Below, one piece after another: positions 1 through 64,000 of a stretch of 64,000 nucleotides of DNA (positions are counted from its first letter, which is position 1; every line of letters begins with the position of its first letter). Both the position numbers and the translations under genes were made by a program. The notes under the pieces are model-generated. The model was not told the origin of the DNA. It was given only the letters and a program-made list of their open reading frames with translations, and searched no databases. Where the stretch lies: IMG/VR virus record IMGVR_UViG_3300021060_000011, positions 32,001-96,000 of that record. One strand, written 5' to 3'. The stretch is from a virus. Taxonomy: Duplodnaviria > Caudoviricetes.

Positions 1-205
1 CGTTGTCGAAGATCTGTGTGAACACCACCGTGGCGTTGCCCGTGCTGTCGAGCGTACCCTTGGCCGTCGCGGTGAGACGCGGATGCTGGTGATCGGCGTA
101 GGGGATCTGCGGGACCGATCCGAGCAGCGCCGCACCGGCCTCGGCCTTCGGCATCACCGTGGCGAAGGTGGGCACGTCGAGTTGGCCGGAAGAGAACCCG
201 CCCAT
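1..205 (-). CDS. Partial phage late protein, runs off window
   Basis: ATG at 205 (MGGFSSGQLDVPTFATVMPKAEAG...), open to the window edge, just after the 210-599 ORF. Confidence 0.6.
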   Translation of the reverse strand, partial: MGGFSSGQLDVPTFATVMPKAEAGAALLGSVPQIPYADHQHPRLTATAKGTLDSTGNATVVFTQIFDN

Positions 206-209
206 CGGA

Positions 210-599
210 TCAGCCCGCCGTGATGGTGTAGGTGGTGCCGTTGGTCGAGAACAGGTTCACCGATCCCGTGGGGCACTTGGCGTCGAGAACGACAGAGGCG
301 CCCGCCGCGATGGGGTGGCCGATAGTAGCGGCAGCGGCCTGTCCGAAGCGCAGGGTCATCGGATTGGTGCCGGTGTTCGAGACGATGAGAAGCTGGCGCG
401 CGGCGTTGGCGGCGAGCGGCGTGACGTTGGTGGCCGCCGCGATGCTGCCCGACGTGTCCGTGGTCGTGGCTGACGAAACGGCGGGAGCCGGAGCCGGGGC
501 CGTCCGCAGGGCGCCAGCGCCGTCCAGCATGAACGGGCGCGTCTGGCCGTCAACGACAGCCGCCGTGGCCGGGTTGGTGACGACGACGCCCGTACTCAT
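210..599 (-). CDS. Hypothetical phage late protein (Thr/Ala-rich, beta-rich)
   Basis: 129-aa ORF co-oriented and tightly packed in the terminase operon. Confidence 0.7.
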   Translation of the reverse strand: MSTGVVVTNPATAAVVDGQTRPFMLDGAGALRTAPAPAPAVSSATTTDTSGSIAAATNVTPLAANAARQLLIVSNTGTNPMTLRFGQAAAATIGHPIAAGASVVLDAKCPTGSVNLFSTNGTTYTITAG

Positions 600-601
600 G
601 G

Positions 602-847
602 CTACACGACGCCCATCATGCGGGCGGTCTCGGTCTCGGTGAACGGGTCGAGATCGGGGCGGTAGCCAGAGGCCAGAGGACGGACGGTGGCATTGCCGGC
701 ATCGTCTTGCCCCACAACAAGCGTGTTGCCGAATGCTACAAAGCTGGCGAACCGCTCCGCGATCCGGGTCAGCGCGTCGGGATCGGCTTCCGGATACATG
801 GATCGAGCGCGATCAAGACACGCAAGGCGAACTTCTTCGATGCGCAT
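602..847 (-). CDS. Hypothetical protein
   Basis: ATG (MRIEEVRLAC) overlaps the terminase stop codon. Confidence 0.6.
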   Translation of the reverse strand: MRIEEVRLACLDRARSMYPEADPDALTRIAERFASFVAFGNTLVVGQDDAGNATVRPLASGYRPDLDPFTETETARMMGVV

Positions 848-2211
848 CAAACCCTCCATGACCCCTGAGACGCCGTTGCCGAGGAATAGCCGGTCTTGGG
901 CTTGGGCGCGGGCGCCGCAGGCTTCGGGTGGATGCCGCAGTTCACGGCCCACTCACCAAAAGCGTCGGCCCCGTGGCTGTTCTCGTCGTGCAACGGGGTC
1001 TGATAGGTCTGCATCTGGTCGTTCCAGCGCCGGGAGTAGCGCCGAAGCCGAGAGAGGCCGATCTGCACCCGCTTGGTGTTGTTGAACGACACGATGGGCA
1101 GGACCCGCCGCACCGCGTTGATGCGCTCGGAAGCGCCCTGTTGCGCGCCGGCCTGGATCGGCCGGACTCCCAGCGCCATGAGCGTCTGGAACCGCGTCCG
1201 CGCCCCGCCGCCCCATTCCCGCACATTGACGTCGTGCGGCAGGAAGTGGCGGCCGTAGGTGAACGGCTTCCCACGTCCGATCTCGGCGAGCCCCGCCAAC
1301 CGCTCGGCAGGCTCCGGGATCAGCTCCGGCATGCAGGCCCGAACGATCTGTTCGGCCCCGTCGCCGCTCACCTCGTAATAGTCGATGGCCCTGGCCGAGC
1401 GCCCGTCGTCCTGCATGAACCAGACGGCGGTGTAGTCGTCCACGCCGATGTCCCAGGCCGTCTTGACCGGGACGTTGGGCAGATACGGGAAGTCGCCGAT
1501 CCGGCCCGCCCGCTCGGCTTCCGCGAGCATCTTGGCGTAGTAGGCGCCTTCCGTGACGACCTGATATCCGCCGCCCCAGACGTGGTCCGCCTGCTCCTGA
1601 TCAGCGGCGTAGTCGTCGTTCTTCTCGTCCCGGAGTTCCGCCGGAAACCACGGGTTGTCGTACCAGTTGACCTCGATGAACACCGAATTGCTCGGCGGGC
1701 TCGGCCCGCGTGCGAGCTTGTCGATGGCGTCGGTGTCGAAACGCGGGTTCCACGAGAACCACAGCTCGGACCCAGGCTTGCGGATCGTCGGGCGCAGCAT
1801 CCGCAGCGAGTGCGCGGACAGCGATTGCGCCTCTTCCACCCACGCGATGTCGTAGCCTTCCAGCGACTTGATCGTGTCGGCGTTGTAGCTCTGCATCCCT
1901 CGGAAGATGATCAGCGAGCCGTGCGGGCCACGGATCTCGCTCTCAAGGATCTCGAAATAGGCGCCGACGCCGAGCTTGCTGATCTTGTCGGCGAGAAGCT
2001 GCTTGACCGACTCCTTGAGGCTGTTCTGCACCTCGCGGATACACACCGCGCGGGTCGTGCCAGAGAAGCACCGAGCGATCAGTTGCTCGCCGAAGAAGTG
2101 CGACTTCCCCGAACCGCGCCCCCCGTAGGCGCCCTTGTACCGCTTGGGCGCCAGAAGCGGAACGAACGCCTCGGCGATCTCAATCGGAAGGGCGGACGAC
2201 GCGCCATTCAA
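847..2211 (-). CDS. terL: Terminase large subunit, PBSX/Terminase_3-like (headful type)
   Basis: Walker A YGGRGSGKS, Walker B IAWVEEA, WNP motif, nuclease WDIG and HGADAF. Confidence 0.93.
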   Translation of the reverse strand: MNGASSALPIEIAEAFVPLLAPKRYKGAYGGRGSGKSHFFGEQLIARCFSGTTRAVCIREVQNSLKESVKQLLADKISKLGVGAYFEILESEIRGPHGSLIIFRGMQSYNADTIKSLEGYDIAWVEEAQSLSAHSLRMLRPTIRKPGSELWFSWNPRFDTDAIDKLARGPSPPSNSVFIEVNWYDNPWFPAELRDEKNDDYAADQEQADHVWGGGYQVVTEGAYYAKMLAEAERAGRIGDFPYLPNVPVKTAWDIGVDDYTAVWFMQDDGRSARAIDYYEVSGDGAEQIVRACMPELIPEPAERLAGLAEIGRGKPFTYGRHFLPHDVNVREWGGGARTRFQTLMALGVRPIQAGAQQGASERINAVRRVLPIVSFNNTKRVQIGLSRLRRYSRRWNDQMQTYQTPLHDENSHGADAFGEWAVNCGIHPKPAAPAPKPKTGYSSATASQGSWRV

Positions 2212-2626
2212 TGGCTTGCACCTTGATGGGAGCGCCGTTCGGCCCGGAAATCTCGCTGGTGATCTTGTCGCCGTACTTCTTCGGCGCCGCCTTCGACATC
2301 AGCCACTTGCGCGTATCGACCCGGAGGCGCGAGCGCTGGATATGTTCGGCATCGACTGTCTCGCTGCCATCCGCGCGCTTCTTCGTGTCGTGCGTGCCGT
2401 CGTCGGCTATCTCAACGATTTCGTCAGCCCAGAGATCGGCCTGCGCCTCGCGCGCGAGCGTGTATTGCTCCCGAAAGGCTTCGTCGCCAGCGAGCCACCG
2501 AAACACCATCGACTGCGACGGCATCTCGTCCTCACGGCAGATCGCACGAAGCGTCTCGCCTTCCGCAAGCCGCTGGCAAATCGTGTCGGCGAGTTCAGGG
2601 GTAAAGCTGGAGGGCCTTCCGGTCAT
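2180..2626 (-). CDS. terS: Terminase small subunit (Sf6 gp1-like)
   Basis: GRPSSFTPELADTICQRLAEGETLRAIC HTH and RLRVDTRKWLMSKAAPKKYGDK motif; directly upstream of terL. Confidence 0.88.
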   Translation of the reverse strand: MTGRPSSFTPELADTICQRLAEGETLRAICREDEMPSQSMVFRWLAGDEAFREQYTLAREAQADLWADEIVEIADDGTHDTKKRADGSETVDAEHIQRSRLRVDTRKWLMSKAAPKKYGDKITSEISGPNGAPIKVQAIEWRVVRPSD

Positions 2627-2700
2627 GGATTGGTGTCTCTTAGACCCACCGCCGCATCATCGTAGCCACAAACCCCGCGACCATCGTCACCGCGACGAAC

Positions 2701-2919
2701 TCAGCGAGGGCGGAGGTCATGGGACAGAGGGAAAAGAGGCTGACAACGGTCTGCCATCTCGCGCATCTCTCTAGCTTGCCGAAGCTGAATGGGATCGGGC
2801 TCGTGATACACCAGCACGCCGTGACACAGATGGACGTGGTCGCCCTCAACGCGCTTGATGCCGACGATTGCGGCCATGGCGTCAGCGACGATCTGCGGGG
2901 CGAAGCCGCCTGTGTTCAC
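2701..2919 (-). CDS. Hypothetical protein
   Basis: GTG start overlapping the stop of the upstream ORF. Confidence 0.45.
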   Translation of the reverse strand: MNTGGFAPQIVADAMAAIVGIKRVEGDHVHLCHGVLVYHEPDPIQLRQAREMREMADRCQPLFPLSHDLRPR

Positions 2920-3149
2920 TCCCCCACCGCCATACGGTCGGATGAGGGTTTGGGACGGGCCAGTGAAGCATCGTCTGCGGATCGGTCGGGACTTGCGATC
3001 ATAATCCGCCCATTGCTCTGCTCTACCACGAGACATCCAGTGAAGGGCGGTTCGTATGAGAAGGGCACGGTCTCAGCCGGAAACTGCTGAAGCACCGCGA
3101 TCAGCTCGCCGACCGTGCGGCACTCGACTCGCAACTCGCTGGTGCTCAT
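2916..3149 (-). CDS. Hypothetical protein
   Basis: MSTSELRVEC start preceded by AGGAGAGGTG RBS. Confidence 0.55.
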   Translation of the reverse strand: MSTSELRVECRTVGELIAVLQQFPAETVPFSYEPPFTGCLVVEQSNGRIMIASPDRSADDASLARPKPSSDRMAVGE

Positions 3150-3185
3150 CACCTCTCCTTGCGATCTAGGACGGTGGTGGTGGGG

Positions 3186-3830
3186 ATCGATGCGGGTGGG
3201 GTTCATTCCCAACAGCCGATGGCGAAGCGGCTTGACGGTTTGGTCGCCACCCCGATCAGGCGGCTCTGGACTGGCCCTCGCAGGCTCAGGAGCTACCAAC
3301 TTCGGGTGTCACAGGGTTTTCGTTCATCCCCTGCCGCATCGAACTCAAATCTTGCGCCCGCCAGTAGAGGCTTGCCAGGGCGGGCGTCGCCCTTCCGAGG
3401 TGAAGCCTCGGCGCACCCGTGTCTGGCGCTTTCGTCCAGCCGTGATGCGAGGTTTGTATCGATGCGGGGCTTGGCGCATGGCCCCATTCAACCCGACACC
3501 CCGGAGTCAACCAACGTCGGGCACCTGCCGCATCGAACTCGTGTGCCGCGTGGCGGCGAAACTTGGTGCTCAGGAGGGCGGGAGAAACCCTGCTGCATCG
3601 TCTCCGATGCCCTGGCTGATCCCCTCGCTTCGGTCTTACCTCCCGACCGGGGCTGAGAGCTTGGGAATTGTAGTGAGGCATCCCCGAAGGGATTTCAGCG
3701 TCGCTGCCTATCGGGCGAACCCGGCCTCTGAAGCAGGAACCGGCTCCCGGTCCTGATTGCCCTGCGGAGCGACCCGCTGGGCGGTCTGTTGATCCTCTTG
3801 AGCGGCGGGCTGACGCACAAATCGCCACTC
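3186..3830 (-). ncRNA. Putative structured non-coding late leader made of stem-closed domains
   Basis: No credible ORF; 17-nt direct repeat cctgccgcatcgaactc at 3330-3346 and 3524-3540, each pairing with an upstream tcgatgcgg (3187-3195, 3459-3467); many hairpins. Confidence 0.45.
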
Positions 3831-3839
3831 TGATAGCTT

Positions 3840-3870
3840 CACCATCCCATAGTCAGGACTCGCCGTCAAC
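3840..3870 (-). promoter_or_regulatory. Putative late promoter (pR'-like)
   Basis: TTGACG on the minus strand right after the stop of the last early gene; -10 weak. Confidence 0.35.
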
Positions 3871-3874
3871 ACCT

Positions 3875-4486
3875 CTACGCCCAGGCCCGATGAAGACTGT
3901 TGAGGGCCACGCGCAAGCTGCCGATCTCAGCCTCGTTCTTCGGAAAGCGCGCCATGACACCCACCGAAACTAGGGCCGATGACGCCGCCGCCCACTCCCC
4001 CGTGTCGCACAACGCGGTCTGTGCTTCGTGCCACTGCGCCTTGAGCTTCTGCGCGTCTTCAAAGCTCATGTCCTTCGCCGTGGTGATACCGCCGGCCACG
4101 TCGTTGATGGCTTGGCTCGGGAACTTCGGTAGGTGCCCGGTGACGTGGTGAGCATAGCGCAGATACAGCTCCACGTACCGATTGCCGGCGGCGAGCTGGT
4201 CCAGGCTCAACACCTCCGTGAGGTAGAGGACGCCGAGGGGATAGCCGGCTTTCGGATCGCGTTCCTTCAGCTTCGGGTCGAGGCGCTTGGACTTCGCTAC
4301 GGCCTTGCGGTGGGGATGGTTCAGGGCGACGCGCAAGGCTTCCTCCTCGCTCTCTCGTTCGATGGCGGCGGCCAACCGCTGTCGGCCCTTCACGGTGGTC
4401 TCCCGCTGCGCCTGGCCGTTCTTCTCCCTCGCCCGTGGGACGATGCGGAGGCTCTTCACCTTCTCGGCGGTGTTCGCGTAGGCCAT
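3875..4486 (-). CDS. Hypothetical protein in the late-regulator (Q-like) position
   Basis: Last gene of the leftward early operon; function inferred from position only. Confidence 0.55.
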   Translation of the reverse strand: MAYANTAEKVKSLRIVPRAREKNGQAQRETTVKGRQRLAAAIERESEEEALRVALNHPHRKAVAKSKRLDPKLKERDPKAGYPLGVLYLTEVLSLDQLAAGNRYVELYLRYAHHVTGHLPKFPSQAINDVAGGITTAKDMSFEDAQKLKAQWHEAQTALCDTGEWAAASSALVSVGVMARFPKNEAEIGSLRVALNSLHRAWA

Positions 4487-4523
4487 GGGGGTGTCCTGTA
4501 CGGGGGAGAGGGTTAGGCGGCGA

Positions 4524-4799
4524 TCACTCAGGGCGACCGGCGAGGCCGCAGTAGCCATCGGCTGAGTATTTGCCGATCCGCTCGTCTTCCGGCTCGCGTT
4601 TGTCTCGGTTCTCGTGGTGAACGCGCTTGCGCCAAGCCATGCATGCAGAGCCCTGACACTTGGAGCCCTTCAACTGCCCGGCGCCATCTGCATCGACCAG
4701 CTTATTGCCAGCCGATGGGATGACTTCACCGAGAGATGTTTGCGTGACGACCCTGGCGAACGGGCACCACTTGGTCTTCGCTTCTGTCTCGGTCATCAT
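4524..4799 (-). CDS. Cys-containing phage hypothetical protein
   Basis: MMTETEAKTKWCPFARV...CQGSACMAWR...GYCGLAG. Confidence 0.65.
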   Translation of the reverse strand: MMTETEAKTKWCPFARVVTQTSLGEVIPSAGNKLVDADGAGQLKGSKCQGSACMAWRKRVHHENRDKREPEDERIGKYSADGYCGLAGRPE

Positions 4800-4947
4800 C
4801 ACGAGCGTTCCTTCGGTCCAAGGGCATAAGCGATGCCGTAGAGAAACACGCCGACCCAAAAGGCAGGCACCGGGTTCGTACTGATCCAGTTGAGAACGTC
4901 GATCATGCCGGCCCCCCATTCATCCAAGTCGGGTGCGTTTCCCAGTT

Positions 4948-5154
4948 TCACCTCTCGTCAGCATTCGCATACCGCTTCGGCGCGCCCTCGGGCTTGAGGC
5001 GGACGTGGATGCGGAAGCGTAGACGTTCAGACACTTCGCCAGCGCCGTTGCGCGAAGCTGCATCGGCCGCATCTCGCGTGAGGTGATAGTTTCGTCCGAT
5101 GGGGCCGGCACCAAAGTCGTATTGGTTGGTCCACCACTCTCTCATCTCACCCAT
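4948..5154 (-). CDS. Hypothetical protein
   Basis: Packed ORF with GGAG RBS. Confidence 0.5.
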   Translation of the reverse strand: MGEMREWWTNQYDFGAGPIGRNYHLTRDAADAASRNGAGEVSERLRFRIHVRLKPEGAPKRYANADER

Positions 5155-5380
5155 GGCTGTCCGCTCCTACCTTCGCGTCAGAAGAGGTTTCCGGCAGGGT
5201 GGCGAACCGACCACAACGGGTGCAGACTTCACCGACGTAGGTGTGGCGACGAAAGCCATCCAAGAGGTCGCCCGTCATTTTGGTGATGTTTTCGGGAAGT
5301 ATCGCCTCGCTAGTGCTGTATCGAGGCTCAAACGAACACCCGCCGATCCACTTATTCCGGCGCTCGCATACTTCGGTCAT
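5147..5380 (-). CDS. Hypothetical protein (CxxC)
   Basis: Overlapping start/stop with neighbours; CTRCG motif. Confidence 0.55.
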   Translation of the reverse strand: MTEVCERRNKWIGGCSFEPRYSTSEAILPENITKMTGDLLDGFRRHTYVGEVCTRCGRFATLPETSSDAKVGADSHG

Positions 5381-6087
5381 TGCTCCGCTCCTACCTTCGC
5401 CTTACGGGCGGCTTCTGAGGCGGCGAGACGTTCGGCGAGCGCCTTGTTCTCGGCGGCGCGCTCAACGGCAGCGGCCTGCCCCTCGACCTCGCGGGCATCA
5501 CGCATCTTGGCGGCGCGCGCAGTCTCGGCCACGAACTCGTCGTAGCGCCGTGCGACCTCGGCCCGTTCCTCGTCAGTGGGGAGCGTGTAGACCTCGGCGT
5601 CGAGCACAGCGTTGATCTTGGCGCGCTCTTCCTGCGCTGCAGCGAGGAACGAACGGCACACCGCCGCGATCTCACCCGGCTTCGGTGCGTGGATGCCCTG
5701 CCCGCTCGTGCCGTCAAGGAACTGCATGCAGGCCCGCTCGACAGCCCAAGCCGGAAACTTCGTCAACACGGCGAGGTAGGCTTGCCGTTGAAGCTTCTGC
5801 GTCTCCAAATCGACTGTAGGGGCCGCCATGACGCTTCGGAGCATTCCGACCGACCGTCGCACCACCGCGGCGTCGCAGCCCGCCAGAGCCCCGTCCAGGG
5901 CGTTTCTACGGCCTATCAGAAGCGCACGTTGCTCCTCGCTCGGCTCATAGGCCGCCGACAAGGCGCAACGGCGGAAGTTGCCGGGGATCGTTTCCAGCAG
6001 ATTGTGGAGCATCCCGGTAAGGTCGGCCGTCCGCCTGTCGGCCGGCGCGATCCCAGTTCCGGTGGTGGTCGTGAGAGCCGTGGTCAT
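5377..6087 (-). CDS. Putative replication accessory (helicase-loader position)
   Basis: Follows the initiator; FPAWAVERAC...APKPGEI pattern typical of P-position genes. Confidence 0.55.
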   Translation of the reverse strand: MTTALTTTTGTGIAPADRRTADLTGMLHNLLETIPGNFRRCALSAAYEPSEEQRALLIGRRNALDGALAGCDAAVVRRSVGMLRSVMAAPTVDLETQKLQRQAYLAVLTKFPAWAVERACMQFLDGTSGQGIHAPKPGEIAAVCRSFLAAAQEERAKINAVLDAEVYTLPTDEERAEVARRYDEFVAETARAAKMRDAREVEGQAAAVERAAENKALAERLAASEAARKAKVGAEQ

Positions 6088-6904
6088 CGTGGCCTCCCTG
6101 CATTTCGGTGTTCGCGTCTAGGGCGTCAGCGGCCCAGAAATCAGCGGCGGGTGGACGGCCAGTCGGCGTCCTCCGTTTCGCATCGCCTGGCGGCGCAGGC
6201 TGATCGGCCCAACGTCCTTGGTTCAGCCACACCGCGGGGCCGACCCAGTCGTAGTGCTCGGGCTTCGTCGCGATGTACCGGCGCAGCCCGTCCATCAGCT
6301 CGGCGAAGGTGGCGAGCTTCTGTTTCCGAACTCGGTTGAAGGATTTTTCGGCCGCAGGCTTGGCAACCTTGTTCGGCTGGACGCCCCACCAGATGTCGAA
6401 CGCACCCTCGGGGAAACCGTCATCAACCAAAAGAGGAAGAGGCGTAGCCTCTTTCTCTACTGTCTTGTCTAGTCTTCTCTCGTCTTTTAGGCTTGAAACG
6501 TCATTAAGCGCCGCTTGACCCGCATCGTTATTTTCCAATGGGTTAGAGGTGCGGCCGCTCTCGTTTTTCCCAGCTTTCTCACGAAAAGCGCGGGTTTTTC
6601 CGCCTTTTCCAGCGTTTTCTCGGTTTTTCTCAACAAAACGCAGCTCTACGGCGGCGCGAGCGTTGCAGATCCGGCCATCGTGCATGGTCAATTTGCCGGC
6701 CGCCAGAAGCTCGGCGAGGGCCTTCGTGAAAGCCTTCACGGTCATGTTGCAGCGACCGGCGATGCCCCGGTCGTTCGGGGTGATCGGGCCTTCGTTCAGC
6801 ATGATGAGCTGAACGACGACGTGGTAGGCGCGATAAGCCGCGTCGCTGAGGTTCTCGGTCCCGTCCATCCACGCGGGGATGTCGTGCTTGTAAAAGCCAA
6901 CCAT
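5945..6904 (-). CDS. Phage replication initiator, DUF1376/YdaU-like
   Basis: N-terminal FYKHDIPAWMDGTENLSDAAYRAY; C-terminal FDIWW...PAVWLNQGRW. Confidence 0.8.
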   Translation of the reverse strand: MVGFYKHDIPAWMDGTENLSDAAYRAYHVVVQLIMLNEGPITPNDRGIAGRCNMTVKAFTKALAELLAAGKLTMHDGRICNARAAVELRFVEKNRENAGKGGKTRAFREKAGKNESGRTSNPLENNDAGQAALNDVSSLKDERRLDKTVEKEATPLPLLVDDGFPEGAFDIWWGVQPNKVAKPAAEKSFNRVRKQKLATFAELMDGLRRYIATKPEHYDWVGPAVWLNQGRWADQPAPPGDAKRRTPTGRPPAADFWAADALDANTEMQGGHDDHGSHDHHRNWDRAGRQADGRPYRDAPQSAGNDPRQLPPLRLVGGL

Positions 6905-7491
6905 CAGCCACGCTCCATGAACTCAAGGATTTCGTCAGCGCAGCCAGCGGGGTCGCTCCAGATCTCTGACCCCGTGAAGCGGAGAATTGGGAGACCCTCC
7001 AACTGAGCGACGCGATCTCGGGAGCGGTCTCGCGCAGCTTGCTCCTTGGTCCGCTCGTGATACGCATGGCCGTCGCACTCAACGATGAGACGCCGAAGGA
7101 TCGGGTAGCCATTCTCATCGTGGCCGCCGGCATCAGCGGGGTAGTGCAAAACGAAATCGACACGCCAGCCGGCAATCTGCACCTGCTTTTCGATGAAAGC
7201 CGTCATGCCGATGCGACCCATGATGCTTTCGCCGTTATGCGCCTTCTCAAGCGGGTAATCCCTGCCGCCAGGCAGACACCCTTTACCGAACCGTGAGACG
7301 GCGACGATGCAGCGGTTCTCCCGGTGCGCGCAGATGACGAGTGCCGCGTACAGAAGGTGCTCGATAGGACTCTCGCCCCACGGCTGATCGCGGACCATCA
7401 TCACATGACGATAAGCAAGCTCAGCCTCTTCCTGCGCAAGGAGATCAAAACCGCCGAGCCGACCCGTGCGGCGCTTGTCGTTGTCGCTCAT
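6904..7491 (-). CDS. DUF559/Vsr-like endonuclease domain protein
   Basis: ESPIE, WRVDF, LIVECDGHAYH, RDRSRDR, ILRFTGSEI motifs. Confidence 0.85.
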   Translation of the reverse strand: MSDNDKRRTGRLGGFDLLAQEEAELAYRHVMMVRDQPWGESPIEHLLYAALVICAHRENRCIVAVSRFGKGCLPGGRDYPLEKAHNGESIMGRIGMTAFIEKQVQIAGWRVDFVLHYPADAGGHDENGYPILRRLIVECDGHAYHERTKEQAARDRSRDRVAQLEGLPILRFTGSEIWSDPAGCADEILEFMERG

Positions 7492-7724
7492 CGCCCGATA
7501 GCCTGTGAGACAGAGTTGATGTGAGCCTGCATGGGTTCCGGAAGGGCCTGGAGGGCACGCAGAGCGGCGGGGACACGGGTCTCGTCTCTCATGGCAGCGA
7601 AGACCGCGTTGCAGGCGTCTTGAGCCTCCAGAGGGCAGACAGCGCGAATGTCGTTGAGGCTGGAGACGCGGCGCTCCCATGGGCGGCGGGCGTCGAAGGC
7701 GGGATGATCGCGGAAGGGGGTCAT
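7488..7724 (-). CDS. Hypothetical protein
   Basis: ATGA overlaps on both sides. Confidence 0.55.
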   Translation of the reverse strand: MTPFRDHPAFDARRPWERRVSSLNDIRAVCPLEAQDACNAVFAAMRDETRVPAALRALQALPEPMQAHINSVSQAIGR

Positions 7725-8590
7725 GCGGCTTCCCTCTTGGCGAGAGAGGCAAGAATTGCGTGGCCGATCAGCTCTGGGATTTGCGGGACGACCGCGTTGC
7801 CAAGTCCCCGCAATCGGTCCACCCGATTGGGAACCCCATGAGCCACTCGACCCACGTCGGGTTCAGTGCTCCACTCCCCGTCTCCGACCTCACTGCGTCC
7901 GGCAAACTGTCGGGTAAGCGGCCGGCTTCTCTCCGTGCCTTCGACAAGGTGGACATTTTCACCCCATCCGAGGCCAGCGGAGTAGGCCACAGGCGCACTT
8001 GCATCGCCAAGCCGATCTCCCGACCGGCGGCCAACCTGCGACGGATCGCCGGCAACTGAGCGTCCAATTTGTCCCCGTCCGTTGCGAGTGGCGTATGCCA
8101 CAAGCCAAAGGCGGTCCCTGCGGTGAGGGGCACCAACGGCAGAAGCTGGTATGCAATGCCACTCAGCATCATACCCGAACGCGGCCAATTCCCCGAGAAC
8201 TCGGTCAAGCCCGCGATTAAGCAGTGCTGAGACGTTTTCCACGAGTAGGAAGGCAGGTCGAATTTCGCCAACAAGACGGGCGATTTCAGACCATAGGCCC
8301 GAGCGCGTTCCTTCGGCGATCCCCGCTCCTGCACCGGCAAAACTGATGTCTTGGCAGGGAAAGCCTCCGCAGATGACATCCACGCAAATCCCATCTGCGC
8401 GGAGACGTTCGGCGGTGAGGGTTCGCACGTCTTCATAGCAGGGCACCTCAGGCCAGTGCTTCGCCAGCACACGACGGGGGAAGGGTTCGATCTCGCAGAA
8501 GGCGACGGTCTCAAAACCGCCGGTCCGCTCAAGGCCGAGGCTGAAGCCGCCGATGCCGCTGAAAAGGTCGAGGACGCGCAGCTTGCTCAC
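7721..8590 (-). CDS. C5-cytosine DNA methyltransferase, alpha chain (lacks motif IX)
   Basis: Motif I LDLFSGIGG, IV GGFPCQ, VI ENV, VIII HRRDR, X LGNAVVP. Confidence 0.9.
   Translation of the reverse strand: MSKLRVLDLFSGIGGFSLGLERTGGFETVAFCEIEPFPRRVLAKHWPEVPCYEDVRTLTAERLRADGICVDVICGGFPCQDISFAGAGAGIAEGTRSGLWSEIARLVGEIRPAFLLVENVSALLNRGLDRVLGELAAFGYDAEWHCIPASAVGAPHRRDRLWLVAYATRNGRGQIGRSVAGDPSQVGRRSGDRLGDASAPVAYSAGLGWGENVHLVEGTERSRPLTRQFAGRSEVGDGEWSTEPDVGRVAHGVPNRVDRLRGLGNAVVPQIPELIGHAILASLAKREAA
7768..8379 (-). CDS. Nested alternative-frame beta chain of the C5 methyltransferase (TRD plus motif IX); start uncertain, ORF open to 8532
   Basis: LW(H/P)TPLA(T/S)D repeats and LNPTWVEWLMGFPIGWT in a different frame inside the alpha gene. 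Confidence 0.75.
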   Translation of the reverse strand: MSSAEAFPAKTSVLPVQERGSPKERARAYGLKSPVLLAKFDLPSYSWKTSQHCLIAGLTEFSGNWPRSGMMLSGIAYQLLPLVPLTAGTAFGLWHTPLATDGDKLDAQLPAIRRRLAAGREIGLAMQVRLWPTPLASDGVKMSTLSKARREAGRLPDSLPDAVRSETGSGALNPTWVEWLMGFPIGWTDCGDLATRSSRKSQS

Positions 8591-8729
8591 AGGCGCCCTT
8601 CCGGGATTTGAGCGAGGGCTTTCGGAAGACGGCGCAGTGCTTCCGCCAGTGCAGCCACAAGGGTCTCCGGATCGGCATCCCAAGTGATGTCAGCGATGTC
8701 CTGGAGGGTGTCGCGGATCTCGTCTTCGG

Positions 8730-9134
8730 TCATGCGGATGTAGCCTCCGTTTTGCGGGCACGCTTCGGCTTCGGCTCAATGCGGGGGATGAGATCGGCTG
8801 CGGTCACGGTGACGACGGCGCCTTGGACGCCAGTAGCCCAAGCGAGATCAATGGCCTGACAATCGCTGTCGTTGCGCACGGCGCCACAGGACTGAAGGAG
8901 GTCGTTGACGGGTTTCAGGTAGTTGTCGAGATCGAGGCGCCGGCCAGTCATGCAGCCGACCCGAAGCGACAGCGCGTAGGGACCGTCGATACGCTTCCCG
9001 GCGGCAGCCACGTTCAGGATCAGGCCGGCGCTCGCCTTCCATGCCTCATAGGCCGGAGCGATGTGAACCCGGTTCCTGGCCTTGCGCCACATGCGGTTGG
9101 CTGAAGGAGGCAAGGGGAGTGTGGCGCAGATCAT
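8730..9134 (-). CDS. rusA: RusA-family Holliday junction resolvase
   Basis: LPLPPSANRMW, DLDNYLK, NDSD motifs. Confidence 0.85.
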   Translation of the reverse strand: MICATLPLPPSANRMWRKARNRVHIAPAYEAWKASAGLILNVAAAGKRIDGPYALSLRVGCMTGRRLDLDNYLKPVNDLLQSCGAVRNDSDCQAIDLAWATGVQGAVVTVTAADLIPRIEPKPKRARKTEATSA

Positions 9135-9607
9135 GGTGCCCCTCCCACTTCCTCGCGGGCGGCTACGGGCTCGTCAGGCTGATCCTGATACTTGCCGCGA
9201 TAGACGGCCTCGACAGGCGCGGCGAGTTGGTGGAAGAGCACTTGAGCAATCGGGTCGCCAGCCGCGATGAACAGCGTCTCGCTACCCTGGTTGGCTAGCT
9301 CAACGGTTAGCCATCCGGCCCAGCCGGCTTCAATCACCGTATTGTAGACCGACAACCCACGCCGCGCCCACGTGCTCTTGTCGTGCACGATGCCAATGAC
9401 ATCGTTCGGCATGATGAACCGCTCGACGGTCGAGACAAGAGCAAACCCGTGCGGCGGCAACACAACCTGTTGCTTGCATCGAACGTCGTAGCCAGCGCCG
9501 GATAGACCGAACGACATACCATGCTGAACCGTGCGCTCAACGAACGGCTCGACAATGTGCTGGCCGTCCGTGCGGATCGCGCGAAGCATGTGATCGGGGA
9601 GGATCAT
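9131..9607 (-). CDS. dcd: dCTP deaminase (trimeric dUTPase superfamily)
   Basis: GLSGAGYDVR, KSTWARRG, NTVIEAGWAGWLTVEL, YRGKYQDQ. Confidence 0.88.
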   Translation of the reverse strand: MILPDHMLRAIRTDGQHIVEPFVERTVQHGMSFGLSGAGYDVRCKQQVVLPPHGFALVSTVERFIMPNDVIGIVHDKSTWARRGLSVYNTVIEAGWAGWLTVELANQGSETLFIAAGDPIAQVLFHQLAAPVEAVYRGKYQDQPDEPVAAREEVGGAP

Positions 9608-9798
9608 TCCGCATCCTGAATGCTGAGACGAGGGAGGGTGACGGGTGCGCGCTCGGTCTGCGCCTCGTAGGACGCGACCTGATGGGCGATGCGCTGCCGG
9701 CGGCGGCTCTTTGCGGCGATCCGCTCGCGCTCGGCCAACGAAACCTTGTCTTGGCCGAACCGCTTCTTGTTCGGGTTCGTAGGCGTAAAGGCGGTCAC
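9604..9798 (-). CDS. Hypothetical protein
   Basis: Packed ORF ending VTLPRLS. Confidence 0.5.
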   Translation of the reverse strand: MTAFTPTNPNKKRFGQDKVSLAERERIAAKSRRRQRIAHQVASYEAQTERAPVTLPRLSIQDAE

Positions 9799-10211
9799 TT
9801 CGCGCTTCCCGCCTGCATCGCGGCGTGAAGCGCCTGCGCGGACGCTAGGACCGCTTGGACCTGACCCACCAGCTTCGGATCTTCAGGACCACGAAGCTGA
9901 CGAACCATTTCCAACTTGGCGTTGAGCGCGGCAATTTCGTTCTCCAAGTCCTGAATGGCATAGGCTGCGAGTTGGTCGCGGATACCCTGATCCAACTTCT
10001 TCAGGCGATCACGAGCAAGGTTGTAGAGCGTGCCGGGCGCGAGCCCGACCTTGCTTGCCAGACGGGCGCGCGCCGTCTGTCTTCCTGTCCCAAGGCGACG
10101 CTGAAGACGCTCCTCGCAATCCTCGGCGACCGTTCGCCAAGCCCCCATTGAATACGACGCGTTCACGCGACGGCTCCTTGGATGAGATGTCCCATTTTTG
10201 TGGATGCGCAT
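9795..10211 (-). CDS. HTH-containing hypothetical protein (CII-like candidate)
   Basis: ARARLASKVGLAPGTLYNLARDRLK HTH-like segment. Confidence 0.55.
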   Translation of the reverse strand: MRIHKNGTSHPRSRRVNASYSMGAWRTVAEDCEERLQRRLGTGRQTARARLASKVGLAPGTLYNLARDRLKKLDQGIRDQLAAYAIQDLENEIAALNAKLEMVRQLRGPEDPKLVGQVQAVLASAQALHAAMQAGSAK

Positions 10212-10476
10212 GACACCGGCTCCATGGTCGATTGGTCCTCGACCGAGGGAGACGTGACGCCGTGTCGAACAGAAAGGATCTCAGACGCGGTACGCTGGAA
10301 CTTGAAGAGATCACCGCCGACGCTTCGTGGTTGGAGCACGTCGAGCGGGTACGAGAGAGCGGGCGACGCTACCGGCCGGCAAGCCATGGCAATCGCCCGT
10401 CGTTGACGGAGCGACCGACCGCACCCGGCAAGGTGCGGCGGACGCCCGAACAGTTGAAACTGGATCTTCGGGCCGC

Positions 10477-11250
10477 TCATTTGGCGGTCCTCTCCGGCCA
10501 ATTGAGCTTCCACAAAAGCCGCGCGATCTTGAGCGCGGGCGAGGTCGGGTCGATCTCAAGCGCCTTGATGGCCCGATCAACCCGCCTCACCCCATAGAGG
10601 CAACTCGTGTGGTCGAAGCCGCCCAACTCGCGCGCCATCGTCAGGTATGACACGGCGGGGATTTCACGGCGGATCAGCCAGAACAGAATATGCCGGGCGC
10701 GGCCGAGCCGGGTTGATCCCTTGTGGTGATGCGCTGCCGGCCTGCCGAGCTGTATCCAGCTCAGTTTTGTGACGTCCTCAACGAGACGGACGATGTGGTC
10801 GATCGACTTGCGTGGGCGAGCACGCTCCCGAAGCGTCCGCGAGATGAGCGTCCGCGACACGCCATGACAAAGCCCGAAGTGCCGATCGATATCCGCAAAG
10901 GAATATCCCGCTTGGAAACGCTTCATCATTGCTTCTCTTGGAAGCGTCGGGGTGTGGCGTCCGATCTTGAAGCCGCTCGGCGGTGGCGGGATATCGTTCG
11001 CGTAGCGACTAACCGTGTGCCGGTCGCACCCAAGCTCTTTAGCGATGTCGCGATACGATCCCCCTGCGGCCCGCTTCTCCCGCATTTTCGCAATCAGGGG
11101 ACGCGTGGCCCGAAAAGTGATCTTGCGCTTTGGCTTGATCTCGGGGGCGGGAAGCGCGACTGGCGCCCAAACCCGCTTGTTGATGGCGGCATAGTGCGCC
11201 AGCAAATCACAGGGATTATCAAAGTTTTTCACAGGCAGCGGAGCGACCAT
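10477..11250 (-). CDS. HTH protein with C-terminal DnaA domain IV-like region
   Basis: SYRDIAKELGCDRHTVSRY HTH; RARHILFWLIRR...SYLTMARELGGFDHTSCLYGVRRV resembles Bac_DnaA_C. Confidence 0.7.
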   Translation of the reverse strand: MVAPLPVKNFDNPCDLLAHYAAINKRVWAPVALPAPEIKPKRKITFRATRPLIAKMREKRAAGGSYRDIAKELGCDRHTVSRYANDIPPPPSGFKIGRHTPTLPREAMMKRFQAGYSFADIDRHFGLCHGVSRTLISRTLRERARPRKSIDHIVRLVEDVTKLSWIQLGRPAAHHHKGSTRLGRARHILFWLIRREIPAVSYLTMARELGGFDHTSCLYGVRRVDRAIKALEIDPTSPALKIARLLWKLNWPERTAK

Positions 11251-11253
11251 GAC

Positions 11254-11562
11254 CTAAGCCCCCATCTGGAGGGCTTCGGCCTTGGCGGCGCGCGCCAACC
11301 GAGCCGCGTGGATATCCCCGTAGAGCCGGCAGTTGTCGAAGTAGTCGGCGCGGAGATCGCTAGGAACCCAAGGCGGAATGCGAGGGCTTCTTGCCTGAGG
11401 CGACAGCGATCCACGTGTATCGACCACCACACCTTCGGCCAGCATCCGCTGAACCGCAGATCGGCTGATGCCAGCCTCTTCGCCGATGACGCGGAGGATC
11501 TTCCCTTGATCCAGGCCCGTCTGGACGGCTTGGATAATCTCTTGCGAGCGTGGAGCGGCCAT
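11254..11562 (-). CDS. HTH hypothetical protein
   Basis: LRVIGEEAGISRSAVQRML. Confidence 0.55.
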   Translation of the reverse strand: MAAPRSQEIIQAVQTGLDQGKILRVIGEEAGISRSAVQRMLAEGVVVDTRGSLSPQARSPRIPPWVPSDLRADYFDNCRLYGDIHAARLARAAKAEALQMGA

Positions 11563-11565
11563 CGT

Positions 11566-11811
11566 TCAGCCCCACACCAGAGCGCGGGCAACGCCGCCGA
11601 TGTAGGCCCACGGCGCGGCCACGAGGGCGATCACGCCCGCACGGAGGAAGCAGTCCTCGGCAGAAGCATACTCAAACGCGGGCGCCTCAACCTCGAAAGC
11701 GACGGCCGACCAGTCAGACAGCCGGCCGTCAAAGTCAGGGAGGACGCCCGTGAGGGCCTCGGGAGCGCCGTAGCGCGAAGGGAAATGAGTGGTCGTGCCA
11801 GCGGACTGCAT
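11566..11811 (-). CDS. Hypothetical membrane protein
   Basis: C-terminal hydrophobic segment; packed in operon. Confidence 0.5.
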   Translation of the reverse strand: MQSAGTTTHFPSRYGAPEALTGVLPDFDGRLSDWSAVAFEVEAPAFEYASAEDCFLRAGVIALVAAPWAYIGGVARALVWG

Positions 11812-12183
11812 CTAGCCGGTTCCTTCAATGTGCGTGGAACGGACGCGAGCCCAATCAATCGGCTCGTCAGACTTGGCACGGTCGCTGCTACGCGCCTGCA
11901 CGTGCACGGGATCGTTGGCTTCGATCTCAGCAGCTTCGTCGGCCATGCCCAGCGTGCTCAGGTACAGGGCGACCAACGAATTATGCTCGGCACGCTTGGC
12001 CGGGTCTTTGCGGCGGATACCGAGAACGGACTTGATCGCGGCCACGTCGAAGCCGTTGCCCTTCGCCTCCGCGAAAAGCTCCTTCTTGTCAGTGTTCAGA
12101 CCAGCGATCTCTTCATCAAGGCGCTCGGCGCGCTCAATGTAGCTTCGGAGCTGACCGGCGGAATTGCTCGCCGCGTCGCTCAT
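11812..12183 (-). CDS. DUF2312/UPF0335 GapR-like nucleoid-associated protein
   Basis: QLRSYIERAERLDEE...KELFAEAKGNGFDVAAIKSVLGIRR...LYLSTLGM. Confidence 0.88.
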   Translation of the reverse strand: MSDAASNSAGQLRSYIERAERLDEEIAGLNTDKKELFAEAKGNGFDVAAIKSVLGIRRKDPAKRAEHNSLVALYLSTLGMADEAAEIEANDPVHVQARSSDRAKSDEPIDWARVRSTHIEGTG

Positions 12184-12593
12184 GCAGAAGCACCAGCCAT
12201 GTACGCAGCAACAACGGCTTTGCGGACGTGCGCAGGGCGCTTACCCTTGCCGGCAGCAATGATTTCAGGCGCATTGTTACGCGTCCAGTTCCAGGCATTC
12301 GTCTCGCTGCCGACGAAGCCCTCAACGGACGACCACGCGTCAGCCACATCCCGCCAAGTACCACCAGCGGCGCGAACCTTCTTGGTCAGGGATGCACGAT
12401 GAGAAAAGTCGCTCCACCGGGTTCCGGCCGGGCTCGTGATCCCCGCCTCTTTCGCCCACTTTCCGACCGTATTTTTGCTGACGCCGGTCTGTTCAGCGGT
12501 CTGATTGAACGAGTAGCCGGAGCGGACAAGCTCAAGAACTTCCTTCTGCTGACGGACGCGGCGCATCAACGAGGTTTCGACAAGCTTCGACAT
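12180..12593 (-). CDS. HTH hypothetical protein
   Basis: GYSFNQTAEQTGVSKNTVGKW. Confidence 0.6.
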   Translation of the reverse strand: MSKLVETSLMRRVRQQKEVLELVRSGYSFNQTAEQTGVSKNTVGKWAKEAGITSPAGTRWSDFSHRASLTKKVRAAGGTWRDVADAWSSVEGFVGSETNAWNWTRNNAPEIIAAGKGKRPAHVRKAVVAAYMAGASA

Positions 12594-12595
12594 GC

Positions 12596-12865
12596 TCAGG
12601 CTCCGGATAGAGTGACAGTATTGGGAAGGTCGGCATCACGGCAGGGGCGCGCTAATTGGTTCGGGCGCGCAGCATGAGCAGCCACCAACTCGGCGTAGGT
12701 GATCGCCTTGCCCTTCGGCTTCGCCGCCATCAGAGCTGGCCAGTACCGAACCGGGATCGAGCCGCGCCGCTTCATGGCGGCGGCATGCTCAGTCGGCTTT
12801 CCAATCGCCCGACCCACGTTGGCCGGACCGTCGAAACGCTCAAAGATGGCTGAAACCGTGCTCAT
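12596..12865 (-). CDS. cro: Cro-like repressor
   Basis: Short HTH divergent from cI; MKRRGSIPVRYW motif. Confidence 0.75.
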   Translation of the reverse strand: MSTVSAIFERFDGPANVGRAIGKPTEHAAAMKRRGSIPVRYWPALMAAKPKGKAITYAELVAAHAARPNQLARPCRDADLPNTVTLSGA

Positions 12866-12877
12866 GGGTTTGCACGC

Positions 12878-12918
12878 TACGAAACGTATCGCGTTCAGTC
12901 AAGACGAAACGTATCGCG
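12878..12918. promoter_or_regulatory. OR-like operators (two copies of acgaaacgtatcgcg)
   Basis: Direct repeats at 12879-12893 and 12904-12918 between cro and cI; TTGACT (minus strand) between them. Confidence 0.8.
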
Positions 12919-12938
12919 GAATATGTTTTCGAGATCGA

Positions 12939-13688
12939 ATGACCGAACCGAACGAGCGCCTACAAATTGCCAGATCGCGCGCTGGCTACGCCGACGCGAC
13001 GAGCGCCGCAAAAGCGTTCGGATGGAACGACGTCACCTATCGCGCGCATGAGTCCTCCGGCCGTGGAATTCGCAGGACGGTCGCGGAAAAGTACGCCAAG
13101 GCATTTAGAGTGAGTCCAGCTTGGCTCATGCATGGCGAGGGCGAAGGACCTTCGTCTGACCCAAGCTCGAAATCTGAAGTGCACCCATCGGACATGAAGG
13201 TAGCAGCAATTCGGGTTGCTGGCACAACAGAGGCTGGGGCATTCCGCGAGGTGGATCAGTACGACGACGCCGGTGACGGCGAGTACGTTTTTGATGAGCA
13301 GGACGCCGAATTTCCACGCGCTCGAATGATGGCTTTCGACGTGGCTGGCGACTCAATGAACGAGGCCGACCCACCGATCCTACCGGGCGCTAGAGTTGTT
13401 TGTGTGGACTTCGGAGATACCGGGCTCCCGCTGATTGATGGGATGCTCGTTGTCATTGAGCGCGTCCAAGACGGCGGCCATCGGCGGGAATGGTCTATCA
13501 AGGAGGTCGAGGCCCTTGAGGATCGCACCGTCTTCCATCCGCGTTCATCGAACAAGAAGCACAAGCCCATCGTCATGTGGGACGATCCTGACAGGGAGCC
13601 AGGCGAGAGCGCCGAGGTGATCGCGCTCGTGCGGAGCGTGATTTACGGCGTCGCAAGCGGCCGGCGTCGGAACCCAAGGAAACGCTAA
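12939..13688 (+). CDS. cI: CI-like repressor (XRE HTH plus S24 peptidase)
   Basis: N-terminal HTH, Ala-Gly site (TEAG), catalytic Ser (GDSM) and Lys (SIK). Confidence 0.88.
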   Translation: MTEPNERLQIARSRAGYADATSAAKAFGWNDVTYRAHESSGRGIRRTVAEKYAKAFRVSPAWLMHGEGEGPSSDPSSKSEVHPSDMKVAAIRVAGTTEAGAFREVDQYDDAGDGEYVFDEQDAEFPRARMMAFDVAGDSMNEADPPILPGARVVCVDFGDTGLPLIDGMLVVIERVQDGGHRREWSIKEVEALEDRTVFHPRSSNKKHKPIVMWDDPDREPGESAEVIALVRSVIYGVASGRRRNPRKR

Positions 13689-13754
13689 CCTCAGCCGCCT
13701 AGCGCCCCGGTTATCCACTGTGTCTGCATTGCAACTCGACAAGCGCGGCAATGA

Positions 13755-13769
13755 GAACAGAATGAGAAC
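13755..13769 (+). promoter_or_regulatory. Alphaproteobacterial LexA box
   Basis: GAAC-agaatga-GAAC just upstream of the 13785 ORF. Confidence 0.75.
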
Positions 13770-13784
13770 AAACGGGGGGGCATC

Positions 13785-14018
13785 ATGCGCGCTGTGTCGG
13801 GTGGCGAGATCGTGGCTAAGTTTCGTTTGAGCATGCGGTGTCACAACTGCCGGGCCAAAACGGCTAGCGTCGTTGAGGTGCCTGATGCGGATGGCGCTCC
13901 CACCGACGTGGACGACCTACTATCCAGCGCATTCCTGGCTCGCATCCCATTCCGCTGCGGAAAGTGCGAAAACCCAATTATGACGATCCTAAGCGTCAGC
14001 CCGCTACCGCTTCACTAA
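13785..14018 (+). CDS. Small zinc-ribbon protein, probably SOS-inducible
   Basis: CHNC...CGKC; G-rich RBS; LexA box. Confidence 0.65.
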   Translation: MRAVSGGEIVAKFRLSMRCHNCRAKTASVVEVPDADGAPTDVDDLLSSAFLARIPFRCGKCENPIMTILSVSPLPLH

Positions 14019-14032
14019 AAAAATCCTGCCCA

Positions 14033-14071
14033 CGATACGTTTCGTATTGACGTGATCCGATACGTTTCGTA
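14033..14071 (+). promoter_or_regulatory. OL-like operators flanking the PL-like -35
   Basis: cgatacgtttcgta at 14033-14046 and 14058-14071 (reverse complement of the OR motif); TTGACG at 14047. Confidence 0.8.
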
Positions 14072-14107
14072 ACGTAACTCCATCGCCGAACGCGGTGGAG
14101 CCCTTCC

Positions 14108-14362
14108 ATGACATTCCATTCCCTGACAATTGCACCTGGTTACAGCGACTTTGCGCATCGTAAAGTTGCCCATCTGAAGCGTGCCGGTCTTGTCTCTGCG
14201 GGCAAGACGGGATTCGGCCAAAACGGCGGCGCATGTCCTGACTGGCTGCGCTCTGAGCAGGAAGCCGAAGCAAAACGGCACGAGAAGCGCGCGAACCGCC
14301 CCGTTGGCGTTCAGCCTGACATTGAATGGTTTCAGCCTGCCCACTCTGACGTGGCGGCCTGA
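14108..14362 (+). CDS. Hypothetical protein, first PL-operon gene
   Basis: GGAG RBS after the PL operators. Confidence 0.55.
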   Translation: MTFHSLTIAPGYSDFAHRKVAHLKRAGLVSAGKTGFGQNGGACPDWLRSEQEAEAKRHEKRANRPVGVQPDIEWFQPAHSDVAA

Positions 14363-14522
14363 GCTATGCGGGCCTATCTTCTCACTCTCCCACCCGATGA
14401 TGCGACTACTGTCTGCATCCTGACGGCCATGCTCGCGCCGGCATCTCTCGCCGTCGTCATGTTCGCATGGAGCCGCCTCGTGGCTCCGCGTTCCGTCTCC
14501 CCTCGTGTTGGGGGTTGAGACG

Positions 14523-14810
14523 ATGGCTGCGAAGCATACTCCGACGCCTTGGACCGCTGGAAACAGCGCCATCTTCGCCGGCAACAAGTGCATTGGCGTC
14601 ACCGACTGCGATAGCGTTTCGCGTAATATTGAGGCCGCCAACGCCGCCTTCATCGTCCGCGCCGTCAACAATCATGAGGCGCTGATGACCTTCGCTCAGA
14701 AGGTGATCAATGTTTCGGCCGGCGGCAAAGACACCGTCTCACTTCTAGTCAGCCTTCACGATCTAGCCGTCGAAGCTCTCAAGGTGGTTTCTGACGCGGA
14801 GGCCCTGTGA
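14523..14810 (+). CDS. Hypothetical phage protein
   Basis: KHTPTPW...ANAAFIVRAVN, a common phage early-gene motif. Confidence 0.7.
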   Translation: MAAKHTPTPWTAGNSAIFAGNKCIGVTDCDSVSRNIEAANAAFIVRAVNNHEALMTFAQKVINVSAGGKDTVSLLVSLHDLAVEALKVVSDAEAL

Positions 14811-15166
14811 TGCTGGCCCGCAATCCACTCGTTCAGACTGAAGCCTGGACCGATCTCGTAGACGGCCGCTCTGATCTCATCCGTGACGGCAAGCTTGTCG
14901 GTGGCATCTATCGCTACTTCGGCCGTTGGTATCCGCAGATCGTCCCGTCCGACGCTCATTCCCCGACGACCCGGCGCACTCTCGATAGCGCAGGCTACGA
15001 AAGCCGCCTCTCGGCGCAGATCCGCGTGGAAGACGCTGTGGCCGCCCTCAATGCCGACCCGAAGGTGCTCGACCCGCTTCTGAACGTTCGCCGCGTGGTC
15101 CTGCCCGGTGGTCCCGGCCGTGATCGGAACGACGAACACCGTCTCACCAAGAACCAGCTCGTTTAG
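14807..15166 (+). CDS. Hypothetical protein
   Basis: Overlapping GTGA start/stop. Confidence 0.6.
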   Translation: MMLARNPLVQTEAWTDLVDGRSDLIRDGKLVGGIYRYFGRWYPQIVPSDAHSPTTRRTLDSAGYESRLSAQIRVEDAVAALNADPKVLDPLLNVRRVVLPGGPGRDRNDEHRLTKNQLV

Positions 15167-15175
15167 GAGGCCGTC

Positions 15176-15664
15176 ATGGCAGCAAAGCTTTCGCTCGTTT
15201 CCAGTCCCATGACCGCAGCCGATGCGGCGAAGTCGTTCACCGCGTTCCGCGACATGGTTGGCCCCAAGGCCGATGTCTACGTGAGCCTCAATACGAGCCG
15301 TTACGGGCGGGAAACTGAGCCTTTGTCAATGTCGCTCTACAACCGTGGGAGCACCATGGACAAGCTCCTCTTCCGCGTCGATGCGAGCACCTTCGATGGC
15401 CTTCTTTCAGCCGCGCAGGCGAAGTGGGCCGAACACGAAGATCAGTATGCCATCGACACCATCAAGGCGATGGCGCTCGACATCATCCGCATCACCGACG
15501 AGCGCGGACATTGCTCCGATGCTGATCTGCGTGCCGGCGCCTTCGTGGATGACGAGGTGATCCGCTTCGGTGAGCAAGCCTGCGCCAAGGCTGCCGAGAT
15601 GGCAGCCAAGGGGCCGTTCAGCATCGTCGCCCTCGGTGGCTCTAATTGTGTGGGAGCCGCCTGA
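15176..15664 (+). CDS. Hypothetical protein
   Basis: AGGAGG RBS. Confidence 0.65.
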   Translation: MAAKLSLVSSPMTAADAAKSFTAFRDMVGPKADVYVSLNTSRYGRETEPLSMSLYNRGSTMDKLLFRVDASTFDGLLSAAQAKWAEHEDQYAIDTIKAMALDIIRITDERGHCSDADLRAGAFVDDEVIRFGEQACAKAAEMAAKGPFSIVALGGSNCVGAA

Positions 15665-15665
15665 C

Positions 15666-16244
15666 ATGAGCGCCGCACAGCAAGAGGTCGTGGTGGCCGA
15701 AGACGCGCCACGTCCGAAGGCCAAGGCCAAGCGCGCATTCGGCATCGTTCGTAACGCCGCGCTTGAACTGGAAGCCGCACAGGTTCTCCGCGATCAGATC
15801 GCCGATCTGGCCGGTGGGGACGAAGGCTTCATCCGCGACAGCTTGGAAGGCGAACTGGACCTCGACAGCCTCGTGGGCAAGCTCGTCGCCAGCATCGCCG
15901 AGGACGAGGCCCTTGCCGCTGGCCTGAAAGACCATTGCGAGGCTATGAACGCCCGGCTGCGACGCTTCACCGGGCGGGCCGACGACAAGCGCGCCCTACT
16001 CGTGAAGACGCTGGAGATTGCGGGTCGCCCCAGCATCGAGACGCCAGCCGGCACCGTGTCGATGCGCCCCGTGCCGCCGAAGGTGGTCGAGGCCGACGCC
16101 TCCGAAATCCCGTCCGAGTTCTGGACGCCCTCTCCGCCGAAGCTGGATCGCAAGGCGCTCCTCGAAGCCCTCAAGGCCGGACGCATCGTGCCCGGCGCCT
16201 CCCTCAGCAACGGCGGCCAGACCGTCGCCATCAAGAAGAGCTAG
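15666..16244 (+). CDS. Siphovirus Gp157-like protein
   Basis: DSLEGE, IPSEFW..PPKLDRKALLEALKAG..VPGASLSNG. Confidence 0.8.
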   Translation: MSAAQQEVVVAEDAPRPKAKAKRAFGIVRNAALELEAAQVLRDQIADLAGGDEGFIRDSLEGELDLDSLVGKLVASIAEDEALAAGLKDHCEAMNARLRRFTGRADDKRALLVKTLEIAGRPSIETPAGTVSMRPVPPKVVEADASEIPSEFWTPSPPKLDRKALLEALKAGRIVPGASLSNGGQTVAIKKS

Positions 16245-16247
16245 GCC

Positions 16248-17231
16248 ATGTCGAGCGTCAGCACCCTGCCGTCCGCCTCGTCCTTCGACGCGCGCCAGAT
16301 GGCCCTCATCCGCCGGACCGTCGCGGCCGACACGAACGACGATGAGTTCAACCAGTTTGCCTGGACGGCTCGTCACCTCAATCTCGATCCACTGCGTCGG
16401 CAGATCTATGCCTTCGTCTACAACAAGACGAACCCGTCGAAGCGGCGCATGTCGATCATCGTGGCCATCGACGGCTTCCGCACGATTGCCGACCGGACGG
16501 GCGCGTATCGTCCCGACGAGGACGAGCCGACCTTCGAGATCGACCCTGACCTGAAGGGGCCAGCGAACCCGGCCGGGCTGATCAAGGCGACCGTCCGTGT
16601 CTGGAAGTTCGCCCATGGTGCTTGGCACAAGGTCACGGCATCGGCCTACTGGGAGGAATACGCCCCCCTGACCCAACAGTGGTCGGAAGTCGTTCGCCGC
16701 GACACCGGGCAGACGTGGCCCGACGGAAAGCCGAAGTTCGACGTGCAGCCCGCCGAGGGCGCCAAGCAGATCTGGAAGCTCGACACGTCCGGCAACTGGG
16801 GGAAGATGCCCCGCCTCATGCTGGCGAAAGTCGCCGAGGCCCTGGCGCTGCGCAAGGCGTGGCCCGACGATCTCGGCAACGTCTATGCTGCCGAAGAGGT
16901 GGACCGGACACGCGTCGTAGACATGCTGCCGTCTGAGGCAGCGGCCGACGGCGCGGCGCAAGATCGCCTGGAGCGGATCGGCGCTGGCAAGGCCATCCTC
17001 ACGTCGTGGGAGCCGAACGCACCGCTGGAGAACGTCCCCGTGGGGCAGTTCGCGGATCGTGCCCTCGCCTTCCTTCGCCGGCATCGCGATGAGCCGTCCG
17101 CCATCGCCGGCTGGAAGGCCCGCAATACCGAGGGGCTTCGCTTGTTTTGGGGTCATGCCCCCGGCGATGCCCTGGAACTGAAAAAGGCCATCGAAAAAGC
17201 CCTATCCGAAGACGCGGAGGTGTCATCGTGA
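16248..17231 (+). CDS. bet: Bet/RecT-family single-strand annealing protein
   Basis: LDPLRRQIY, IDGFRTIADRTG, WGKMPRLMLAKVAEALALRKAWP. Confidence 0.9.
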   Translation: MSSVSTLPSASSFDARQMALIRRTVAADTNDDEFNQFAWTARHLNLDPLRRQIYAFVYNKTNPSKRRMSIIVAIDGFRTIADRTGAYRPDEDEPTFEIDPDLKGPANPAGLIKATVRVWKFAHGAWHKVTASAYWEEYAPLTQQWSEVVRRDTGQTWPDGKPKFDVQPAEGAKQIWKLDTSGNWGKMPRLMLAKVAEALALRKAWPDDLGNVYAAEEVDRTRVVDMLPSEAAADGAAQDRLERIGAGKAILTSWEPNAPLENVPVGQFADRALAFLRRHRDEPSAIAGWKARNTEGLRLFWGHAPGDALELKKAIEKALSEDAEVSS

Positions 17232-17650
17232 CCCGGCCGCACCTTTTCCTCACCGACCCTGAAGTTCGGCAGCGCGCAGTCCGCTGGATTATGGCCGCCC
17301 CTCACGGAATGCGCGTCGAGTTCCGCGAGCCGAAGCGTTCAGACGAGCAGAACCGGAAGCTTTGGGCATCCCTCAACGACGTGTCCAAGCAAGTCGAATG
17401 GTACGGCACGAAGCTGCCCCCAGAAGACTGGAAGGACATGTTTACAGCGTCCCTGCGGAAGGCCCGCCTTGTTCCCGGCATCGACGCTGGAACTTTCGTC
17501 CCGCTCGGCATGCGCACGTCCGACATGACGAAGAAGGAGATGAGCGATCTCCTTGAACTGATTATGGCTTTCGGCGCCGAGCGCGGCGTCACCTTCCACG
17601 ACGACGTTTCTCCGGCCGTTCTCTCCCGTGAAGCAGGAAGGGCGGCATGA
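17228..17650 (+). CDS. ninB: NinB-family recombination protein
   Basis: KRSDEQNRKLW..LNDVSKQVEWYG..EDWKDMF..RTSDM..EMSDLLELIMAFGAE. Confidence 0.88.
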   Translation: MTRPHLFLTDPEVRQRAVRWIMAAPHGMRVEFREPKRSDEQNRKLWASLNDVSKQVEWYGTKLPPEDWKDMFTASLRKARLVPGIDAGTFVPLGMRTSDMTKKEMSDLLELIMAFGAERGVTFHDDVSPAVLSREAGRAA

Positions 17651-18132
17651 AGCCCGAACCCCGCCGCGCCGTCCCTATGCGTGTCCAGCGCGATCTTGCG
17701 CTGAAGCTCGCGGGCGACCTGATGAAGAAGCTCGGCATGATCCCGGTGGAGATCAGCCCGGCCTTCGAACTGGATCATGTGCCGGCGCTGGCGTTGCGCG
17801 CCATCGGCCCGAACGGCCAGCACGTGCCCCACCAGCATGATCCCGCGCACCTCGTATGGATGACGAAGGAGGCGCACGCTGCCAAGACCTTCGGGACGGG
17901 CGCCACCACTCGCGGTGCTGATGCCGGAGACATCGCCCATCTTCGCAGACTAAACGCGAAGGAACTGGCGTTTCAGGCGCGGCTCATGGCGCGCGACACG
18001 GGCGAAGAACTTCCCATCACGAAGCGCAAAGTCACGATCCCAGCGCGGCCCAAGAAAGACCGTCGCCAACAGAACTCCGCCACCCGCCCTCTCTCCAAGC
18101 CCCCGGTTACCCGAAGGGATCTCCAGTCATGA
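17647..18132 (+). CDS. Degenerate HNH-like hypothetical protein
   Basis: ELDHVPAL...HAAKT. Confidence 0.5.
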   Translation: MKPEPRRAVPMRVQRDLALKLAGDLMKKLGMIPVEISPAFELDHVPALALRAIGPNGQHVPHQHDPAHLVWMTKEAHAAKTFGTGATTRGADAGDIAHLRRLNAKELAFQARLMARDTGEELPITKRKVTIPARPKKDRRQQNSATRPLSKPPVTRRDLQS

Positions 18133-18620
18133 GCGTTGCCGCCCCTCCCTCTCCGCGCGGCTTCGCCGCTATCGGCCTTTTCAGGCCCAAGACGCCGCAG
18201 AATGTCGGGGGCGTGCTTCGTGCAGCCCACGTCTACGGCGCGGCCATGGTCGCCATCCAGGGCGACCGGACGCCGGTCCGCAGTCATCAGGACACCACGA
18301 AGGCTTACCGGCACATTCCGATCCTGCGCGGCGACGACCTGTTCGCCCTGTCGCCGTTCGATTGCGTGCCGGTGGCCGTCGATCTCGTGGACGGCGCGAC
18401 GTCGCTGCCGTTCTTCGTCCATCCCGAGCGGGCGTTCTACGTCTTCGGTCCGGAGGACGGCACTCTGGGACGGCAGCACTTGGACCGTTGCCGCCACCGC
18501 GTGATGGTCCCCACCCGCTACTGCATGAACCTCGCCGCGACCGTGAATGTGGTCCTCTACGACCGCGCCGCGAAGGCTGCGCGCGCCTCCCACGCTCCGG
18601 CTCATGAGGTGGCGGCATGA
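18129..18620 (+). CDS. SpoU/TrmH-family (SPOUT) RNA methyltransferase
   Basis: PKTPQNVGGVLRAA, YVFGPEDG, CMNLAATVNVVLYDR. Confidence 0.88.
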   Translation: MSVAAPPSPRGFAAIGLFRPKTPQNVGGVLRAAHVYGAAMVAIQGDRTPVRSHQDTTKAYRHIPILRGDDLFALSPFDCVPVAVDLVDGATSLPFFVHPERAFYVFGPEDGTLGRQHLDRCRHRVMVPTRYCMNLAATVNVVLYDRAAKAARASHAPAHEVAA

Positions 18621-19939
18621 CCACCCAAACTCTTTCCGAAGCCGGCCAGAAGCTCGCGGATGCGCTGCGAACCAGCGGCATTCTCTGGATGGACGAGCGT
18701 TCCGATATCAAAACAGCGGGCAGCGAGACGATTGTGCCGCCGCGCTTCCTCAACACCGCCGCCGCGCTCCTCTTCACCCCACCTGAGGGAGAGGGTGCGG
18801 GTGACAAAACAAGATTACAGGCGATCTGCGAAGACGTGGAGCGCGAACTTGGCTGCGGCGGGCTGAGCGGGGTCGGCATCATCTACGGCGATTTCGCTCG
18901 TGAAGTCGCTCGTCGCTACGCCGCCCTCGCCAGCCCGCAACCCGCCGTACAAGGGCTGGTCGCGGCGGGGGTGTCCAATGAGGCCGTGGAGGCCGCGAGC
19001 GCGGCGTTCTACGACACCATGATCGGATCGGAGCGCGAGTTCTGGCCGCACCACGACGGCTGGGCTGGCAAGAACGAGGCGTTCAAGACCAGGGTGCGCG
19101 GCAGAATGCGGACGGCTCTGGAGGCCGCCACCCTCACGCCCCCGGCAGACCCCAAGACGCCGGATGCCGGGGTGGGGTCAATTGATACCAGCCTTGACGT
19201 ACTGATTGATGGCGTCATCAGGGATTATCCCGTCATCCAAGAGACCCTGCGCAAGTCCGAAGGGATCGCCCAACCCGCCCCGGCGGGTGAAGACGATACG
19301 GGGGTGCGGGAGGCGCTGGCACCGTTCGCTGCCTTCAACGATGCGGCGACGTTCCCTGGCTCCACGTGGTCGAAGGAGCCTGACAGCGCCAACGCGCGGG
19401 ATATCGTCGGCATCAGCGCGCCGCTTACGGTCGGCATGTTTCGCGCCGCTTCTGTCGCCCTCGCCCCCCAACCGCCCAAGGCCGAGACGCCGGCAGGAGT
19501 GGTGCTAGACGGCCTGACGCTCGAACAGTTGATCCATAACTACGGCGCGGCCGAATACAACGCGGCGGTGGACGCCAACGAAGGCGCAGAACCTGAGCAC
19601 TACGAGCAGAAGATCGCAGAAGCTAAAGCGAAGCTCATGCAGGGCATCGCCGCCCTCTCCACCGCCCCAGCGGCACGGCCAGGAGACGGGGTGGAGGCCG
19701 ATAAGGACCGGCTGGATTGGCTGGAAAAGGCCGCCCGCAAGAGTCGTAGCGGCATCTCGTTCGATCACATCCCGTCCGTCGAGGGTGAGCGGTCCGGCTT
19801 CCGCTTCATGCGCAAGTTCTTCATCGGCGACGCGCGCGACACTCTGCGCTCGGCCATCGACGCCGCACGTGGCGAGGTCGAGCAAATGCAGCGCCGTGAA
19901 CTCGTCGCCGCACCGGCCGCTGACGGAGGGCGGGGCTGA
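18617..19939 (+). CDS. Mosaic multi-segment hypothetical protein
   Basis: 440-aa ORF, segments joined by Ala/Pro linkers; DKDRLDWLE motif. Confidence 0.65.
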   Translation: MTTQTLSEAGQKLADALRTSGILWMDERSDIKTAGSETIVPPRFLNTAAALLFTPPEGEGAGDKTRLQAICEDVERELGCGGLSGVGIIYGDFAREVARRYAALASPQPAVQGLVAAGVSNEAVEAASAAFYDTMIGSEREFWPHHDGWAGKNEAFKTRVRGRMRTALEAATLTPPADPKTPDAGVGSIDTSLDVLIDGVIRDYPVIQETLRKSEGIAQPAPAGEDDTGVREALAPFAAFNDAATFPGSTWSKEPDSANARDIVGISAPLTVGMFRAASVALAPQPPKAETPAGVVLDGLTLEQLIHNYGAAEYNAAVDANEGAEPEHYEQKIAEAKAKLMQGIAALSTAPAARPGDGVEADKDRLDWLEKAARKSRSGISFDHIPSVEGERSGFRFMRKFFIGDARDTLRSAIDAARGEVEQMQRRELVAAPAADGGRG

Positions 19940-20397
19940 TGTCACCCCTTCAGTATCGCCGCTGGTACGACTTCGCTCGCCGTATGGCGCTGCGCACGAT
20001 GGATGTCACGCCCGCACGGCGTGCCAAGATCGCCAAAGAGATCAGGCACATTCTATGGATACTCGAAAACGACATCTCGGAAATCGAAAGCTGGGACGGT
20101 CCGGGATGCTACGTTGGCGATGAGGTCAGTCGCCTCCTGTACGACGCTGGTCACAACGACGAGCGTCAGTTTAAGAACGGTAGCGTCGAGCAAATAGAAC
20201 ATCGCTTCATCAGTCAGGTCTCTTGCTGCATCCGCGCGGGGCTAGATGTTGCCTTAGAGCCATCAGGGGGCGTGCTCGGTTGGACTGTGGGCGATCTACG
20301 CCAGATGTACCCGCTTGGCCTGCCGGCTTGGGTCGCGGCTTATTTTGTCGAACCCATCACAGCCGAGACGCCCTCCGAGATGGGGGTATGGCTATGA
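19939..20397 (+). CDS. Hypothetical protein
   Basis: Coupled start/stop. Confidence 0.65.
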   Translation: MSPLQYRRWYDFARRMALRTMDVTPARRAKIAKEIRHILWILENDISEIESWDGPGCYVGDEVSRLLYDAGHNDERQFKNGSVEQIEHRFISQVSCCIRAGLDVALEPSGGVLGWTVGDLRQMYPLGLPAWVAAYFVEPITAETPSEMGVWL

Positions 20398-20924
20398 CTT
20401 TCGCCCCCGAAGACCAGAACGGCCTGCGCGAGGCGCTGGCGAGGGCGATCCGTGCGTGGGCGAACCGTTTCGGCGCGTTGCGTCCATGGTCCTCACTCGC
20501 GGACCATCTCATCGCCGGCCCCCTCGCCTCGCTCATCGCCGAACGGGATGCAGCCAACAAAGTCTGCGACATGGCGGCCATGTCCGGCGGCTTCTACTCA
20601 CGCACAGCCGAGAACATGGAGCGCCGCGCCCTCGCCGCCGAAGCCGAGATCACCCGCCTCAAGGAGGGGATGGAGGCGCTGAGGCAGCTCAGCGACGTGG
20701 CGGCGCCGGGAGACTGGTCTGTGTCCGGGGTCCGGCGGCGCGTAGACGAAGCGAGTTGCGTCATCATCGACGCGCCTTCGTGCCCCGTACTGCTCGCGCT
20801 TCCGACAGGCAATGGCGTCCAAGCCCTCGAAGCCTTGCGCGACGCCAAGCTCGCCGTCGCCGCTGTCAATTTTGTCCGCGCCGCCCTCGCAACCCTCTCC
20901 CCGAAGGAGCACCCCCATGGCTGA
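20394..20924 (+). CDS. Hypothetical protein (Ead/Ea22-like segments)
   Basis: ATGA overlap; LSDVAAPGDW motif. Confidence 0.6.
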   Translation: MTFAPEDQNGLREALARAIRAWANRFGALRPWSSLADHLIAGPLASLIAERDAANKVCDMAAMSGGFYSRTAENMERRALAAEAEITRLKEGMEALRQLSDVAAPGDWSVSGVRRRVDEASCVIIDAPSCPVLLALPTGNGVQALEALRDAKLAVAAVNFVRAALATLSPKEHPHG

Positions 20925-21507
20925 GACAACGAGCGCGCCGAGCTTGCGGGAGCTTTCCGAGGCGGCGACGCAGGGCGAGCTAAACTATCCGAATTGGGGC
21001 ACGGATTTTAGGGCCGGTACGGTCTTGGTGGGGATGACGAGCCCAGCCTTCGAGGGGAATGGCAGAGCCAACCGGGCATACATCTGCCGCCTCTGGAACG
21101 ACCACCGCGCCAACCGCCTCATCGATCCCACCACCCTAACCGAGGCTATCGCCTCCGCACGGGCTGAGGGCGTCCGCGAGGGGCTGGAGCGGGCGGCGGG
21201 GATGGAGGGCCGCTTCTGGCTTGAACTACGCGAGCCCCGGCGCGTGCCCGAGCGCAAAGGATCATGGCCGCGAGCCGACATCGCAAAGGTGCTCCGCGAG
21301 TTCATGGCGGCCCGGCCTCAGGCCTACATCACCGTCGTCACCATGGGACCGGACGGGCCGCACTTCGATGATGGCCCCGAGACGCTTCAGATGGCCGACG
21401 CCCGGTCCATGTCTACGGGGCGCCAGCACATCGAGCGCGTCCGTGCCGCTCACGGGTCCCGCGAGGATGTTGCGACCCTCACCCCCGGAGGCCGGACCGA
21501 TGGTTAA
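20917..21507 (+). CDS. Hypothetical protein
   Basis: AAGGAG RBS; LRELSEAATQG motif. Confidence 0.6.
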   Translation: MAETTSAPSLRELSEAATQGELNYPNWGTDFRAGTVLVGMTSPAFEGNGRANRAYICRLWNDHRANRLIDPTTLTEAIASARAEGVREGLERAAGMEGRFWLELREPRRVPERKGSWPRADIAKVLREFMAARPQAYITVVTMGPDGPHFDDGPETLQMADARSMSTGRQHIERVRAAHGSREDVATLTPGGRTDG

Positions 21508-21808
21508 GGGCACGGGACTGACGGGAGCCCTAGAGCGCTTTAATAGGATCGCCAAGGCCGTCGGCGCTCCTCGACCAGGCAGCAACCATCTACCGTTGCT
21601 GGAGGTCGCCTCTGGCGATGGCAGGGTTACCGTCCTAGGCGAAGAATTGGATGCTCTTCATAGGGCCGGATGGCTCACGGCCTGCCCGGACCCTGACGTG
21701 ACGGTCATAGACGGTGGGTCAGAATTCGGGGAGGTCGACTGCGACCACCTTTGGACCATCACTCCCGCCGGCCGCGCCGCCCTCGCTGAACGCGGAGGGG
21801 CGGAGTGA
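21500..21808 (+). CDS. Hypothetical protein
   Basis: GGAGG RBS; WTITPAGRAAL. Confidence 0.6.
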   Translation: MVKGTGLTGALERFNRIAKAVGAPRPGSNHLPLLEVASGDGRVTVLGEELDALHRAGWLTACPDPDVTVIDGGSEFGEVDCDHLWTITPAGRAALAERGGAE

Positions 21809-22344
21809 TGACGAACGACGACGCTTTCATGGTCCTGGCCGGCGTCCGCTACTGCCTCGGCCGCCACAGCTACGCGCCGAGCCTGTGCTGCGATTGGCTC
21901 AAGCTGAAATGGCCGACCTTCGCCGAAGCCGACAAGGCTCAGATCGTCCGCGCGATCCAGGCCCGCGTGGCTGAGGACGGGGCGAACGAAAGCCGCGCCG
22001 GTATCCATAGCTGGGAAACGGACCTCCGAACTTGGCGGGACTTTCTCGAATGGCAGGCCCGGCCGCCATTCCGCACCGGTGACGTCGTTCAGCACGGCCC
22101 GACGGGCGAGAGATGGGTGATCTCCTACGCGGAGCCAGCCACCGGCTACCTGTCCTGGCTCGGTTCGCCCGATGGCGAGGCCAAGATCGCAGACTGCATC
22201 TTGGTCGAGGCCGTCAGCGACGAGGAGCATCACACCATCCTCCGTAACCTCATCAAAGCGGGCGGCTTCCGCGCCGTTCGCGCCCGCCGCCTCTACGGCG
22301 ATCCGCCCTCCCCTCCCGCGCTGCCGACCGGAGCCGACGCATGA
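21805..22344 (+). CDS. Hypothetical protein
   Basis: RYCLGRHSYAPSLCCDW motif. Confidence 0.65.
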   Translation: MMTNDDAFMVLAGVRYCLGRHSYAPSLCCDWLKLKWPTFAEADKAQIVRAIQARVAEDGANESRAGIHSWETDLRTWRDFLEWQARPPFRTGDVVQHGPTGERWVISYAEPATGYLSWLGSPDGEAKIADCILVEAVSDEEHHTILRNLIKAGGFRAVRARRLYGDPPSPPALPTGADA

Positions 22345-22565
22345 AACAGATCACGCTGAACATCGACAGCTCGGCGATGTTCGACCTGGTGAAGCGGGCG
22401 GATGACAACGGCGCCGCGCTCGGTTCTCGCCTCGTGATGATGCTCATGACGAGCGGCGAGATGAGTGTGATCGAGGCAATCGGTCTCGCCGTCTATGGCG
22501 TTACCGTCACGGACGTCCGTGACGTCCCGGCCGGCGTCGCTCCCGTTGAGGGGGGCTCGGCATGA
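22341..22565 (+). CDS. Hypothetical protein
   Basis: ATGA overlaps. Confidence 0.55.
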   Translation: MKQITLNIDSSAMFDLVKRADDNGAALGSRLVMMLMTSGEMSVIEAIGLAVYGVTVTDVRDVPAGVAPVEGGSA

Positions 22566-22834
22566 GGTGGATCGCCTACACCGCATCCATCGCAGTCGGA
22601 GCCGCGATCGCGTTCGGCATTGCCGCGACCAAGCCGGCCGGAAGTGGTGCGCCTGCCCCATACCGAATCTTCCGCGTCTACGACGGGACCATCTCGCAGC
22701 TCGGCGTCTGGCATGACCTTGATACGGGCTGCCAGTACCTCTCCTATCGGAAGGAGACGGGCCTGACGCCCCGCCTCAACATCGACGGCTCGCCCCTCTG
22801 CATCGGCCCTCTGCCCCAGCAGCCTGCGCCTTGA
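22562..22834 (+). CDS. Secreted/membrane hypothetical protein
   Basis: Signal-like N-terminus; DTGCQYL..GLTPRL. Confidence 0.6.
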   Translation: MRWIAYTASIAVGAAIAFGIAATKPAGSGAPAPYRIFRVYDGTISQLGVWHDLDTGCQYLSYRKETGLTPRLNIDGSPLCIGPLPQQPAP

Positions 22835-22881
22835 TGCCCGAGCCACGCCCTCCCCTCCTTTTCACAGCCCGGAGCTGACGC

Positions 22882-23160
22882 ATGACGACCAAGACCACCT
22901 TCATCGAGCGCCTCGGGCTGCTCTTTTCCGATGGGTCGATGGGCATCGGCTCCGAACACACGAAGATCGAAGCGCACCGCGAAGATGCGCTGCTCGCCGA
23001 CAAGCATGAGACCCATCCAGACCATTTCACGAAGGTGGTGCGTGTCCGCGTCGAGGTCGTCGAGGTCGTCGAGATCCCGACCGCCGGAAAGCTCCCGGCC
23101 AAGACCAAGGGCCCGTGCCCGACCTGCGGCCACGTGCATGCCCCGGCGAAGGCGGCTTGA
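22882..23160 (+). CDS. Hypothetical protein (C-terminal CPTCGH)
   Basis: GGAG RBS. Confidence 0.6.
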   Translation: MTTKTTFIERLGLLFSDGSMGIGSEHTKIEAHREDALLADKHETHPDHFTKVVRVRVEVVEVVEIPTAGKLPAKTKGPCPTCGHVHAPAKAA

Positions 23161-23163
23161 GCC

Positions 23164-24264
23164 ATGTCGAAGATCGAATGGACCGAGCGGACCTGGAACC
23201 CCATCGTCGGCTGCTCGGTCGTGAGCCCCGGCTGCACGAATTGCTACGCAATGGCCATGGCCGCGCGGCTCGAGCGCATGGGCCTCGAACGCTACGTCGG
23301 CCTCACGCGGCCGAGCAAGGCCGGGCCGGTGTGGACGGGTGAGACGCGCCTGGTCGAGGACACGCTCACCGAACCCCTGCGTCGGCAGAAGCCGACCATG
23401 TGGTTCGTGAACAGCATGTCGGACCTGTTCCATGAGAGCGTGCCGGACGCGTGGATCGACCGGGTGTTCGCCGTCATGGCGCTGGCGCCGCAGCATACCT
23501 TCCAGGTGCTGACGAAGCGGTCGGCGCGGATGCGGGCGTACATGGATCGGCTCGCATCGCAACGTAAGGGCTTTTCGGGGTTCCCGGCGGAGAAGAACGC
23601 GGCCGCCCGCCTCCACCTGGAGGCTCAGAACCTGAACTGGTTCGTGGATAGCCCGGGCGACGGCGCGTACCTCTTGAGCCGTTGGCCCGGCTGGCCGCTC
23701 CCCAACGTCTGGCTCGGCGTCTCAACCGAGGACCAGCGCCGGGCCGACGAGCGCGTGCCGGACCTGCTGGCGACGCCGGCCGCCGTGCGGTTTGTGTCGG
23801 CCGAGCCGCTGCTGGGGTCGATCGATTTCACCCGTCTGTTTGTCGTGAACGGCAACGGCGGTGCCGGGCGATACAACGCCCTCACCGGGGAGTGGCGGCC
23901 CGGCGACATCGCCGCGATGGCCAACCATGACGGGCCGCGTCTCGACCAAATCATCGTCGGGGGCGAGAGCGGTTCCGGCCCCCGGCCAATGCATCCGGCC
24001 TGGGCGCGCTTGATCCGCGATCAGTGCCAGGGAGCCGAGACCAAGTTCTTCTTCAAGCAGTGGGGCGCGTGGGTGCCGGAGGCGCGAGGCGGGGACTGGA
24101 TGATCCTGTCGGCCGATGGTGATCTGGATATTCCGGATGACCGCTGCCCAGACGAAGAGGCCGGTGAGGTCGCCGTCACACTCATCGGCAAACGCGCCGC
24201 CGGCCGCCTCTTCGACGGCGTCGAGCACAACGGCATGCCGGCCGGCGCGGGAGCTGGGTTATGA
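23164..24264 (+). CDS. Phage Gp37/Gp68 (DUF5131) family protein
   Basis: SKIEWT..TWNPIVGCSVVSPGCTNCYA, VNSMSDLFHE, IVGGESG, FFFKQWG. Confidence 0.92.
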   Translation: MSKIEWTERTWNPIVGCSVVSPGCTNCYAMAMAARLERMGLERYVGLTRPSKAGPVWTGETRLVEDTLTEPLRRQKPTMWFVNSMSDLFHESVPDAWIDRVFAVMALAPQHTFQVLTKRSARMRAYMDRLASQRKGFSGFPAEKNAAARLHLEAQNLNWFVDSPGDGAYLLSRWPGWPLPNVWLGVSTEDQRRADERVPDLLATPAAVRFVSAEPLLGSIDFTRLFVVNGNGGAGRYNALTGEWRPGDIAAMANHDGPRLDQIIVGGESGSGPRPMHPAWARLIRDQCQGAETKFFFKQWGAWVPEARGGDWMILSADGDLDIPDDRCPDEEAGEVAVTLIGKRAAGRLFDGVEHNGMPAGAGAGL

Positions 24265-24857
24265 CCGCGTTCCTCCCCGGCTTCGAGAAGACCGCCCGTC
24301 CGGACTGGATCGGCTCTGCCGAGTTCAGCCCGTGCGGCCACCACCGACGGCGCCTGGACCGGTGGTGGAGCGACGAGCCGCGCGCCCTCGTTTGCGGCTG
24401 CAATCCCAGCGACGCAGGCAGCAAGAAGAACGATCCGACCGTCTGGCGACTGTTCGACCTGCTCACCGGCCGGCCGGGCATCGGTGGGTTCACGGTGGTG
24501 AACTGGGAGGACTACGTCGCCCCGCACCCGTCCGATCTCGCGATCTGGCGCAGGGATCTGATCCGCTACTATCCCGAGCGGTACCAGGCGATCCGGGACG
24601 CGAACCTCTCACGCATTCGCTCCATGGCCGAGGCCGCCCCGGTGCGGATCATCGCCTGGGGCAACCTCGTCCCGCCGGACGACGAGCATACCGCCCTCGT
24701 GCTCGACGCCATGTCGCTCGACGGCACGCACGACCTGCATGCGTTCGAGATCACGCCCCAGGACCGGCCGAAGCACCCCGGTGCGCGCGGCCTGCACCGG
24801 ATCGCCAGCGGCTTGCCTCTGCCCGTCTGGCGCCCAGCCCGAAGGATCGCAGCATGA
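24261..24857 (+). CDS. DUF1643 family protein
   Basis: AEFSPCG, NPSDA..NDPTV, IAWGN, PKHP. Confidence 0.8.
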   Translation: MTAFLPGFEKTARPDWIGSAEFSPCGHHRRRLDRWWSDEPRALVCGCNPSDAGSKKNDPTVWRLFDLLTGRPGIGGFTVVNWEDYVAPHPSDLAIWRRDLIRYYPERYQAIRDANLSRIRSMAEAAPVRIIAWGNLVPPDDEHTALVLDAMSLDGTHDLHAFEITPQDRPKHPGARGLHRIASGLPLPVWRPARRIAA

Positions 24858-25336
24858 ACCGCCGGTTCGCCGCCGAAACGTCGGTCTTGATGGACCGCAG
24901 CATCGCGGAGATCCGCACCACGGTCCGGCGCTACGGCGCCACCGAGTTCGCCCACATGGAGAGCGATGCTCAGGCGGCGATCACCTTCACGATGCGGGGC
25001 CGGCGGGTGCTGTTCCGGCTGGCTATGCCGGATCGGAAGGCCCGCGAGTTCACGCACACCGATGCGATGAACAAGCGCCGCACCCCGGCGGCGGCTGAAA
25101 CCGCATGGGAGCAAGCTTGCCGCTCCCGCTGGCGCGCCCTCGCTCTGGTCATCAAGGCGAAGCTCGAAGCCGTCGAGGTCGGCATCGTCGTGTTCGAGGA
25201 CGAGTTCCTGGCGAACACCGTGCCCCCCGGCGCCAGCGCCACCTACGGCGAGGCCGTGCGCGAGAGCATGGCCCTGGCCCACGAGAAGCAGTCCCTCACC
25301 CCCTTGCTCCCCTACATCTCCGGAGACGGCCGATGA
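24854..25336 (+). CDS. Conserved phage hypothetical protein
   Basis: FAAETSV..RSIAEI; RWRALALVIKAKLEAVE.GI..FEDEFLA. Confidence 0.75.
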   Translation: MNRRFAAETSVLMDRSIAEIRTTVRRYGATEFAHMESDAQAAITFTMRGRRVLFRLAMPDRKAREFTHTDAMNKRRTPAAAETAWEQACRSRWRALALVIKAKLEAVEVGIVVFEDEFLANTVPPGASATYGEAVRESMALAHEKQSLTPLLPYISGDGR

Positions 25337-26073
25337 ACGATCCCCTGCGCCTGCCCTGCCCGACCTGCTCCGGCACCCGGAGCACCACGACCGGCGATCG
25401 GCACGCCGACACGAACATGGACGTCTGCGCGACGTGCCATGACGAGGGCTGGATCCCGGCGCGGACGGGCGAAAGCCCGGAGGCCTCGTTCCAGCACAGC
25501 CCCACCGTCCGCAGGATCATCGGGCCTACCATCCTCCTTGCGAGCGGCAATTACTTCGACCTGCTGGCGCCGGAGCACAGCACGTTCACGATCGAGGATG
25601 TCGCCCACGGGCTCTCCAACACCTGCCGTTTCGCAGGCCAGTGCATCCGCTTCTACAGCGTCGCCCAGCACAGCGTGATCGTCTCGCAGCATGTCCCGCC
25701 CGAGTTCGCTTTCGCCGGACTGATGCACGATGCGGCGGAAGCCTTCATCGGCGACATCACCAAGCCCCTGAAGGACATCCTTCCTGACTATCGAGCCTTG
25801 GAAAAACGCATCGAAGCGGCTGTGCTGCAGCGCTTCGGCTTGCCGGCCGTCATGCCGCCTGAGGTCAAGGAAATCGACGTCGTGATGCTGGCAACCGAGC
25901 AGGCGCAGCTCATGCGGAATCGTGATGATTGGAACTACACCCGAGGCCGCACACCCATTCCGATCGAGATCCCCGCTATGGGGCCCGAGGCTGCCAAGGC
26001 CGCGTTCCTGGCGCGGTACGCTGAAGTGCGGGCCCAGGGCACGGGCATCTCCCTCGCCGGAAAGGCTGCGTGA
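25333..26073 (+). CDS. HD-domain 5'-deoxynucleotidase-like protein with N-terminal Zn ribbon
   Basis: IEDVAHGLSNTCRFAG, FYSVAQHS, LMHDAAEAFIGDI; CPTC/CATC. Confidence 0.85.
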   Translation: MNDPLRLPCPTCSGTRSTTTGDRHADTNMDVCATCHDEGWIPARTGESPEASFQHSPTVRRIIGPTILLASGNYFDLLAPEHSTFTIEDVAHGLSNTCRFAGQCIRFYSVAQHSVIVSQHVPPEFAFAGLMHDAAEAFIGDITKPLKDILPDYRALEKRIEAAVLQRFGLPAVMPPEVKEIDVVMLATEQAQLMRNRDDWNYTRGRTPIPIEIPAMGPEAAKAAFLARYAEVRAQGTGISLAGKAA

Positions 26074-26492
26074 TGGTCGAGGCACCCTTCAAGCTGAACC
26101 TCGTCAAGAACGAGCCCGTGATCCGGGATGACCGGTGGGAGATCTCGATCACGAACCTCGGGGACTTCGGTTTCGACGGTAAGCTCTGTGTCCGACACCG
26201 TCAGCTCGGCACATGGGACGAATGGCCGGACAGCGAGGCGGATGCGCCATCAGCGATCACCGCGCGCGCGTACGACCTCGAGCACGAGGTGACGTTCCCC
26301 TCCCTTGGCAAAGCCATGAGGGCGGCGATGTCCTTCCTCCGAAGGTTCGGCTCGGGCGAGGTCGAGTGGCTGGAATGGGACGTCGATGGGCAGCGCCACG
26401 TCGTCGTCCAGCACACGCAGCGTGGCACAGGCGAGCTGTCGGGCTGGAAGTATCAGCCTGACCCGGTGGCCGCCCTCGCAGCGCCAGCTTGA
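26070..26492 (+). CDS. Hypothetical protein
   Basis: Overlap-coupled ORF. Confidence 0.55.
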   Translation: MMVEAPFKLNLVKNEPVIRDDRWEISITNLGDFGFDGKLCVRHRQLGTWDEWPDSEADAPSAITARAYDLEHEVTFPSLGKAMRAAMSFLRRFGSGEVEWLEWDVDGQRHVVVQHTQRGTGELSGWKYQPDPVAALAAPA

Positions 26493-26547
26493 CAGGACGG
26501 ACGGGTCCGTCCCCGTTTGCCTTCCCTGCATCACTCTGGAGCGTGTC

Positions 26548-26776
26548 CGTGGCTGACGACAATGAGCGATTCGATTGGAGCAGCGATAATATCGTGGTCC
26601 CGGAGCAGAAGCCGATAGCTGTCTACTGGAACCCGCTGGGGGCCTTAGTCATCCGGCAGCAGGCAGGAATGTATGAGACCGAAGATCCCTTCGTCGTCAT
26701 CCAGCCGGGCCACATCCCGGCTCTCATGAGCCGCATCGAGCAGCTGCTCAGCGAGGGGCCTTCCACTGAAGAGTGA
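26548..26776 (+). CDS. Hypothetical protein
   Basis: GTG start after GGAG; TTGACA at 26489 may be its promoter. Confidence 0.5.
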
Positions 26777-27017
26777 GCCCCTGCCGACGCGCATTTCGTG
26801 CTGCGTCCCGTTCTGCCAGCGCACCCGGCGGAACGACATCGGCTTCGAGGAATGGATCTGCGGCGATCACTGGCGCGCCGTGCCAGCCCCAATGCGACGG
26901 GTGTACAGCCGAGCCCTTCGCCGGTATCGGCGCGGGGTCGGCTGCTACGGCGCACGCGAAAGCCGGTTGTGGCGGCGCCTCCGCCGGGCGGCCGTTGAGG
27001 CGGCCGCCGGCCTGTAG
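26766..27017 (+). CDS. Cys/His zinc-finger-like phage protein missing from the ORF track (possible CTG start)
   Basis: Frame reads ...ISCCVPFCQRT...EWICGDHWRAVP...AAAGL*; GAGGGG 7 nt before CTG. Confidence 0.5.
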   Translation: MKSEPLPTRISCCVPFCQRTRRNDIGFEEWICGDHWRAVPAPMRRVYSRALRRYRRGVGCYGARESRLWRRLRRAAVEAAAGL

Positions 27018-27060
27018 GGCCCGCCAAACGCCGATCCGCGTCGGTAGTTCCTCCACACCG

Positions 27061-27118
27061 GAGTCCGCCTGGTCGCTTGCAACCGGCTCGCGCAGGACTC
27101 GACTCTCGTTACCGAATC
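27061..27118. promoter_or_regulatory. repA promoter region with four GANTC (CcrM) sites
   Basis: GAGTC 27061, GACTC 27096, GACTC 27101, GAATC 27114. Confidence 0.6.
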
Positions 27119-27187
27119 ATTGCACGTGGTGAAGCTTCGCGTTTATAGCGTCAATCGACGTTAAAAACGGAAGCGAGGGTTCGGAAC

Positions 27188-28408
27188 GTGGACGCGCAAA
27201 CCATGCTGCAACGACCGATCCACGTGGGCGGGGCGACAAGCGGCGAAGTCATCGACGAGTACGCCTCGATCCTGCGCGAGAAGCTCCGGACGCTGTCCGA
27301 GGCCCTGTTCAGTCCCGATTCCGTGAAGACGCTCCGCCGGTTCACCTCGGGGGAGGCGGCCAAGATCATCGGAGTGACCGACAACCGCCTGCGCCAGCTC
27401 TCGCTAGCCGGCGATGGTCCCCTCCCCGAGGTCTCGCCCACCGGCCGCCGGTCGTACACCCTCGCCGACATCCACGGACTGCGCGCGCACATGACCGCGA
27501 TCTCTCGGACAGGGCGCGCCTACAAGCCCTGGCGCGCCGAGGGGGAGCACCTCCAGGTCGTCTCCGTGGTGAACTTCAAGGGCGGCTCCGGCAAGACGAC
27601 CACGGCCGCCCACCTAGCGCAATCCCTGGTGCTGCGCGGCTACCGGGTTCTGGCCATCGACCTCGACCCCCAGGCCAGTCTCTCGGTCCTGCACGGCGTG
27701 CAGCCGGAGATCGAGGTGGGGCCCAACGAGACGCTCTATGGCGCCCTGCGGTACGGGCCCGAGCGGCGACCGATCGCCGAGATCATCCGGCCCACCTACT
27801 TCACCGGCCTCGACTTGATCCCGGCCAACCTCGAGCTGATGGAGTTCGAGCACGAGACGCCGAAGGCGCTCAACCGCCGGGACGACCGAGACCAGCTCTT
27901 CTTCGAGCGCCTGAGCCACGCGCTCCAGACCGTCGAGGACCGCTACGACGTCGTCGTGATCGACTGCCCGCCGCAGCTCGGCTTTCTGACCCTGGCTGCC
28001 CTCTACGCCGCCACGTCGCTGCTCATCACCGTCCACCCGCAGATGCTCGACATCGCCTCGATGTCCCAGTTCCTGACGATGACGGGCGACCTCCTTTCGG
28101 TGGTGCGCGAGGCCGGCGGCGAGATCCAGTTCGATGCAGTTCGCTTCCTCGTCACCCGGTACGAGCCGCAGGACACGCCGCAGACCCGCGTCGTCACCCT
28201 CCTCCGCCACCTGTTCGGCGAAGCGGTGCTGAACGCCACGATGCTGAAGTCCTCGGCGGTGTCGGATGCCGGCTTGTCGAAGCAGACGCTCTACGAGATC
28301 GGACGGGAGACCATGACCCGCTCGACCTACGATCGCGCGGTCGAATCGCTGGAGGCAGTCAACGGCGAGATCGAGGGCATGATCCGGCACGCGTGGGGCC
28401 GGGCATGA
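27188..28408 (+). CDS. repA: Plasmid partitioning ATPase RepA
   Basis: N-terminal HTH (FTSGEAAKIIG), NFKGGSGKTTT, IDLDPQASL, IDCPPQLG. Confidence 0.95.
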   Translation: MDAQTMLQRPIHVGGATSGEVIDEYASILREKLRTLSEALFSPDSVKTLRRFTSGEAAKIIGVTDNRLRQLSLAGDGPLPEVSPTGRRSYTLADIHGLRAHMTAISRTGRAYKPWRAEGEHLQVVSVVNFKGGSGKTTTAAHLAQSLVLRGYRVLAIDLDPQASLSVLHGVQPEIEVGPNETLYGALRYGPERRPIAEIIRPTYFTGLDLIPANLELMEFEHETPKALNRRDDRDQLFFERLSHALQTVEDRYDVVVIDCPPQLGFLTLAALYAATSLLITVHPQMLDIASMSQFLTMTGDLLSVVREAGGEIQFDAVRFLVTRYEPQDTPQTRVVTLLRHLFGEAVLNATMLKSSAVSDAGLSKQTLYEIGRETMTRSTYDRAVESLEAVNGEIEGMIRHAWGRA

Positions 28409-29439
28409 GCCGCAAGACCTCCCTCGACGCGCTGTTTGGCGGTAAGCCGCCGGAGCGATTGTCAGCTGACAATCCGCCCGCGCCGCCCCCGCCGGAGTTG
28501 TCAGCTGACAATCCGCCGGTCCCTCCCCCGGCCCTCGGCCCCGTGCGTGCGCGCAGCGGGGCCGTTCGTGCGATGGGCGCGACACTCGACGACCTGAAGG
28601 CCCGGGCTCGCTCAGCCGAGAACGTCGAGACCGGCTCCGTCGTCGCCGAGTTAGATACCGCGCAAATCGACGGCTCGTTCGTGGCGGACCGCGTGTCCGA
28701 CGCGACGGACCCTGCCATGGCCGGCCTCGTCGAGAGCATGCGCAGCGGGCAGCAAGTCCCGATCCTGGTGCGGCCGCATCCGGAGTCGCCGGGCCGGTAC
28801 CAGATCGCCTACGGGCATCGCCGCGTCCGGGCGGCGGCGGAGCTGGGCACCAAGGTCCGCGCGGTCATCCGGCCGCTTACGGACGACGAGCTGGTCGTGG
28901 CCCAGGGCAAGGAGAACCTGGACCGACGCGACCTCAGTTACATCGAGCGGGCCTTCTTCGCCCTGCGGCTGGAGATGCGGTCGTTCCCCCGCGAGGTGAT
29001 CTGCGCGGCCATGGCGACCGATCTGCCCAACGTGTCCCGGTTCATCACCGTCGCGCGGACCATCCCCGAGGACATCGTCGCGGCCATCGGGCCGGCGCCG
29101 AAGGCGGGGCGGCCGCGCTGGATGGATCTGGCCGAGCGCGTCCAGTCCAAGGGGCGGGCGGCGATCGACCGGCTGATGGGCGACGAGGCGTTTCAGGCCA
29201 TGTCCACGGACGAGCGCTTCGCTGCCGTCCTGGCGGCGGTCAGCGCCAAGCCGACGGGCAAGCGCAAGGCGAAGCCTAAGGACTGGCTCGACGGGGAGGG
29301 GCGGGCCGTCGCGCGCATCGAGCGCGCCGACAACCGGTTCGTCCTGACGATCAATGAGGAATTAGAACCAGAGCTCGGGGACCACCTCATGAGCCGGTTC
29401 GCAGAGATCCTTGCCGAGCATCGCGCTCGCAAGGCGTAA
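28405..29439 (+). CDS. repB: Plasmid partitioning protein RepB (ParB family)
   Basis: GQQVPILVRP, YQIAYGHRRVRAA, ENLDRRDLSYIERA, IGPAPKAGRPRW. Confidence 0.95.
   Translation: MSRKTSLDALFGGKPPERLSADNPPAPPPPELSADNPPVPPPALGPVRARSGAVRAMGATLDDLKARARSAENVETGSVVAELDTAQIDGSFVADRVSDATDPAMAGLVESMRSGQQVPILVRPHPESPGRYQIAYGHRRVRAAAELGTKVRAVIRPLTDDELVVAQGKENLDRRDLSYIERAFFALRLEMRSFPREVICAAMATDLPNVSRFITVARTIPEDIVAAIGPAPKAGRPRWMDLAERVQSKGRAAIDRLMGDEAFQAMSTDERFAAVLAAVSAKPTGKRKAKPKDWLDGEGRAVARIERADNRFVLTINEELEPELGDHLMSRFAEILAEHRARKA
28458..28512. promoter_or_regulatory. Two parS-like palindromes inside repB
   Basis: attgtcagctgacaat (28458-28473) and gttgtcagctgacaat (28497-28512). Confidence 0.8.
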
Positions 29440-29476
29440 CCCCGCCCGCAACCCCGAATAGAGGACGACGCACCGC

Positions 29477-29531
29477 AAAAGAAAAAGGCCCCCAAGACGT
29501 TTCCGTCCCGGAAGCCTTCTCCGTCTTCAGC
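29477..29531 (-). ncRNA. repABC counter-transcribed RNA (ctRNA)
   Basis: repB-repC intergenic; minus-strand TTGACG-N17-GATTCT promoter (29538-29566), hairpin and U-tract. Confidence 0.8.
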
Positions 29532-29623
29532 AAACAGAGAATCCCACTTCCGACAGCTCCCGTCAAGAGTCAGGACGCCGTTTTGGCGAACGCCTTCGGC
29601 TTGCCCGGTGCCCGACACCGACG

Positions 29624-30823
29624 ATGAACCTGCACATCACGACGCCCTTCGGGCGGCGTTCGCTGACGGCTGCGCAGATCGATGCGCAGGCGAACGCGGC
29701 CGCATGCCCGCGCGATGCCACGGTCGACAAATGGGCCGTCTTCCGACACATCGCCCAGGCGAAAGACTGGCTCGGCGTATCCGACCGCTCGCTGTCCGTG
29801 TTGAACGCGCTCCTCAGCTTCCATCCCGAGACGGCCCTGATGCCGGGAGAGGGCGCTGGCCTTGTCGTCTTCCCCTCGAACACGCAGCTCGCTTTGCGCG
29901 CGCATGGAATGGCAGGGCCGACCCTGCGTCGGCACCTTGCCGCGCTGGTCGAGGCCGGGCTGATCATCCGGCGGGATAGCCCGAACGGCAAACGCTACGC
30001 CCGGAAAGGGCAGGGCGGGGTGGTCGCGCAGGCCTTCGGCTTCGACCTCATCCCGATCGTGGCGCGCGCAGCCGAGTTCGAGGCCCAGGCCGAGCGGATC
30101 CAGGCTGAGCGACGCACGCTGCACCTCGCCCGCGAGGCTGTGACGATCCTGCGCCGTGACGCGGCGAAACTCATCCTCGCCGGGATCGAGTCCGGGATCG
30201 CGGCAGATTGGACCGGCTATCGCGCCCGCTACGAGGCGATCCTGGGCGGGCTGACGCGCGCGCCTCGCCTCCTGGAGCTGGAGAGCATCCGCACCGCCCT
30301 GACGGCCCTGGTGGCCGATGTGAGCAAGTCCCTGACAGTTCGGCACGAAACACGAGAATCGAACGCCAGTGCTGATCGTAGTGAGCAGCACAGTCAGAGT
30401 TCAAAACCAGAGGCCTTAGATTCTGGAATGGCTATCGGGGATAGAGAAGAAGCCGGGGGCAGGGCACGTCCGGAAGGGGGGAGCGGGACGGCGACGACCT
30501 ACCCACTCGGGATGGTGCTGAACGCCTGCCCCGACATCGTCGACTACGCCCGCAACGGCATCCGTTCGTGGCGGGACCTTGCCGACGTCGCGGACCTTGT
30601 CCGGGGCATGATGGGCATCAGTCCGAGCGCCTGGCGCGACGCCCAGGACGTCATGGGGCCTGATGCAGCAGCGGCGACGATGGCGGCCATCCTGCAGCGG
30701 GCCGAACACATCAAGAGCCCTGGGGGCTACCTGCGCACGCTGGTGGAGCGGAAGAGGGCAGGGCGGTACAGTCTGGGTCCGGTGCTTCTGGCCCTTACTC
30801 GAGCGCGTGCAGCGGCAGCCTGA
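29624..30823 (+). CDS. repC: Replication initiator RepC (oriV expected internally)
   Basis: TTPFGRR, VFPSNTQL, RRDSPNGKRYARK, IKSPGGYLR. Confidence 0.95.
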   Translation: MNLHITTPFGRRSLTAAQIDAQANAAACPRDATVDKWAVFRHIAQAKDWLGVSDRSLSVLNALLSFHPETALMPGEGAGLVVFPSNTQLALRAHGMAGPTLRRHLAALVEAGLIIRRDSPNGKRYARKGQGGVVAQAFGFDLIPIVARAAEFEAQAERIQAERRTLHLAREAVTILRRDAAKLILAGIESGIAADWTGYRARYEAILGGLTRAPRLLELESIRTALTALVADVSKSLTVRHETRESNASADRSEQHSQSSKPEALDSGMAIGDREEAGGRARPEGGSGTATTYPLGMVLNACPDIVDYARNGIRSWRDLADVADLVRGMMGISPSAWRDAQDVMGPDAAAATMAAILQRAEHIKSPGGYLRTLVERKRAGRYSLGPVLLALTRARAAAA

Positions 30824-30942
30824 GGGCCCGGGCCCAGCGCGCCGCAGATGTGGTGTGGAATGGGGGCTGAGGCTTCGCTGCGATGCAAATCTGCTTAGCC
30901 GCAGGGCGGAGGAGAGACCCGCCAAACTGAGGAGGGAAGGCG

Positions 30943-31419
30943 ATGCAGACCTTTGCGGAAATTTGGGAGCGGGACGGTCGGTGGCTGTTAGGCCCCGGCT
31001 TGCTCGGCGACGTGATCGAGCACCTTCGCGGGCGAGCCCCGATTGTCGTGGCGAGCGAGCAGGACCCCTCAACCGCGAACATGACGCTCCCCCTGCCCAA
31101 CGTGCGGGACGAAGCGAGCGGGGACCCGCGGAGCATCTATTTCGCGGTCCCGCCCGAGCTGAGAGACCTCTTTGCGGAGCGGTGCAGCCTCATCGTTCGC
31201 GACTGGTACGGACCCGAGGTGGATCGCGCGCTCGGGCAGTACGTCGGCAGGCATCAGATGAGACAACACACGCTCGACAGGATCAACGGCGAACTGCGGA
31301 ACATCGAGCGAGCCCGCGAGGCACGGGGCGAGGACGCCGAGCTTTGGCAGCTTGCCGCCACCCGTTTCGGTTTCAGCCGTTGGGCGCTGCCGAAGCCGGC
31401 CGGCTTGGCCGCCGAGTAG
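30943..31419 (+). CDS. Hypothetical protein
   Basis: GGAGGGAAGG RBS; 158 aa. Confidence 0.6.
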   Translation: MQTFAEIWERDGRWLLGPGLLGDVIEHLRGRAPIVVASEQDPSTANMTLPLPNVRDEASGDPRSIYFAVPPELRDLFAERCSLIVRDWYGPEVDRALGQYVGRHQMRQHTLDRINGELRNIERAREARGEDAELWQLAATRFGFSRWALPKPAGLAAE

Positions 31420-31445
31420 GGCGGAGGGGAAAGGAGCCGAACCAA

Positions 31446-31715
31446 ATGAGCAGATACACGTTCGCCGGCGCCACGCTCAGCATCGCAGGGCAGGCGGTCA
31501 CAGTCCGGGGCTTCCTCGTGGAGCCGCTTCCCGATCTGGCAACGGCATCGCTTGCCGAGCTGCGCGAGGCGGAATGGTCGGGCCGTGAGCCGTGCAAGGC
31601 TACGGATGGGGCATGGCACGTCTGCCAATGCTGCGGCGCGGCCAAGATCGACGGCGAGGGCCACAAGCCCGGTTGTGCGATGGCAGCGGCCATCCTGGCG
31701 CGGATACCGGAATAG
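31446..31715 (+). CDS. Hypothetical Cys/His protein
   Basis: AAGGAG RBS; CQCCG..GHKPGC. Confidence 0.55.
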   Translation: MSRYTFAGATLSIAGQAVTVRGFLVEPLPDLATASLAELREAEWSGREPCKATDGAWHVCQCCGAAKIDGEGHKPGCAMAAAILARIPE

Positions 31716-31777
31716 GGCGGAGGCGACCTCCGCCACGCTGAGCTTGGCGCTGCCGGCCCCTGCCCTATCTGGCTGGC

Positions 31778-32044
31778 ATGGCCAACGCACCTCAGACCAC
31801 CGGCGAGCTGTTCAAGGCGAAGGCCGTGACCGACGTAGATATCGCGGCCGCGGTGGACGCCTTCATCGCCGATCCGAGCACCTCGGCGTTCCTGTTCGGC
31901 GAGGGCTATCGGATCGACCTCGCCGAGGCTGTGCGCGCGCACGAGTGGGCCTCGGTGACGACCGCCAACAAGGATGCGACGGACCACCTGAAGCGCGCCG
32001 CCGTGCGCACCGCGATCCTCCTCGCCCGGCCGGAGAAGGTGTGA
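31778..32044 (+). CDS. Hypothetical protein
   Basis: 88-aa ORF with typical codon usage. Confidence 0.6.
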   Translation: MANAPQTTGELFKAKAVTDVDIAAAVDAFIADPSTSAFLFGEGYRIDLAEAVRAHEWASVTTANKDATDHLKRAAVRTAILLARPEKV

Positions 32045-32202
32045 TCCCGAATCGGGAGGCGCGCGCGTCCGCTCCCTTGAGCTGACGATAACCCGCCGGC
32101 CGCATCCTGCCGTCGAGCCAAGTTGCATACCGGCTCGAGCGTGAGATGGGCGTCCCACCCCGCCGGCCCGTGATCAGATCGGGCGGCGGGGTCGTTAGTG
32201 CC

Positions 32203-32658
32203 TCACCTGACCAGCCCGGTACGGGCAATGTGCCAGCGGATCGAGAACCGGACCACACCCCAAATTTCAGCGTCCGCACCCTCGGCAACGCTGAAGGCTG
32301 GGAGGTCGGGGTTCTCGAATGCCAACCAGGTGACGTTGCCCTCGATGCGCAGGCGCTTGATCGACATCTCACCGTCGATCGCAGCCACCACCACGCTGCC
32401 GTTGCCAGGCTTCATGCTGCGATCCACCACCGCGAGATCACGGTCGAAGATGCCGGCCGCCCGCATGGAGTCGCCCGAGATGTTCCAGGCGAAGGTCGCG
32501 GGCGGGTTCGGAGCGAGCCAGCGCGGCAGCTCCAGCGCACCCTCGAGGAAGTCGTCGGCCGGTGATGGGAAGCCGGCGCAGAGCGCCTGTCCCATGATCG
32601 GAATCCGGACGAGGTTGTCCCCATCCCTCACAAGCTCCGCGACCTGAAAAAGGCCCAC
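32203..32658 (-). CDS. umuD: UmuD-like S24 protein (orphan; no umuC adjacent)
   Basis: CAGFPSPADDF cleavage motif, GDSM, VVDRS, SIKRL, IWGVV. Confidence 0.88.
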   Translation of the reverse strand: MGLFQVAELVRDGDNLVRIPIMGQALCAGFPSPADDFLEGALELPRWLAPNPPATFAWNISGDSMRAAGIFDRDLAVVDRSMKPGNGSVVVAAIDGEMSIKRLRIEGNVTWLAFENPDLPAFSVAEGADAEIWGVVRFSIRWHIARTGLVR

Positions 32659-32678
32659 CGCTGCATCCTTCCGTGATA

Positions 32679-32693
32679 GAACAGAAAGGGAAC
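32679..32693 (-). promoter_or_regulatory. LexA box upstream of umuD
   Basis: GAAC-agaaagg-GAAC (GTTC-N7-GTTC on the minus strand). Confidence 0.8.
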
Positions 32694-32787
32694 AAGCGCG
32701 CGAACGGTTCCACGGTCAAGCTCGTGGATGCCGCTTGTGGATAGCGGGGATGGCGCCTTCCGGCGCCTTGGGGTGGAGTGTGATCCG

Positions 32788-33042
32788 ATGGCGATGAAAA
32801 CGACGTTCCTGGTCCAGACCTTCACCATCAAGCGCAAGCGCCTGATCCCGGGCGACCGCGAGGTGGCGGTGACCGAGCACGGGGCTCTGAAGAAGGCGGA
32901 GGCCATGGCCGGCCGGCTGCCCGGTACGGCCGCGATCAAGGTCGTGGCCGACGACGAAACGGGCGAGCTGGAGGCGGCCACGATCCTCGGCCAGTTCGGG
33001 GAAATCCCGGAGGACTTCGCCGAGAGCCTGCAGGGGGCCTGA
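32788..33042 (+). CDS. Hypothetical protein
   Basis: GGAG RBS; divergent from umuD. Confidence 0.65.
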   Translation: MAMKTTFLVQTFTIKRKRLIPGDREVAVTEHGALKKAEAMAGRLPGTAAIKVVADDETGELEAATILGQFGEIPEDFAESLQGA

Positions 33043-33047
33043 AACGC

Positions 33048-33080
33048 AAAAAGCGCCCCAGAGCCGAAGCTCCGGGGCGC
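33048..33080 (-). terminator. Intrinsic terminator ending the virion/lysis operon
   Basis: gcgcccc..gagc-cgaa-gctc..ggggcgc hairpin with minus-strand U-tract. Confidence 0.75.
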
Positions 33081-33088
33081 GGATGGTC

Positions 33089-33469
33089 TCAGGTCTTCAC
33101 GTGGACGCCGAAGATGCTGAGGAAGGTGCCGCCGAACGCAGCGACCACCCCGACCAGGGCGCCCCAGAGCTTCTTCTCGACCGTGGATACGCGCCCCTCG
33201 AGCGCCGCGATCCGCTCGTGGATCGCCTTGTTGTCCTTCTCGATCTCGCTGCGCGGAACGAACGCGCTGATCGCCTGCATGACGTTGCCGTGCCGGTGAT
33301 CGGCCGCCTTCTGGGCGTTCTCGTCCGCCTTCACGAGGGCAACCTGGCGCTCCTCAATGCGGGCGAGCTGCGCGACGGTGTCGCCGCGCATCTTCTCGAT
33401 CGACAGGAGGATGCCGAGGGCATCGGGGACCGAGCCCTGCGGCGCGACCTGAATCGTGGTTTCAGCCAT
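33089..33469 (-). CDS. Coiled-coil membrane protein (XhlA/holin-like)
   Basis: Coiled coil plus C-terminal TM segment; end of lysis cassette. Confidence 0.6.
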   Translation of the reverse strand: MAETTIQVAPQGSVPDALGILLSIEKMRGDTVAQLARIEERQVALVKADENAQKAADHRHGNVMQAISAFVPRSEIEKDNKAIHERIAALEGRVSTVEKKLWGALVGVVAAFGGTFLSIFGVHVKT

Positions 33470-33553
33470 TACTTTCGCCCCCAGCGGGCCATGGTGGCGC
33501 GCCGGGGAGGGGGCGCGCGAGTTCAGCCCCTCCCCCGTTGGCGGGGGAGGGTA

Positions 33554-33868
33554 TCAGCGGGCGAGGTCGCGCCGGACGGCGTCGATCCAGGCCACGGCGC
33601 GCGCGCCGCAAGCCGTCTTCGCCCGGTCCAGCACCTTTGCCGCCCCGATGATCCGTACGATGTCGGCGCGGGTCAGGGCGCGGTCAGGGATCTCCGGGAA
33701 GGCCTGGCGCAAGCACGGCCCGACGTCGGCCGGCGCCTCCGGCAGGGTGACGCGGATGCCGGGTGCGCGCGGATCGATCGCCGGCACGCCGTCAGAGGTC
33801 ACGCAGGCGGCGAGACAGGTCCCGAGGAAGGCACACGCGATTGCGGTGCGGATCGGCGCGAAGCGCAT
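33554..33868 (-). CDS. Outer-membrane lipoprotein spanin (Rz1-like)
   Basis: Lipobox LAAC; overlaps the 3' end of the i-spanin in another frame. Confidence 0.7.
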   Translation of the reverse strand: MRFAPIRTAIACAFLGTCLAACVTSDGVPAIDPRAPGIRVTLPEAPADVGPCLRQAFPEIPDRALTRADIVRIIGAAKVLDRAKTACGARAVAWIDAVRRDLAR

Positions 33869-34232
33869 CGTTGAGGTCCTTCAGCTTCTGGGCATCGGCT
33901 TGGGCCGCAGCCACGTCGCGCACGGCCTGCACGGCGATCCGGTCGGTGATCTGCCGCGCGACCGCCGTGCGCGTCTGCTCGGCCGCTAAAGCGCGGGCCG
34001 CGTCGCGCGCGAAGGCATCGTGAGCGCCCTTGGCGGTGCCGGCCTGATAGATCGCGGCGCCGGCGATGAGGATGACGCCCACGGCGACGAGGGGGCGCTT
34101 GAGGAAGCCCGGCAGCCAGGAGAGGCCAACGAGGGCCAGGACGAGCGCCGCGACACCGCCGAGGCCAGCCACCGCCGCCAGCGGGGAGAACGCCGTCCAG
34201 GCGTTCTGGAGGAGGGCGAGGGCGGCGATCAC
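33792..34232 (-). CDS. Inner-membrane spanin (Rz-like)
   Basis: N-terminal TMs, Ala-rich helix, C-terminal Cys. Confidence 0.7.
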   Translation of the reverse strand: MIAALALLQNAWTAFSPLAAVAGLGGVAALVLALVGLSWLPGFLKRPLVAVGVILIAGAAIYQAGTAKGAHDAFARDAARALAAEQTRTAVARQITDRIAVQAVRDVAAAQADAQKLKDLNDALRADPHRNRVCLPRDLSRRLRDL

Positions 34233-34735
34233 CGCTTCAGGCCTTCCAGGCACAATGCCGTCTCACGGGCGCGACGGTTGGTGAGACCCGTCACGGGCCG
34301 GAGCACGCCGTTGACCTTGGCCTTGTTCCAGGCGCCCATGGCCCGGCAGGCGTCGGCGAAGCTGCCCGCGTTGTAGAGCCGGGCGGTGGTGGACTTGCAG
34401 AAGCCGGCCGAGCCGATGTTGTAGGAGAGGCCCACGAACGCCACGAGGGTCTTGTCGGACATGGGCTGCTTGATGCAGGCTTCGACCTTGCCCGAGAACT
34501 CGTCGAGGCGGCGCAGGAGCTTGGCGTCGCACTCAGCCTTGGTGAAGGTCTGCCCCATCTTTGCGCCCTGGGTCTCCCCGTAACAATCCGTCGGGATTCC
34601 CGCGATGTCGCGGTAGGTCTTCAGGCGAAGGCCTTCCTCGGCGCCGGTGTGGTTGACGGCCATGGTGCCGGCAGCCGTCGCGAGGAGCACGACGACGCCG
34701 AACAGGCTGGTCTTCTTGGTGACGAGGCGGCTCAC
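34229..34735 (-). CDS. Endolysin, GH24 lysozyme with probable SAR anchor
   Basis: EG..YRD...PT.CYG catalytic E-D-T; SYNIG; GLTNRR; hydrophobic N-terminus. Confidence 0.9.
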   Translation of the reverse strand: MSRLVTKKTSLFGVVVLLATAAGTMAVNHTGAEEGLRLKTYRDIAGIPTDCYGETQGAKMGQTFTKAECDAKLLRRLDEFSGKVEACIKQPMSDKTLVAFVGLSYNIGSAGFCKSTTARLYNAGSFADACRAMGAWNKAKVNGVLRPVTGLTNRRARETALCLEGLKR

Positions 34736-35043
34736 GACGCGGCCTCCGGCGTCACAGCCTGCTGGGCGAACAGCCGGGCCACGGCCGCCGCAACGGTCAC
34801 CACGGCGGACAAGGCCGCGAAGGTGCCGGCGGCGATGGGCGGGTTCGAGGTGAACACCGACAGCGCCACCTCGATGCCGGACAGGACGGCGGCGATCAGC
34901 GCGAGGCGGATGCTCCAAGCGTGGCGGAGGAGGGCGCGCCAGTTGTCGTGCAGGCGCAGGCGCGCGGCGGTGACGGCGGCAAGGCGCGCGCCGACGGCCG
35001 CTCGCAGGCGCGCGAAGGCGCCCGCGTCGGGAGACGTGGTCAT
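34732..35043 (-). CDS. Putative holin
   Basis: Two TMs, NWR..LRHAWSIRL...ARLFAQ; upstream of the lysozyme. Confidence 0.75.
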   Translation of the reverse strand: MTTSPDAGAFARLRAAVGARLAAVTAARLRLHDNWRALLRHAWSIRLALIAAVLSGIEVALSVFTSNPPIAAGTFAALSAVVTVAAAVARLFAQQAVTPEAAS

Positions 35044-35065
35044 GGTGGATCTCCAGAGTGGGAGG

Positions 35066-35425
35066 TCAGCCGAGGACGGTGACGCTCACGGTGGCGAGGC
35101 CGCGCTGCGTGATGCCGAGGGCGCGGGCAGCGCCGAGCGACAGGTCGATGAGGCGGTGAAGGCGCGGGTGGGGCCCGCGGTCGTTCACGGTGACGTCGAC
35201 GTGCCGGCCGGTGGCGAGGTCGGTGACGCGGACCCGGGTACCGAGTGGCAGGGTCCAGTGCGCGGCGCCGAGCTGGGTGGGCACGAACGGCTTGCCGTCG
35301 GCGCGGCGGGTGCCGCTCTCGTAGCCGTAGAACGAGGCGCGGCCGATCCAGTCGGCGCAGGCGGGCGTGCTCGCGAGCATGGCGCAGGCGAGGGCGGCCC
35401 GGAGCGCGAGGCGCTTCAGGAACAT
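35066..35425 (-). CDS. RlpA-like (DPBB) lytic transglycosylase domain protein
   Basis: Signal peptide; GRASFYG, AAHWTLPLGT.VRVT, VNDRGP, IDLS.GAA..LG. Confidence 0.85.
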   Translation of the reverse strand: MFLKRLALRAALACAMLASTPACADWIGRASFYGYESGTRRADGKPFVPTQLGAAHWTLPLGTRVRVTDLATGRHVDVTVNDRGPHPRLHRLIDLSLGAARALGITQRGLATVSVTVLG

Positions 35426-35490
35426 CGGGACCTCCGGGCATGAAAATGCCGCCCGGAGGCGGCGCGGTCGGCTTGGGAAGGGGAGGGGCT

Positions 35491-36108
35491 TCAGACGGCG
35501 GTGAACGCCGCCAGGGCCTCCGCCCGGGTCTTGATCGTGCCCGCCTCGATGGCGTCGAGGACATCGCCCTCCCGCTCGCGGCAGGCCTGCACGTGCTCGC
35601 CGACGGCGATCGCCACGATGTGAACCGCTGCGGAGTCGAGGCGCGTCGACTTACCCCCGACGTTGAAGCGGATGGTCATGTCCGGCTTTGCGCCGACGAG
35701 GTTGTAGGCGCCGTTGATCAGGCCCTGGCTCTCGCGGTCGGTGGCGATCTGCATGCCGCCCACCTCGATGCCGGCGACCTCGGCCGCGTAGCGCAGCGAG
35801 GACACGTAGTCGGCGAGGCTGGCGAAGGCGTCCGGGTACGGGGCGAGGGCCTCGGCCAGGGCGTCGACGCTCTCGGCACCCGCGGCGTCGCGCGGGTAGG
35901 CGCTGGGCGTCCGGCCGAGATCGGCCTCGAGCCAGTCGCGATAGTCCTTGTCGCCGGCGTTCACGAAGGTGAGGCGGGCGGACGACCAGTACATGCCGTC
36001 GGACCGCTTCCAGTACCAATCGGCGGGGATGTAGGTGGCCATGGGGCGGGCCGGGGTCTCCTCCCACAGGGGCGGGGAGTCCGGCATCACGGCGGCGGAA
36101 TCGGACAT
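35491..36108 (-). CDS. DUF4376-like tail fibre assembly protein
   Basis: LRYAAEVAGIEVGG..IATDRESQ..HVQAC..RE. Confidence 0.75.
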   Translation of the reverse strand: MSDSAAVMPDSPPLWEETPARPMATYIPADWYWKRSDGMYWSSARLTFVNAGDKDYRDWLEADLGRTPSAYPRDAAGAESVDALAEALAPYPDAFASLADYVSSLRYAAEVAGIEVGGMQIATDRESQGLINGAYNLVGAKPDMTIRFNVGGKSTRLDSAAVHIVAIAVGEHVQACREREGDVLDAIEAGTIKTRAEALAAFTAV

Positions 36109-36202
36109 GGGCAGGTGCTCCAGGCATGGTCATGCGCGAGCGGGCCGCGCCCGGCCGGGCACGGCCGCGCAAGCGGCTGGTTCGGAAGGAGGGGAGGGCG
36201 GC

Positions 36203-37507
36203 CTAGTTGTAGGCGTCGGCGACGGTCGAGGTGCCGGCGACGGTGCCGGGGAAGAAGTTCGCGCCCTGGCCGAAGACGTTGATGATGCCGCCGTTGAGGG
36301 TCTGGAACCGCTTGCCCGTCACCGAGCCGCCCTGCACCGACGCGCCACCCGGGCAGAAGATCTTGCCGTTGCCCTGGCTGCGCGCGAACTCGACGCCGAT
36401 GCTGAGCGCGCCCACGATGGTGAAGGCGCTGAGCAGCCGGATCTCTCCGCCGATGGAGAAGAAGCAGTACCCGCACGACCGGCTGAGCTTGTTGTTCGGC
36501 CCAACCGTCACGTTCGCGCCGCCGGCCGCGTTGATGGCCGCCGAGTTGGAGCCGTTAAGGCCTGACAGGGTCATGCTCTCGAGGTAGAGGGTCGAGTTCG
36601 AGGCGGCGGTGACGTTGTGGAAGCTGTCGGCGCTGTTGTTCTGAACCGTGAAGCCCTTCAGGGTCAGGTTCGTGCCGAACGACGAGTGGATGATGCCGGA
36701 ATTGCCCGGCGCGCCGTTGCCGGTGACGACGTAGCTGTCCTGGTTGAGCACGTCGCCGACGATGGCCACCGTGCCGAGGCCGCCGAGGAGGGTGGCCTGC
36801 GAACCGAAGATGCCCTGCGTCAGGGGAGCGTCGTAGATGCCGCCGACCCCGAGGGCGATCGTCAGGGACGACGCGGTGTAGTTCAGGTTCTTGATGCCGT
36901 AGGTGAGCGCGGCGGTGATGGTCTTGAACGCCTGCGCAGCGTTGTTGCCCTCGCCCTTGGTGCTCGGCTTGTCGCTGCCGTCGGTCCGGACCCACAGCAC
37001 CGGCCCGTTCACGATCTTCGCGACCTCCGACTGGGCGAAGCCGGACATGCGCATCACGAAGCCGTCGAAGACGCAGTCGAACGGCACGCCCGCCTGAACG
37101 TCGCCCGCCTGGAGCGCGGTGCCGTCGCGCCGCTGCAGGGGCACGCCAGCGATCTGATTGACGACGAGCTGGCACTGGTCGGTGTTGGTGTTGCGCGGGA
37201 ACACCCGGAACGGCAGCCCCCGGAACAGCAGGGTGTGCGGGGTCAGCGGGTTGATCACGATGATGTTCGCGACCGTCGAGGAGTCCTCGTAGGTCGTGAG
37301 TTTGCCCGAGCGGATCGCGCGCAGGAGCTGGCCGAGATCGTCGTTCGAGGGGTTGAGGCCGGCTTCGATGATCGCGTTGACGATCTCACGCTGGGGCGTC
37401 TCCACGGCCTTCGGCGGGATCTTCGATCCCTGCTGGCCGGCCGCCACGTTCTTGCCGACGTAGGGGGCGTTCGGGTTCGTCGCGCCGGTGGGGGGATTGT
37501 AGAGCAT
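36203..37507 (-). CDS. Tail fibre / receptor-binding protein
   Basis: Mu gpS-like N-terminus (QREIVNAIIEAGL.P..DL.QLLRAI); Gly/Asn-rich beta C-terminus. Confidence 0.8.
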   Translation of the reverse strand: MLYNPPTGATNPNAPYVGKNVAAGQQGSKIPPKAVETPQREIVNAIIEAGLNPSNDDLGQLLRAIRSGKLTTYEDSSTVANIIVINPLTPHTLLFRGLPFRVFPRNTNTDQCQLVVNQIAGVPLQRRDGTALQAGDVQAGVPFDCVFDGFVMRMSGFAQSEVAKIVNGPVLWVRTDGSDKPSTKGEGNNAAQAFKTITAALTYGIKNLNYTASSLTIALGVGGIYDAPLTQGIFGSQATLLGGLGTVAIVGDVLNQDSYVVTGNGAPGNSGIIHSSFGTNLTLKGFTVQNNSADSFHNVTAASNSTLYLESMTLSGLNGSNSAAINAAGGANVTVGPNNKLSRSCGYCFFSIGGEIRLLSAFTIVGALSIGVEFARSQGNGKIFCPGGASVQGGSVTGKRFQTLNGGIINVFGQGANFFPGTVAGTSTVADAYN

Positions 37508-37637
37508 GGGGCGTCACGTCCTGGGCGGTAGGCATGCGGACGCGATCCGGCGCGTGGGGGCGGCCGGTCGGGTCGACGCAGGGAGGTCGGGGACTTGCGA
37601 AGGCCCGTGGCGGGCGATCAGACGGTAGGCCGGCGGC

Positions 37638-38714
37638 TCAGGCGGCCAGCTCGTACGAGAACACCACCCTGGTATGGGGCGGGCAGGCGCGTCGTAGGAC
37701 GCATTCGAGGTCCTCGGCCGCGGCGAAGCCTTCGATGGGATCACCATCGCACTCGCCGCCATCGGCGAGGTCGGCCGGGTCGCTCACCGGAAGGGTGAAC
37801 ACCTCGAGGGGGTCGGCATCCAGTTCGCCGTCGTCGACGGCGAAACTCGCTTCGGTGATGTCGCCGCCGGCGGTGGTGAACCACGTCTCAGCCAGCGAGC
37901 GCACGCGGACGATCCAGAACTGCCAGACGTCGCCGTCCGGATCGGATTCGAAGGTCTCCAGCTCGTCGGCGTCGAGTTCGCCGTCGTCGCAAGCGAAGCC
38001 GTCCTCGATGATGCCGCCGGCGACCTCGTCGCCGTAGACGCCCGGACGGCTGGTGAGCGCGAAGGTCTCGATCGGGGCGTCGCACATGCCGTCGTCGCAG
38101 GTGAAATACCCCTCTTCGACGGCGCCGTCGGTCACCTCGCTGTCGTCGATGAGGAACTGCGTCGGCTCCTCGATGGTGATGGCGTAGCCCAGGGCCGCCG
38201 CGAGGCAGATCATGTAGTCGCGCGACGTGCCGCCCTGGGCGCCGAAGCGGGTGCGGATCGCCGCGAGCCGCGCCGCGATTCCGCTTTGCGAGCCGAGGCA
38301 GGCGTCCGGCAGCCCCAGCTCATTCTCCCAGTCGTCGAGGCCGATGGTGACGGCAGACGGAAACGCCTGCGTGGCCACCTCGAAGTCACGACGGTTGATG
38401 TCCGCGAGCCAGTCGGCGACGGCGCGCCAGACCTTGCGCATCAAGGGCGAAGCGCCCTTGCCGCCGCCGGCTTCATCGGTGCCCCAGGCGGGCCCGCGCG
38501 GGGCCAGCGCAAGGACCGCAGGAAGGACCTCGTCGGCGGTGGGATCGGATTGCCGATCGGCGACCGACGGTGGCTCGGAGCCGAGCAGGGCACAGGGCCA
38601 GCCCGGCTGGGTCGCGCTCTGGCCGACCCGGTCCATGGTCACGCGTCGGGAATCGGCGGTGACCGTGGTGGTGTCGGCGGTTGCGCTCAAGGGAGTCGGA
38701 AGCGACACAGGCAC
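37638..38714 (-). CDS. Baseplate wedge protein (YmfQ/DUF2313, Mu gp48-like) with acidic repeats
   Basis: LAPRGPAW, LDDWENELGLPD.C, LECVLRRACPPHT.V.F.Y. Confidence 0.82.
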   Translation of the reverse strand: MPVSLPTPLSATADTTTVTADSRRVTMDRVGQSATQPGWPCALLGSEPPSVADRQSDPTADEVLPAVLALAPRGPAWGTDEAGGGKGASPLMRKVWRAVADWLADINRRDFEVATQAFPSAVTIGLDDWENELGLPDACLGSQSGIAARLAAIRTRFGAQGGTSRDYMICLAAALGYAITIEEPTQFLIDDSEVTDGAVEEGYFTCDDGMCDAPIETFALTSRPGVYGDEVAGGIIEDGFACDDGELDADELETFESDPDGDVWQFWIVRVRSLAETWFTTAGGDITEASFAVDDGELDADPLEVFTLPVSDPADLADGGECDGDPIEGFAAAEDLECVLRRACPPHTRVVFSYELAA

Positions 38715-38746
38715 CTCTCGCGCGAGCGGGCGGGGCGCCGCGCTTC

Positions 38747-39385
38747 TCAGCGCAACGCGGTGATGTTCCAGCCGATGGGGGCGGCCCCGGCGGCGAGGGT
38801 GAGCCCGGTGGTGAGCTGCACGGACACGACACCGTCGGCTGACACGAAGGCCGCCGCGATGTTGAGGCCGGCCGGCAGGGCGGCGGCCGGCGCCACCACG
38901 ACCCGCTCGCCCGCCCGGAGCACGTCGCCCGCCCGCGCCGGCACGAGGCCGGTGAGGGTGAGGGTGACGGGCAGGAGGGCCGTGAGGGCCGGCAGCTTGG
39001 CCGAGGCGGTGAAGGCGGCGGCCTCCTCGGGTTTGGCTTCCAGGGCCGCCGCGCGGGCGGCCTGGGCGGTGTCCGCGTCGCCTCGGGCCTTCGCCTCGGC
39101 TGCGTCGGCCGTGCGCCGGGCCTGGACCTCGGCGCTAAGGGCCGTGGCCGTGTCACTCCGCGCCAACGCCTCGGCCGCGTCGGCCGCGCCCCTGGCCCGG
39201 ATCTCCGCCGCCAGGGCCGCATCCTGCGCCGCATCTCGCGCCGCCTGTCCGGCCAGGATGAAGGCCGCCACCTCGTTGATGGAAACGCGCCGGCGCCGCC
39301 ACCGCCCCGTGGCCGGGTCGTGCTGCGAGGCCATGAGCGTCACGGCCCCGTCGAGGGGGCCGCTGGGCAGATAGTCGTCGGCCAT
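38747..39385 (-). CDS. Putative tail appendage protein (coiled coil plus beta domain)
   Basis: AE..AR..AD heptad-like repeats. Confidence 0.6.
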   Translation of the reverse strand: MADDYLPSGPLDGAVTLMASQHDPATGRWRRRRVSINEVAAFILAGQAARDAAQDAALAAEIRARGAADAAEALARSDTATALSAEVQARRTADAAEAKARGDADTAQAARAAALEAKPEEAAAFTASAKLPALTALLPVTLTLTGLVPARAGDVLRAGERVVVAPAAALPAGLNIAAAFVSADGVVSVQLTTGLTLAAGAAPIGWNITALR

Positions 39386-39393
39386 GGCGGAGC

Positions 39394-40038
39394 CTACGGC
39401 AGGGCGTGGGCGATGAAGGCGTCGACCTCGGCCCGGGTCGTGATCGTACCGGCGAGGATCGCCGCGCAGGCCGCGTCGTCCGCGTCGAAGCACGCGTCCA
39501 CGAAGGCCAGCACCGCGTCCGACATGGCGATGATCTGAGAGGCTGGGACCTCGACGCGGTCGGTCGGGCTCACCTTCCACTTCGTGGAGTAGGTCGGGTC
39601 GGCCTCGGCCTTGATCCGCGAGCCCGCGAGGAGGAGCTTGGATCGGTCGTCGGTGGCCACCCGGAAGCCGCCCGGCACCGTGACGCCGGCCATTTCGCGG
39701 GCGTACCGGGCCTCGCCGACGTAGGCGAGGAGTTCGGCCCGACGCGCGGCCAGCTCGGCGGCGGTGAGGAGCCGCTTGCCGCGCGTGGCGGTGACACGGA
39801 ACGCCGTCCGATCCGCCACACGGCCGACGATCTCGTCGGTGAGGGTTTCGGTTGCCGGTTCGAAGGCTGGCGACGTGAGCACGAGCGGCCAGAACGCCGT
39901 GTCTTGAAGGCCAAACCGCTCGTCCGTCCCGTCGAGGTTGCGCAATGCCTCGTCGGGCCAGCTCGCGACTTCAGGCGCCACCGGCCCCGGCGGACCCATG
40001 AAATCGAGGGTGGCGAGGAGGATGTGCTGGTACGTCAT
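39394..40038 (-). CDS. Second DUF4376-like fibre assembly protein
   Basis: ARYAREMAGVTV..VATDDRSK..FVDACFDA. Confidence 0.72.
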   Translation of the reverse strand: MTYQHILLATLDFMGPPGPVAPEVASWPDEALRNLDGTDERFGLQDTAFWPLVLTSPAFEPATETLTDEIVGRVADRTAFRVTATRGKRLLTAAELAARRAELLAYVGEARYAREMAGVTVPGGFRVATDDRSKLLLAGSRIKAEADPTYSTKWKVSPTDRVEVPASQIIAMSDAVLAFVDACFDADDAACAAILAGTITTRAEVDAFIAHALP

Positions 40039-40577
40039 GGGGTTTCATCCACGATGCGGATTTCGCCGGAGCCGCCACGCCCATAGGTGGAGTTTTGCAT
40101 CGGCCCGCCGGGCGTGAGCCCGTAGGTGATAGGGCCACCGCCGCCGGCCGTAATCATGCCGTAGAAGCCGCCGAATAGGCTGCCGTCGCCGCCGGAGAAA
40201 GAGGATGTGCCGGGGACATTCAGGTCGCCACCCGTGACCTCCGTTCCGAGAACGCTGATCGCGAGACCGCCCCCCGAAAGGGTGGTCGCCGTGTAGCCAG
40301 TAAGCTCAATGACTCCATCGCCTGCGACGGCACCAAAGTTGATCGATGATGCGATGACGATGCCTTTTGGCAAAGAAATGGTTTTGCGCGCGAAGCCGCC
40401 ACCCTGCCCGTTGCCGCCCGGCCCGTAGACATAGAACGTGTACTTACTGACCTTCGGCACCACCCACGATGTGTCGCGGGGCTTGAGGATCGCGATGAGC
40501 CTCGGGCCTGCTGGCGTGCCGCGCGGAGCCACCCCGAACGGGCGCGCGATATCTTCCTCAAACGCCTCCATCGCCAT
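40035..40577 (-). CDS. Glycine-rich fibre-tip-like protein
   Basis: SWVVP..YGPGG.G.GGG...GRGGSGEIRI; lower GC than flanks. Confidence 0.6.
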   Translation of the reverse strand: MAMEAFEEDIARPFGVAPRGTPAGPRLIAILKPRDTSWVVPKVSKYTFYVYGPGGNGQGGGFARKTISLPKGIVIASSINFGAVAGDGVIELTGYTATTLSGGGLAISVLGTEVTGGDLNVPGTSSFSGGDGSLFGGFYGMITAGGGGPITYGLTPGGPMQNSTYGRGGSGEIRIVDETP

Positions 40578-40996
40578 CAGAATTGCTTCCCGTTGCCGGT
40601 GGCGTGCATCGAGCCTGCGGGCTGAGCGACCAGCGTGGCGAGGTAGAGGGACCAGCCCTCGGACACGTAGATCGGCACCGTGCCAGTCACCTTGTCGAAG
40701 ACGATCTGTGCCGCTGCTGTGGTGCTGGATGTGATCGACGCGTGCGCGACGCTGGCGGCCTCAATGAGCGTCGAGCCGTTCCAGAGGTAGGCGACGAGCT
40801 TGCCGATGCTCAGGTTCGCCGTAGCCTCCACCGTTATGCTGGAGACGGCAACGAAGCGTCCCACCGCAACGGTGTCGACCACCTTCACCGCGCTGGTGAC
40901 GTCGACAAACGTGGTCTTCGCCGCAGTCGGCAGAACTGCCGGAATGAGCGCGAACGGGATAGCATAGGTCGGTGCGGGATTGGGATTCAGGGCCAT
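40577..40996 (-). CDS. Hypothetical tail-associated protein
   Basis: Beta-rich 139-aa ORF within the tail cluster. Confidence 0.6.
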   Translation of the reverse strand: MALNPNPAPTYAIPFALIPAVLPTAAKTTFVDVTSAVKVVDTVAVGRFVAVSSITVEATANLSIGKLVAYLWNGSTLIEAASVAHASITSSTTAAAQIVFDKVTGTVPIYVSEGWSLYLATLVAQPAGSMHATGNGKQF

Positions 40997-41005
40997 GTTC
41001 GGTCC

Positions 41006-41536
41006 TCAGGAAAGGCTGTCAGAGCCGTAGGAGAGGCCGACGATCTGGCCTCGGGTGGGTACAGCCGAGGCGTCGGCTTTGGCGGCGATGGCGGCCGTAT
41101 TGGACGCGATAGCCGCGACCTGATCCGGCGTGATCTCCGCGACCGTGACCGTTCCTTTGCGCCCGTTGACGGACACGACCGGCCCGGCCGCGATGACGGC
41201 GAGCTGGGTGGCCACCGCCGCCGCGATGGCGGCGGCAATGTTGTCCTGGATCTGCTGAGGGGTCGGCACGAGGGCCGTGACCGCCGCCGCCGCGTCGGCG
41301 ATGGACTTGTAGATAGCCGCCGCCGAGGGGACGGCGTTCACCTTGTCGTAGAAGGTGTGGATCACCTGGGCGACCTTCGCCATGGTGTCGATGTCCGCGT
41401 CGGCGCCATCGAGGAGGACCTCGATCCGGCGATACAGCTCCGAGAAGTTGCTTTCCGTCTTCTCCGCGAAGTCGCGGAAGGGGTCGCCGGTGCCGTCGTT
41501 CTCCGACGCGCCGTAGCGAAGATGCTGCTGCGCCAT
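41006..41536 (-). CDS. Fibre-attachment protein with T4 gp10-like N-terminal motif
   Basis: G..NDGTGDPFR....K...NFSELY; VVSVNGRKGTV fibre motif. Confidence 0.65.
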   Translation of the reverse strand: MAQQHLRYGASENDGTGDPFRDFAEKTESNFSELYRRIEVLLDGADADIDTMAKVAQVIHTFYDKVNAVPSAAAIYKSIADAAAAVTALVPTPQQIQDNIAAAIAAAVATQLAVIAAGPVVSVNGRKGTVTVAEITPDQVAAIASNTAAIAAKADASAVPTRGQIVGLSYGSDSLS

Positions 41537-41544
41537 GGTGGGCC

Positions 41545-42642
41545 TCAGTCGGTGTAGGTGACGGGGCCGAGCACCGGCAGGTAGCCGGCTGGCACGGTGA
41601 TGTCGTCGAGGGGCAGGGGCATCCGGTGGCGCCCCTCTCCCACGGCTCGGCTCACCGCTTCGGTGAGCCAGGATTTCGAGAGGGTGGTGTCGCCCGACGG
41701 CAGGCCGGGCTCGGCCAGATCCGCGAACGTCGCGGCCAGCTCGGTCTCTACGGAGATCCGGGTGTCGGTGTTGTCCGGCCGGAGGGCCTTGATCTGCACC
41801 GGGATCGGCAGCGCCTGCAGGCGGATGGCGTAGGCCCGCGCACAGAGCGGGCGCCGCACCGGATCGTTGATTGCCGCCTGGGCGATGGTGACCTGCGCCG
41901 GCGTTGGGATGCCGTTGGGCTGGTCGGTGACCGTGAAGGCGACCCAGACGCTACGGGTCTCGTTGGCGAACGAGGCCACGTAGACCCGGTCCACCACGGC
42001 GCCGAGCGCCTCGCGGACCCAGGTCTCGTAATCCGGTGCCGAGCCGCCCTGCGGGGGCTTGCGCTTGCGGCTCAGGACGCGGGCGCGGAACGCCTCCAGC
42101 TTCTCCGGGTCGGCCCCGCCGCCGAGGCCGTCGGCGTCGACTAGGCCGGCGCCGGTGATGCCGTCGGGCAGGTCGACCGCGTCCACGAAGGTGAGCAGCG
42201 TTCCTGCGTCCGTGTTGCCGAGGCTGCCCGGCTCGTCCGCCTGCAACGTCAGGGTCACGGAGTTGCCGTCGGCGGACGCGTCCTTCAGCGTGGTGAAGGT
42301 GACGCCGTCGGCCCGCGTCAGCTGCAGGCCGGCCGGCACCACGGTCCCGGGCGCCGCCGGCCAGGTGGCCGAGCCGAGGGCGGGGAGGGCGGTGTAACGC
42401 TTCAGCCCCAGCTCGAAGGCATGGCGTGCGAGCCAGACCTCGTCCGCCGTCGAGGCGAAGATCTGGGCGAAGAGCCATTTCCGGCGCAGCTCCTGTTCGA
42501 AGCCGCACGCGGCCAGGACCTTGCCGAAGACCGTGAAGGTATTGGCCCAGACCGAGGCGATGGCGCCCTCGATCGCCCCGGTGAAGAACCCGCGCGCCTG
42601 GCGCGAGAGCTCGTCGAGCGAGCGGATGCTATAGCCCGCCAT
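41545..42642 (-). CDS. Baseplate J / Mu gp47-like protein
   Basis: GGGADPEKLEAFRAR, PPQGGS..DY..W. Confidence 0.9.
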   Translation of the reverse strand: MAGYSIRSLDELSRQARGFFTGAIEGAIASVWANTFTVFGKVLAACGFEQELRRKWLFAQIFASTADEVWLARHAFELGLKRYTALPALGSATWPAAPGTVVPAGLQLTRADGVTFTTLKDASADGNSVTLTLQADEPGSLGNTDAGTLLTFVDAVDLPDGITGAGLVDADGLGGGADPEKLEAFRARVLSRKRKPPQGGSAPDYETWVREALGAVVDRVYVASFANETRSVWVAFTVTDQPNGIPTPAQVTIAQAAINDPVRRPLCARAYAIRLQALPIPVQIKALRPDNTDTRISVETELAATFADLAEPGLPSGDTTLSKSWLTEAVSRAVGEGRHRMPLPLDDITVPAGYLPVLGPVTYTD

Positions 42643-43165
42643 CGGCACGCCTCCAGAGCAGGTCGAATTGGTCGGAGTAGGCCTCCCGGCCGTCCCGGCC
42701 GTAGAGGGCGATCCGCAGGGCGATGCGGCCTGCGGCCTTGTTCACCGTGGCGGCGGTCTTGATCGTGACGACCGCGCCCTGGGTGATGAGCGGCTGCAAC
42801 GCGCGCTCGGCCTCGGCCGCCATCTCCATGCCGGTGAGGTCCGTCAGCTCATGTCGACGGAAGATCCATAGCTTGGAGCCCAGCGGCGCCTCGCCCTGGG
42901 CGGTGTCGACGTCGAAACCGTCGCCGACCCAGCCGCGGCGATCGCCACGGTGCTCGGCGCGCAGGTCGTAGGTCTCCGCCCGGGCGTCCGTGAACAGGAG
43001 CATGATGACGGCGGTGGCCAGCGGATTCGCTGCGCGCAGGCCGCCGGCGCCGCCCTCGTCGCCGCCGGCCGAGAGGGCGAAGTCGCCCACGATGCCGTTC
43101 CAGACGATGTCAGGCGGCAGCACCGCAACGCCCGCATCCGCGAGCGGCGTGAGGGTGAGCTGCAT
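42629..43165 (-). CDS. Mu gp46-like baseplate protein
   Basis: LATAVIMLLFTDARA, RRGWVGD, LGSKLW. Confidence 0.88.
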   Translation of the reverse strand: MQLTLTPLADAGVAVLPPDIVWNGIVGDFALSAGGDEGGAGGLRAANPLATAVIMLLFTDARAETYDLRAEHRGDRRGWVGDGFDVDTAQGEAPLGSKLWIFRRHELTDLTGMEMAAEAERALQPLITQGAVVTIKTAATVNKAAGRIALRIALYGRDGREAYSDQFDLLWRRADGGL

Positions 43166-43195
43166 GGTGGCCCCTTCGGGGATGGTGCGAGAGGC

Positions 43196-43633
43196 TTAAG
43201 GCCCGTGGGCGGCTTTCACCTGCGCTGCCCAGTAGGCCTCGCAGGTTTGCTTCCAGGCCCGCTCATGCTTGGTGAGGCCGTCGCCCAGCTCAGCGGCCAG
43301 CTTCGCCTCGGCCTCTCGCTCCTGCTGTGCCGCCGCCGCGCGGGCGTTCTCGGCAGCAACGAAAGGTGCTGGGTCTAGGAGGGCCGGGTAGCCTTCGGGA
43401 ACCGCGGGATCGAGGAAGTGCGTCGGGGTGATGCTGTAATCGCCCTGGTAGAACGAAACCCACCACTCCCCGTTGTCGCCCCGGCGTGCCCACTGCATGC
43501 GTTCGTCGGTCATCCGACGCTCACGTCCTGAGCATGGGGCTTCGAGGTAGGCATTGTCCGGATCGAACACGAAGGCCTCCTCGAGATCCGGGGAGGCCTC
43601 GGAGATCGGGCGCCAGGGCAGGGGAGACGGCAT
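43196..43633 (-). CDS. Hypothetical protein inserted in the baseplate cluster
   Basis: WRPISEA...PTHF motif more typical of early genes. Confidence 0.55.
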   Translation of the reverse strand: MPSPLPWRPISEASPDLEEAFVFDPDNAYLEAPCSGRERRMTDERMQWARRGDNGEWWVSFYQGDYSITPTHFLDPAVPEGYPALLDPAPFVAAENARAAAAQQEREAEAKLAAELGDGLTKHERAWKQTCEAYWAAQVKAAHGP

Positions 43634-43636
43634 CGG

Positions 43637-44128
43637 TCAGACCTTCGCGAAGACGGTCGAGGAGGGGCCGGCGGTGGTCATCACCGGCGCATAGGTGCCG
43701 TCGGAGCCGTTGCCGCCGAGATACGTGACCTCGCCGCCGAAACTGGCCTTGCCGGTGGCTTTGTGCTCCAGCGTCTTGCCGGTCATCTTCTGGGGCCGGT
43801 CGCCGGCGTCGTGCCAGATGCCGTCGGCGCCCAGCAGCCGGGTGGCGTTGCCCTTGTCATCGTAGAGGGTGGTCTGGCCCTGCTTCAGGTCGCGGGGCCG
43901 GCTGTCGGGGTGCTCCAGGCCGAGGAAGGCCACGAGGGCCCGCTCGCCCGACCCGGCGATGCCGATACCGTGCGAGCCCTTCGGCGCGTGGCTGGCGAGA
44001 CCGTGCTGGCGAACGACGTGGACCTTATCGAGGTCCTCGCTCGCGTAGCCCGAGCCGCGCCCGAGCTGCATCTCGCCCTTGTCGTTGATCTCCGACAGCT
44101 CGGTGCGGAAGATGTTGGTGCGGCTCAT
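43637..44128 (-). CDS. Baseplate spike, Mu gp45-like
   Basis: QHGLASHAPKG, RPRDLKQGQTTLYD. Confidence 0.82.
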   Translation of the reverse strand: MSRTNIFRTELSEINDKGEMQLGRGSGYASEDLDKVHVVRQHGLASHAPKGSHGIGIAGSGERALVAFLGLEHPDSRPRDLKQGQTTLYDDKGNATRLLGADGIWHDAGDRPQKMTGKTLEHKATGKASFGGEVTYLGGNGSDGTYAPVMTTAGPSSTVFAKV

Positions 44129-45234
44129 TCCTCGCCCTGCTCCTCTTCGAGGCCAGGACCGGGATCGAAGACCGCATCGGACTTGCCGGCGGCCTTCTTG
44201 CCCCCGTGGGCTCTGGGATCGACGAAGTTCAGGAACGCGATAGTCCCGCCTTCGTCGTCCTGGCGGAAATTGACCGTCGAGAGGGTGTAATCCCCATCAA
44301 TGTCCTCGGGCTCGTTGACGATCGCCATGAGGCACCCGGGGGTCCAAATCATCCCGGCCTCGTCGCGCCAGGTGGCGACCTTCACCCGGATCGTGGTGCC
44401 GTTGCCGGCCCGACGTAGGCGCTCCCAGCGCAGGCGCTTCTTCAGCTCGGTCTTCGACCAGTCGCCCTCGGGCAGGACGAGGAGGGGGCGGTGCCGACCG
44501 ACGCTCTTATCGGTCTCCCGTTCCTCCTGGCGCAGGGCATCCTTGCCCGTCCCAGTGGCCCGCTGGCCGCGCCCGACGATCTCCGAGAATTTCTGGTCGA
44601 GCTTGAGGGTGACATCCATCTCCTCGACCGGGCTTTCGCCGAGGACGAGGGCCCCGGCGTGTCGCTTCGTGCCGGCCCGGGTGATGTTGATGGAGCCGTC
44701 CGGCTCACCCGCGAGCATCAACCCGAGGCGGCGCGCCTCGCGCTCCACGGTCTGGAAGATCGTGTCGGTCGGCTGACGCTGGACCTTGGCGATCTTCTTC
44801 AGGTCCTGGTCGGTCTTGAACCCGCAACGAACCTCGTCGAGTTCGTTCGCGACCTCCAGGAGGGTCTTCTTCTCGAACCGCCCGGTTTTGTGCTTCACCG
44901 GGTGGCAATCGACGGCGTCGGCCGCCTTGGACTTGCCGTCGAGAGTGACGGTCTTCGTCTTCTTCCCGTACTTGGCCGCGTAGCCGCCGACGTAGCCCTT
45001 GCAGAGCAGCTCGCCGCCGCCGGGCTTCGCCGGCCCCCGGGCCGGGCTGGTGCGGATCTCGATTTCCTTGCCCTTGCGCAGGCGCTTGGCATCCGCCGAC
45101 CAGCTCGGGTTCGCGGCGCCGAGCGTGAACGAGATCTCGGCCGATTCCATCGACCGATCGACCGACACGTCTTGCCAGCCGCGCAGCTCGTAGCCGTCGA
45201 CCACCAGGGTGACGATCTCCTCAACGAAGGGCAT
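44125..45234 (-). CDS. Baseplate hub, Mu gpP/gp44-like
   Basis: GWQDVSVDRSME, SKAADAVDC, WRDEAGMIWTP. Confidence 0.85.
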   Translation of the reverse strand: MPFVEEIVTLVVDGYELRGWQDVSVDRSMESAEISFTLGAANPSWSADAKRLRKGKEIEIRTSPARGPAKPGGGELLCKGYVGGYAAKYGKKTKTVTLDGKSKAADAVDCHPVKHKTGRFEKKTLLEVANELDEVRCGFKTDQDLKKIAKVQRQPTDTIFQTVEREARRLGLMLAGEPDGSINITRAGTKRHAGALVLGESPVEEMDVTLKLDQKFSEIVGRGQRATGTGKDALRQEERETDKSVGRHRPLLVLPEGDWSKTELKKRLRWERLRRAGNGTTIRVKVATWRDEAGMIWTPGCLMAIVNEPEDIDGDYTLSTVNFRQDDEGGTIAFLNFVDPRAHGGKKAAGKSDAVFDPGPGLEEEQGEE

Positions 45235-45243
45235 CCGGTGACC

Positions 45244-45987
45244 TCACGCAGGGGAGGGGGCCAGCGCCTCGAACGAGGCCGGCATGAACAGCGGGGTTGC
45301 GGCGCGATTCCGGGCCACCAGCTCCTCGGCGCGGGCCGGGTCGCCGTAGAGGTTCCAGGCGATCGCGGTGCTCGGGAACGACCGGCCGGCATCGACCCGC
45401 ACCACCGGCTGCAGGCTGGTCGCCTGGCGTACCAGGTGGGCGGAGGTCTCCCGCGCGGCGGTGCTCAGGACCGCGAAGATCTCCTGCCCGAGCACGGTCG
45501 CGATCCGGTCGCCGCGGGCGGCCATCTGCTCGGTGATCCGGGTGCGGGCCTCGGTGGCGGCCCGCCGGTCGGCGAACTCGGTGCGCGCCTCGGCAACGAA
45601 GGCTTCGCCGAGGGCCGCCACCTCCATCGCCGCAGCCAGCGCCCGGGCCAGCGTGTAGAGCCGGGTCAGGACAGGCGAGGCGGAGGCCGGGAACGCCGTC
45701 TGGGCGGCGGCGGCGAGATCGTAGAGCCCGGCGCTCGCGTCCGCCGGTTCGGCCGCCCTGGAGGCGCTCTGGAGCACGGTAACCAGCTCGGAGCCGATCG
45801 CCGCCACGCCCCGGGCCGAGGTGACCCGTGGGGCCTCGACAAGGGCGATGCGGCGGCAGGCCGCCTGCGCCGGGGCGGCGGCCGCCTCGGGCAAGGGCAG
45901 CGACGCCGTGAAGGCCTGCACGAGGCCCGCGAGCGCACGCGCCGCCACCGCCGCGCCGGCCAGCGCGCCGCTCGGGACATCAGCCAT
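45244..45987 (-). CDS. Mu gpN-like DNA circularisation protein, C-terminal part
   Basis: PSTAIAWNLYGDPARAEELVARN...PLFMP. Confidence 0.75.
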   Translation of the reverse strand: MADVPSGALAGAAVAARALAGLVQAFTASLPLPEAAAAPAQAACRRIALVEAPRVTSARGVAAIGSELVTVLQSASRAAEPADASAGLYDLAAAAQTAFPASASPVLTRLYTLARALAAAMEVAALGEAFVAEARTEFADRRAATEARTRITEQMAARGDRIATVLGQEIFAVLSTAARETSAHLVRQATSLQPVVRVDAGRSFPSTAIAWNLYGDPARAEELVARNRAATPLFMPASFEALAPSPA

Positions 45988-46004
45988 GGAGGTCTCGCTC
46001 AGGT

Positions 46005-46481
46005 CTAGAAGGGCAGGACGGAGAGGACGTCCTCGACGAGGCCGGCCAGGTCATCGAGGGCCGATGCGGCGATGCGGTCCCCGATCGGGATGGCCGGGAA
46101 GCCGCTGCCGCCGCCGCCAGCCTCGATGAATTCGAGGTCGATGGAGACGTAGCCGAGCTTCTCCTTGCGCCAGGACGAGCCGCAGCCCGTGCAGCGGACC
46201 TGGTGACCGCCGAGGAACGGCAACACCAGGGTGGCGACGCCGGCCGTGGAGCATGCCGCGACGAGGGCTCGGCAGCTCGCGTCAGCCTGGTCGTTGGCGA
46301 TGTAGGCCTTGATCCGGAACTTCTTGGGCAGGATGCCCATGTCCTCGGTGTCGTGCTTCTCCGCCTTCACGTAGCGGTGCACGACGACCTCACGCCCTGT
46401 GTCGGGCATGGCCTCTTCGCCCACGTAGAACGGGACGCCCCGGTAGGAGGCGCCCCGCAGCGTGTTCATCCAGTTGCGCAT
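46005..46481 (-). CDS. Mu gpN-like DNA circularisation protein, N-terminal domain
   Basis: LRGASYRGVPF, GR..VVH.Y, TEDMG, LEFIEAG. Confidence 0.85.
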   Translation of the reverse strand: MRNWMNTLRGASYRGVPFYVGEEAMPDTGREVVVHRYVKAEKHDTEDMGILPKKFRIKAYIANDQADASCRALVAACSTAGVATLVLPFLGGHQVRCTGCGSSWRKEKLGYVSIDLEFIEAGGGGSGFPAIPIGDRIAASALDDLAGLVEDVLSVLPF

Positions 46482-46484
46482 GGA

Positions 46485-49400
46485 TCAGTTCGCTCCCGGC
46501 GCGCTCGCGGCACCTGGCATGGACACGGCACCCGGCCGGCCCCCGCCCGAGTTCAGCGGGATCTTCGCGACGGCCTTGTTCGCCGCCGCGTTGACCTTGG
46601 CGTCGAGCATGTCCGTGTTGAGGGTCACGGTGATCTGGTGGTGGTTGTCGACCGTGACCGTGGCCTCGCCCGTCACCGCCGGCATCTCCGTCACCTTGGC
46701 GGTGATCTGGTCAGGCCGGACCGTCGCCTCGATGGGCTTGCCGCCGTTCGCCGCCGTGGTGGCGGAGTCGGCTGCCTTGTCGAGGGTGTTGCCGATTGCG
46801 TGCTCCTGGCCGGAGCGATCCGACCCCGAGGGCAACGACACCACCTCGACGGGGATGGTCCTGCCCCCGAACTCGGCGGGGCGTGCCGGCGGCAGGGGGA
46901 CCATCTGAGACGAGAGGGGCGGGAGCCCGCCACCTCCCACCGGCGGCTGAACGGACGGCGTGCTCTGCCGCAGGCCCTTCAGGCGCTCTTCAGCCTGGCG
47001 GATCTGCGCCTGCACCTCGGCAATCCGAGCATCCTGGCCGCTCCCGACCCCGGGCAGACCGAGATCGCTCAAGCCACCGGACTCCGACCGAAGGGTCTGT
47101 AGCTCTCGCTGGTGCCGCGCGAGGTCGTTGGTCGCAGCCGTAACGGCGGCAGAGCGATCCTTGCGCCCGGCGTCGATCAGCGATGGTACGCCGGCCGTGA
47201 CCAGGGGCGTGTTCGGTCCAACCTTCGCCGGCGGAGCCCACGACGGGAGGGCCGTCGAGCCGTCGAGGCCCGGCAGCTCGTCCCCAGGGTTCATCGTGAT
47301 GTCGGGCTTGCCGCCGTGGACGAGGCCCTTCTTCTCGTCGCCGAGAGCATAGAGCACACCTGCCGCGGCCGCACCCGCAAGGGTGAGGGTGCCGAGCATC
47401 GTGACGACACCGGCACCGGCTGCGAGGGCCGGAAGGCCCAGGAGTGCGCCGGTGATCTTCATGGTGCCGGCGAGACCGGCCGTCGCCGCCCCGAGGGTGG
47501 TCAGGCCGGCAGCGACCTGGATGGTCTTGTCGTCGAGCCCGGAAAAGCCGTCGACGGCCTTTCCGGTGGCGTCCGCGATGACCTTGACCGGTCCGGTGAT
47601 GGCCTCGCCGATGCGAACGGTCGCGTTTTCGAACGAGCCCTTCATGTTGGTGATCGAGCCGTAGAGGCCCGCGAGGATCTCGTCGGCCTTCTTCTTGGCA
47701 TAGTCCGGATCGTCGCCGGCGGCCTTGATCTGGGCCCGGGACGCCTTGAACTCTTCCCATTGGCGCTGGGTGATCGCGCCCTTGCCGCCGTGCTTGTCCG
47801 TCAGGATGGCGTTGAGCTGGGCCAGGGTCGCGTTCGAGGACATGAGGGCATCGAGCAGCCCCTCCGCATCCACCGACTGGGCGCCGACCTTGTGGTAGTT
47901 CCCCGCCGCCTTTGCCGCGACCTTGGCGTCGGAGGCGCGCACCTTGCCCTTCTTCGTCTTGCCCAGCATGGGGCTGACGGCTTCCGTCACCGCCTCGACG
48001 TACTTGCCACGGTCGGCGATCAGCGCCTTGTCGGCGTTGATCGCGTCGACCCTCTTGCGGATCTCGGGGGTGAAGCTCTTGCCCATGTCGAGCCGGAACT
48101 GGCCTTCGAGAGCGCTCGTGCTGAGCTTGTCCGGCATCCGGACGAACTTCGAATGCTCGATTCCCGCGGCGTTGTAGGCTGCGAGACCTTTGTTGGTGGG
48201 GCTGACGAGCTTGTTGGCCGCCGAGCGCATGAACACGCCGGCCTCGTCGCCGCGCAGGCCGCCGCGCCGTGCCAGGGCGCCGAGTGACATGGTGGTGTCG
48301 GTGGTCAGACCCGAAGCCGTCGCGGAGGCCGCCGCGTACTTCATGTACTGGGCGACGTCCTCGCCGGACATGCCACCCAGCTTGGCCATCTTGACCATCT
48401 GGTTCGTGGCCTTGTTGGCCTCGGCGAGGGCCTTTTCCTTGGTCGAGATGTCCTTGCCGGTCGCCTGGAGGTAGGAGCGGATCGTCTCCGCCCCTTCCTT
48501 CAGGTCCGTCTCCATCAGGGTCGCATAGTTGCGCACGTTGGCGACGATGCCCTGCGCGACCTCGGCCTTGAGCTGTGAGCCGAACTCGGCCGGCAGGCCC
48601 TGCATGGCGGCGGTCTGCGCCTTCACCACGTCGGTGTTCGAGAACTGCGTCTCCTGGCCGATCTGCTTGGCCTGTTTCAGCAGCCCATCCTGATCGGGCA
48701 GGTCGAGTTCGGTGAAGACCCTCTGCTTGCGGACGGCCTGATCGAAGTCGGCGGCGGCATCGACCGCGGCGAGGCCGATCTGCTTGCCCTTGTGGGCCGC
48801 CATGATGCCGGCGCCAGCGGCGACGGTGCCGGCGGCCTCACGCCGTGCCGAGCGTCGCTCGGCGTGGGCGGTGGCCCGAGCCTCTTCGGCATCCCGGCGC
48901 ACGCGCTCGCGTTCGGCGCGCTCGATGCGCCCCGGAGCGCTCATGCCCTCGGTGAGGCGGCGCCCATCCTCGATGTGGCGGGCCGTGCGCCGGCCTTCGA
49001 CGCCCATACCGGCGACCAGATCGCCGCTGGCCGTCGCTCGGCGCCGGATCTCGGCCTGCTGTGCCTCCTGGGCCTGCCGGAGCCGCGCAGCCCTCTCGGC
49101 ACGCGCCGGCGCACTCATGCCGTCCGCCAGACGGCGGTTGATGGCGATCTGGTCCGAGGTCTGCCGGCCGACCGCCCCCATCCCGGCGGTCATGCTGTGC
49201 GTGGCCTGCTGGATGCTGCCCTGCCGCAGCATGGCGGCGTTGGTGTCCTCCACGACGTTCTTCAGCCGCGTCTGCTCGGACGCGAGCTTGGCGACCGAGA
49301 CGCCCGAGGCCTCGGCGTGATGCTTGGAGGCCTTCAGCGCCACGGCCTGAGCGTCGTAGACCTCGGAGGCGCTCTTCACCGAGCGTTGGGCTGCGGTGAG

Positions 49401-49784
49401 GGCCTTCTCGACGGTGGCGACCCGTTTGCGGGCCGCCGTCATCTCGCTGGCGATCGCGCTCCCCTTCGAGAACGTCTTGATCCCGTCGAAGGCGGCCGCC
49501 GCTTTCCGGGCGCCGTCTAGCTCCTTTGCGAGCCGGGCTACCTGCTGCTGCGTCCCCCGGAAATGCTCACGGGCCTGAGCGAAGGTCGCCTGCGATCCGC
49601 GGAACTTGTCGATGCTGCGGAGGCTGTTGTTGGCGGCGTCGAGCTGCTTTGCCAGGCGCCCGACCTCGGCAGAGACCTTGGCCCCCTTGCCGACCTCGCG
49701 GAACTTCTTCGAGATCTTGTCGAATACCGCGCCGGTGCGATCCTCGGCCGAGATGACGGCCTTGGCTTCGATAATCCTGCCCAT
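46485..49784 (-). CDS. Tail tape measure protein
   Basis: 1099 aa, Ala-rich helical; GLRGDEAGVFMR TP901-like core. Confidence 0.9.
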   Translation of the reverse strand: MGRIIEAKAVISAEDRTGAVFDKISKKFREVGKGAKVSAEVGRLAKQLDAANNSLRSIDKFRGSQATFAQAREHFRGTQQQVARLAKELDGARKAAAAFDGIKTFSKGSAIASEMTAARKRVATVEKALTAAQRSVKSASEVYDAQAVALKASKHHAEASGVSVAKLASEQTRLKNVVEDTNAAMLRQGSIQQATHSMTAGMGAVGRQTSDQIAINRRLADGMSAPARAERAARLRQAQEAQQAEIRRRATASGDLVAGMGVEGRRTARHIEDGRRLTEGMSAPGRIERAERERVRRDAEEARATAHAERRSARREAAGTVAAGAGIMAAHKGKQIGLAAVDAAADFDQAVRKQRVFTELDLPDQDGLLKQAKQIGQETQFSNTDVVKAQTAAMQGLPAEFGSQLKAEVAQGIVANVRNYATLMETDLKEGAETIRSYLQATGKDISTKEKALAEANKATNQMVKMAKLGGMSGEDVAQYMKYAAASATASGLTTDTTMSLGALARRGGLRGDEAGVFMRSAANKLVSPTNKGLAAYNAAGIEHSKFVRMPDKLSTSALEGQFRLDMGKSFTPEIRKRVDAINADKALIADRGKYVEAVTEAVSPMLGKTKKGKVRASDAKVAAKAAGNYHKVGAQSVDAEGLLDALMSSNATLAQLNAILTDKHGGKGAITQRQWEEFKASRAQIKAAGDDPDYAKKKADEILAGLYGSITNMKGSFENATVRIGEAITGPVKVIADATGKAVDGFSGLDDKTIQVAAGLTTLGAATAGLAGTMKITGALLGLPALAAGAGVVTMLGTLTLAGAAAAGVLYALGDEKKGLVHGGKPDITMNPGDELPGLDGSTALPSWAPPAKVGPNTPLVTAGVPSLIDAGRKDRSAAVTAATNDLARHQRELQTLRSESGGLSDLGLPGVGSGQDARIAEVQAQIRQAEERLKGLRQSTPSVQPPVGGGGLPPLSSQMVPLPPARPAEFGGRTIPVEVVSLPSGSDRSGQEHAIGNTLDKAADSATTAANGGKPIEATVRPDQITAKVTEMPAVTGEATVTVDNHHQITVTLNTDMLDAKVNAAANKAVAKIPLNSGGGRPGAVSMPGAASAPGAN

Positions 49785-49905
49785 GGTCAGCGCCGCCCTT
49801 TGCCTGCCGCCTCCCGCTTGCGCTTCTCAGCGCGGGCAAGGGCTCGTCCGTACCAGTGCAGGATCTGCGTCGGGGTGAGCCGCCCGACCGCGTCGAGGGG
49901 CTGGT

Positions 49906-50256
49906 TCAGCTCGAGGACGAGGTCGTCTGCGAGGTCGCCGAGGTTTCGCTGGCCTCGTCGAGATCCTGGAAAAAACCGAGGATCGCCTTGCGCACCTCGC
50001 GGGCCGCGCGCCAATCGGCCTTGAGCAGGAGCAGCGGATCGGCCGGCTCGACGATGCAGGCCTCGGCATAGGCCCAGATGACCTCGGGCTTCTCGGCCGA
50101 GAACAGGGTGCCCTCCTCCGACCGACCGATCGAGTAGGGCTCGCCGCCGCATTCGACGTAGTCGTTGTAGGTGGGCTGGCGCAGGACGATCGCGGTGATC
50201 GCGCCGTTGTGCCCGACGAGCGGCTCGGACAACGGGATGCTGACGGGTTTGGACAT
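49906..50256 (-). CDS. Tail assembly chaperone (G); -1 frameshift extension ends at 49787
   Basis: Between tube and TMP; T TTT TTC slippery site at 49969-49975. Confidence 0.8.
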   Translation of the reverse strand: MSKPVSIPLSEPLVGHNGAITAIVLRQPTYNDYVECGGEPYSIGRSEEGTLFSAEKPEVIWAYAEACIVEPADPLLLLKADWRAAREVRKAILGFFQDLDEASETSATSQTTSSSS

Positions 50257-50320
50257 CGGGGCCTCGGGGCGCGGAAAAGGGGGATTGGCGGGCCGCGCGA
50301 ACGCGACCCGGGCAGGCCGA

Positions 50321-50683
50321 TCAGACGGCCTGGTACTTGTCGGTCTCGATGCTGAGGCCCGAGACCTCGCCGGACTCGCTGTCGATCGAGGGCTCGCCGG
50401 ACCAGTTCGCCCGGGTGAACAGGTGGGTCACCTTCACGTCGGTCTCGCTGAAGGTGACGTTCAGCTCCTGGAGCATCATCGCCTCGTCCCAGCGCAGGCC
50501 GATGCCGCGGTCGAAGCTCAGATCGAGCTTGGCCAGCTTCGGCTTGACGGTGGAGTAGCCGGTGCCGTCCGAGTTGACGTCGTTCTCACGGATCGCCGTC
50601 GCCGGCATGATCGTGGCCTTGCCGCGACCCGAATAGGTGCGGCCGTTGATGTCGAGCGTGAATCGCCCGCCCTTGGTATCCAT
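50321..50683 (-). CDS. Tail tube protein (Mu-like)
   Basis: 120 aa directly after the sheath. Confidence 0.8.
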   Translation of the reverse strand: MDTKGGRFTLDINGRTYSGRGKATIMPATAIRENDVNSDGTGYSTVKPKLAKLDLSFDRGIGLRWDEAMMLQELNVTFSETDVKVTHLFTRANWSGEPSIDSESGEVSGLSIETDKYQAV

Positions 50684-50766
50684 GACCGAGGTCTCCGGAA
50701 GTCAGGTAGTGTGCGGAATGGCGGAGCGCGGCAGGGCCGGGCGCAGGGGCCCGGCCCGCGAAGGCG

Positions 50767-52308
50767 CTACTGGAGGGAGGCGTTCGCCTCGGTCAGCTCC
50801 TGGAAGAGCGTGATGTTGGCCGCGAAGATCCGAAGCTGGTTCGCCTGGTCGATGGGCAGGTAGACGTTGAGCCGGTTCGGATCGGCCGAGCGCTCGACGA
50901 TGAGGTACTTGGCGAACAGCGCCGGCTTCTCGACGATGCCCGCCACCTCCGACAGCTCGGTGTAGGCGTGCACCATCATGGCGCGGACCTGGGCCGGGGT
51001 GACCACGCCCTGGAGCGCGCGCGGGTTGTCGTCGCGCAGGACATGCCGCGGGTAGGTCGAAGTGACCCGGGTGCGGATGTACCGCTTCACGTAGGCCGCG
51101 ATCGCGATGGACTCGACGTCGAGGAACGTGATGTCCGGCGAGCCGTAGGCGTTGGTCTGGTAGGTCGTGAGGACCCGGTCGACCGCCATGGTGCCGTCGT
51201 TGTTGACGGTGAGCGCCGAGATGCCGTTGCGGTAGAGGCTGTCCCGGTCGGCGAGCGCCCAGCGGTCGGCGTCGGCCTTGGGCGCGCGGATGCCGGAGAT
51301 CACCAGCGTCTGGAGCGGCCGTGCGATCTCGATGGCCTCGGTGAGCGGGCGACCGAGGTTCTTCGAGAACGCCACGATGCCCGACAGGCCCGCCACCACC
51401 GACCACAGCGGGTGCGGATAGTTCAGGGTGCCGAGCACCGTCACGTGCCGATCGTTGCGGGCGGCGCCGAACGTGGTCTGGGAGCTAAGGTTGCCGTCCC
51501 GGGCTGTGATGTAGTGGCCGTCGAGGCCCACGGTGGGCGACCAGCGGCCGGTGCCGGAATCCGAGAGGAAGTCGCGCACGGCGTTGAGCTGTGAGGTCAG
51601 GGCGTAGGGCGAGGCGATCCAGTCGAACTGGGTCGAGCCGAACGCAGCCAGGGCCGCCGCGATGTCGACGTCGCCGGCGCCACCCGTCATGGCATTGAGG
51701 GTCACGACCAAGCCGGCCGGGTCGAACTCGTCGCCGTCGAGGCCCGCCTCGATGCGGATGCCGTTGCCCTCGGAGCCCGCATGGCGGGCGGTGAGGGTTA
51801 CGGTGCCGGTGACCGCGACAGCGGTGACCGGGGCGCCCATGCGGCGGTTGAACTTGCCGTAGCCCTTGGCGATGGCGGCCGAGAGCGCGGCGCCGACGAC
51901 GGTGGCGGTGTCGCCGACGGCCACGCCGACGGAGTAGCGCTCGCCGCCGATGTAGCGGACCAGGGTGCCGGAGGCGGTGGCCGTGCCGGTGATCGCGATG
52001 GAGCCGGTGGCCGCGACGGCACCGGCCGGATCGCCGACGTCCATCGCCCAGATCTCGCCGACCGGGTTATGGTAGCGCGCGTAGGCGACCATGTCGGCCA
52101 GCATCGAGCCGCGGCCCGCGAGCGCGTTCGGATCGACGGAGCCGATGTTCTGCGGCTTGAGCGCGGTGAGGGTGGACAGGCCGGCGAGCTTGCGGCCGAG
52201 CAGGATCAGGCGGGAGGTGCCGGAGTAGGGCGGCTGGCCCGCGTTGACCTCGGCGTAGAACAGCGGGACGCGGATGTCCCCGGGGGTGTTGTTGAAGGCG
52301 ACGGACAA
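50767..52308 (-). CDS. Tail sheath protein (Mu gpL-like)
   Basis: IRVPLFYAEV, GRGSMLADM, ARPLQTL, TTYQTNAYG.PD; TTG start. Confidence 0.92.
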   Translation of the reverse strand: MSVAFNNTPGDIRVPLFYAEVNAGQPPYSGTSRLILLGRKLAGLSTLTALKPQNIGSVDPNALAGRGSMLADMVAYARYHNPVGEIWAMDVGDPAGAVAATGSIAITGTATASGTLVRYIGGERYSVGVAVGDTATVVGAALSAAIAKGYGKFNRRMGAPVTAVAVTGTVTLTARHAGSEGNGIRIEAGLDGDEFDPAGLVVTLNAMTGGAGDVDIAAALAAFGSTQFDWIASPYALTSQLNAVRDFLSDSGTGRWSPTVGLDGHYITARDGNLSSQTTFGAARNDRHVTVLGTLNYPHPLWSVVAGLSGIVAFSKNLGRPLTEAIEIARPLQTLVISGIRAPKADADRWALADRDSLYRNGISALTVNNDGTMAVDRVLTTYQTNAYGSPDITFLDVESIAIAAYVKRYIRTRVTSTYPRHVLRDDNPRALQGVVTPAQVRAMMVHAYTELSEVAGIVEKPALFAKYLIVERSADPNRLNVYLPIDQANQLRIFAANITLFQELTEANASLQ

Positions 52309-52320
52309 AGCGGGCGCTCC

Positions 52321-52348
52321 AAAAGAAAAGGCCGCCTCGCGGCGGCCT
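52321..52348 (-). terminator. Intra-operon intrinsic terminator just upstream of the sheath gene
   Basis: aggccgcc-gcga-ggcggcct hairpin followed by TTTTCTTTT on the minus strand. Confidence 0.65.
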
Positions 52349-52380
52349 CATGGGTTGGGTCTGGGAAGGGCTTGGGGCGG

Positions 52381-52614
52381 TCAGCCGGCCTTGGATCGGG
52401 CCGGGGGCGCCGGGTCCGGCTCGGGCGCCGGTGCTTCGTCCGCCGCCTCGGGAACGGCGTCGGTCAGGTCCGAGACGGCGATCTCGCCACGGGCCTCACG
52501 GGCCGCCCAGTAGGCGGACCACGTGACGGGGAGCCCGTCGGCGGGCAGGTCGCAGCCGCGCTCGGGATCGGGGATCGTGGCCGTGGGATCGGCCGGGGTG
52601 ACGTGCTTGCGCAT
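52381..52614 (-). CDS. DUF2635-like small tail protein
   Basis: IPDPERG..LPADG..V.WSAYW..R...GEI. Confidence 0.75.
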   Translation of the reverse strand: MRKHVTPADPTATIPDPERGCDLPADGLPVTWSAYWAAREARGEIAVSDLTDAVPEAADEAPAPEPDPAPPARSKAG

Positions 52615-53390
52615 CAGGCGCTCCAATCCGGGATGGCGACCCTGTCCCCGACCGTCGCGCCAGTGGCGATGTCGTGGGCCCGATCCGGCGCGATGTCCGG
52701 GTCGAAGGGCTGCGGGGCGTGGGTGATATCGGCCCCGAGGAACGGGATCCTGGGCTCGGCGGAGAGCGCGGCGTTCAGCTTCACGCAGGTCTGCCGGCCC
52801 GAACCTTCGGGCAGGCCGGCGGCCACGGTTCGCAGCGGCTCAGGCAGTTGGGCGAACGGCCCGGCCGGGACATCGCGGACATCCCGCTGGTCCTCGCCCT
52901 TCAGCTCGACGCGTAGGGTCAGGAGCCGGATCGCCAACTTCTCGCCGGTCTGGTCTGTGGCGAAGCGCGAGGACTTCATCTTGGGCACGCGCCGGGTCAC
53001 GGCGGTGCGCAGGAGGTAGGCCTGCGGCGTCTCCCCGGCGGTGATCGCCTCAACGGCACGTTCCTCGAGGAGGTCGAGCATGGCCTCTAGCTCGCGGTCC
53101 GTGCCGACGTAGTTCAGAGCCATCTCGTCGCCCTGCCCCGAAACCGCGTTCATCGCGATCTCGATGACGAGGTCGCACACGTGGTTGAAGGGGGCGCCGC
53201 CGTTGTTCTTCGACCAAGCCTCGGCCTCGTCCTCCTCGGTGGTGAGCACCATGACGGGGACCGGCTCGCGGTGGTCGAAATCCGCGATGCGGGAATCGTA
53301 GATGCGACCCTGCACGAAGAAGTCGACGACGGGATCGGCGTTGAGCGCCTCAATCGCCTGGAGGCGCAGCGCGGTCCGGGCGAGGCTCAT
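52614..53390 (-). CDS. Putative tail terminator/completion protein
   Basis: Position between head-tail joining and sheath genes. Confidence 0.6.
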   Translation of the reverse strand: MSLARTALRLQAIEALNADPVVDFFVQGRIYDSRIADFDHREPVPVMVLTTEEDEAEAWSKNNGGAPFNHVCDLVIEIAMNAVSGQGDEMALNYVGTDRELEAMLDLLEERAVEAITAGETPQAYLLRTAVTRRVPKMKSSRFATDQTGEKLAIRLLTLRVELKGEDQRDVRDVPAGPFAQLPEPLRTVAAGLPEGSGRQTCVKLNAALSAEPRIPFLGADITHAPQPFDPDIAPDRAHDIATGATVGDRVAIPDWSA

Positions 53391-53797
53391 CGGATCTCCG
53401 CCAGCATGACGAGGGCGCGGCCGAAGTCGACGGCCTTGAACCGGGTGACGGTGAAGCGCTCGCCGGTGTCGTCTCGGCGGACGATGTCTCCCAAGTGCGG
53501 CCGCTCCAGGAGCGAGTGCAGATCGACATCCACCATGGGCTGCTCGGCGACGACGCCGCGCGTGGTGGAGTCGGTCATGGCGCGGCCATGGGCGTGGAGC
53601 ACGGCGCCGGCCGCGATCCAGACGCCCTGGAACGGGTAGCTCACCCGGATCGTGCTCGGCACGGTCCCGGCGTTGACGTCGACGCGGCCCGCCGTGGTGG
53701 CGGGCCGCGCGCGACCTTCGATGGTGAAGCCTTCTGCGAACACGGCATCGACTGTCGCCGAAGCGGCTGAGGCTAGGGCGGCAAAGAGCGAGGGCAT
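53387..53797 (-). CDS. Head-tail joining protein
   Basis: Position after the capsid gene; FII-like size. Confidence 0.6.
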   Translation of the reverse strand: MPSLFAALASAASATVDAVFAEGFTIEGRARPATTAGRVDVNAGTVPSTIRVSYPFQGVWIAAGAVLHAHGRAMTDSTTRGVVAEQPMVDVDLHSLLERPHLGDIVRRDDTGERFTVTRFKAVDFGRALVMLAEIR

Positions 53798-53823
53798 GTC
53801 GCGGAAGGCCTATCGTTCGAGGG

Positions 53824-54852
53824 TCAGTTGACCTTGGCGCAGAAGCTCGCGTTCACGCGGGACGGCACCACCAGGGGGGCCGACTCGGAGTAGGCGTTGC
53901 GACGCGAGGGGTTCTCGGTGTCGTAGACCTTGCGGAAGATCTCCTGGGGCACGAGCGACGCGACATCCTGGATGGCGCCGAACGCACGCACGCCCTCGAT
54001 CGCGGGCGAGCCCATGATGACGTTGAAGTCATCGATGAACCGCTCGGAGGTGCCGTCGCCCTGCTCGAAGCTCTGCTGGTAGACCCAGAACTCGAAGTCG
54101 CCGATGGCACCGACGTAACGGGCGCGGGTGACGTCGTCGGGCTTGATCGGACCGAGCTCGACGTTGCCGGTGGCCTGACGGCGGACGTCGAGGACCTTGC
54201 GGAAGTCTTCGTCCTGGCGGGCGAGCTTCCAGGCGCCGCCGCCCAGTACCACCATGCCGGGGGCGATGCCGCACTTGTCCTGCGTGGCCTGGGCCCAGGT
54301 CTCGATGCTGTCGAGCGGCTTCACGCCAGCCTGACCCCAACGGTTCGCGCCGGTCAGAGCCACGGAGAGGGATTCGTGCCGCTCGTAATCAACCACCTGG
54401 GTCGGATAGTCCTCGCCCTCGACCTTGACCTTACCGAAGCGCAGGGCCTGGGCCGCCATCCACTCGAGGCGGTAGAGCACGGCGCGCTCCTGGGCGGCGA
54501 GCACGTCCACCATCACGGCGTCCATGCGCTCCACCGGGCTCATGTCGCCCGAGTAGCGCTCGCCGGCCATGCGCTTCATGGCGCGGCCGGGCTTCACCAC
54601 CTCGAGGAGCTTCACGTTGGCCGGCTTGAAGCTCTTCGTGATGTAGCCGCCGGAGTTCGTCGGCTTGGCCGAGGCGTCCGGATGGACGAACGGCGCGAGC
54701 TTGCGGCCGGTCTTGATCAGGTCGAAGTCGATGGTCTCGGTGTCGAAGTTCTGCACCGTGGAGAAGAACAGATCGAGCAGGAAGGTCGACGGGGTGTCGA
54801 TCCGCTCGTCCATGACGCGGGCGAGCGTGTGGGTGTCATAAACCAGGCTCAT
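53824..54852 (-). CDS. Major capsid protein, lambda gpE family
   Basis: FLLDLFF, KLAPFVHP, RLEWMAAQAL..GK, AFGAIQD, ESAPL. Confidence 0.92.
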   Translation of the reverse strand: MSLVYDTHTLARVMDERIDTPSTFLLDLFFSTVQNFDTETIDFDLIKTGRKLAPFVHPDASAKPTNSGGYITKSFKPANVKLLEVVKPGRAMKRMAGERYSGDMSPVERMDAVMVDVLAAQERAVLYRLEWMAAQALRFGKVKVEGEDYPTQVVDYERHESLSVALTGANRWGQAGVKPLDSIETWAQATQDKCGIAPGMVVLGGGAWKLARQDEDFRKVLDVRRQATGNVELGPIKPDDVTRARYVGAIGDFEFWVYQQSFEQGDGTSERFIDDFNVIMGSPAIEGVRAFGAIQDVASLVPQEIFRKVYDTENPSRRNAYSESAPLVVPSRVNASFCAKVN

Positions 54853-54953
54853 GACGGGCTCCGGATAGCGATGTCGGGGGATGGTCGGGCGGCCAGCCTC
54901 GGGGCAGGCGCATGTCACGGCACGGGCGGCTCACGGCCGCCCGGCCGGTCGGA

Positions 54954-55328
54954 TCAGAAGGTGGTCAGGCCGAGCGGCTTGCGCAGGAACAGGGGCGTTC
55001 CCTCGAAGGCGATGCGGACGTCCTCGGCCGAGAAGCTGGGGTCGATCACCAGCATGTCCGGGTTGAAGACGCCGGCCTTGTAGGTCGGGCCCACAGCGTC
55101 CGCGGCGGAGGCATCGACGTCGGCGACCGCGATGCCGACGGGCTTCTGGGAGCCGTCGGTCGCGGTCTTCACCGCCTTCTTCAGCTTGCCGGTGGCCGTC
55201 ACCCGGCCGACCACGGTGAGAGCCGCGACGAGGGCGCCGGTGAGGAAGGTCTCGGGCTCGGAGTAGACCGGCATGGTGCCGGTGATCAGGGCCTCGGGGC
55301 GGTAGGTGTTGGTCTCGTTGAGGGCCAT
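54954..55328 (-). CDS. Head decoration protein (lambda gpD-like)
   Basis: DGSQKPVGI, YKAGVFN; upstream of the capsid gene. Confidence 0.82.
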   Translation of the reverse strand: MALNETNTYRPEALITGTMPVYSEPETFLTGALVAALTVVGRVTATGKLKKAVKTATDGSQKPVGIAVADVDASAADAVGPTYKAGVFNPDMLVIDPSFSAEDVRIAFEGTPLFLRKPLGLTTF

Positions 55329-55395
55329 GGTGGCTCACTCCTGGTTCTCGGCGCACCGCGCCAGGGATCGGTGGGGTTGGGCCGCGACCTGCAGC

Positions 55396-56583
55396 TCAGC
55401 GCGCGGCGGCGTCGGCCCGGGTGCGGCCGCCGGCCTTGCGGTAGGCGGCGACGATGCCGCCCGCCTTGTCGTCCTTGGCCGTGCTGCCGCCGCCGTGATG
55501 GCCACCGGCCGGGCTCGGCTTCGTGGAGGCCTGCGCGGCCGCCATGGCGTCGATCAGGGCGTCCTTCGCCACCTCGAGGTTGCTCGCCTGGGCCACGATC
55601 CCGTTGAGGGTCGCGAGGCCGAGGCCGGACTTCTCCGCAGCGGTGAAGAACTGGACGGACCAGGCCTTGGGCGCCGACGCCACGGGGGCGACCGGCTCGG
55701 GCTTGGTCTCGGGCGGCGTGGCGCCGGCGGCTGCGGCGGCCGCAGCTTCGTCGGCGGCCTTCTTCGCGGCGACCGCCTCGGTCATGCTGGCCTTGGCCGC
55801 GTCGAGGCCGTCGGCCTTGGCGACGATGTCGAGCAGGGTGACGATCGACAGGTTGGACTCGCCGGCGGCGGCGAAGAAGTCGGTGGCCCAGGCCTTCGGC
55901 GCGGGGGTCGGGGCGGGCTTCACGTCGGACATGGGGGGTTCCTTCTCGGCCGCGGAGGCCGTTGCCGCTGGAGCGGCCTGAGGCTTGAACCGGCTCGGGA
56001 GGCCCTTCGGGGCGCGCGCGTAGAGCCGATAGTTGAAGCTGGCGGTGGGCTCGGCGAGGCTCTCGGCCTTGCCGGTGACGAGACCCTGCGCGACCGCCTC
56101 GTCGGCGGTGAACCAGGTCTCGGCGCGCATCAGGCTGCGCACCTCTTCGCGCTCCAAGCCCGAGCGCGCGGCGTAGATGCCGGCGTACTGGTCGGAGAGC
56201 TTGTCGAGGACGGTGGCGTCGCGCTGGTGGTCGGCGGCGGTGCCGAAGGTCAGCCCGGCGGCATCGTGGATCATCACCATCGCGCCGTCGCGCATCTCGC
56301 GCGTGTCGCCCGCCATCAGGATCAGCGAGGCGGCCGAGGCCGCTATGCCGTCGACGATGACGTGCACCTTGCCCTCGTGGGAGCGCAGGAGCGAGTAGAT
56401 CGCGACGCCGTCGAAGGCGATGCCGCCGCCCGAGTTCAGCCGGACGGGGACGTCGCCAGGGCCGTGCTCGGCCAGGGCGGAGGCCACGTCGGTGACGGTG
56501 AAGCCGTCACCCCAGCAGTAGGGGTCGCCGACGTCGCCGTAGAGCAGGATCTCCCCGTTAACGAGGAGGCTGGGCTTGTCCAT
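55396..56583 (-). CDS. ClpP-like head maturation protease fused to scaffold
   Basis: LNSGGG, DGIAASAASLI, MIHD, AETWFTADEAV. Confidence 0.9.
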   Translation of the reverse strand: MDKPSLLVNGEILLYGDVGDPYCWGDGFTVTDVASALAEHGPGDVPVRLNSGGGIAFDGVAIYSLLRSHEGKVHVIVDGIAASAASLILMAGDTREMRDGAMVMIHDAAGLTFGTAADHQRDATVLDKLSDQYAGIYAARSGLEREEVRSLMRAETWFTADEAVAQGLVTGKAESLAEPTASFNYRLYARAPKGLPSRFKPQAAPAATASAAEKEPPMSDVKPAPTPAPKAWATDFFAAAGESNLSIVTLLDIVAKADGLDAAKASMTEAVAAKKAADEAAAAAAAGATPPETKPEPVAPVASAPKAWSVQFFTAAEKSGLGLATLNGIVAQASNLEVAKDALIDAMAAAQASTKPSPAGGHHGGGSTAKDDKAGGIVAAYRKAGGRTRADAAAR

Positions 56584-58081
56584 CGGGCTTTGCCTTGGAG
56601 GGGGGCGGCATGGCCGCGTTCATCGGGAAGCGCCCGTCGCTGTCGAACCGCGTCCCCGCCTGGTCGGCGCGGGCGTTGTCCTCGGCGATTTCGGCTTCGA
56701 TCAGCTCCGGGTCGTGCCCGAGCTTGCGTTGCTCCTCGGAGCGGGACGACAGGCCCGACCGGATCGCATCGCGTGCGGCCTCGATGTCCTCGCTCGGCTT
56801 GATCATCTCGCGCCGGGGCGGGGTCCATTCGAGGGTGGCGCTGGTCGGCCCGTTGAGTGAGACCGTTGCGGCTTCGAGGAACCATCGGCCGATCCCGACA
56901 CAGAGGTGCGGGATCAGCATGTGCCAGCGCCACATGTCGATGGAGCGCTGGAACTCCAGCCAGCCGAGGCGGCCGGAGGAGAAGTTGACCTGGCTGAGGT
57001 CGTTGCTGAGCAGCTCGGCCGGCACCCCGAACCCGACGGCGATCTTGCGGATCTGCGCCCGGGTGTATTCGGGATAGCCCTGGGTCACGGGCGGAGTGGC
57101 GAACTTGACGTCCGAACCGCCCGTCAGCCGGGTGACGAGCCCCGGCTCGAGCATATCGACGGGGTTGCCGCTCTCGGTCGGCTTGATGCTGCCGTCAGCG
57201 TTGAAGGCGGGACCGGTCTCCGTCTTGTCCATCCAGAAGACCGCGAAGCACGCAGCGATCTTCTGGCGCATCAGCTCGGCGTCCTCGTAGTCGCCGAGGT
57301 CCCAGAGCGTCATCACGATGGGGGCGGCCCACGGAATACCGCGGGCCTGCCCGGGCCGATCCACCCGGTAGAGGTGGATCACATCCGACGCGGGCACCCG
57401 CTGCGAGGCGCCGAACCGGCGGTACGACACCCCATAGGGGTGTTCGGGGTAGAGCCAGTAGGCGACGCGGCGGCCGCGACGATCGAACTCGATGCCCTGG
57501 AAGCAGATGTTGCCGCCGCCGATCGGCCCGTGCTTGTTCGGGTCGAGGTAGTCCGGCTCCAGCACCCGCACCTGCAGGGGTACCTTCAGGCCGAGGCTGG
57601 CCTCGGGCAGGTACCGGACGACGAGGGCCTCGCCGCTCTCGACCACCGTCCGGATGGCGAGCGCCTGGATGCCGTAGAGGTTGTTCCGGCCTTCGAGGTC
57701 GATATCGGTGGTGTCGAGGTGCTCGCGGATGAGGCGTTGAAGCGCCTTCTTCTCCCGCGCCTTCGCGCCGATGACCGATGGCAGGATGCCGGTGCCCACG
57801 ACGTTCGAGGCGATCCCGGACACGGCCCGGGTCGCATAGGGGTTGTTCCGGGCCAGATCGCGCGACACGTCGCGGAGGCGGCCGAACGAGTAGAGGACCT
57901 CGGCATTCGCGTCCGAGGTCGAGATCTGGCGGCCGGCGGTGCGGTGGGTGCGGGCGGCGCCGTCGTAGAGGGCGGTCGCCCGGCGGATGCCCTCGGTGCG
58001 GGCGCGCGCCTGGACCCGGGCCTGCTCGCGCCGCGGCGAGACCCATCCGATGGCGCGGTCGAGGAGGTTGGGTCCTGCCAT
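56558..58081 (-). CDS. Portal protein, lambda family
   Basis: RDLARNNPYA, GIEFD..GR.VAY, RPGQARG, VNFSSGR. Confidence 0.93.
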   Translation of the reverse strand: MAGPNLLDRAIGWVSPRREQARVQARARTEGIRRATALYDGAARTHRTAGRQISTSDANAEVLYSFGRLRDVSRDLARNNPYATRAVSGIASNVVGTGILPSVIGAKAREKKALQRLIREHLDTTDIDLEGRNNLYGIQALAIRTVVESGEALVVRYLPEASLGLKVPLQVRVLEPDYLDPNKHGPIGGGNICFQGIEFDRRGRRVAYWLYPEHPYGVSYRRFGASQRVPASDVIHLYRVDRPGQARGIPWAAPIVMTLWDLGDYEDAELMRQKIAACFAVFWMDKTETGPAFNADGSIKPTESGNPVDMLEPGLVTRLTGGSDVKFATPPVTQGYPEYTRAQIRKIAVGFGVPAELLSNDLSQVNFSSGRLGWLEFQRSIDMWRWHMLIPHLCVGIGRWFLEAATVSLNGPTSATLEWTPPRREMIKPSEDIEAARDAIRSGLSSRSEEQRKLGHDPELIEAEIAEDNARADQAGTRFDSDGRFPMNAAMPPPSKAKPDGQAQPPR

Positions 58082-58086
58082 CGGCG

Positions 58087-58290
58087 TCAGGACAGGTTGG
58101 AGCGGTAGCCCGCCACGTAGCGGTTGGGCTGCCCGCGGCCGGTGACCTCGGCCTGCATGCCGGCGAGGATCGACCGCATCTCGGCGAGGGTGCGGTAGGT
58201 GACCTCGCGGTTGTCCGCGAAGCGCACCTTGGTCGCGCCCGTCGCAATCGCCGCCTTGAGGGCGGCGATGTCCTTGTCGGTGTAGGCCAT
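58087..58290 (-). CDS. gpW-like head-tail joining protein
   Basis: ALKAAIATGA..V.F..R.V.YRTL.EM. Confidence 0.85.
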   Translation of the reverse strand: MAYTDKDIAALKAAIATGATKVRFADNREVTYRTLAEMRSILAGMQAEVTGRGQPNRYVAGYRSNLS

Positions 58291-58317
58291 GGGAAGCCTT
58301 TCGTGCTTCGGCGCCGG

Positions 58318-60414
58318 TCAGCGCCGCAGGAACCCCCGACGCTGACCCAGGAAGCCGCCCGACTGTGCGGGCGCTTCTGCGGGCGGGGGTGGGGCCGCTG
58401 GGGTCGGGCGCAGAGCCACGACCGGGGCGGGCTTGGGCGGTGGTGCCTCCGCCGCGAGGGCGGGGTTCTCAGCCTCAGGAACCGCGGCGGGTGCGGGGGG
58501 CGGTGGTTCGGCACCGCTCTCGACCCTGAGGCGCTCGACGCCGATCATCTTCGCGGCGCCGTAGGCCAGGCATTCGGCGTCGAGGTAGTGGTTGTGCCGG
58601 GACCGGCGCAGCCACATCGACCCGCCGCTGGGTTTCCGCACGCGGGCCTCGGACACGATCTGGCGGCAGAAGTCCTCTGTCGCGTCGAGCGGCAGATGCC
58701 AGCCGCCGGGCTGATCCTGCGGCCACCGGATCCGGGAATGGACCCAGGACTTCAGGACGTCCGTGTCGAGCCGGACGAGGTCGAGCCCGTAGGACGGCTT
58801 GCCGCCGACCGGGGTGACGTCGATGCGGTTGACCGAGAGCGGCACCGACCGATGGTCGTAGCCCTTCGTCGGGTAGACGTGCCGGGCGTGCCGACGGCAG
58901 AATTCATAGACCGTGTTCTCGTCGCCGGCGTCCTTCTTGCCGGGACGGAAGCCCGCGTCGATGAAGACCCGGCGGATCGGCAACCCGCCGATGCCGTTCT
59001 CGATCAGCTCGGCCAGCTCCATCCACACATCGTCGAGACGCGTGTCGTGGTTGTCGCCGAACATCTCGCCGTGCTCGATGAGCCAGGACTCGTTCCGAGC
59101 GCCCCAGCCGCGCACCACGTAGACGAGCCGGTCCTTCTGGACGTCGACGCCGCAGGTCAGCAGCAGCACGCCGGCCGGGATCTCGCGGAAGTGGTAGGGC
59201 AGGCGGCGATCGCGCACCTCCTCCCACTCCGGCGCGTCGCCGCCGCTCGGCATCCACAGCTCGCCGAAAGCCGCGTTCACGACCGTCTGGACCTTCTCAG
59301 GGTCGCCGGTCTGGATCGCCTCGACGTAGCGGGCGGCGCGGTCGCCGAAGCTCTGGAACGGCGAGCACAGGCCCGATGCCCAGAGCGACCACGTATCACT
59401 CGCCGGCGGCTCGCCCGTGACGTTGTCGTTTTCGTCGACGTGCTGACCGGGGGCCACCTCGAGGCCGGTCTTGCAGATCGCCTCTTTCTCGTCCTCGGTG
59501 ATGATGCAGCCGTGGTTCGGGCAGACGAGGTGCGCCGTCTCCTTGGCCCGGGCCGGCGTGGTTTTCGCCTCCTCGCCCTTGTGCTCGTACTCCAGGCACG
59601 AGAGGCGCGGCACGAACCGTTCCTCACAGTGAGGGCAGCGCCAGGTCCAGTGGTATCGGGTGCCCGCCTGCCAGTATTTCCAGATGGTCGATTCGATGTC
59701 GTCGGCCGGCTGGACCTTCCAGAACTCCAGGCCCGAGACCTCGTCCTTCTCGGTTTCCTTCGGCCCGCGCGAGGTGGTCGAGACCATCGCGTGCACGAAG
59801 TCGGCGTGGGTGTCGCCGCGGGCGTCGATCAGGCCGATCGGATCGCCCTGCCCTTTCACGTTGGCCATCAGCTCGTCGGCCTCGTCGGTGAGGGCGAGCG
59901 AGGCCGGGTCCGATTTCAGGGCCGTGGACGAACCGGCGTGCGCGAGGCGCAGCGGGACGCCGGCGATCACCTTGCGGGTCTTCGTCATCCGCTTGCCGCG
60001 GGCGACCTTGGCCGCGAGGGTGGGCGCCTCGTCGAGCAGCGCCATGATGCGCGGCTCCCACTGCTCGGTGATGAACTGCTTGTTCGGTCCGACGTACAGG
60101 ATCGGCGCTGGCTGCTGGTCGAGCCGCTGGCCGATCACGTCGAGGATCGTCTCGGACTTCCCGCTCTGGGCCGAGACCACGAAGACGCAGCGCTTGTGCC
60201 GGCGCCTCGCGATCGCTCGTCCGAAGGGCACCCCGTAGGGGGTCAGGTAGGGGTTGCGCTTGCCTGGATAGCCGGAGCTGGGCGGATAGACCCGGTTCTC
60301 GGCACCCCAGACGTCAGGCATCGTCCTCTTCTGAGGGCGGATCAGCGTCGCGGTCCGCGCGTAGAGCCGCGCCGCATTCCGCGATGCGGTCGGCCACGGA
60401 TTGGAGAGCGTCAT
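58318..60414 (-). CDS. Terminase large subunit, lambda GpA family (start may be 60321)
   Basis: SAQSGKSE, LTDEAD, CPHC/CPNHGC, GVDVQ, NHYLDAE. Confidence 0.93.
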   Translation of the reverse strand: MTLSNPWPTASRNAARLYARTATLIRPQKRTMPDVWGAENRVYPPSSGYPGKRNPYLTPYGVPFGRAIARRRHKRCVFVVSAQSGKSETILDVIGQRLDQQPAPILYVGPNKQFITEQWEPRIMALLDEAPTLAAKVARGKRMTKTRKVIAGVPLRLAHAGSSTALKSDPASLALTDEADELMANVKGQGDPIGLIDARGDTHADFVHAMVSTTSRGPKETEKDEVSGLEFWKVQPADDIESTIWKYWQAGTRYHWTWRCPHCEERFVPRLSCLEYEHKGEEAKTTPARAKETAHLVCPNHGCIITEDEKEAICKTGLEVAPGQHVDENDNVTGEPPASDTWSLWASGLCSPFQSFGDRAARYVEAIQTGDPEKVQTVVNAAFGELWMPSGGDAPEWEEVRDRRLPYHFREIPAGVLLLTCGVDVQKDRLVYVVRGWGARNESWLIEHGEMFGDNHDTRLDDVWMELAELIENGIGGLPIRRVFIDAGFRPGKKDAGDENTVYEFCRRHARHVYPTKGYDHRSVPLSVNRIDVTPVGGKPSYGLDLVRLDTDVLKSWVHSRIRWPQDQPGGWHLPLDATEDFCRQIVSEARVRKPSGGSMWLRRSRHNHYLDAECLAYGAAKMIGVERLRVESGAEPPPPAPAAVPEAENPALAAEAPPPKPAPVVALRPTPAAPPPPAEAPAQSGGFLGQRRGFLRR

Positions 60415-60802
60415 CGATCTGCACCTGCAGGCGTTCGCGCTCGTCGAGATCGCGGGTGAAGCGGGCCGGGACGTTGTTCACCTGTAGGGCGACCTCGCCC
60501 GCCACCCGGTCCATCGCGTAGATCGCGTCGGTGAGGGGGACGAGCTCGCGCTCCTCGCGGGCGAGCTTCAGCTCCTCGCGTTTGGTCTTGATGTCCTTCA
60601 GCCGGTCGGCGCCCTTCAGGTCGCTCCGATCCTGCCGGGCCGTTTCGCTTTTGACCTTGTGCTCGATGTAGGCCTGCACGCATTCCGGCAGGAGCCATTC
60701 GCCATGGCTCAACTTCCGGAAAACTCTCGCATTCGCAAGCTGTTGGACCCGCCGGGCGGAGACGCCGAGGATCTCCGCGAGGTCGGCTGTGGAGACCTCC
60801 AT
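60314..60802 (-). CDS. Terminase small subunit, Nu1-like
   Basis: VSTADLAEILGVSARRVQQL winged HTH plus coiled coil. Confidence 0.85.
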   Translation of the reverse strand: MEVSTADLAEILGVSARRVQQLANARVFRKLSHGEWLLPECVQAYIEHKVKSETARQDRSDLKGADRLKDIKTKREELKLAREERELVPLTDAIYAMDRVAGEVALQVNNVPARFTRDLDERERLQVQIDDALQSVADRIAECGAALRADRDADPPSEEDDA

Positions 60803-60814
60803 CGGGCAACCTCA

Positions 60815-60907
60815 AAGCGAAAGCGAAATCGAGAAATCGAAAACCCGAAATACGCGCAGAACCCGGGGTCTATTGCCCGCAGAGGGGGAGTGACCTGGGA
60901 AGGACCC
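60815..60907 (-). other. Putative lambda-like cos site
   Basis: Minus strand GGGTCCT (identical to lambda cosQ) at 60901-60907, then GGGCAATAGACC 22 nt later, then TTTCG repeats before Nu1. Confidence 0.6.
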
Positions 60908-61010
60908 GTGAGGCCCCCCCTGCCCTCCCGCGCTGCGCGCTAGGATTCCGCAGGCCTGCGGCGAGTGCCCGGCGTGCCCCTGCCCTGCCATGGGGCCGGT
61001 GCGGCGGCGC

Positions 61011-61592
61011 TCAACCGATGATGCGGGACAGCTCGTGTTCCAGGCGCCCGGGCAGCTCCGCCGCCACCGTGCTGTTGAAGGCTGCGGCCGTGGCTCCCGT
61101 CACCATCTCCTCGGGGATGAAGACCCCCGACTTGACCTTCTGGAAGCGGTCCATGCCGCTGTTCGTGCGCGACCCTGTGCGCTCGAAGACGTGCCCGTTC
61201 CAGTTGCCCTTGGTCACCCGCTTGGGCCACCAGCCCGCCTTCATGAAGGTGTGCGGGTAGATGCTGCGAGCGTTCCGGGGCGCGGCGCTGACGCCGGTGC
61301 GGGTCTCGCGCGCGCCGAAGTATTTCAGGGCGATGTCGCCGCCGGCGGATCGGATCGTGTAGGTGAGCCCACCTCCACCAGCCTTGTGGACCCGCAAAGC
61401 CTTCACGATGGTGCGCCGCTTCAGGCCCGTCTGGACCGTCAGCGCCCGGGTCATCTGGGTCTTGGCCTTGTCGCCCGTATGGTTGATGGCGCGGGCCAGA
61501 GCGAGGGGCGCACGGGCGCCGGCCGCGCCGATCTGATTGCCGAGGCGGGCGATACTAGCCGCGTCGAGGGTGACGTGAAGGCCGCCGCTCAT
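61011..61592 (-). CDS. Minor tail Z-like protein
   Basis: ALARAINHTG..AKT, basic; upstream of cos. Confidence 0.65.
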   Translation of the reverse strand: MSGGLHVTLDAASIARLGNQIGAAGARAPLALARAINHTGDKAKTQMTRALTVQTGLKRRTIVKALRVHKAGGGGLTYTIRSAGGDIALKYFGARETRTGVSAAPRNARSIYPHTFMKAGWWPKRVTKGNWNGHVFERTGSRTNSGMDRFQKVKSGVFIPEEMVTGATAAAFNSTVAAELPGRLEHELSRIIG

Positions 61593-61761
61593 CGCCGATG
61601 ATCCTGCGGGTGAAGGTGCGGGCCAGGGCCGCCGCGTCGCCGCGGAGGGTGCGCTGGACGGAGGACGCTGCCGGGGCGAGGCGGGAGAGGTCGCCCTCGA
61701 CCGCCGATCGGACGGCGCCGGCGATCACCCCGCGCCGCTCGGCGCAGCCGGCGCAGCTCAT
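61555..61761 (-). CDS. Hypothetical protein
   Basis: MSCAGCAERR. Confidence 0.45.
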   Translation of the reverse strand: MSCAGCAERRGVIAGAVRSAVEGDLSRLAPAASSVQRTLRGDAAALARTFTRRIIGDERRPSRHPRRG

Positions 61762-62165
61762 CCGTGGAACTCGGCGCCCTTCTGGATGGTGAGCATGCTC
61801 GGCGTCAGCGCCACTGCGCCAAGGCCGGGCACCGCATCACCGGCGGCCGCGCGCTCGGCCACGTCGCGATAGGAGATGCCGCTGAGGTCGCGCAGCGCCA
61901 TTGCTCTGTCCACGTTCACGGTCACCTCGATGCGCACCGGTGACAATCGCGGCTGATCGGCGGACTGCCGCACCGGACGCGTCAGGAGCACAATGATCCA
62001 GGCAGCGAAGAGGATGACGACGGGCGCCCCGAACACGGCGCGGACCGGGGCCTGATCACCCCAGATTGGGCGGAGGGCATCGGCGAGCAAATGCGCCAGC
62101 GCGATGGAGGCGAGGCCTCCGAACACGAGGGCGGCGAGGACGCGAACGACGTGCATGAGGATCAC
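61758..62165 (-). CDS. Membrane hypothetical protein
   Basis: Two TM segments. Confidence 0.5.
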   Translation of the reverse strand: MILMHVVRVLAALVFGGLASIALAHLLADALRPIWGDQAPVRAVFGAPVVILFAAWIIVLLTRPVRQSADQPRLSPVRIEVTVNVDRAMALRDLSGISYRDVAERAAAGDAVPGLGAVALTPSMLTIQKGAEFHG

Positions 62166-62229
62166 CGGCTGCCGGGGAAGGGGTCGCGCGCGAAGGCGCG
62201 GATGAAGCGGTAGAGCCAGGGCCGCAGCA

Positions 62230-62418
62230 TCAGGCGGCGGCCATCAGCTGCGGCGCGGGCCTGGAGAGCTGCCAACCCTCGGCGAGGGCGAGCGAAACGT
62301 AGTCGCCCCAGGACATGAAGCCCGCGTCGCAGAGGGCGCGGGCAACGTCCTGGCCTGCCTGGGCGGCGGGCACGGGTTCGGACGCCGCGGCGGCGGCGGT
62401 GGGCTCGGCCATCGGCAT
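62230..62418 (-). CDS. Hypothetical protein
   Basis: GGAG RBS. Confidence 0.45.
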   Translation of the reverse strand: MPMAEPTAAAAASEPVPAAQAGQDVARALCDAGFMSWGDYVSLALAEGWQLSRPAPQLMAAA

Positions 62419-62509
62419 CGGGGGTCTCCAGAGTTATGCCCGCCGCGAGGGTCGGGTGAACGCACCGCGCCAGACCTGCGCGGCATGGTCGGTGGTTCGC
62501 CCGTCTCGT

Positions 62510-63346
62510 TCAGGCCGCGAGCGCGTCGGGCTCGCGGATGAGGACCGCCACCCGGCCGGTCGCCGCCTCCCAGCGTCGCACCGTGGTGTCGACGTAGGTC
62601 GGGTCGAGCTCGATGGCGTGGCAGATGCGGCCCAGGTCCTCGGCCGCCATGAGGGTCGTCCCCGATCCGAGGAACGGGTCATAGACCCGGTCGCCCGGCA
62701 CCGTGTGGTTCAGGATCGGCCGCCGCATCGCCTCGATGGGCTTCTGCGTGCCGTGTCCGGTCTCGGACCGGCGATGCGGGATCAGCCAGACCGTGGTCTG
62801 CTTCCGGTCGCCCGCCCAACTGGCTGTGCGGCCCTTCCGGACCGCGTACCAGCATGGCTCGTGCCGCCAATGGTAGTGGCCCCGGCTAATAACCAGCCGA
62901 CCCTTGTCCCAGATGATCTGTGACCGAGGCAGGAAGCCCGCGATGCGCAGGCTCGTCTCAACCACGCTCGCGTGGAGGGCCGAGTGCCAGACGTAGGCGA
63001 CGTCGCCGGGGAAGAGGGCCCAGGCCGCGCGCCAATCGGCGCAGTCGTCGTTGGCAACGACTCCGAGTGCACGGTTGCTGCCGTTGGGCAACACCTTGGC
63101 CCGCCAGCCAGGATCGTAGCTCACCCCGTAGGGCGGGTCGGTCACCATGAGGTGCGGGATGGTGCCGTTCAGCGCAGTGGCGACGTCGCCCGGGTCGGTC
63201 GCGTCACCGCAGACGAGGCGGTGGGCGCCGAGGAGCCAGACATCCCCGCGCCGGGCAATCGCCGGCGCGGGGAGCGGGTCCGCACCGGGAGCTGGTGCGG
63301 TCGAAAGTGGCCGGTTTTTCACGGCCTCAGAATGGTGTTTGGGCAT
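62510..63346 (-). CDS. N6-A/N4-C DNA methyltransferase (beta class)
   Basis: HRLVCGD, TDPPY, HGTQKP, YDPFLGSGTT, IELDP. Confidence 0.92.
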   Translation of the reverse strand: MPKHHSEAVKNRPLSTAPAPGADPLPAPAIARRGDVWLLGAHRLVCGDATDPGDVATALNGTIPHLMVTDPPYGVSYDPGWRAKVLPNGSNRALGVVANDDCADWRAAWALFPGDVAYVWHSALHASVVETSLRIAGFLPRSQIIWDKGRLVISRGHYHWRHEPCWYAVRKGRTASWAGDRKQTTVWLIPHRRSETGHGTQKPIEAMRRPILNHTVPGDRVYDPFLGSGTTLMAAEDLGRICHAIELDPTYVDTTVRRWEAATGRVAVLIREPDALAA

Positions 63347-63534
63347 AACCTGATGCAGGGTGCACCCGCCTCGTACGAGGTGGCGGGGTGACCGGAAGTC
63401 CGGCCGGCAACGGTCATGCGTGGTCCCATCCACGCGGTTCGGGGTGTTGCGACCACCCCGGCTCCCGCCTCTTTTCAGAGCCGGGACAGCCTACTGGAGC
63501 CCCCGCTGTTTTGCGAGGGGGCAATCCGCTGATG

Positions 63535-63942
63535 CTACTCGACGAGGTCCTCGGCGATTGCCGTGCGGGCCTCGACTGTCTCGGCGAGGCGATGGATGTG
63601 CAGTTCGTTCGCCCCTTCGGCAGCCGCGCGGTCCAGCGCGCGCCACACCGAGAGGCCGTCATCCATCGAGGCCACCGCAAGAAGCGAAGACAGGCCCGAT
63701 GTCTCGCGGCGCACGGCCAAAAGCACCGTGTCACGGTCGAGAACGAGATCCGGCATCCTGAACGGGACGACCGAGACCACGTGGCCGCGACCGGACTTGC
63801 CGACCCAGGAGCTGAGCGTGAACTTGCCCCGGAGGTTCGGATCCCACTGGAGACGTTTTTCCCGGATCGTCGGAAGGTTCTCCAGCCGCGGCGTCGCCAG
63901 TCGCTTGAGCGCGAGGTCCCAGGCGAGTTGTCTTCCAGCCAT
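63535..63942 (-). CDS. Hypothetical protein
   Basis: 135-aa co-oriented ORF. Confidence 0.55.
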   Translation of the reverse strand: MAGRQLAWDLALKRLATPRLENLPTIREKRLQWDPNLRGKFTLSSWVGKSGRGHVVSVVPFRMPDLVLDRDTVLLAVRRETSGLSSLLAVASMDDGLSVWRALDRAAAEGANELHIHRLAETVEARTAIAEDLVE

Positions 63943-64000
63943 CAGGACACCTTCCGGCGTTCGCAGCCGACCTTGTGGTAGAAGCCCGCCGGCGGCGGAC

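Follow-up and report, generated by a model that had tools for sequence, protein, structure and literature searches.

Phage P1 is a plasmid prophage that carries Cre/lox and the UmuD' homologue HumD. One of the two elements described here, phage B, resembles P1 in having a Cre-like tyrosine recombinase, a UmuD-sized S24 protein, and plasmid maintenance that is separate from lytic functions. It differs in carrying repABC rather than the P1 RepA/ParAB system, in having unrelated virion genes, and in encoding a GpA terminase of the predicted cos type, whereas P1 packages from pac; no lox-like site was identified in B. The other element, phage A, resembles the P22/Sf6-like lambdoid podoviruses in its P22-family portal, Sf6-type TerS, and tailspike of pectate-lyase fold, as well as in its S24 CI-type repressor between divergent early operons, its RecT/NinB/RusA set, and an int and attP directed at a tRNA 3' end. 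However, A is distant from these phages in sequence, its target is tRNA-Ser(CGA), and its integrated form carries int at the end distal to the intact tRNA.

Closest to B are systems including that of LM21 (PMC5537653), in which, as in B, a complete phage genome is coupled to plasmid genes for replication and partition. The Tritonibacter paper reports one plasmid backbone with different phage cargo and a phage part that has chromosomally integrated relatives, and both traits recur when B is compared with the contig G001 and with a prophage of Methylobacterium sp. Leaf99. Set against these systems, B, a putative phage-plasmid, differs in its Methylobacterium-like host, in its GpA terminase, lambda head, and Mu-type tail, and in carrying repABC exactly in the int/att slot. 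The repeat shared by A and B, termed R, recalls lambdoid mosaicism and plasmid-phage cointegrates in being a short patch of perfect identity within diverged homologous operons of co-resident phages. Such a patch is a substrate for module exchange or cointegration, and here the shared patch alone is seen, not a recombinant molecule. A, B, and the repeat-joined record all belong to known kinds of element. The window (the whole 64-kb stretch that was analyzed) probably represents two complete, independent temperate phages from one Methylobacterium-like host population, present as two molecules rather than as a cointegrate.

Results

Gene calls in the window were checked with Pfam and Rfam, and nearly all of those listed in the initial annotation, as well as their order, were confirmed (Table 1). 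Exceptions were the "cos" and "Nu1" calls, where ORF 60411-60815 showed no family match, and the "cro" call, which is an assignment by position. When the whole contig (125,103 bp) and other assemblies were read, the window was found to straddle phages A and B. The contig has the arrangement X (1-51646), R, Y (52445-124305), and R again.

Table 1. Features of phages A and B and of the shared repeat R (window positions unless another sequence is named)
Feature	Position	Strand	Evidence or remark
A attL	contig 99-115		
A attR	L072:3458-3474		
A attP	ENA contig k141_118727		
A virion module, remainder	contig 12314-31700		left of window; P22-type portal PF16510, capsid PF13252, pectate-lyase tailspike
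A TerL, Terminase_3	847-2211	-	Pfam PF04466
A TerS, Sf6-type	2180-2524	-	Pfam PF20901
A early-right operon and late leader	2525-12865	-	Pfam; precomputed Pfam on ENA contig
A replication protein, DUF1376	5945-6904	-	
A nuclease, MTES/DUF559	6904-7491	-	
A RusA	8730-9134	-	
A dUTPase	9131-9607	-	
A HTH/DnaA_C protein	10477-11250	-	
A GapR	11812-12183	-	
A HTH protein	12180-12593	-	
A cro-position ORF	12596-12865	-	position alone
A repressor, HTH + S24 (LexA/CI type), 249 aa	12939-13688	+	weak PF00717; ENA gene call
A early-left operon up to R	14523-19646	+	GC 0.647, A-like tetranucleotide profile
A Gp157	15666-16244	+	
A RecT	16248-17231	+	
A NinB	17228-17650	+	
A SpoU methylase	18129-18620	+	
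R	19647-20444	+	798 bp, exact repeat, 100% identical to final 798 contig bases
B distal early-left operon	20445-26776	+	DUF6440, DUF5131, DUF1643, YfbR-like, others; runs into repA
B repABC replicon	27188-30823	+	repA to 28408, repB to 29439, repC 29624-30823
B ctRNA_p42d, antisense, between repB and repC	29475-29520	-	Rfam RF00489, 54.5 bits (gathering 50)
B small genes and UmuD-sized S24 peptidase	30943-33469		S24 peptidase 32203-32658, minus strand, PF00717
B lysis cassette	33792-35425	-	
B lysozyme	34229-34735	-	
B DUF7940	34732-35043	-	
B DPBB transglycosylase	35066-35425	-	
B contractile tail block	35491-52308	-	includes fibre/DUF4376 proteins
B Mu gp48-like	37638-38708	-	
B baseplate, Mu gp43-47-like	41545-46481	-	
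B tape measure	46485-49784	-	
B tail tube	50321-50683	-	
B sheath	50767-52308	-	
B head and packaging block	52381-60815	-	
B gpE capsid	53824-54852	-	
B gpD	54954-55328	-	
B ClpP protease	55396-56583	-	
B portal, lambda-family	56558-58081	-	
B GpA terminase (TerL)	58318-60414	-	Pfam
B candidate small terminase	60411-60815	-	position only
B genes upstream of terminase	61011-64000	-	continue right of window to Cre-like recombinase and B early region
B gpZ-like	61011-61592	-	
B N6/N4 DNA methylase	62510-63346	-	

R is the sole connection of A to B in the contig. Its two copies (contig 51647-52444 and 124306-125103) are direct repeats on either side of Y. The copy in the window takes in the final 98 codons of a 440-aa gene, an entire 152-aa gene, and the opening 19 codons of the gene that follows; the genes that run into R, of 440 aa in A and 617 aa in B, are diverged in their 5' parts. 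Identity jumps sharply at the edges of R from about 40-60% to 100%, and GC content steps at R between 0.646-0.647 in X and Z (the A sequence beyond R) and 0.67-0.71 in Y. Apart from R, the only sequence common to A and B is a GapR paralogue (51%). The plus-strand early operon of the window (14523-26776), which had been taken for the "PL operon" of a single lambdoid order, is a composite of A up to 19646, R at 19647-20444, and B from 20445. Its A part (14523-19646) is 100% identical on the ENA phage A contig and meets R within the 440-aa gene, the 5' part of which is on the A side; its B part (20445-26776) has a GC content of 0.670 and a profile like that of B early genes, and opens the ENA Y contig. 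The initial annotation had also suggested a cointegrate of two phages joined in their early regions, with 22-33 kb as the stretch to check. The two do meet in their early-left operons, at the 798-bp identity, but the place is 19.6-20.4 kb, and a physical cointegrate is considered the less likely outcome.

The last base of the contig is the last base of R, 57 nt within a gene, and no terminal overlap of the contig was found. A right end exactly at the end of R, inside a gene, is how de Bruijn contigs terminate. Provirus trimming was considered as an origin of the left contig end and ruled out, given the position of the right end. In the JGI metagenome contig Ga0182232_1002279, the final 127 nt of R open the sequence, which then diverges into other alleles of the next two genes (48-51% at the amino acid level between the A branch and B, with 48% for the gene directly after R), an integrase-like ORF, and a tRNA-Ser core that is attR of A. 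Since the contig ends at the second copy of R and this alternative branch exists, the X-R-Y join is one of two paths that the graph allows with equal validity, an outcome close to the misassembly at the junction that had been named as a possible refutation. In addition, the halt at the second R, rather than continuation into Z, indicates that no evidence spanning this point was available to the assembler. In an independent MEGAHIT assembly (ENA ERZ27250785), R stands alone as a 798-bp contig, Y with 141 nt of R on either end comprises 72,143 bp, and the sequence from the end of R through Z, attP, and X to the start of R comprises 55,158 bp. A and B each close on themselves as a loop in that assembly, which leaves R unresolved; the circular closure of B is visible through R alone, the repeat common to A. 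The assembly graph is equally compatible with two circles, with a cointegrate of 128,333 bp, and with recombination of B into integrated A. Exact-protein look-ups for several junction genes returned no record, and the neighbors of RecT and of the R genes in IMG/VR were too distant to reveal what follows R.

Phage A is a self-contained temperate podovirus of about 55.7 kb with a Methylobacterium-like host. The portal and capsid anticipated to the left of the window are present there and belong to A; the portal matches PF16510 with an E value of 2e-107, which sets a P22-family portal beside a terminase of the predicted headful type, and its relatives are limited to homologues of 42-46% identity in 3 of 146 Methylobacterium genomes. 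The CI-type repressor sits between the divergent minus- and plus-strand early operons, and its atlas neighbors are S24+HTH repressor clusters (score, 0.97). A second lysozyme, for A, was not found, and PDB and atlas searches with a 203-aa candidate of A gave no match.

The att core of A is 17 nt long (CCCCCCTCTCCGCCAAT) and is identical in attP, attL, and attR with the arms exchanged, attP being the int-side arm of attR joined exactly to the phage-side arm of attL. Contig positions 1-115 are host DNA, 90-100% identical in all 146 Methylobacterium genomes, and this homology ends at the tRNA 3' end. A integrates into the chromosomal tRNA-Ser(CGA) gene at its 3' end. The reported lack of an integrase or att holds inside the window but not beyond it: the early-left operon of A ends in an integrase, found with attR past R on the other branch, and B has a recombinase to the right of the window. 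The integrase in Z is of the tyrosine type, with a weak family match (PDB, E value of 1.7e-4) and a homologue that barely passes Pfam, and its placement relative to the tRNA core is unlike that of the homologue in genome G138. Neither a partial tRNA-Ser copy (a second att) nor a serine recombinase was found on the contig.

Phage B is a temperate phage unit of about 72.7 kb that closes on itself. The 72-kb Y carries all of its virion, packaging, and lysis genes together with those for plasmid replication and partition, contiguous in two assemblies. B has a GapR paralogue of its own and, near contig 115 kb, its own divergent early region, so that a second early region does lie outside the window, as does the A integrase. 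Its one recombinase is encoded immediately to the right of the window and resembles Cre and XerC/D most closely, with Cre giving the best PDB matches. PDB and atlas searches with the putative repressor of B gave no match.

The repABC cassette of B is canonical, ctRNA included. A CbiA/ParA protein (repA), a ParB_N+RepB protein (repB; PF07506/PF02195), and an RP-C protein (repC; PF03428/PF11800) are encoded in the order repA-repB-repC in one operon, and the palindrome TTGTCAGCTGACAA is present twice (28459-28472 and 28498-28511); we take this TTGVCAGCTG-type palindrome to be a putative parS-like site. The cassette is 85% identical in nucleotide sequence to a Methylobacterium plasmid repABC. The plasmid with the nearest repABC, NZ_CP099613, was considered as a phage-plasmid and ruled out, being an ordinary arsenic/Tad plasmid. 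The region of the UmuD-sized S24 peptidase belongs to the phage backbone and not to the plasmid cassette, since it is kept beside the lysis end both in the Leaf99 prophage (91% at the amino acid level) and in G001.

The Leaf99 prophage is chromosomal and collinear with B (TerL, 96% at the amino acid level), is without repABC, and has an integrase and att in the slot that repABC takes in B, at the early-left end. It is a 76-kb insertion, as bounded via empty sites in other genomes, and a search for an exact att repeat there gave an imperfect match only. G001, an IMG/VR contig, has a B-type early region joined straight to the same repABC (97% at the nucleotide level) and no A gene, and represents the B backbone without the virion module. 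No phage record matched B at the nucleotide level, and no close match to the B terminase or to the A portal was present among PLSDB plasmids.

The repABC of B occupies the site where an integrated relative carries its integrase and att, and from gene content and comparison we read B as a candidate phage-plasmid that would be maintained outside the chromosome by repABC. It is improbable that B is instead integrated elsewhere in the chromosome or decaying, with repABC as inert cargo. The closest full relative, in Leaf99, is chromosomal, and G001 shows that a B backbone can lose its whole virion module; however, in neither of two assemblies does Y, over its 72 kb, join host DNA, the three rep genes (repA, repB, and repC) are intact together with the ctRNA, at 97% identity to G001, and the early-left end of B is without a lambda-type integrase, the only recombinase being Cre/Xer-like.

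Discussion

A single replicon that makes two unrelated kinds of particle would be remarkable, and the initial annotation had raised this in the form of one phage-plasmid with two virion types under one SOS switch. The claim dissolves on the whole contig and the other assemblies. Seen by itself, the 64-kb window is collinear with one lambdoid map and holds no integrase or att, as expected of an evolved phage-plasmid in which a single regulatory circuit drives both virion modules. That origin is nevertheless extremely improbable, as the whole contig has two full sets of early, immunity, and late genes, A owns int, attP, attL, and attR and closes without B, Leaf99 and G001 carry B-type backbones with no A, and nothing but R connects A to B. 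Each virion module belongs to a complete genome of its own; rather than sharing a single immunity and early region, the two late modules come with two early regions, two GapR proteins, two recombinases, and separate closures.

The most likely explanation is that a recent recombination between co-resident A and B left the identical 798-bp patch R, and that the assembler started in integrated A, crossed R into B, made one circuit of B, and halted at R. Such a walk through R would make the sequence look like one lambdoid order that carries two packaging modules. Alternatively, B may have crossed into A at R, giving a true cointegrate with the order attL-X-R-Y-R-Z-attR in the chromosome or an excised 128-kb circle. 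Direct repeats of R flank Y, which is the outcome expected of a single crossover; R is 100% identical amid diverged flanks, which shows recent A-B recombination, and A encodes RecT and NinB. Furthermore, repeat-aware metaSPAdes placed X-R-Y in one contig, and real spanning pairs could underlie this join. We nevertheless consider a true cointegrate unlikely, given that the contig stops at the second R without entering Z, that the independent assembler kept R unresolved and A and B as separate loops, and that direct repeats of 798 bp would readily resolve by recombination. The 128-kb size also matches neither the headful size of A nor the cos-to-cos size of B, the relatives of which are about 72-76 kb.

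The two genomes and R are established directly, as are attP, attL, and attR and the assembly graph; that A and B are mostly separate molecules is the likelier reading. It is unlikely that the cointegrate, as a repABC phage-plasmid recombined through R into a tRNA-integrated prophage, makes up a sizeable share of the population. If it does, one induction could mobilize both A and B, and the headful machinery of A could package segments of B that include repABC and transduce them.

With two separate phages as the preferred reading, the record offers a worked example of how a repeat common to co-resident phages can give a public catalogue a "viral genome" that looks chimeric; the 125-kb record is rated 100% complete, yet contains about 1.9 genomes. 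B, its integrated sister in Leaf99, and its virion-less sister G001 document an exchange of int/att and a plasmid replicon, in one direction or the other, at one locus. A, in turn, is a temperate podovirus for which attP, attL, and attR have all been captured.

Two genomes sharing one repeat

The 125,103-bp record IMGVR_UViG_3300021060_000011, of which the window covers bases 32001-96000, is classed as linear and has a CheckV estimate of 100%; no terminal overlap was found. Genes were called with a codon-usage model and approximately 120 products were scanned against Pfam. Together with an Rfam match to an antisense RNA, this bore out nearly all gene calls of the initial annotation, of which "cos," "Nu1," and "cro" remain guesses by position. 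One exact direct repeat of 798 bp (R) was found on the contig, and the record ends 57 nt into the gene following R. From the positions of the two copies and this end, the contig has the layout X (1-51646), R, Y (52445-124305), R. Upstream of the copies the sequences are homologous, approximately 40-60% alike with many gaps, before stepping to 100% identity. GC and tetranucleotide profiles shift at R (GC 0.646 in X, 0.67-0.71 in Y), and the part of the operon directly after R in the window has a profile like the early genes of phage B and unlike those of phage A, the two phages described below. At the protein level, comparison of the two halves of the contig showed almost nothing in common.

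Positions of R and of the principal phage B features
Feature	Location	Strand	Content
R, copy 1	contig 51647-52444 (window 19647-20444)		within the "PL operon"
R, copy 2	contig 124306-125103		final bases of the record
B head/packaging	right half of window	minus	GpA terminase, lambda-family portal, ClpP protease, gpD, gpE
B tail	right half of window	minus	sheath, tube, tape measure, Mu gp43-48-like baseplate
B lysis end	right half of window	minus	DPBB protein, DUF7940, lysozyme
UmuD-sized S24 protein	between lysis end and repABC of B
repA-repB-repC	after S24 protein of B	plus
B tyrosine recombinase	contig 98126-99091, right of window

Exact-protein look-ups led to an independent ENA assembly made with MEGAHIT (ERZ27250785), in which three contigs bear on the join. 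One (k141_599140, 798 bp) is exactly R. Another (k141_119099, 72,143 bp) consists of Y with 141 nt of R on either side and is 100% identical to Y over the 20.5 kb compared. The third (k141_118727, 55,158 bp) runs from the last 141 nt of R through Z (the other branch after R), the att core described below, and X to the first 141 nt of R; the core here has on one side the int-side arm of a JGI contig (100% over 3,474 nt) and on the other the phage-side arm from the left end of the record (99.97% over 11,358 nt). By these contigs, A is a phage complete in itself, 55,674 bp long and equipped with int and attP, and B, made up of R and Y, measures 72,659 bp and closes on itself through R. In the assembly graph the two form loops with R in common, and the record is a walk through tRNA-Ser, X, R, Y, and R. 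The proposal of one genome with two virions under one SOS switch is not supported: each genome closes on itself, and there is a second early region.

On the contigs alone, R cannot be phased, and the graph fits two circles and a cointegrate equally. We consider A and B probably to be separate molecules as their main state, because the assembler had nothing to carry it past the second R, MEGAHIT left R unresolved, direct repeats this long resolve easily, and A and B taken singly match their relatives in size, a length of 128 kb suiting neither packaging system. A cointegrate as the major form, either of 128,333 bp or as B recombined into an integrated A prophage, fits the graph as two circles do but appears unlikely on these grounds. 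Transient cointegrates are plausible, since the perfect identity of R points to recent recombination between A and B. Of the earlier suggestion that two phages were joined in their early regions, the place and mechanism (R in the early-left operons) hold, but a physically joined molecule is unproven.

Phage A and its attachment sites

Of the plus-strand early operon in the window, the part before R (Gp157, RecT, NinB, and SpoU) belongs to phage A, and the part after R (with DUF5131 and DUF1643) to phage B. A also has a minus-strand early operon (GapR, an HTH/DnaA_C protein, dUTPase, RusA, and DUF1376), with an HTH+S24 repressor between the two operons; an Sf6-type TerS and a Terminase_3 TerL are the last genes of the minus-strand order. 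A second portal and capsid, sought left of the window, are present there: after this second terminase come genes for a portal of the P22 family (E 2e-107), a capsid protein, several large proteins of unknown function, and a tailspike of pectate-lyase type, a full podovirus-like virion module.

An exact search with the record's terminal 49 nt retrieved JGI metagenome contig Ga0182232_1002279 (3,730 bp; GC 0.647, like X), whose opening 127 nt are the final 127 nt of R, the overlap expected of neighboring contigs in a k=127 de Bruijn assembly. After R it departs from Y, with the next two genes as alleles (48% and 51% amino acid identity), and it encodes a minus-strand integrase-like ORF. This ORF matches the Tn1549 Int protein in the PDB (E 1.7e-4) and PF00589 weakly in the ENA gene call; its homologue (67% nucleotide identity) in another Methylobacterium genome passes PF00589. 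The contig also includes the 17-nt core CCCCCCTCTCCGCCAAT, which is the 3' end of a tRNA-Ser(CGA) gene at contig 26-115. Contig 1-115 is host chromosome: it has a match of 90-100% in each of the 146 Methylobacterium genomes compared, with homology ending at the tRNA 3' end every time. By its arms, the junction in k141_118727 is attP, of which attL and attR are the exchanged forms.

attP was kept by the MEGAHIT assembly and attL and attR by JGI contigs, so which form of A prevails, excised or integrated, differs between data sets or assemblers. Logan unitig SRR7162643_37752 equals contig 101-1871 and begins within the att core, as expected if attL and attP forms coexist in SRR7162643. The integrase homologue mentioned above (G138:C5:96516-98129) adjoins an intact tRNA-Ser(CGA) gene on the other side of the core and in reverse orientation relative to A. 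Directly past the attR core, at 3540-3730 of Ga0182232_1002279, another plus-strand ORF starts; its N-terminus resembles that of an integrase, which suggests that this tRNA-Ser site holds a second element integrated in tandem.

Phage B and its relatives

An antisense RNA, ctRNA_p42d, lies between repB and repC of B, and two copies of a palindrome lie close to the boundary of repA and repB. Right of the window, the B early region is the second on the contig, with a divergent switch near contig 115.3-115.6 kb and the tyrosine recombinase. Also encoded are a nuclease of staphylococcal type, an SNF2 helicase, an HTH_36-HNH protein, and another GapR, the second on the contig; the early-left operon, the second plus-strand one on the contig, includes genes for a Trans_reg_C protein and for a C5 methylase. 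The nearest solved structures to the recombinase are Cre and XerC/D, and the protein may therefore be better suited to multimer resolution than to lambda-type integration.

The chromosome of Methylobacterium sp. Leaf99 carries a prophage collinear with B. The collinearity starts at the small gene preceding the S24 protein, takes in the lysis, tail, head, and terminase genes (TerL 96% amino acid identity), and extends into the first early-left genes. Compared with empty sites in three other genomes, the prophage falls inside a 76-kb insertion; it lacks repABC, and its early-left operon ends with a tyrosine integrase. Judging from this prophage, repABC of B fills the int/att slot of the lineage. 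RepABC-type phage-plasmids are known from Roseobacter and Sinorhizobium, and B would be a further member of this known kind rather than a new kind of element.

In the 29.3-kb record IMGVR_UViG_3300045938_000166 (G001), a B-type early region is joined directly to the repABC of B (97% nucleotide identity; RepA 99.5% amino acid identity), followed by the S24 gene and a jump from the lysis end to TerL codon 96 (approximately 20586-20589). This precise deletion takes away the whole virion module as far as that GpA terminase codon, a stretch that measures 26.5 kb in our contig, with repABC, the S24 gene, the recombinase, and early genes retained at 87-99% identity. G001 ends with the recombinase of B (99.4% amino acid identity), and no phage A genes were found in its 29.3 kb. 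Its content looks like that of a phage-plasmid that has decayed into a plain plasmid.

Several smaller features of B were also observed. In the early-left operon, contig 118994-119653 encodes an OmpR/CtrA-type response regulator DNA-binding domain alone (PF00486). A gene at window 61011-61592 (minus strand), upstream of the terminase genes and away from the tail module, weakly matches lambda minor tail protein Z (PF06763, E 8e-6) and is 96-98% conserved at the amino acid level in Leaf99 and G001. Antisense in the head genes, the ARAGORN "tRNA-???" with a four-base anticodon at window 56193-56289 (plus strand) is probably a false positive. An ORF of approximately 102 amino acids at window 21500-21808 (plus strand) was absent from our gene call; its final 40 nt or so are 86-97% conserved in B, branch Z of A, and G001, where they sit immediately before the jump to repABC.

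Follow-up and report, generated by a model that had tools for sequence, protein, structure and literature searches.

A repABC replication cassette in the integrase slot of a Methylobacterium phage: a candidate phage-plasmid

The window analyzed here, a 64,000-nucleotide stretch (positions 32,001 to 96,000) of the viral record IMGVR_UViG_3300021060_000011, contains an intact repABC cassette that lies among the genes of a tailed phage. Because the cassette sits where related phages carry an integrase, this temperate Methylobacterium phage probably uses repABC in place of the integrase and persists in its lysogens as a low-copy plasmid. Phage-plasmids are well studied in enterobacteria and poorly documented in Alphaproteobacteria, and a search of the literature found none from Methylobacterium.

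The repABC cassette

The cassette (27040-30823) is a single operon, ordered repA-repB-repC, with all genes on the + strand. Its features are:

27040 to 27187, + strand: promoter/operator leader, from alignment; homology to a Methylobacterium gossipiicola plasmid-type contig starts here
27188 to 28408, + strand: repA, partition ATPase of the ParA type and autorepressor (TIGR03453, 614.8 bits, cut-off 348; Pfam AAA_31/CbiA)
28393 to 29439, + strand: repB, ParB-type partition protein (TIGR03454, 328.4 bits against a cut-off of 201.5)
28458 to 28512, no strand: two parS-like 16-bp palindromes, 39 bp apart, just past the repA stop
29475 to 29520, - strand: ctRNA (incAlpha), predicted down-regulator of repC, in the repB-repC gap (Rfam RF00489, ctRNA_p42d)
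29624 to 30823, + strand: repC, replication initiator (NF040974, 480.9 bits against 150; Pfam RP-C and RP-C_C)
30324 to 30449, no strand: candidate oriV, an AT-rich stretch inside repC (48-50% AT against ~30%)

The assignment of RepA, RepB and RepC follows the NCBIfam equivalog cut-offs, which all three proteins pass. The ctRNA matches its Rfam family over the full length (1-46); its 54.5 bits (E 1e-10) exceed the gathering score of 50. In the alignment, the final ~110 bp of the leader are nearly invariant. Of the parS-like palindromes, the one at 28458 reads ATTGTCAGCTGACAAT and the one at 28497 reads GTTGTCAGCTGACAAT. Only 3 perfect 16-bp palindromes occur in 125 kb, the one at 28458 among them, and both parS-like sites are kept in relatives L002 and L003. 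The true start of repB probably lies downstream of them, and a shorter repB is called by PGAP in NZ_CP099613.1. The most AT-rich 100 bp between 26.5 and 33.2 kb (30350-30449) fall within repC, and the AT-rich stretch as a whole corresponds to repC nt ~700-826, matching in position the region of p42d repC mutated at nt 658-822 (PMC3155836). The equivalog scores, the Rfam match and the palindromes thus agree with the original prediction that repA, repB, repC, parS and ctRNA are all intact.

A second phage-borne copy of the cassette is present in G001, a 29.3-kb viral metagenome contig. The dN/dS values between the two copies, 0.012 (repA), 0.107 and 0.121 (repC), indicate strong purifying selection on repABC. 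This selection, together with the lack of host DNA in G001, suggests that the cassette is used. The genes could instead be cargo with no part in phage maintenance, acquired by recent passive capture or acting, for example, to displace a resident repABC plasmid through incompatibility. RepC, ctRNA and parS are all incompatibility determinants of repABC plasmids (PMC3155836), and the M. gossipiicola plasmid-type cassette has exactly these palindromes. However, one determinant would do for incompatibility, whereas here three genes and all of the cis sites are intact under purifying selection, in a unit with no conventional integrase in the slot where its relatives have one. A cargo role is therefore considered very unlikely.

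Phage genes on both sides of the cassette

The surroundings of the cassette are made up of these features:

20445 to 27017, + strand: segment S, phage early (left-operon) genes leading into repA (Pfam, ORFs)
23164 to 24264, + strand: DUF5131 gene in segment S (Pfam)
24261 to 24857, + strand: DUF1643 gene in segment S (Pfam)
30943 to 31419, + strand: 158-aa ORF, variable among relatives (absent from G001 and from the metagenome contig L045), with no Pfam or NCBIfam match
31762 to 32048, + strand: conserved 88-aa ORF, the phage-side marker of the slot (86% nucleotide identity to Leaf99 1904030-1904316)
32203 to 32658, - strand: umuD-like S24 peptidase (Pfam PF00717)
33053 to 33080, - strand: intrinsic terminator closing the late (lysis) operon (12-bp stem with 10 GC pairs, T-run)
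33089 to 35425, - strand: lysis cassette (Pfam)
34229 to 34918, - strand: lysozyme in the lysis cassette (Pfam)
35066 to 35425, - strand: DPBB lytic transglycosylase-like gene in the lysis cassette (Pfam)
36203 to 60802, - strand: complete myovirus virion and packaging module (PHROGs)

Phage genes come within 170 bp of the cassette upstream and ~1 kb downstream. The upstream neighbor is a small Cys-rich ORF on the same strand, common to G001 and missing from the plasmid relative, which ends at 27017, 170 bp before repA. Downstream, the strong minus-strand terminator (33080-33053) lies 2.2-2.3 kb past repC. Both distances are as originally predicted: repA was placed ~170 bp after the last gene of the PL operon, in the same orientation, and the end of the cassette ~2.3 kb from the lysis terminator.

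The 88-aa ORF adjoins an integrase or a prophage end in relatives, and a homologue follows the integrase in the viral contig L036. The umuC partner of the umuD-like gene has been deleted in this phage but is present in Leaf99, G001 and L045. The virion module encodes tail fibre, baseplate, tape measure, sheath, major head protein, protease, portal, TerL and TerS, and is 89% identical at the nucleotide level over 11.9 kb to a prophage of Methylobacterium sp. Leaf99. A path of unique sequence links it to repABC. The genes for virion, packaging, lysis and control of lysogeny are thereby all present in the element that carries repABC.

Structure of the source record

The source record is 125,103 bp long and is classed as linear in IMG/VR. 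By self-BLAST, window positions 19647-20444 (+ strand) recur with 100% identity as the final 798 bp of the record. This repeat, R, gives the record the shape of a lariat, with the contig reading X-R-Y-R. Unit Y, which R bounds and which holds repABC and the S24 repressor, comprises R, window positions 20445-64000 and record positions 96001-124305, a total of 72,659 bp. Unit X is a second, unrelated prophage-like unit that starts beside a tRNA-Ser gene and is joined to Y via the shared 798 bp. Since the second copy of R is truncated by the contig end, the repeat may exceed 798 bp. R begins within the C-terminal part of two homologous genes of the left operon, of 440 and 638 aa, and cuts the "PL operon" ~6.7 kb upstream of repA, which the original prediction overlooked. 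This viral record is a composite in which two phage units meet at a repeat, and neither its size nor its "completeness" should be taken at face value.

The lariat leaves two topologies for Y, a free circle of 72,659 bp or a cointegrate with the other prophage, and the join between X and Y may accordingly be either an assembly misjoin or real. Other readings of the repeat fared less well. A concatemer was rejected, as the repetition covers 798 bp only and not a whole unit, and closure as a single 125-kb circle or a figure-8 is unsupported, given the lack of terminal overlap and an ORF that would extend from the end of R into the tRNA. Assignment of segment S to Y is weakly favored by tetranucleotide and GC comparison. 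In L036, markers of the left part of Y (a C5 methylase and a homologue of the 638-aa gene) and markers of S (DUF5131 and DUF1643) form one operon with a weak integrase last, which supports continuity from the left part of Y through R into S. The relatives of the unit-X terminase and of two R-adjacent genes are too distant to reveal what follows R in X.

If the record is correct as it stands, Y is chromosomal, homologous recombination across R having placed it within prophage X as a Campbell-type cointegrate; repABC would be repressed or redundant, and a free circle may arise perhaps only through R x R recombination. The contig order X-R-Y-R is what such an event would leave. In addition, X, which starts next to tRNA-Ser, shows no integrase in the record, so its integrase and second att must lie beyond R; no further copy of the tRNA-Ser 3' end occurs in the record. 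On the other hand, a contig that ends exactly inside a repeat is typical of an unresolved assembly graph, an active second origin on a chromosome is usually disfavored, and the purifying selection on repABC and the host-free G001 argue for use of the cassette. We regard a cointegrate as rather unlikely. It would in any case concern only the state of Y in this sample, and is compatible with Y being a phage-plasmid.

The slot in related elements

The chromosome of Methylobacterium sp. Leaf99 carries, in a prophage-dense island, a colinear and near-identical myovirus prophage (TerL 96% amino acid identity; span ~70 kb against the 72.66 kb of unit Y). There, the last gene of the left operon encodes a tyrosine integrase, and RepC is absent from the Leaf99 genome. 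The att sites of this prophage were not located: direct repeats did not exceed 12-17 bp, and no tRNA was seen. "The same slot" is therefore defined by gene order. L036 has its weak integrase flanked on one side by the same left-operon genes and on the other by a homologue of window positions 31778-32044. Gene order in these two relatives bears out the original claim that repABC occupies the int/att slot.

In G001 this backbone recurs in circular order, together with repABC, the Xer-like recombinase and the O-like initiator. G001 lacks the virion module, and its two ends face each other across a repeat-rich late leader; the deletion could be an assembly artefact. L045, of 4.9 kb, is a third assembly in which repC, umuCD and the late operon are linked. 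Homologues of repC beside phage genes, for which the original prediction proposed a search, are thus found in two further assemblies, both with the repC-umuD-phage linkage. A profile scan of IMG/VR with the RepC alignment returned L002 only.

The cassette itself also has near relatives on plasmids. The M. gossipiicola plasmid-type contig is 88% identical in nucleotides, with homology limited to ~27040-30807; the nearest cellular relative is on a 131-kb plasmid-like contig, and in PLSDB the cassette comes closest to an ordinary 55.8-kb plasmid. These last two relatives would fit a repABC that belongs to a larger plasmid or chromid, with ordinary integrated prophages around it, and prophages have been described on RepABC plasmids of Sulfitobacter (PMC9044938). 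Yet no plasmid backbone or cargo genes were recognized among proteins sampled across the 125 kb, plasmid homology ends at the cassette edges, the same close phage flanks are seen in three assemblies in total, and neither an att duplication nor an integrase in the record brackets a prophage beside the cassette. Residence on a larger plasmid is therefore judged highly improbable. Searches of PLSDB with TerL and sheath found no circular relative and no alphaproteobacterial phage-plasmid of this type; the alphaproteobacterial matches were pMRAD08, of 21 kb and without repABC, and prophages carried by large plasmids.

Replication and maintenance of the proposed phage-plasmid

Unit Y has its own lambda-O-like initiator. 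The original prediction of lysogeny as a low-copy plasmid had assigned lytic replication to a DUF1376 initiator. The first part is probable, but the second does not hold, since the DUF1376 gene is part of unit X (window 5945-6904, minus strand). The record contains no serine recombinase. Its sole tyrosine recombinase, a Xer-like protein of 324 aa in unit Y (record 98126-99100), is far from the slot, and could be an integrase with an unrecognized attP.

Read as a phage-plasmid, unit Y would be a temperate phage of a Methylobacterium host, combining a contractile tail of the Mu type with a head and terminase of the lambda type. Its slot would be the point at which two divergent operons reconverge, occupied by integrase and attP in relatives and here by the ~3.8-kb repABC cassette, presumably drawn from the Methylobacterium plasmid pool. 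During lysogeny, a CI-like S24 repressor would silence the lytic genes, while the circular, extrachromosomal prophage would replicate from an origin inside repC, fired by RepC once per cycle. Copy number would be held low by the ctRNA and by RepA/RepB autorepression, RepA and RepB would segregate the copies via the two parS palindromes, and dimers might be resolved by the Xer-like tyrosine recombinase. Upon induction, the lambda-O-like initiator would drive lytic replication, and a cos-type terminase would package the whole unit, repABC included.

The integrative myovirus of Leaf99, the present phage with a cassette 88% identical to that of a plasmid of the host genus, and the virion-less G001 raise a further, more tentative idea: this lineage may show how a phage-plasmid arose when a plasmid replicon was captured, or the opposite switch, and the 798-bp segment might allow shuttling without an integrase between a free plasmid and integration in a resident prophage. 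With its sharp module edges, its ordinary-plasmid relatives of the cassette and its integrase-bearing phage relatives, the system offers a direct test of switching between integrative and plasmid lysogeny. A replicon of the host genus would also bear on the incompatibility of such a phage with resident repABC plasmids.

Comparison with known systems

The cassette shares with repABC plasmids such as R. etli p42d and pTi (Cevallos 2008; PMC3155836) its operon order, its three protein families at equivalog level, ctRNA_p42d in the repB-repC gap, and an AT-rich core at the same relative position in repC; its parS palindromes fit GTTNNCNGCNGNNAAC with one mismatch. Unlike this phage, repABC plasmids are typically large conjugative or cargo plasmids or chromids. 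Here the cassette is the only plasmid-type module, set inside a tailed-phage genome, with early genes before it and the late operon ending on its other side.

P1 and N15 likewise combine a plasmid replicon for lysogeny with a separate lytic initiator and a partition system, and P1 has in Cre a dimer-resolving recombinase, a role that the recombinase of unit Y may fill here. Their replicon families are unrelated to repABC, however, and this phage has no protelomerase. Cluster A mycobacteriophages, the subject of work by Wetzel in 2020 (cited in PMC11652158), carry either an integrase or parABS at one locus. As in the present lineage, one close relative has an integration cassette in the slot where another has a plasmid-maintenance cassette, but cluster A swaps the partition system only and replicates from the phage origin, whereas here a whole replicon, with initiator, origin and copy control, is exchanged.

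The original prediction held that plasmid prophages use other replicons, which was overstated, as phage-plasmids with RepABC or RepC have been published (PMC10090143, PMC5537653). The 40-50-kb phage-plasmids of Roseobacter (Tritonibacter mobilis A3R06 type; Shan et al. 2023, PMC10090143) are circular and, like the present element, alphaproteobacterial; the A3R06 element itself has parAB and a P4-family primase (PMC10090143). The present phage differs in host family, in size (72.7 kb), and in its lambda-like head and Mu-like contractile tail, and no sequence relative was found among the Roseobacter phage-plasmids. An initiator of the RepC family is also encoded by phages or plasmid-prophages of Rhizobiales, namely pLM21S1 from Sinorhizobium sp. 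LM21 and the RHEph10 group of Rhizobium phages (PMC5537653). They carry a distant RepC alone (29-31% amino acid identity between the RHEph10-group RepC and that of this phage), in contrast to the full repA-repB-ctRNA-repC array found here, whose RepC is 86-88% identical to plasmid RepC. Phage-plasmids with RepABC or RepC were thus already known, and the present element joins them with a clear swap between int and repABC.

The repABC replicon

Three genes on one strand at window 27188-30823 encode, according to Pfam, an ATPase of the ParA type, a ParB/RepB protein, and RepC, in which both RP-C domains are present. All three products, RepA, RepB, and RepC, score above the curated NCBIfam equivalog cut-offs for plasmid proteins. 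The cassette and its flanks contain the following elements:

ends at 27017: small Cys-rich ORF, 170 bp upstream of repA
directly 3' of the repA stop: two 16-bp parS-like palindromes, ATTGTCAGCTGACAAT and GTTGTCAGCTGACAAT, 39 bp apart
repB-repC gap, strand opposite to repABC: full-length ctRNA_p42d, 54.5 bits in Rfam (gathering score 50)
33080-33053, minus strand: strong terminator closing the lysis cassette, which includes lysozyme

Palindromes ATTGTCAGCTGACAAT and GTTGTCAGCTGACAAT are each one mismatch from the repABC parS consensus and are putative parS sites; both are present at the equivalent position in two relatives. Only three perfect 16-bp palindromes occur in the 125 kb, and one of these is the perfect member of the parS-like pair. 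The AT-richest 100 bp between 26.5 and 33.2 kb falls within repC (repC nt ~700-826) and is a candidate origin; in p42d, an AT-rich origin region shown by experiment to be essential occupies the equivalent repC position (PMC3155836). The original prediction of the cassette, its ctRNA, parS, and spacing was accurate in every element checked (Pfam, NCBIfam, Rfam, palindromes, and terminator).

When the two phage-borne copies of the cassette are compared, dN/dS comes to 0.012 (repA), 0.107 (repB), and 0.121 (repC), each gene showing 28-41 synonymous differences. These low ratios mean that the genes have stayed functional while carried by phage.

The phage that carries the cassette

The cassette belongs to Y, a myovirus-type unit. 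On its 3' side, the minus strand carries an orphan umuD-like gene, the lysis genes, and a complete virion module in the order tail fibre, baseplate, tape measure, sheath, major head protein, protease, portal, TerL, and TerS. The umuC gene, which lies downstream of umuD in the Methylobacterium sp. Leaf99 prophage and in two related contigs, G001 and L045, is cleanly deleted at window 32048-32203, leaving the S24 peptidase (umuD-like) an orphan in Y. ARAGORN also calls a "tRNA-???" whose anticodon has four bases (ggtc) at window 56193-56289 on the plus strand, antisense to the head protease gene; this is probably a false positive arising from GC-rich coding sequence.

Outside the window, Y also comprises a late leader that does not code for protein and an early operon running rightward, which encodes RusA, a methylase, an SNF2 helicase, and a replication initiator of the lambda-O-like type. 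A CI-like S24 repressor is present as well, and an operon running leftward includes genes for a CtrA-like regulator, a C5 methylase, and a protein of 638 aa. Y also encodes a recombinase:

record 98126-99100 (L030:2126-3100), minus strand: Xer-like tyrosine recombinase, 324 aa, between the packaging region and the late leader

Two adjoining lambda-O-like reading frames are present at record 108486-110140 (L030:12486-14140), minus strand. In the upstream frame the O-like part is reduced to the N-terminus (residues 1-98) and is joined to an HNH endonuclease domain; the pair resembles the result of a duplication, or of insertion of a homing endonuclease, within the replication gene.

Together, the annotations show that a plasmid replicon, intact and possessing every known cis and trans element, lies where the two operons of a complete temperate phage converge. 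The phage has an O-like initiator separate from repABC, and a CI-like repressor.

Two phage units in one record

The IMG/VR viral record, 125,103 bp long, of which the window covers bases 32001-96000, is a composite of two phage units. Its first 51.6 kb constitute X, a second phage unrelated to Y, with its own terminase, virion genes, early region, and DUF1376 gene. A tRNA gene lies at its edge:

L032:26-115, at the record start: tRNA-Ser(CGA); X begins 25 bp before it

This tRNA could be either a host attachment site or phage cargo; the genes that follow it (L032:215-1448) are phage-type, including an HNH endonuclease and a metallophosphatase, and none is a host gene. Within the record the tRNA-Ser 3' end occurs just once and X has no integrase, and thus the far end of X must lie outside the record.

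Window 19647-20444 is identical to the final 798 bp of the record (record 124306-125103). Because of this identity the layout is X-R-Y-R, a lariat in which R is the 798-bp repeat and R plus Y measures 72,659 bp. R begins within the C-terminus of two homologous left-operon genes, one in X (440 aa) and one in Y (638 aa), which outside R are 30-45% identical. The layout fits an assembly error that joined a free Y circle to X, and it also fits a real X-Y cointegrate formed by recombination across R. There is no support for closing the whole record as one circle. The sequence is unique from the end of R, across repABC and the entire virion module, up to the second R, so that the linkage of repABC to the phage is independent of how R resolves. 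The CheckV value of "100% complete" probably reflects the presence of two genomes within one record.

Relatives with an integrase in the slot

The chromosomal prophage of Leaf99 is colinear with Y from window 31762 to record 117095, with 89% nt identity across 11.9 kb of the head/tail region and 96% aa identity in TerL. Its left operon ends in a 349-aa tyrosine integrase; it lacks the Xer-like recombinase at the corresponding locus, and no RepC was found anywhere in the Leaf99 genome. At ~70 kb its length matches the 72.66 kb of Y, a relevant point for a phage that packages by a cos mechanism. A search for the att sites of the prophage did not locate them. The prophage lies within a prophage-dense island (G003:C1 1,893,000-1,980,000), with a truncated portal gene and two serine recombinases to its left and KatG and the T4-type terminase of another element to its right.

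A related viral contig, L036, carries in one left operon homologues of the C5 methylase and 638-aa protein of Y, the R gene (83% aa), and DUF5131 and DUF1643, markers of the early-gene segment between R and repA. This arrangement supports the view that the left part of Y is continuous through R into that segment. The operon ends in a weakly matching tyrosine integrase, after which comes a homologue of window 31778-32044, making L036 a second predicted instance of an integrase in the slot. The original proposal that repABC sits where relatives have an integrase is thus borne out by Leaf99 and, through a weak match, by L036.

Relatives with repABC

The 29.3-kb viral contig IMGVR_UViG_3300045938_000166 (G001) has a repABC that is 97% nt identical to that of Y. 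It also contains the right early region of Y, three other genes, umuCD, TerS, and the Xer-like recombinase (92% nt), in the circular gene order of Y, and it is missing the 26.5-kb block of lysis and virion genes. TerL breaks off at residue 96, from where a 453-aa open frame runs on (about 20465-20589); the contig ends face one another across the late leader, and host DNA is absent. Either G001 is what is left of a phage-plasmid that decayed to an ordinary plasmid, or its metagenome assembly is wrong and the virion block was lost in it. In metagenome contig Ga0182232_1001455 (L045), the order is repC, umuCD, and the end of the late operon. Thus repC homologues do neighbour phage genes, as anticipated, in G001 and L045.

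Among cellular copies of the cassette, the nearest, from M. gossipiicola (88% nt; RepA 98% aa), is on a 131-kb contig where phage neighbours are absent and homology is limited to ~27040-30807. The nearest PLSDB plasmid, NZ_CP099613.1 (80% nt), is an ordinary ars/tad plasmid. Within the same genus, pMRAD08 of M. radiotolerans JCM 2831 (NC_010507.1), circular and 21 kb long, has genes for a terminase of the GpA type (55% aa identical to that of Y), a head protease of family S49, helicases, and a ParA-like ATPase; it has no repABC and is a small phage-derived plasmid.

Proposed life cycle

Y would persist in lysogeny as a low-copy plasmid. RepC would fire the origin inside repC, copy number would be set by the ctRNA together with RepA/RepB, and copies would be segregated by RepA/RepB/parS. 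The Xer-like recombinase, which is found in both repABC-bearing elements and is absent at the Leaf99 locus, may resolve dimers. Lytic replication would be driven by the O-like protein, and the entire unit Y would be packaged from cos. The DUF1376 protein, originally put forward as the lytic initiator, has no such place here, since its gene belongs to X and Y has the lambda-O-like initiator. Of the earlier interpretation, then, repABC in the integrase slot stands and the DUF1376 role does not.

Comparison with known systems

Phage-plasmids are an established class; a literature search turned up none described from Methylobacterium. According to a 2024 review, phage-plasmid formation via gene acquisition has not been observed (PMC11652158). 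The trio of Leaf99, Y, and G001 could bear on such an origin, and the direction of the integrase/repABC swap cannot be fixed from three genomes. Prophages residing on RepABC plasmids have been described (PMC9044938), and Roseobacter phage-plasmids carry "ParABS and RepABC" systems (Shan et al. 2023, PMC10090143). A RepC-like system is present in pLM21S1 and the RHEph10 group (PMC5537653); in the matches found here, RepC of this type is ~30% identical to that of Y. Y, with its candidate plasmid state, would belong to this already known class of repABC/RepC phage-plasmids.
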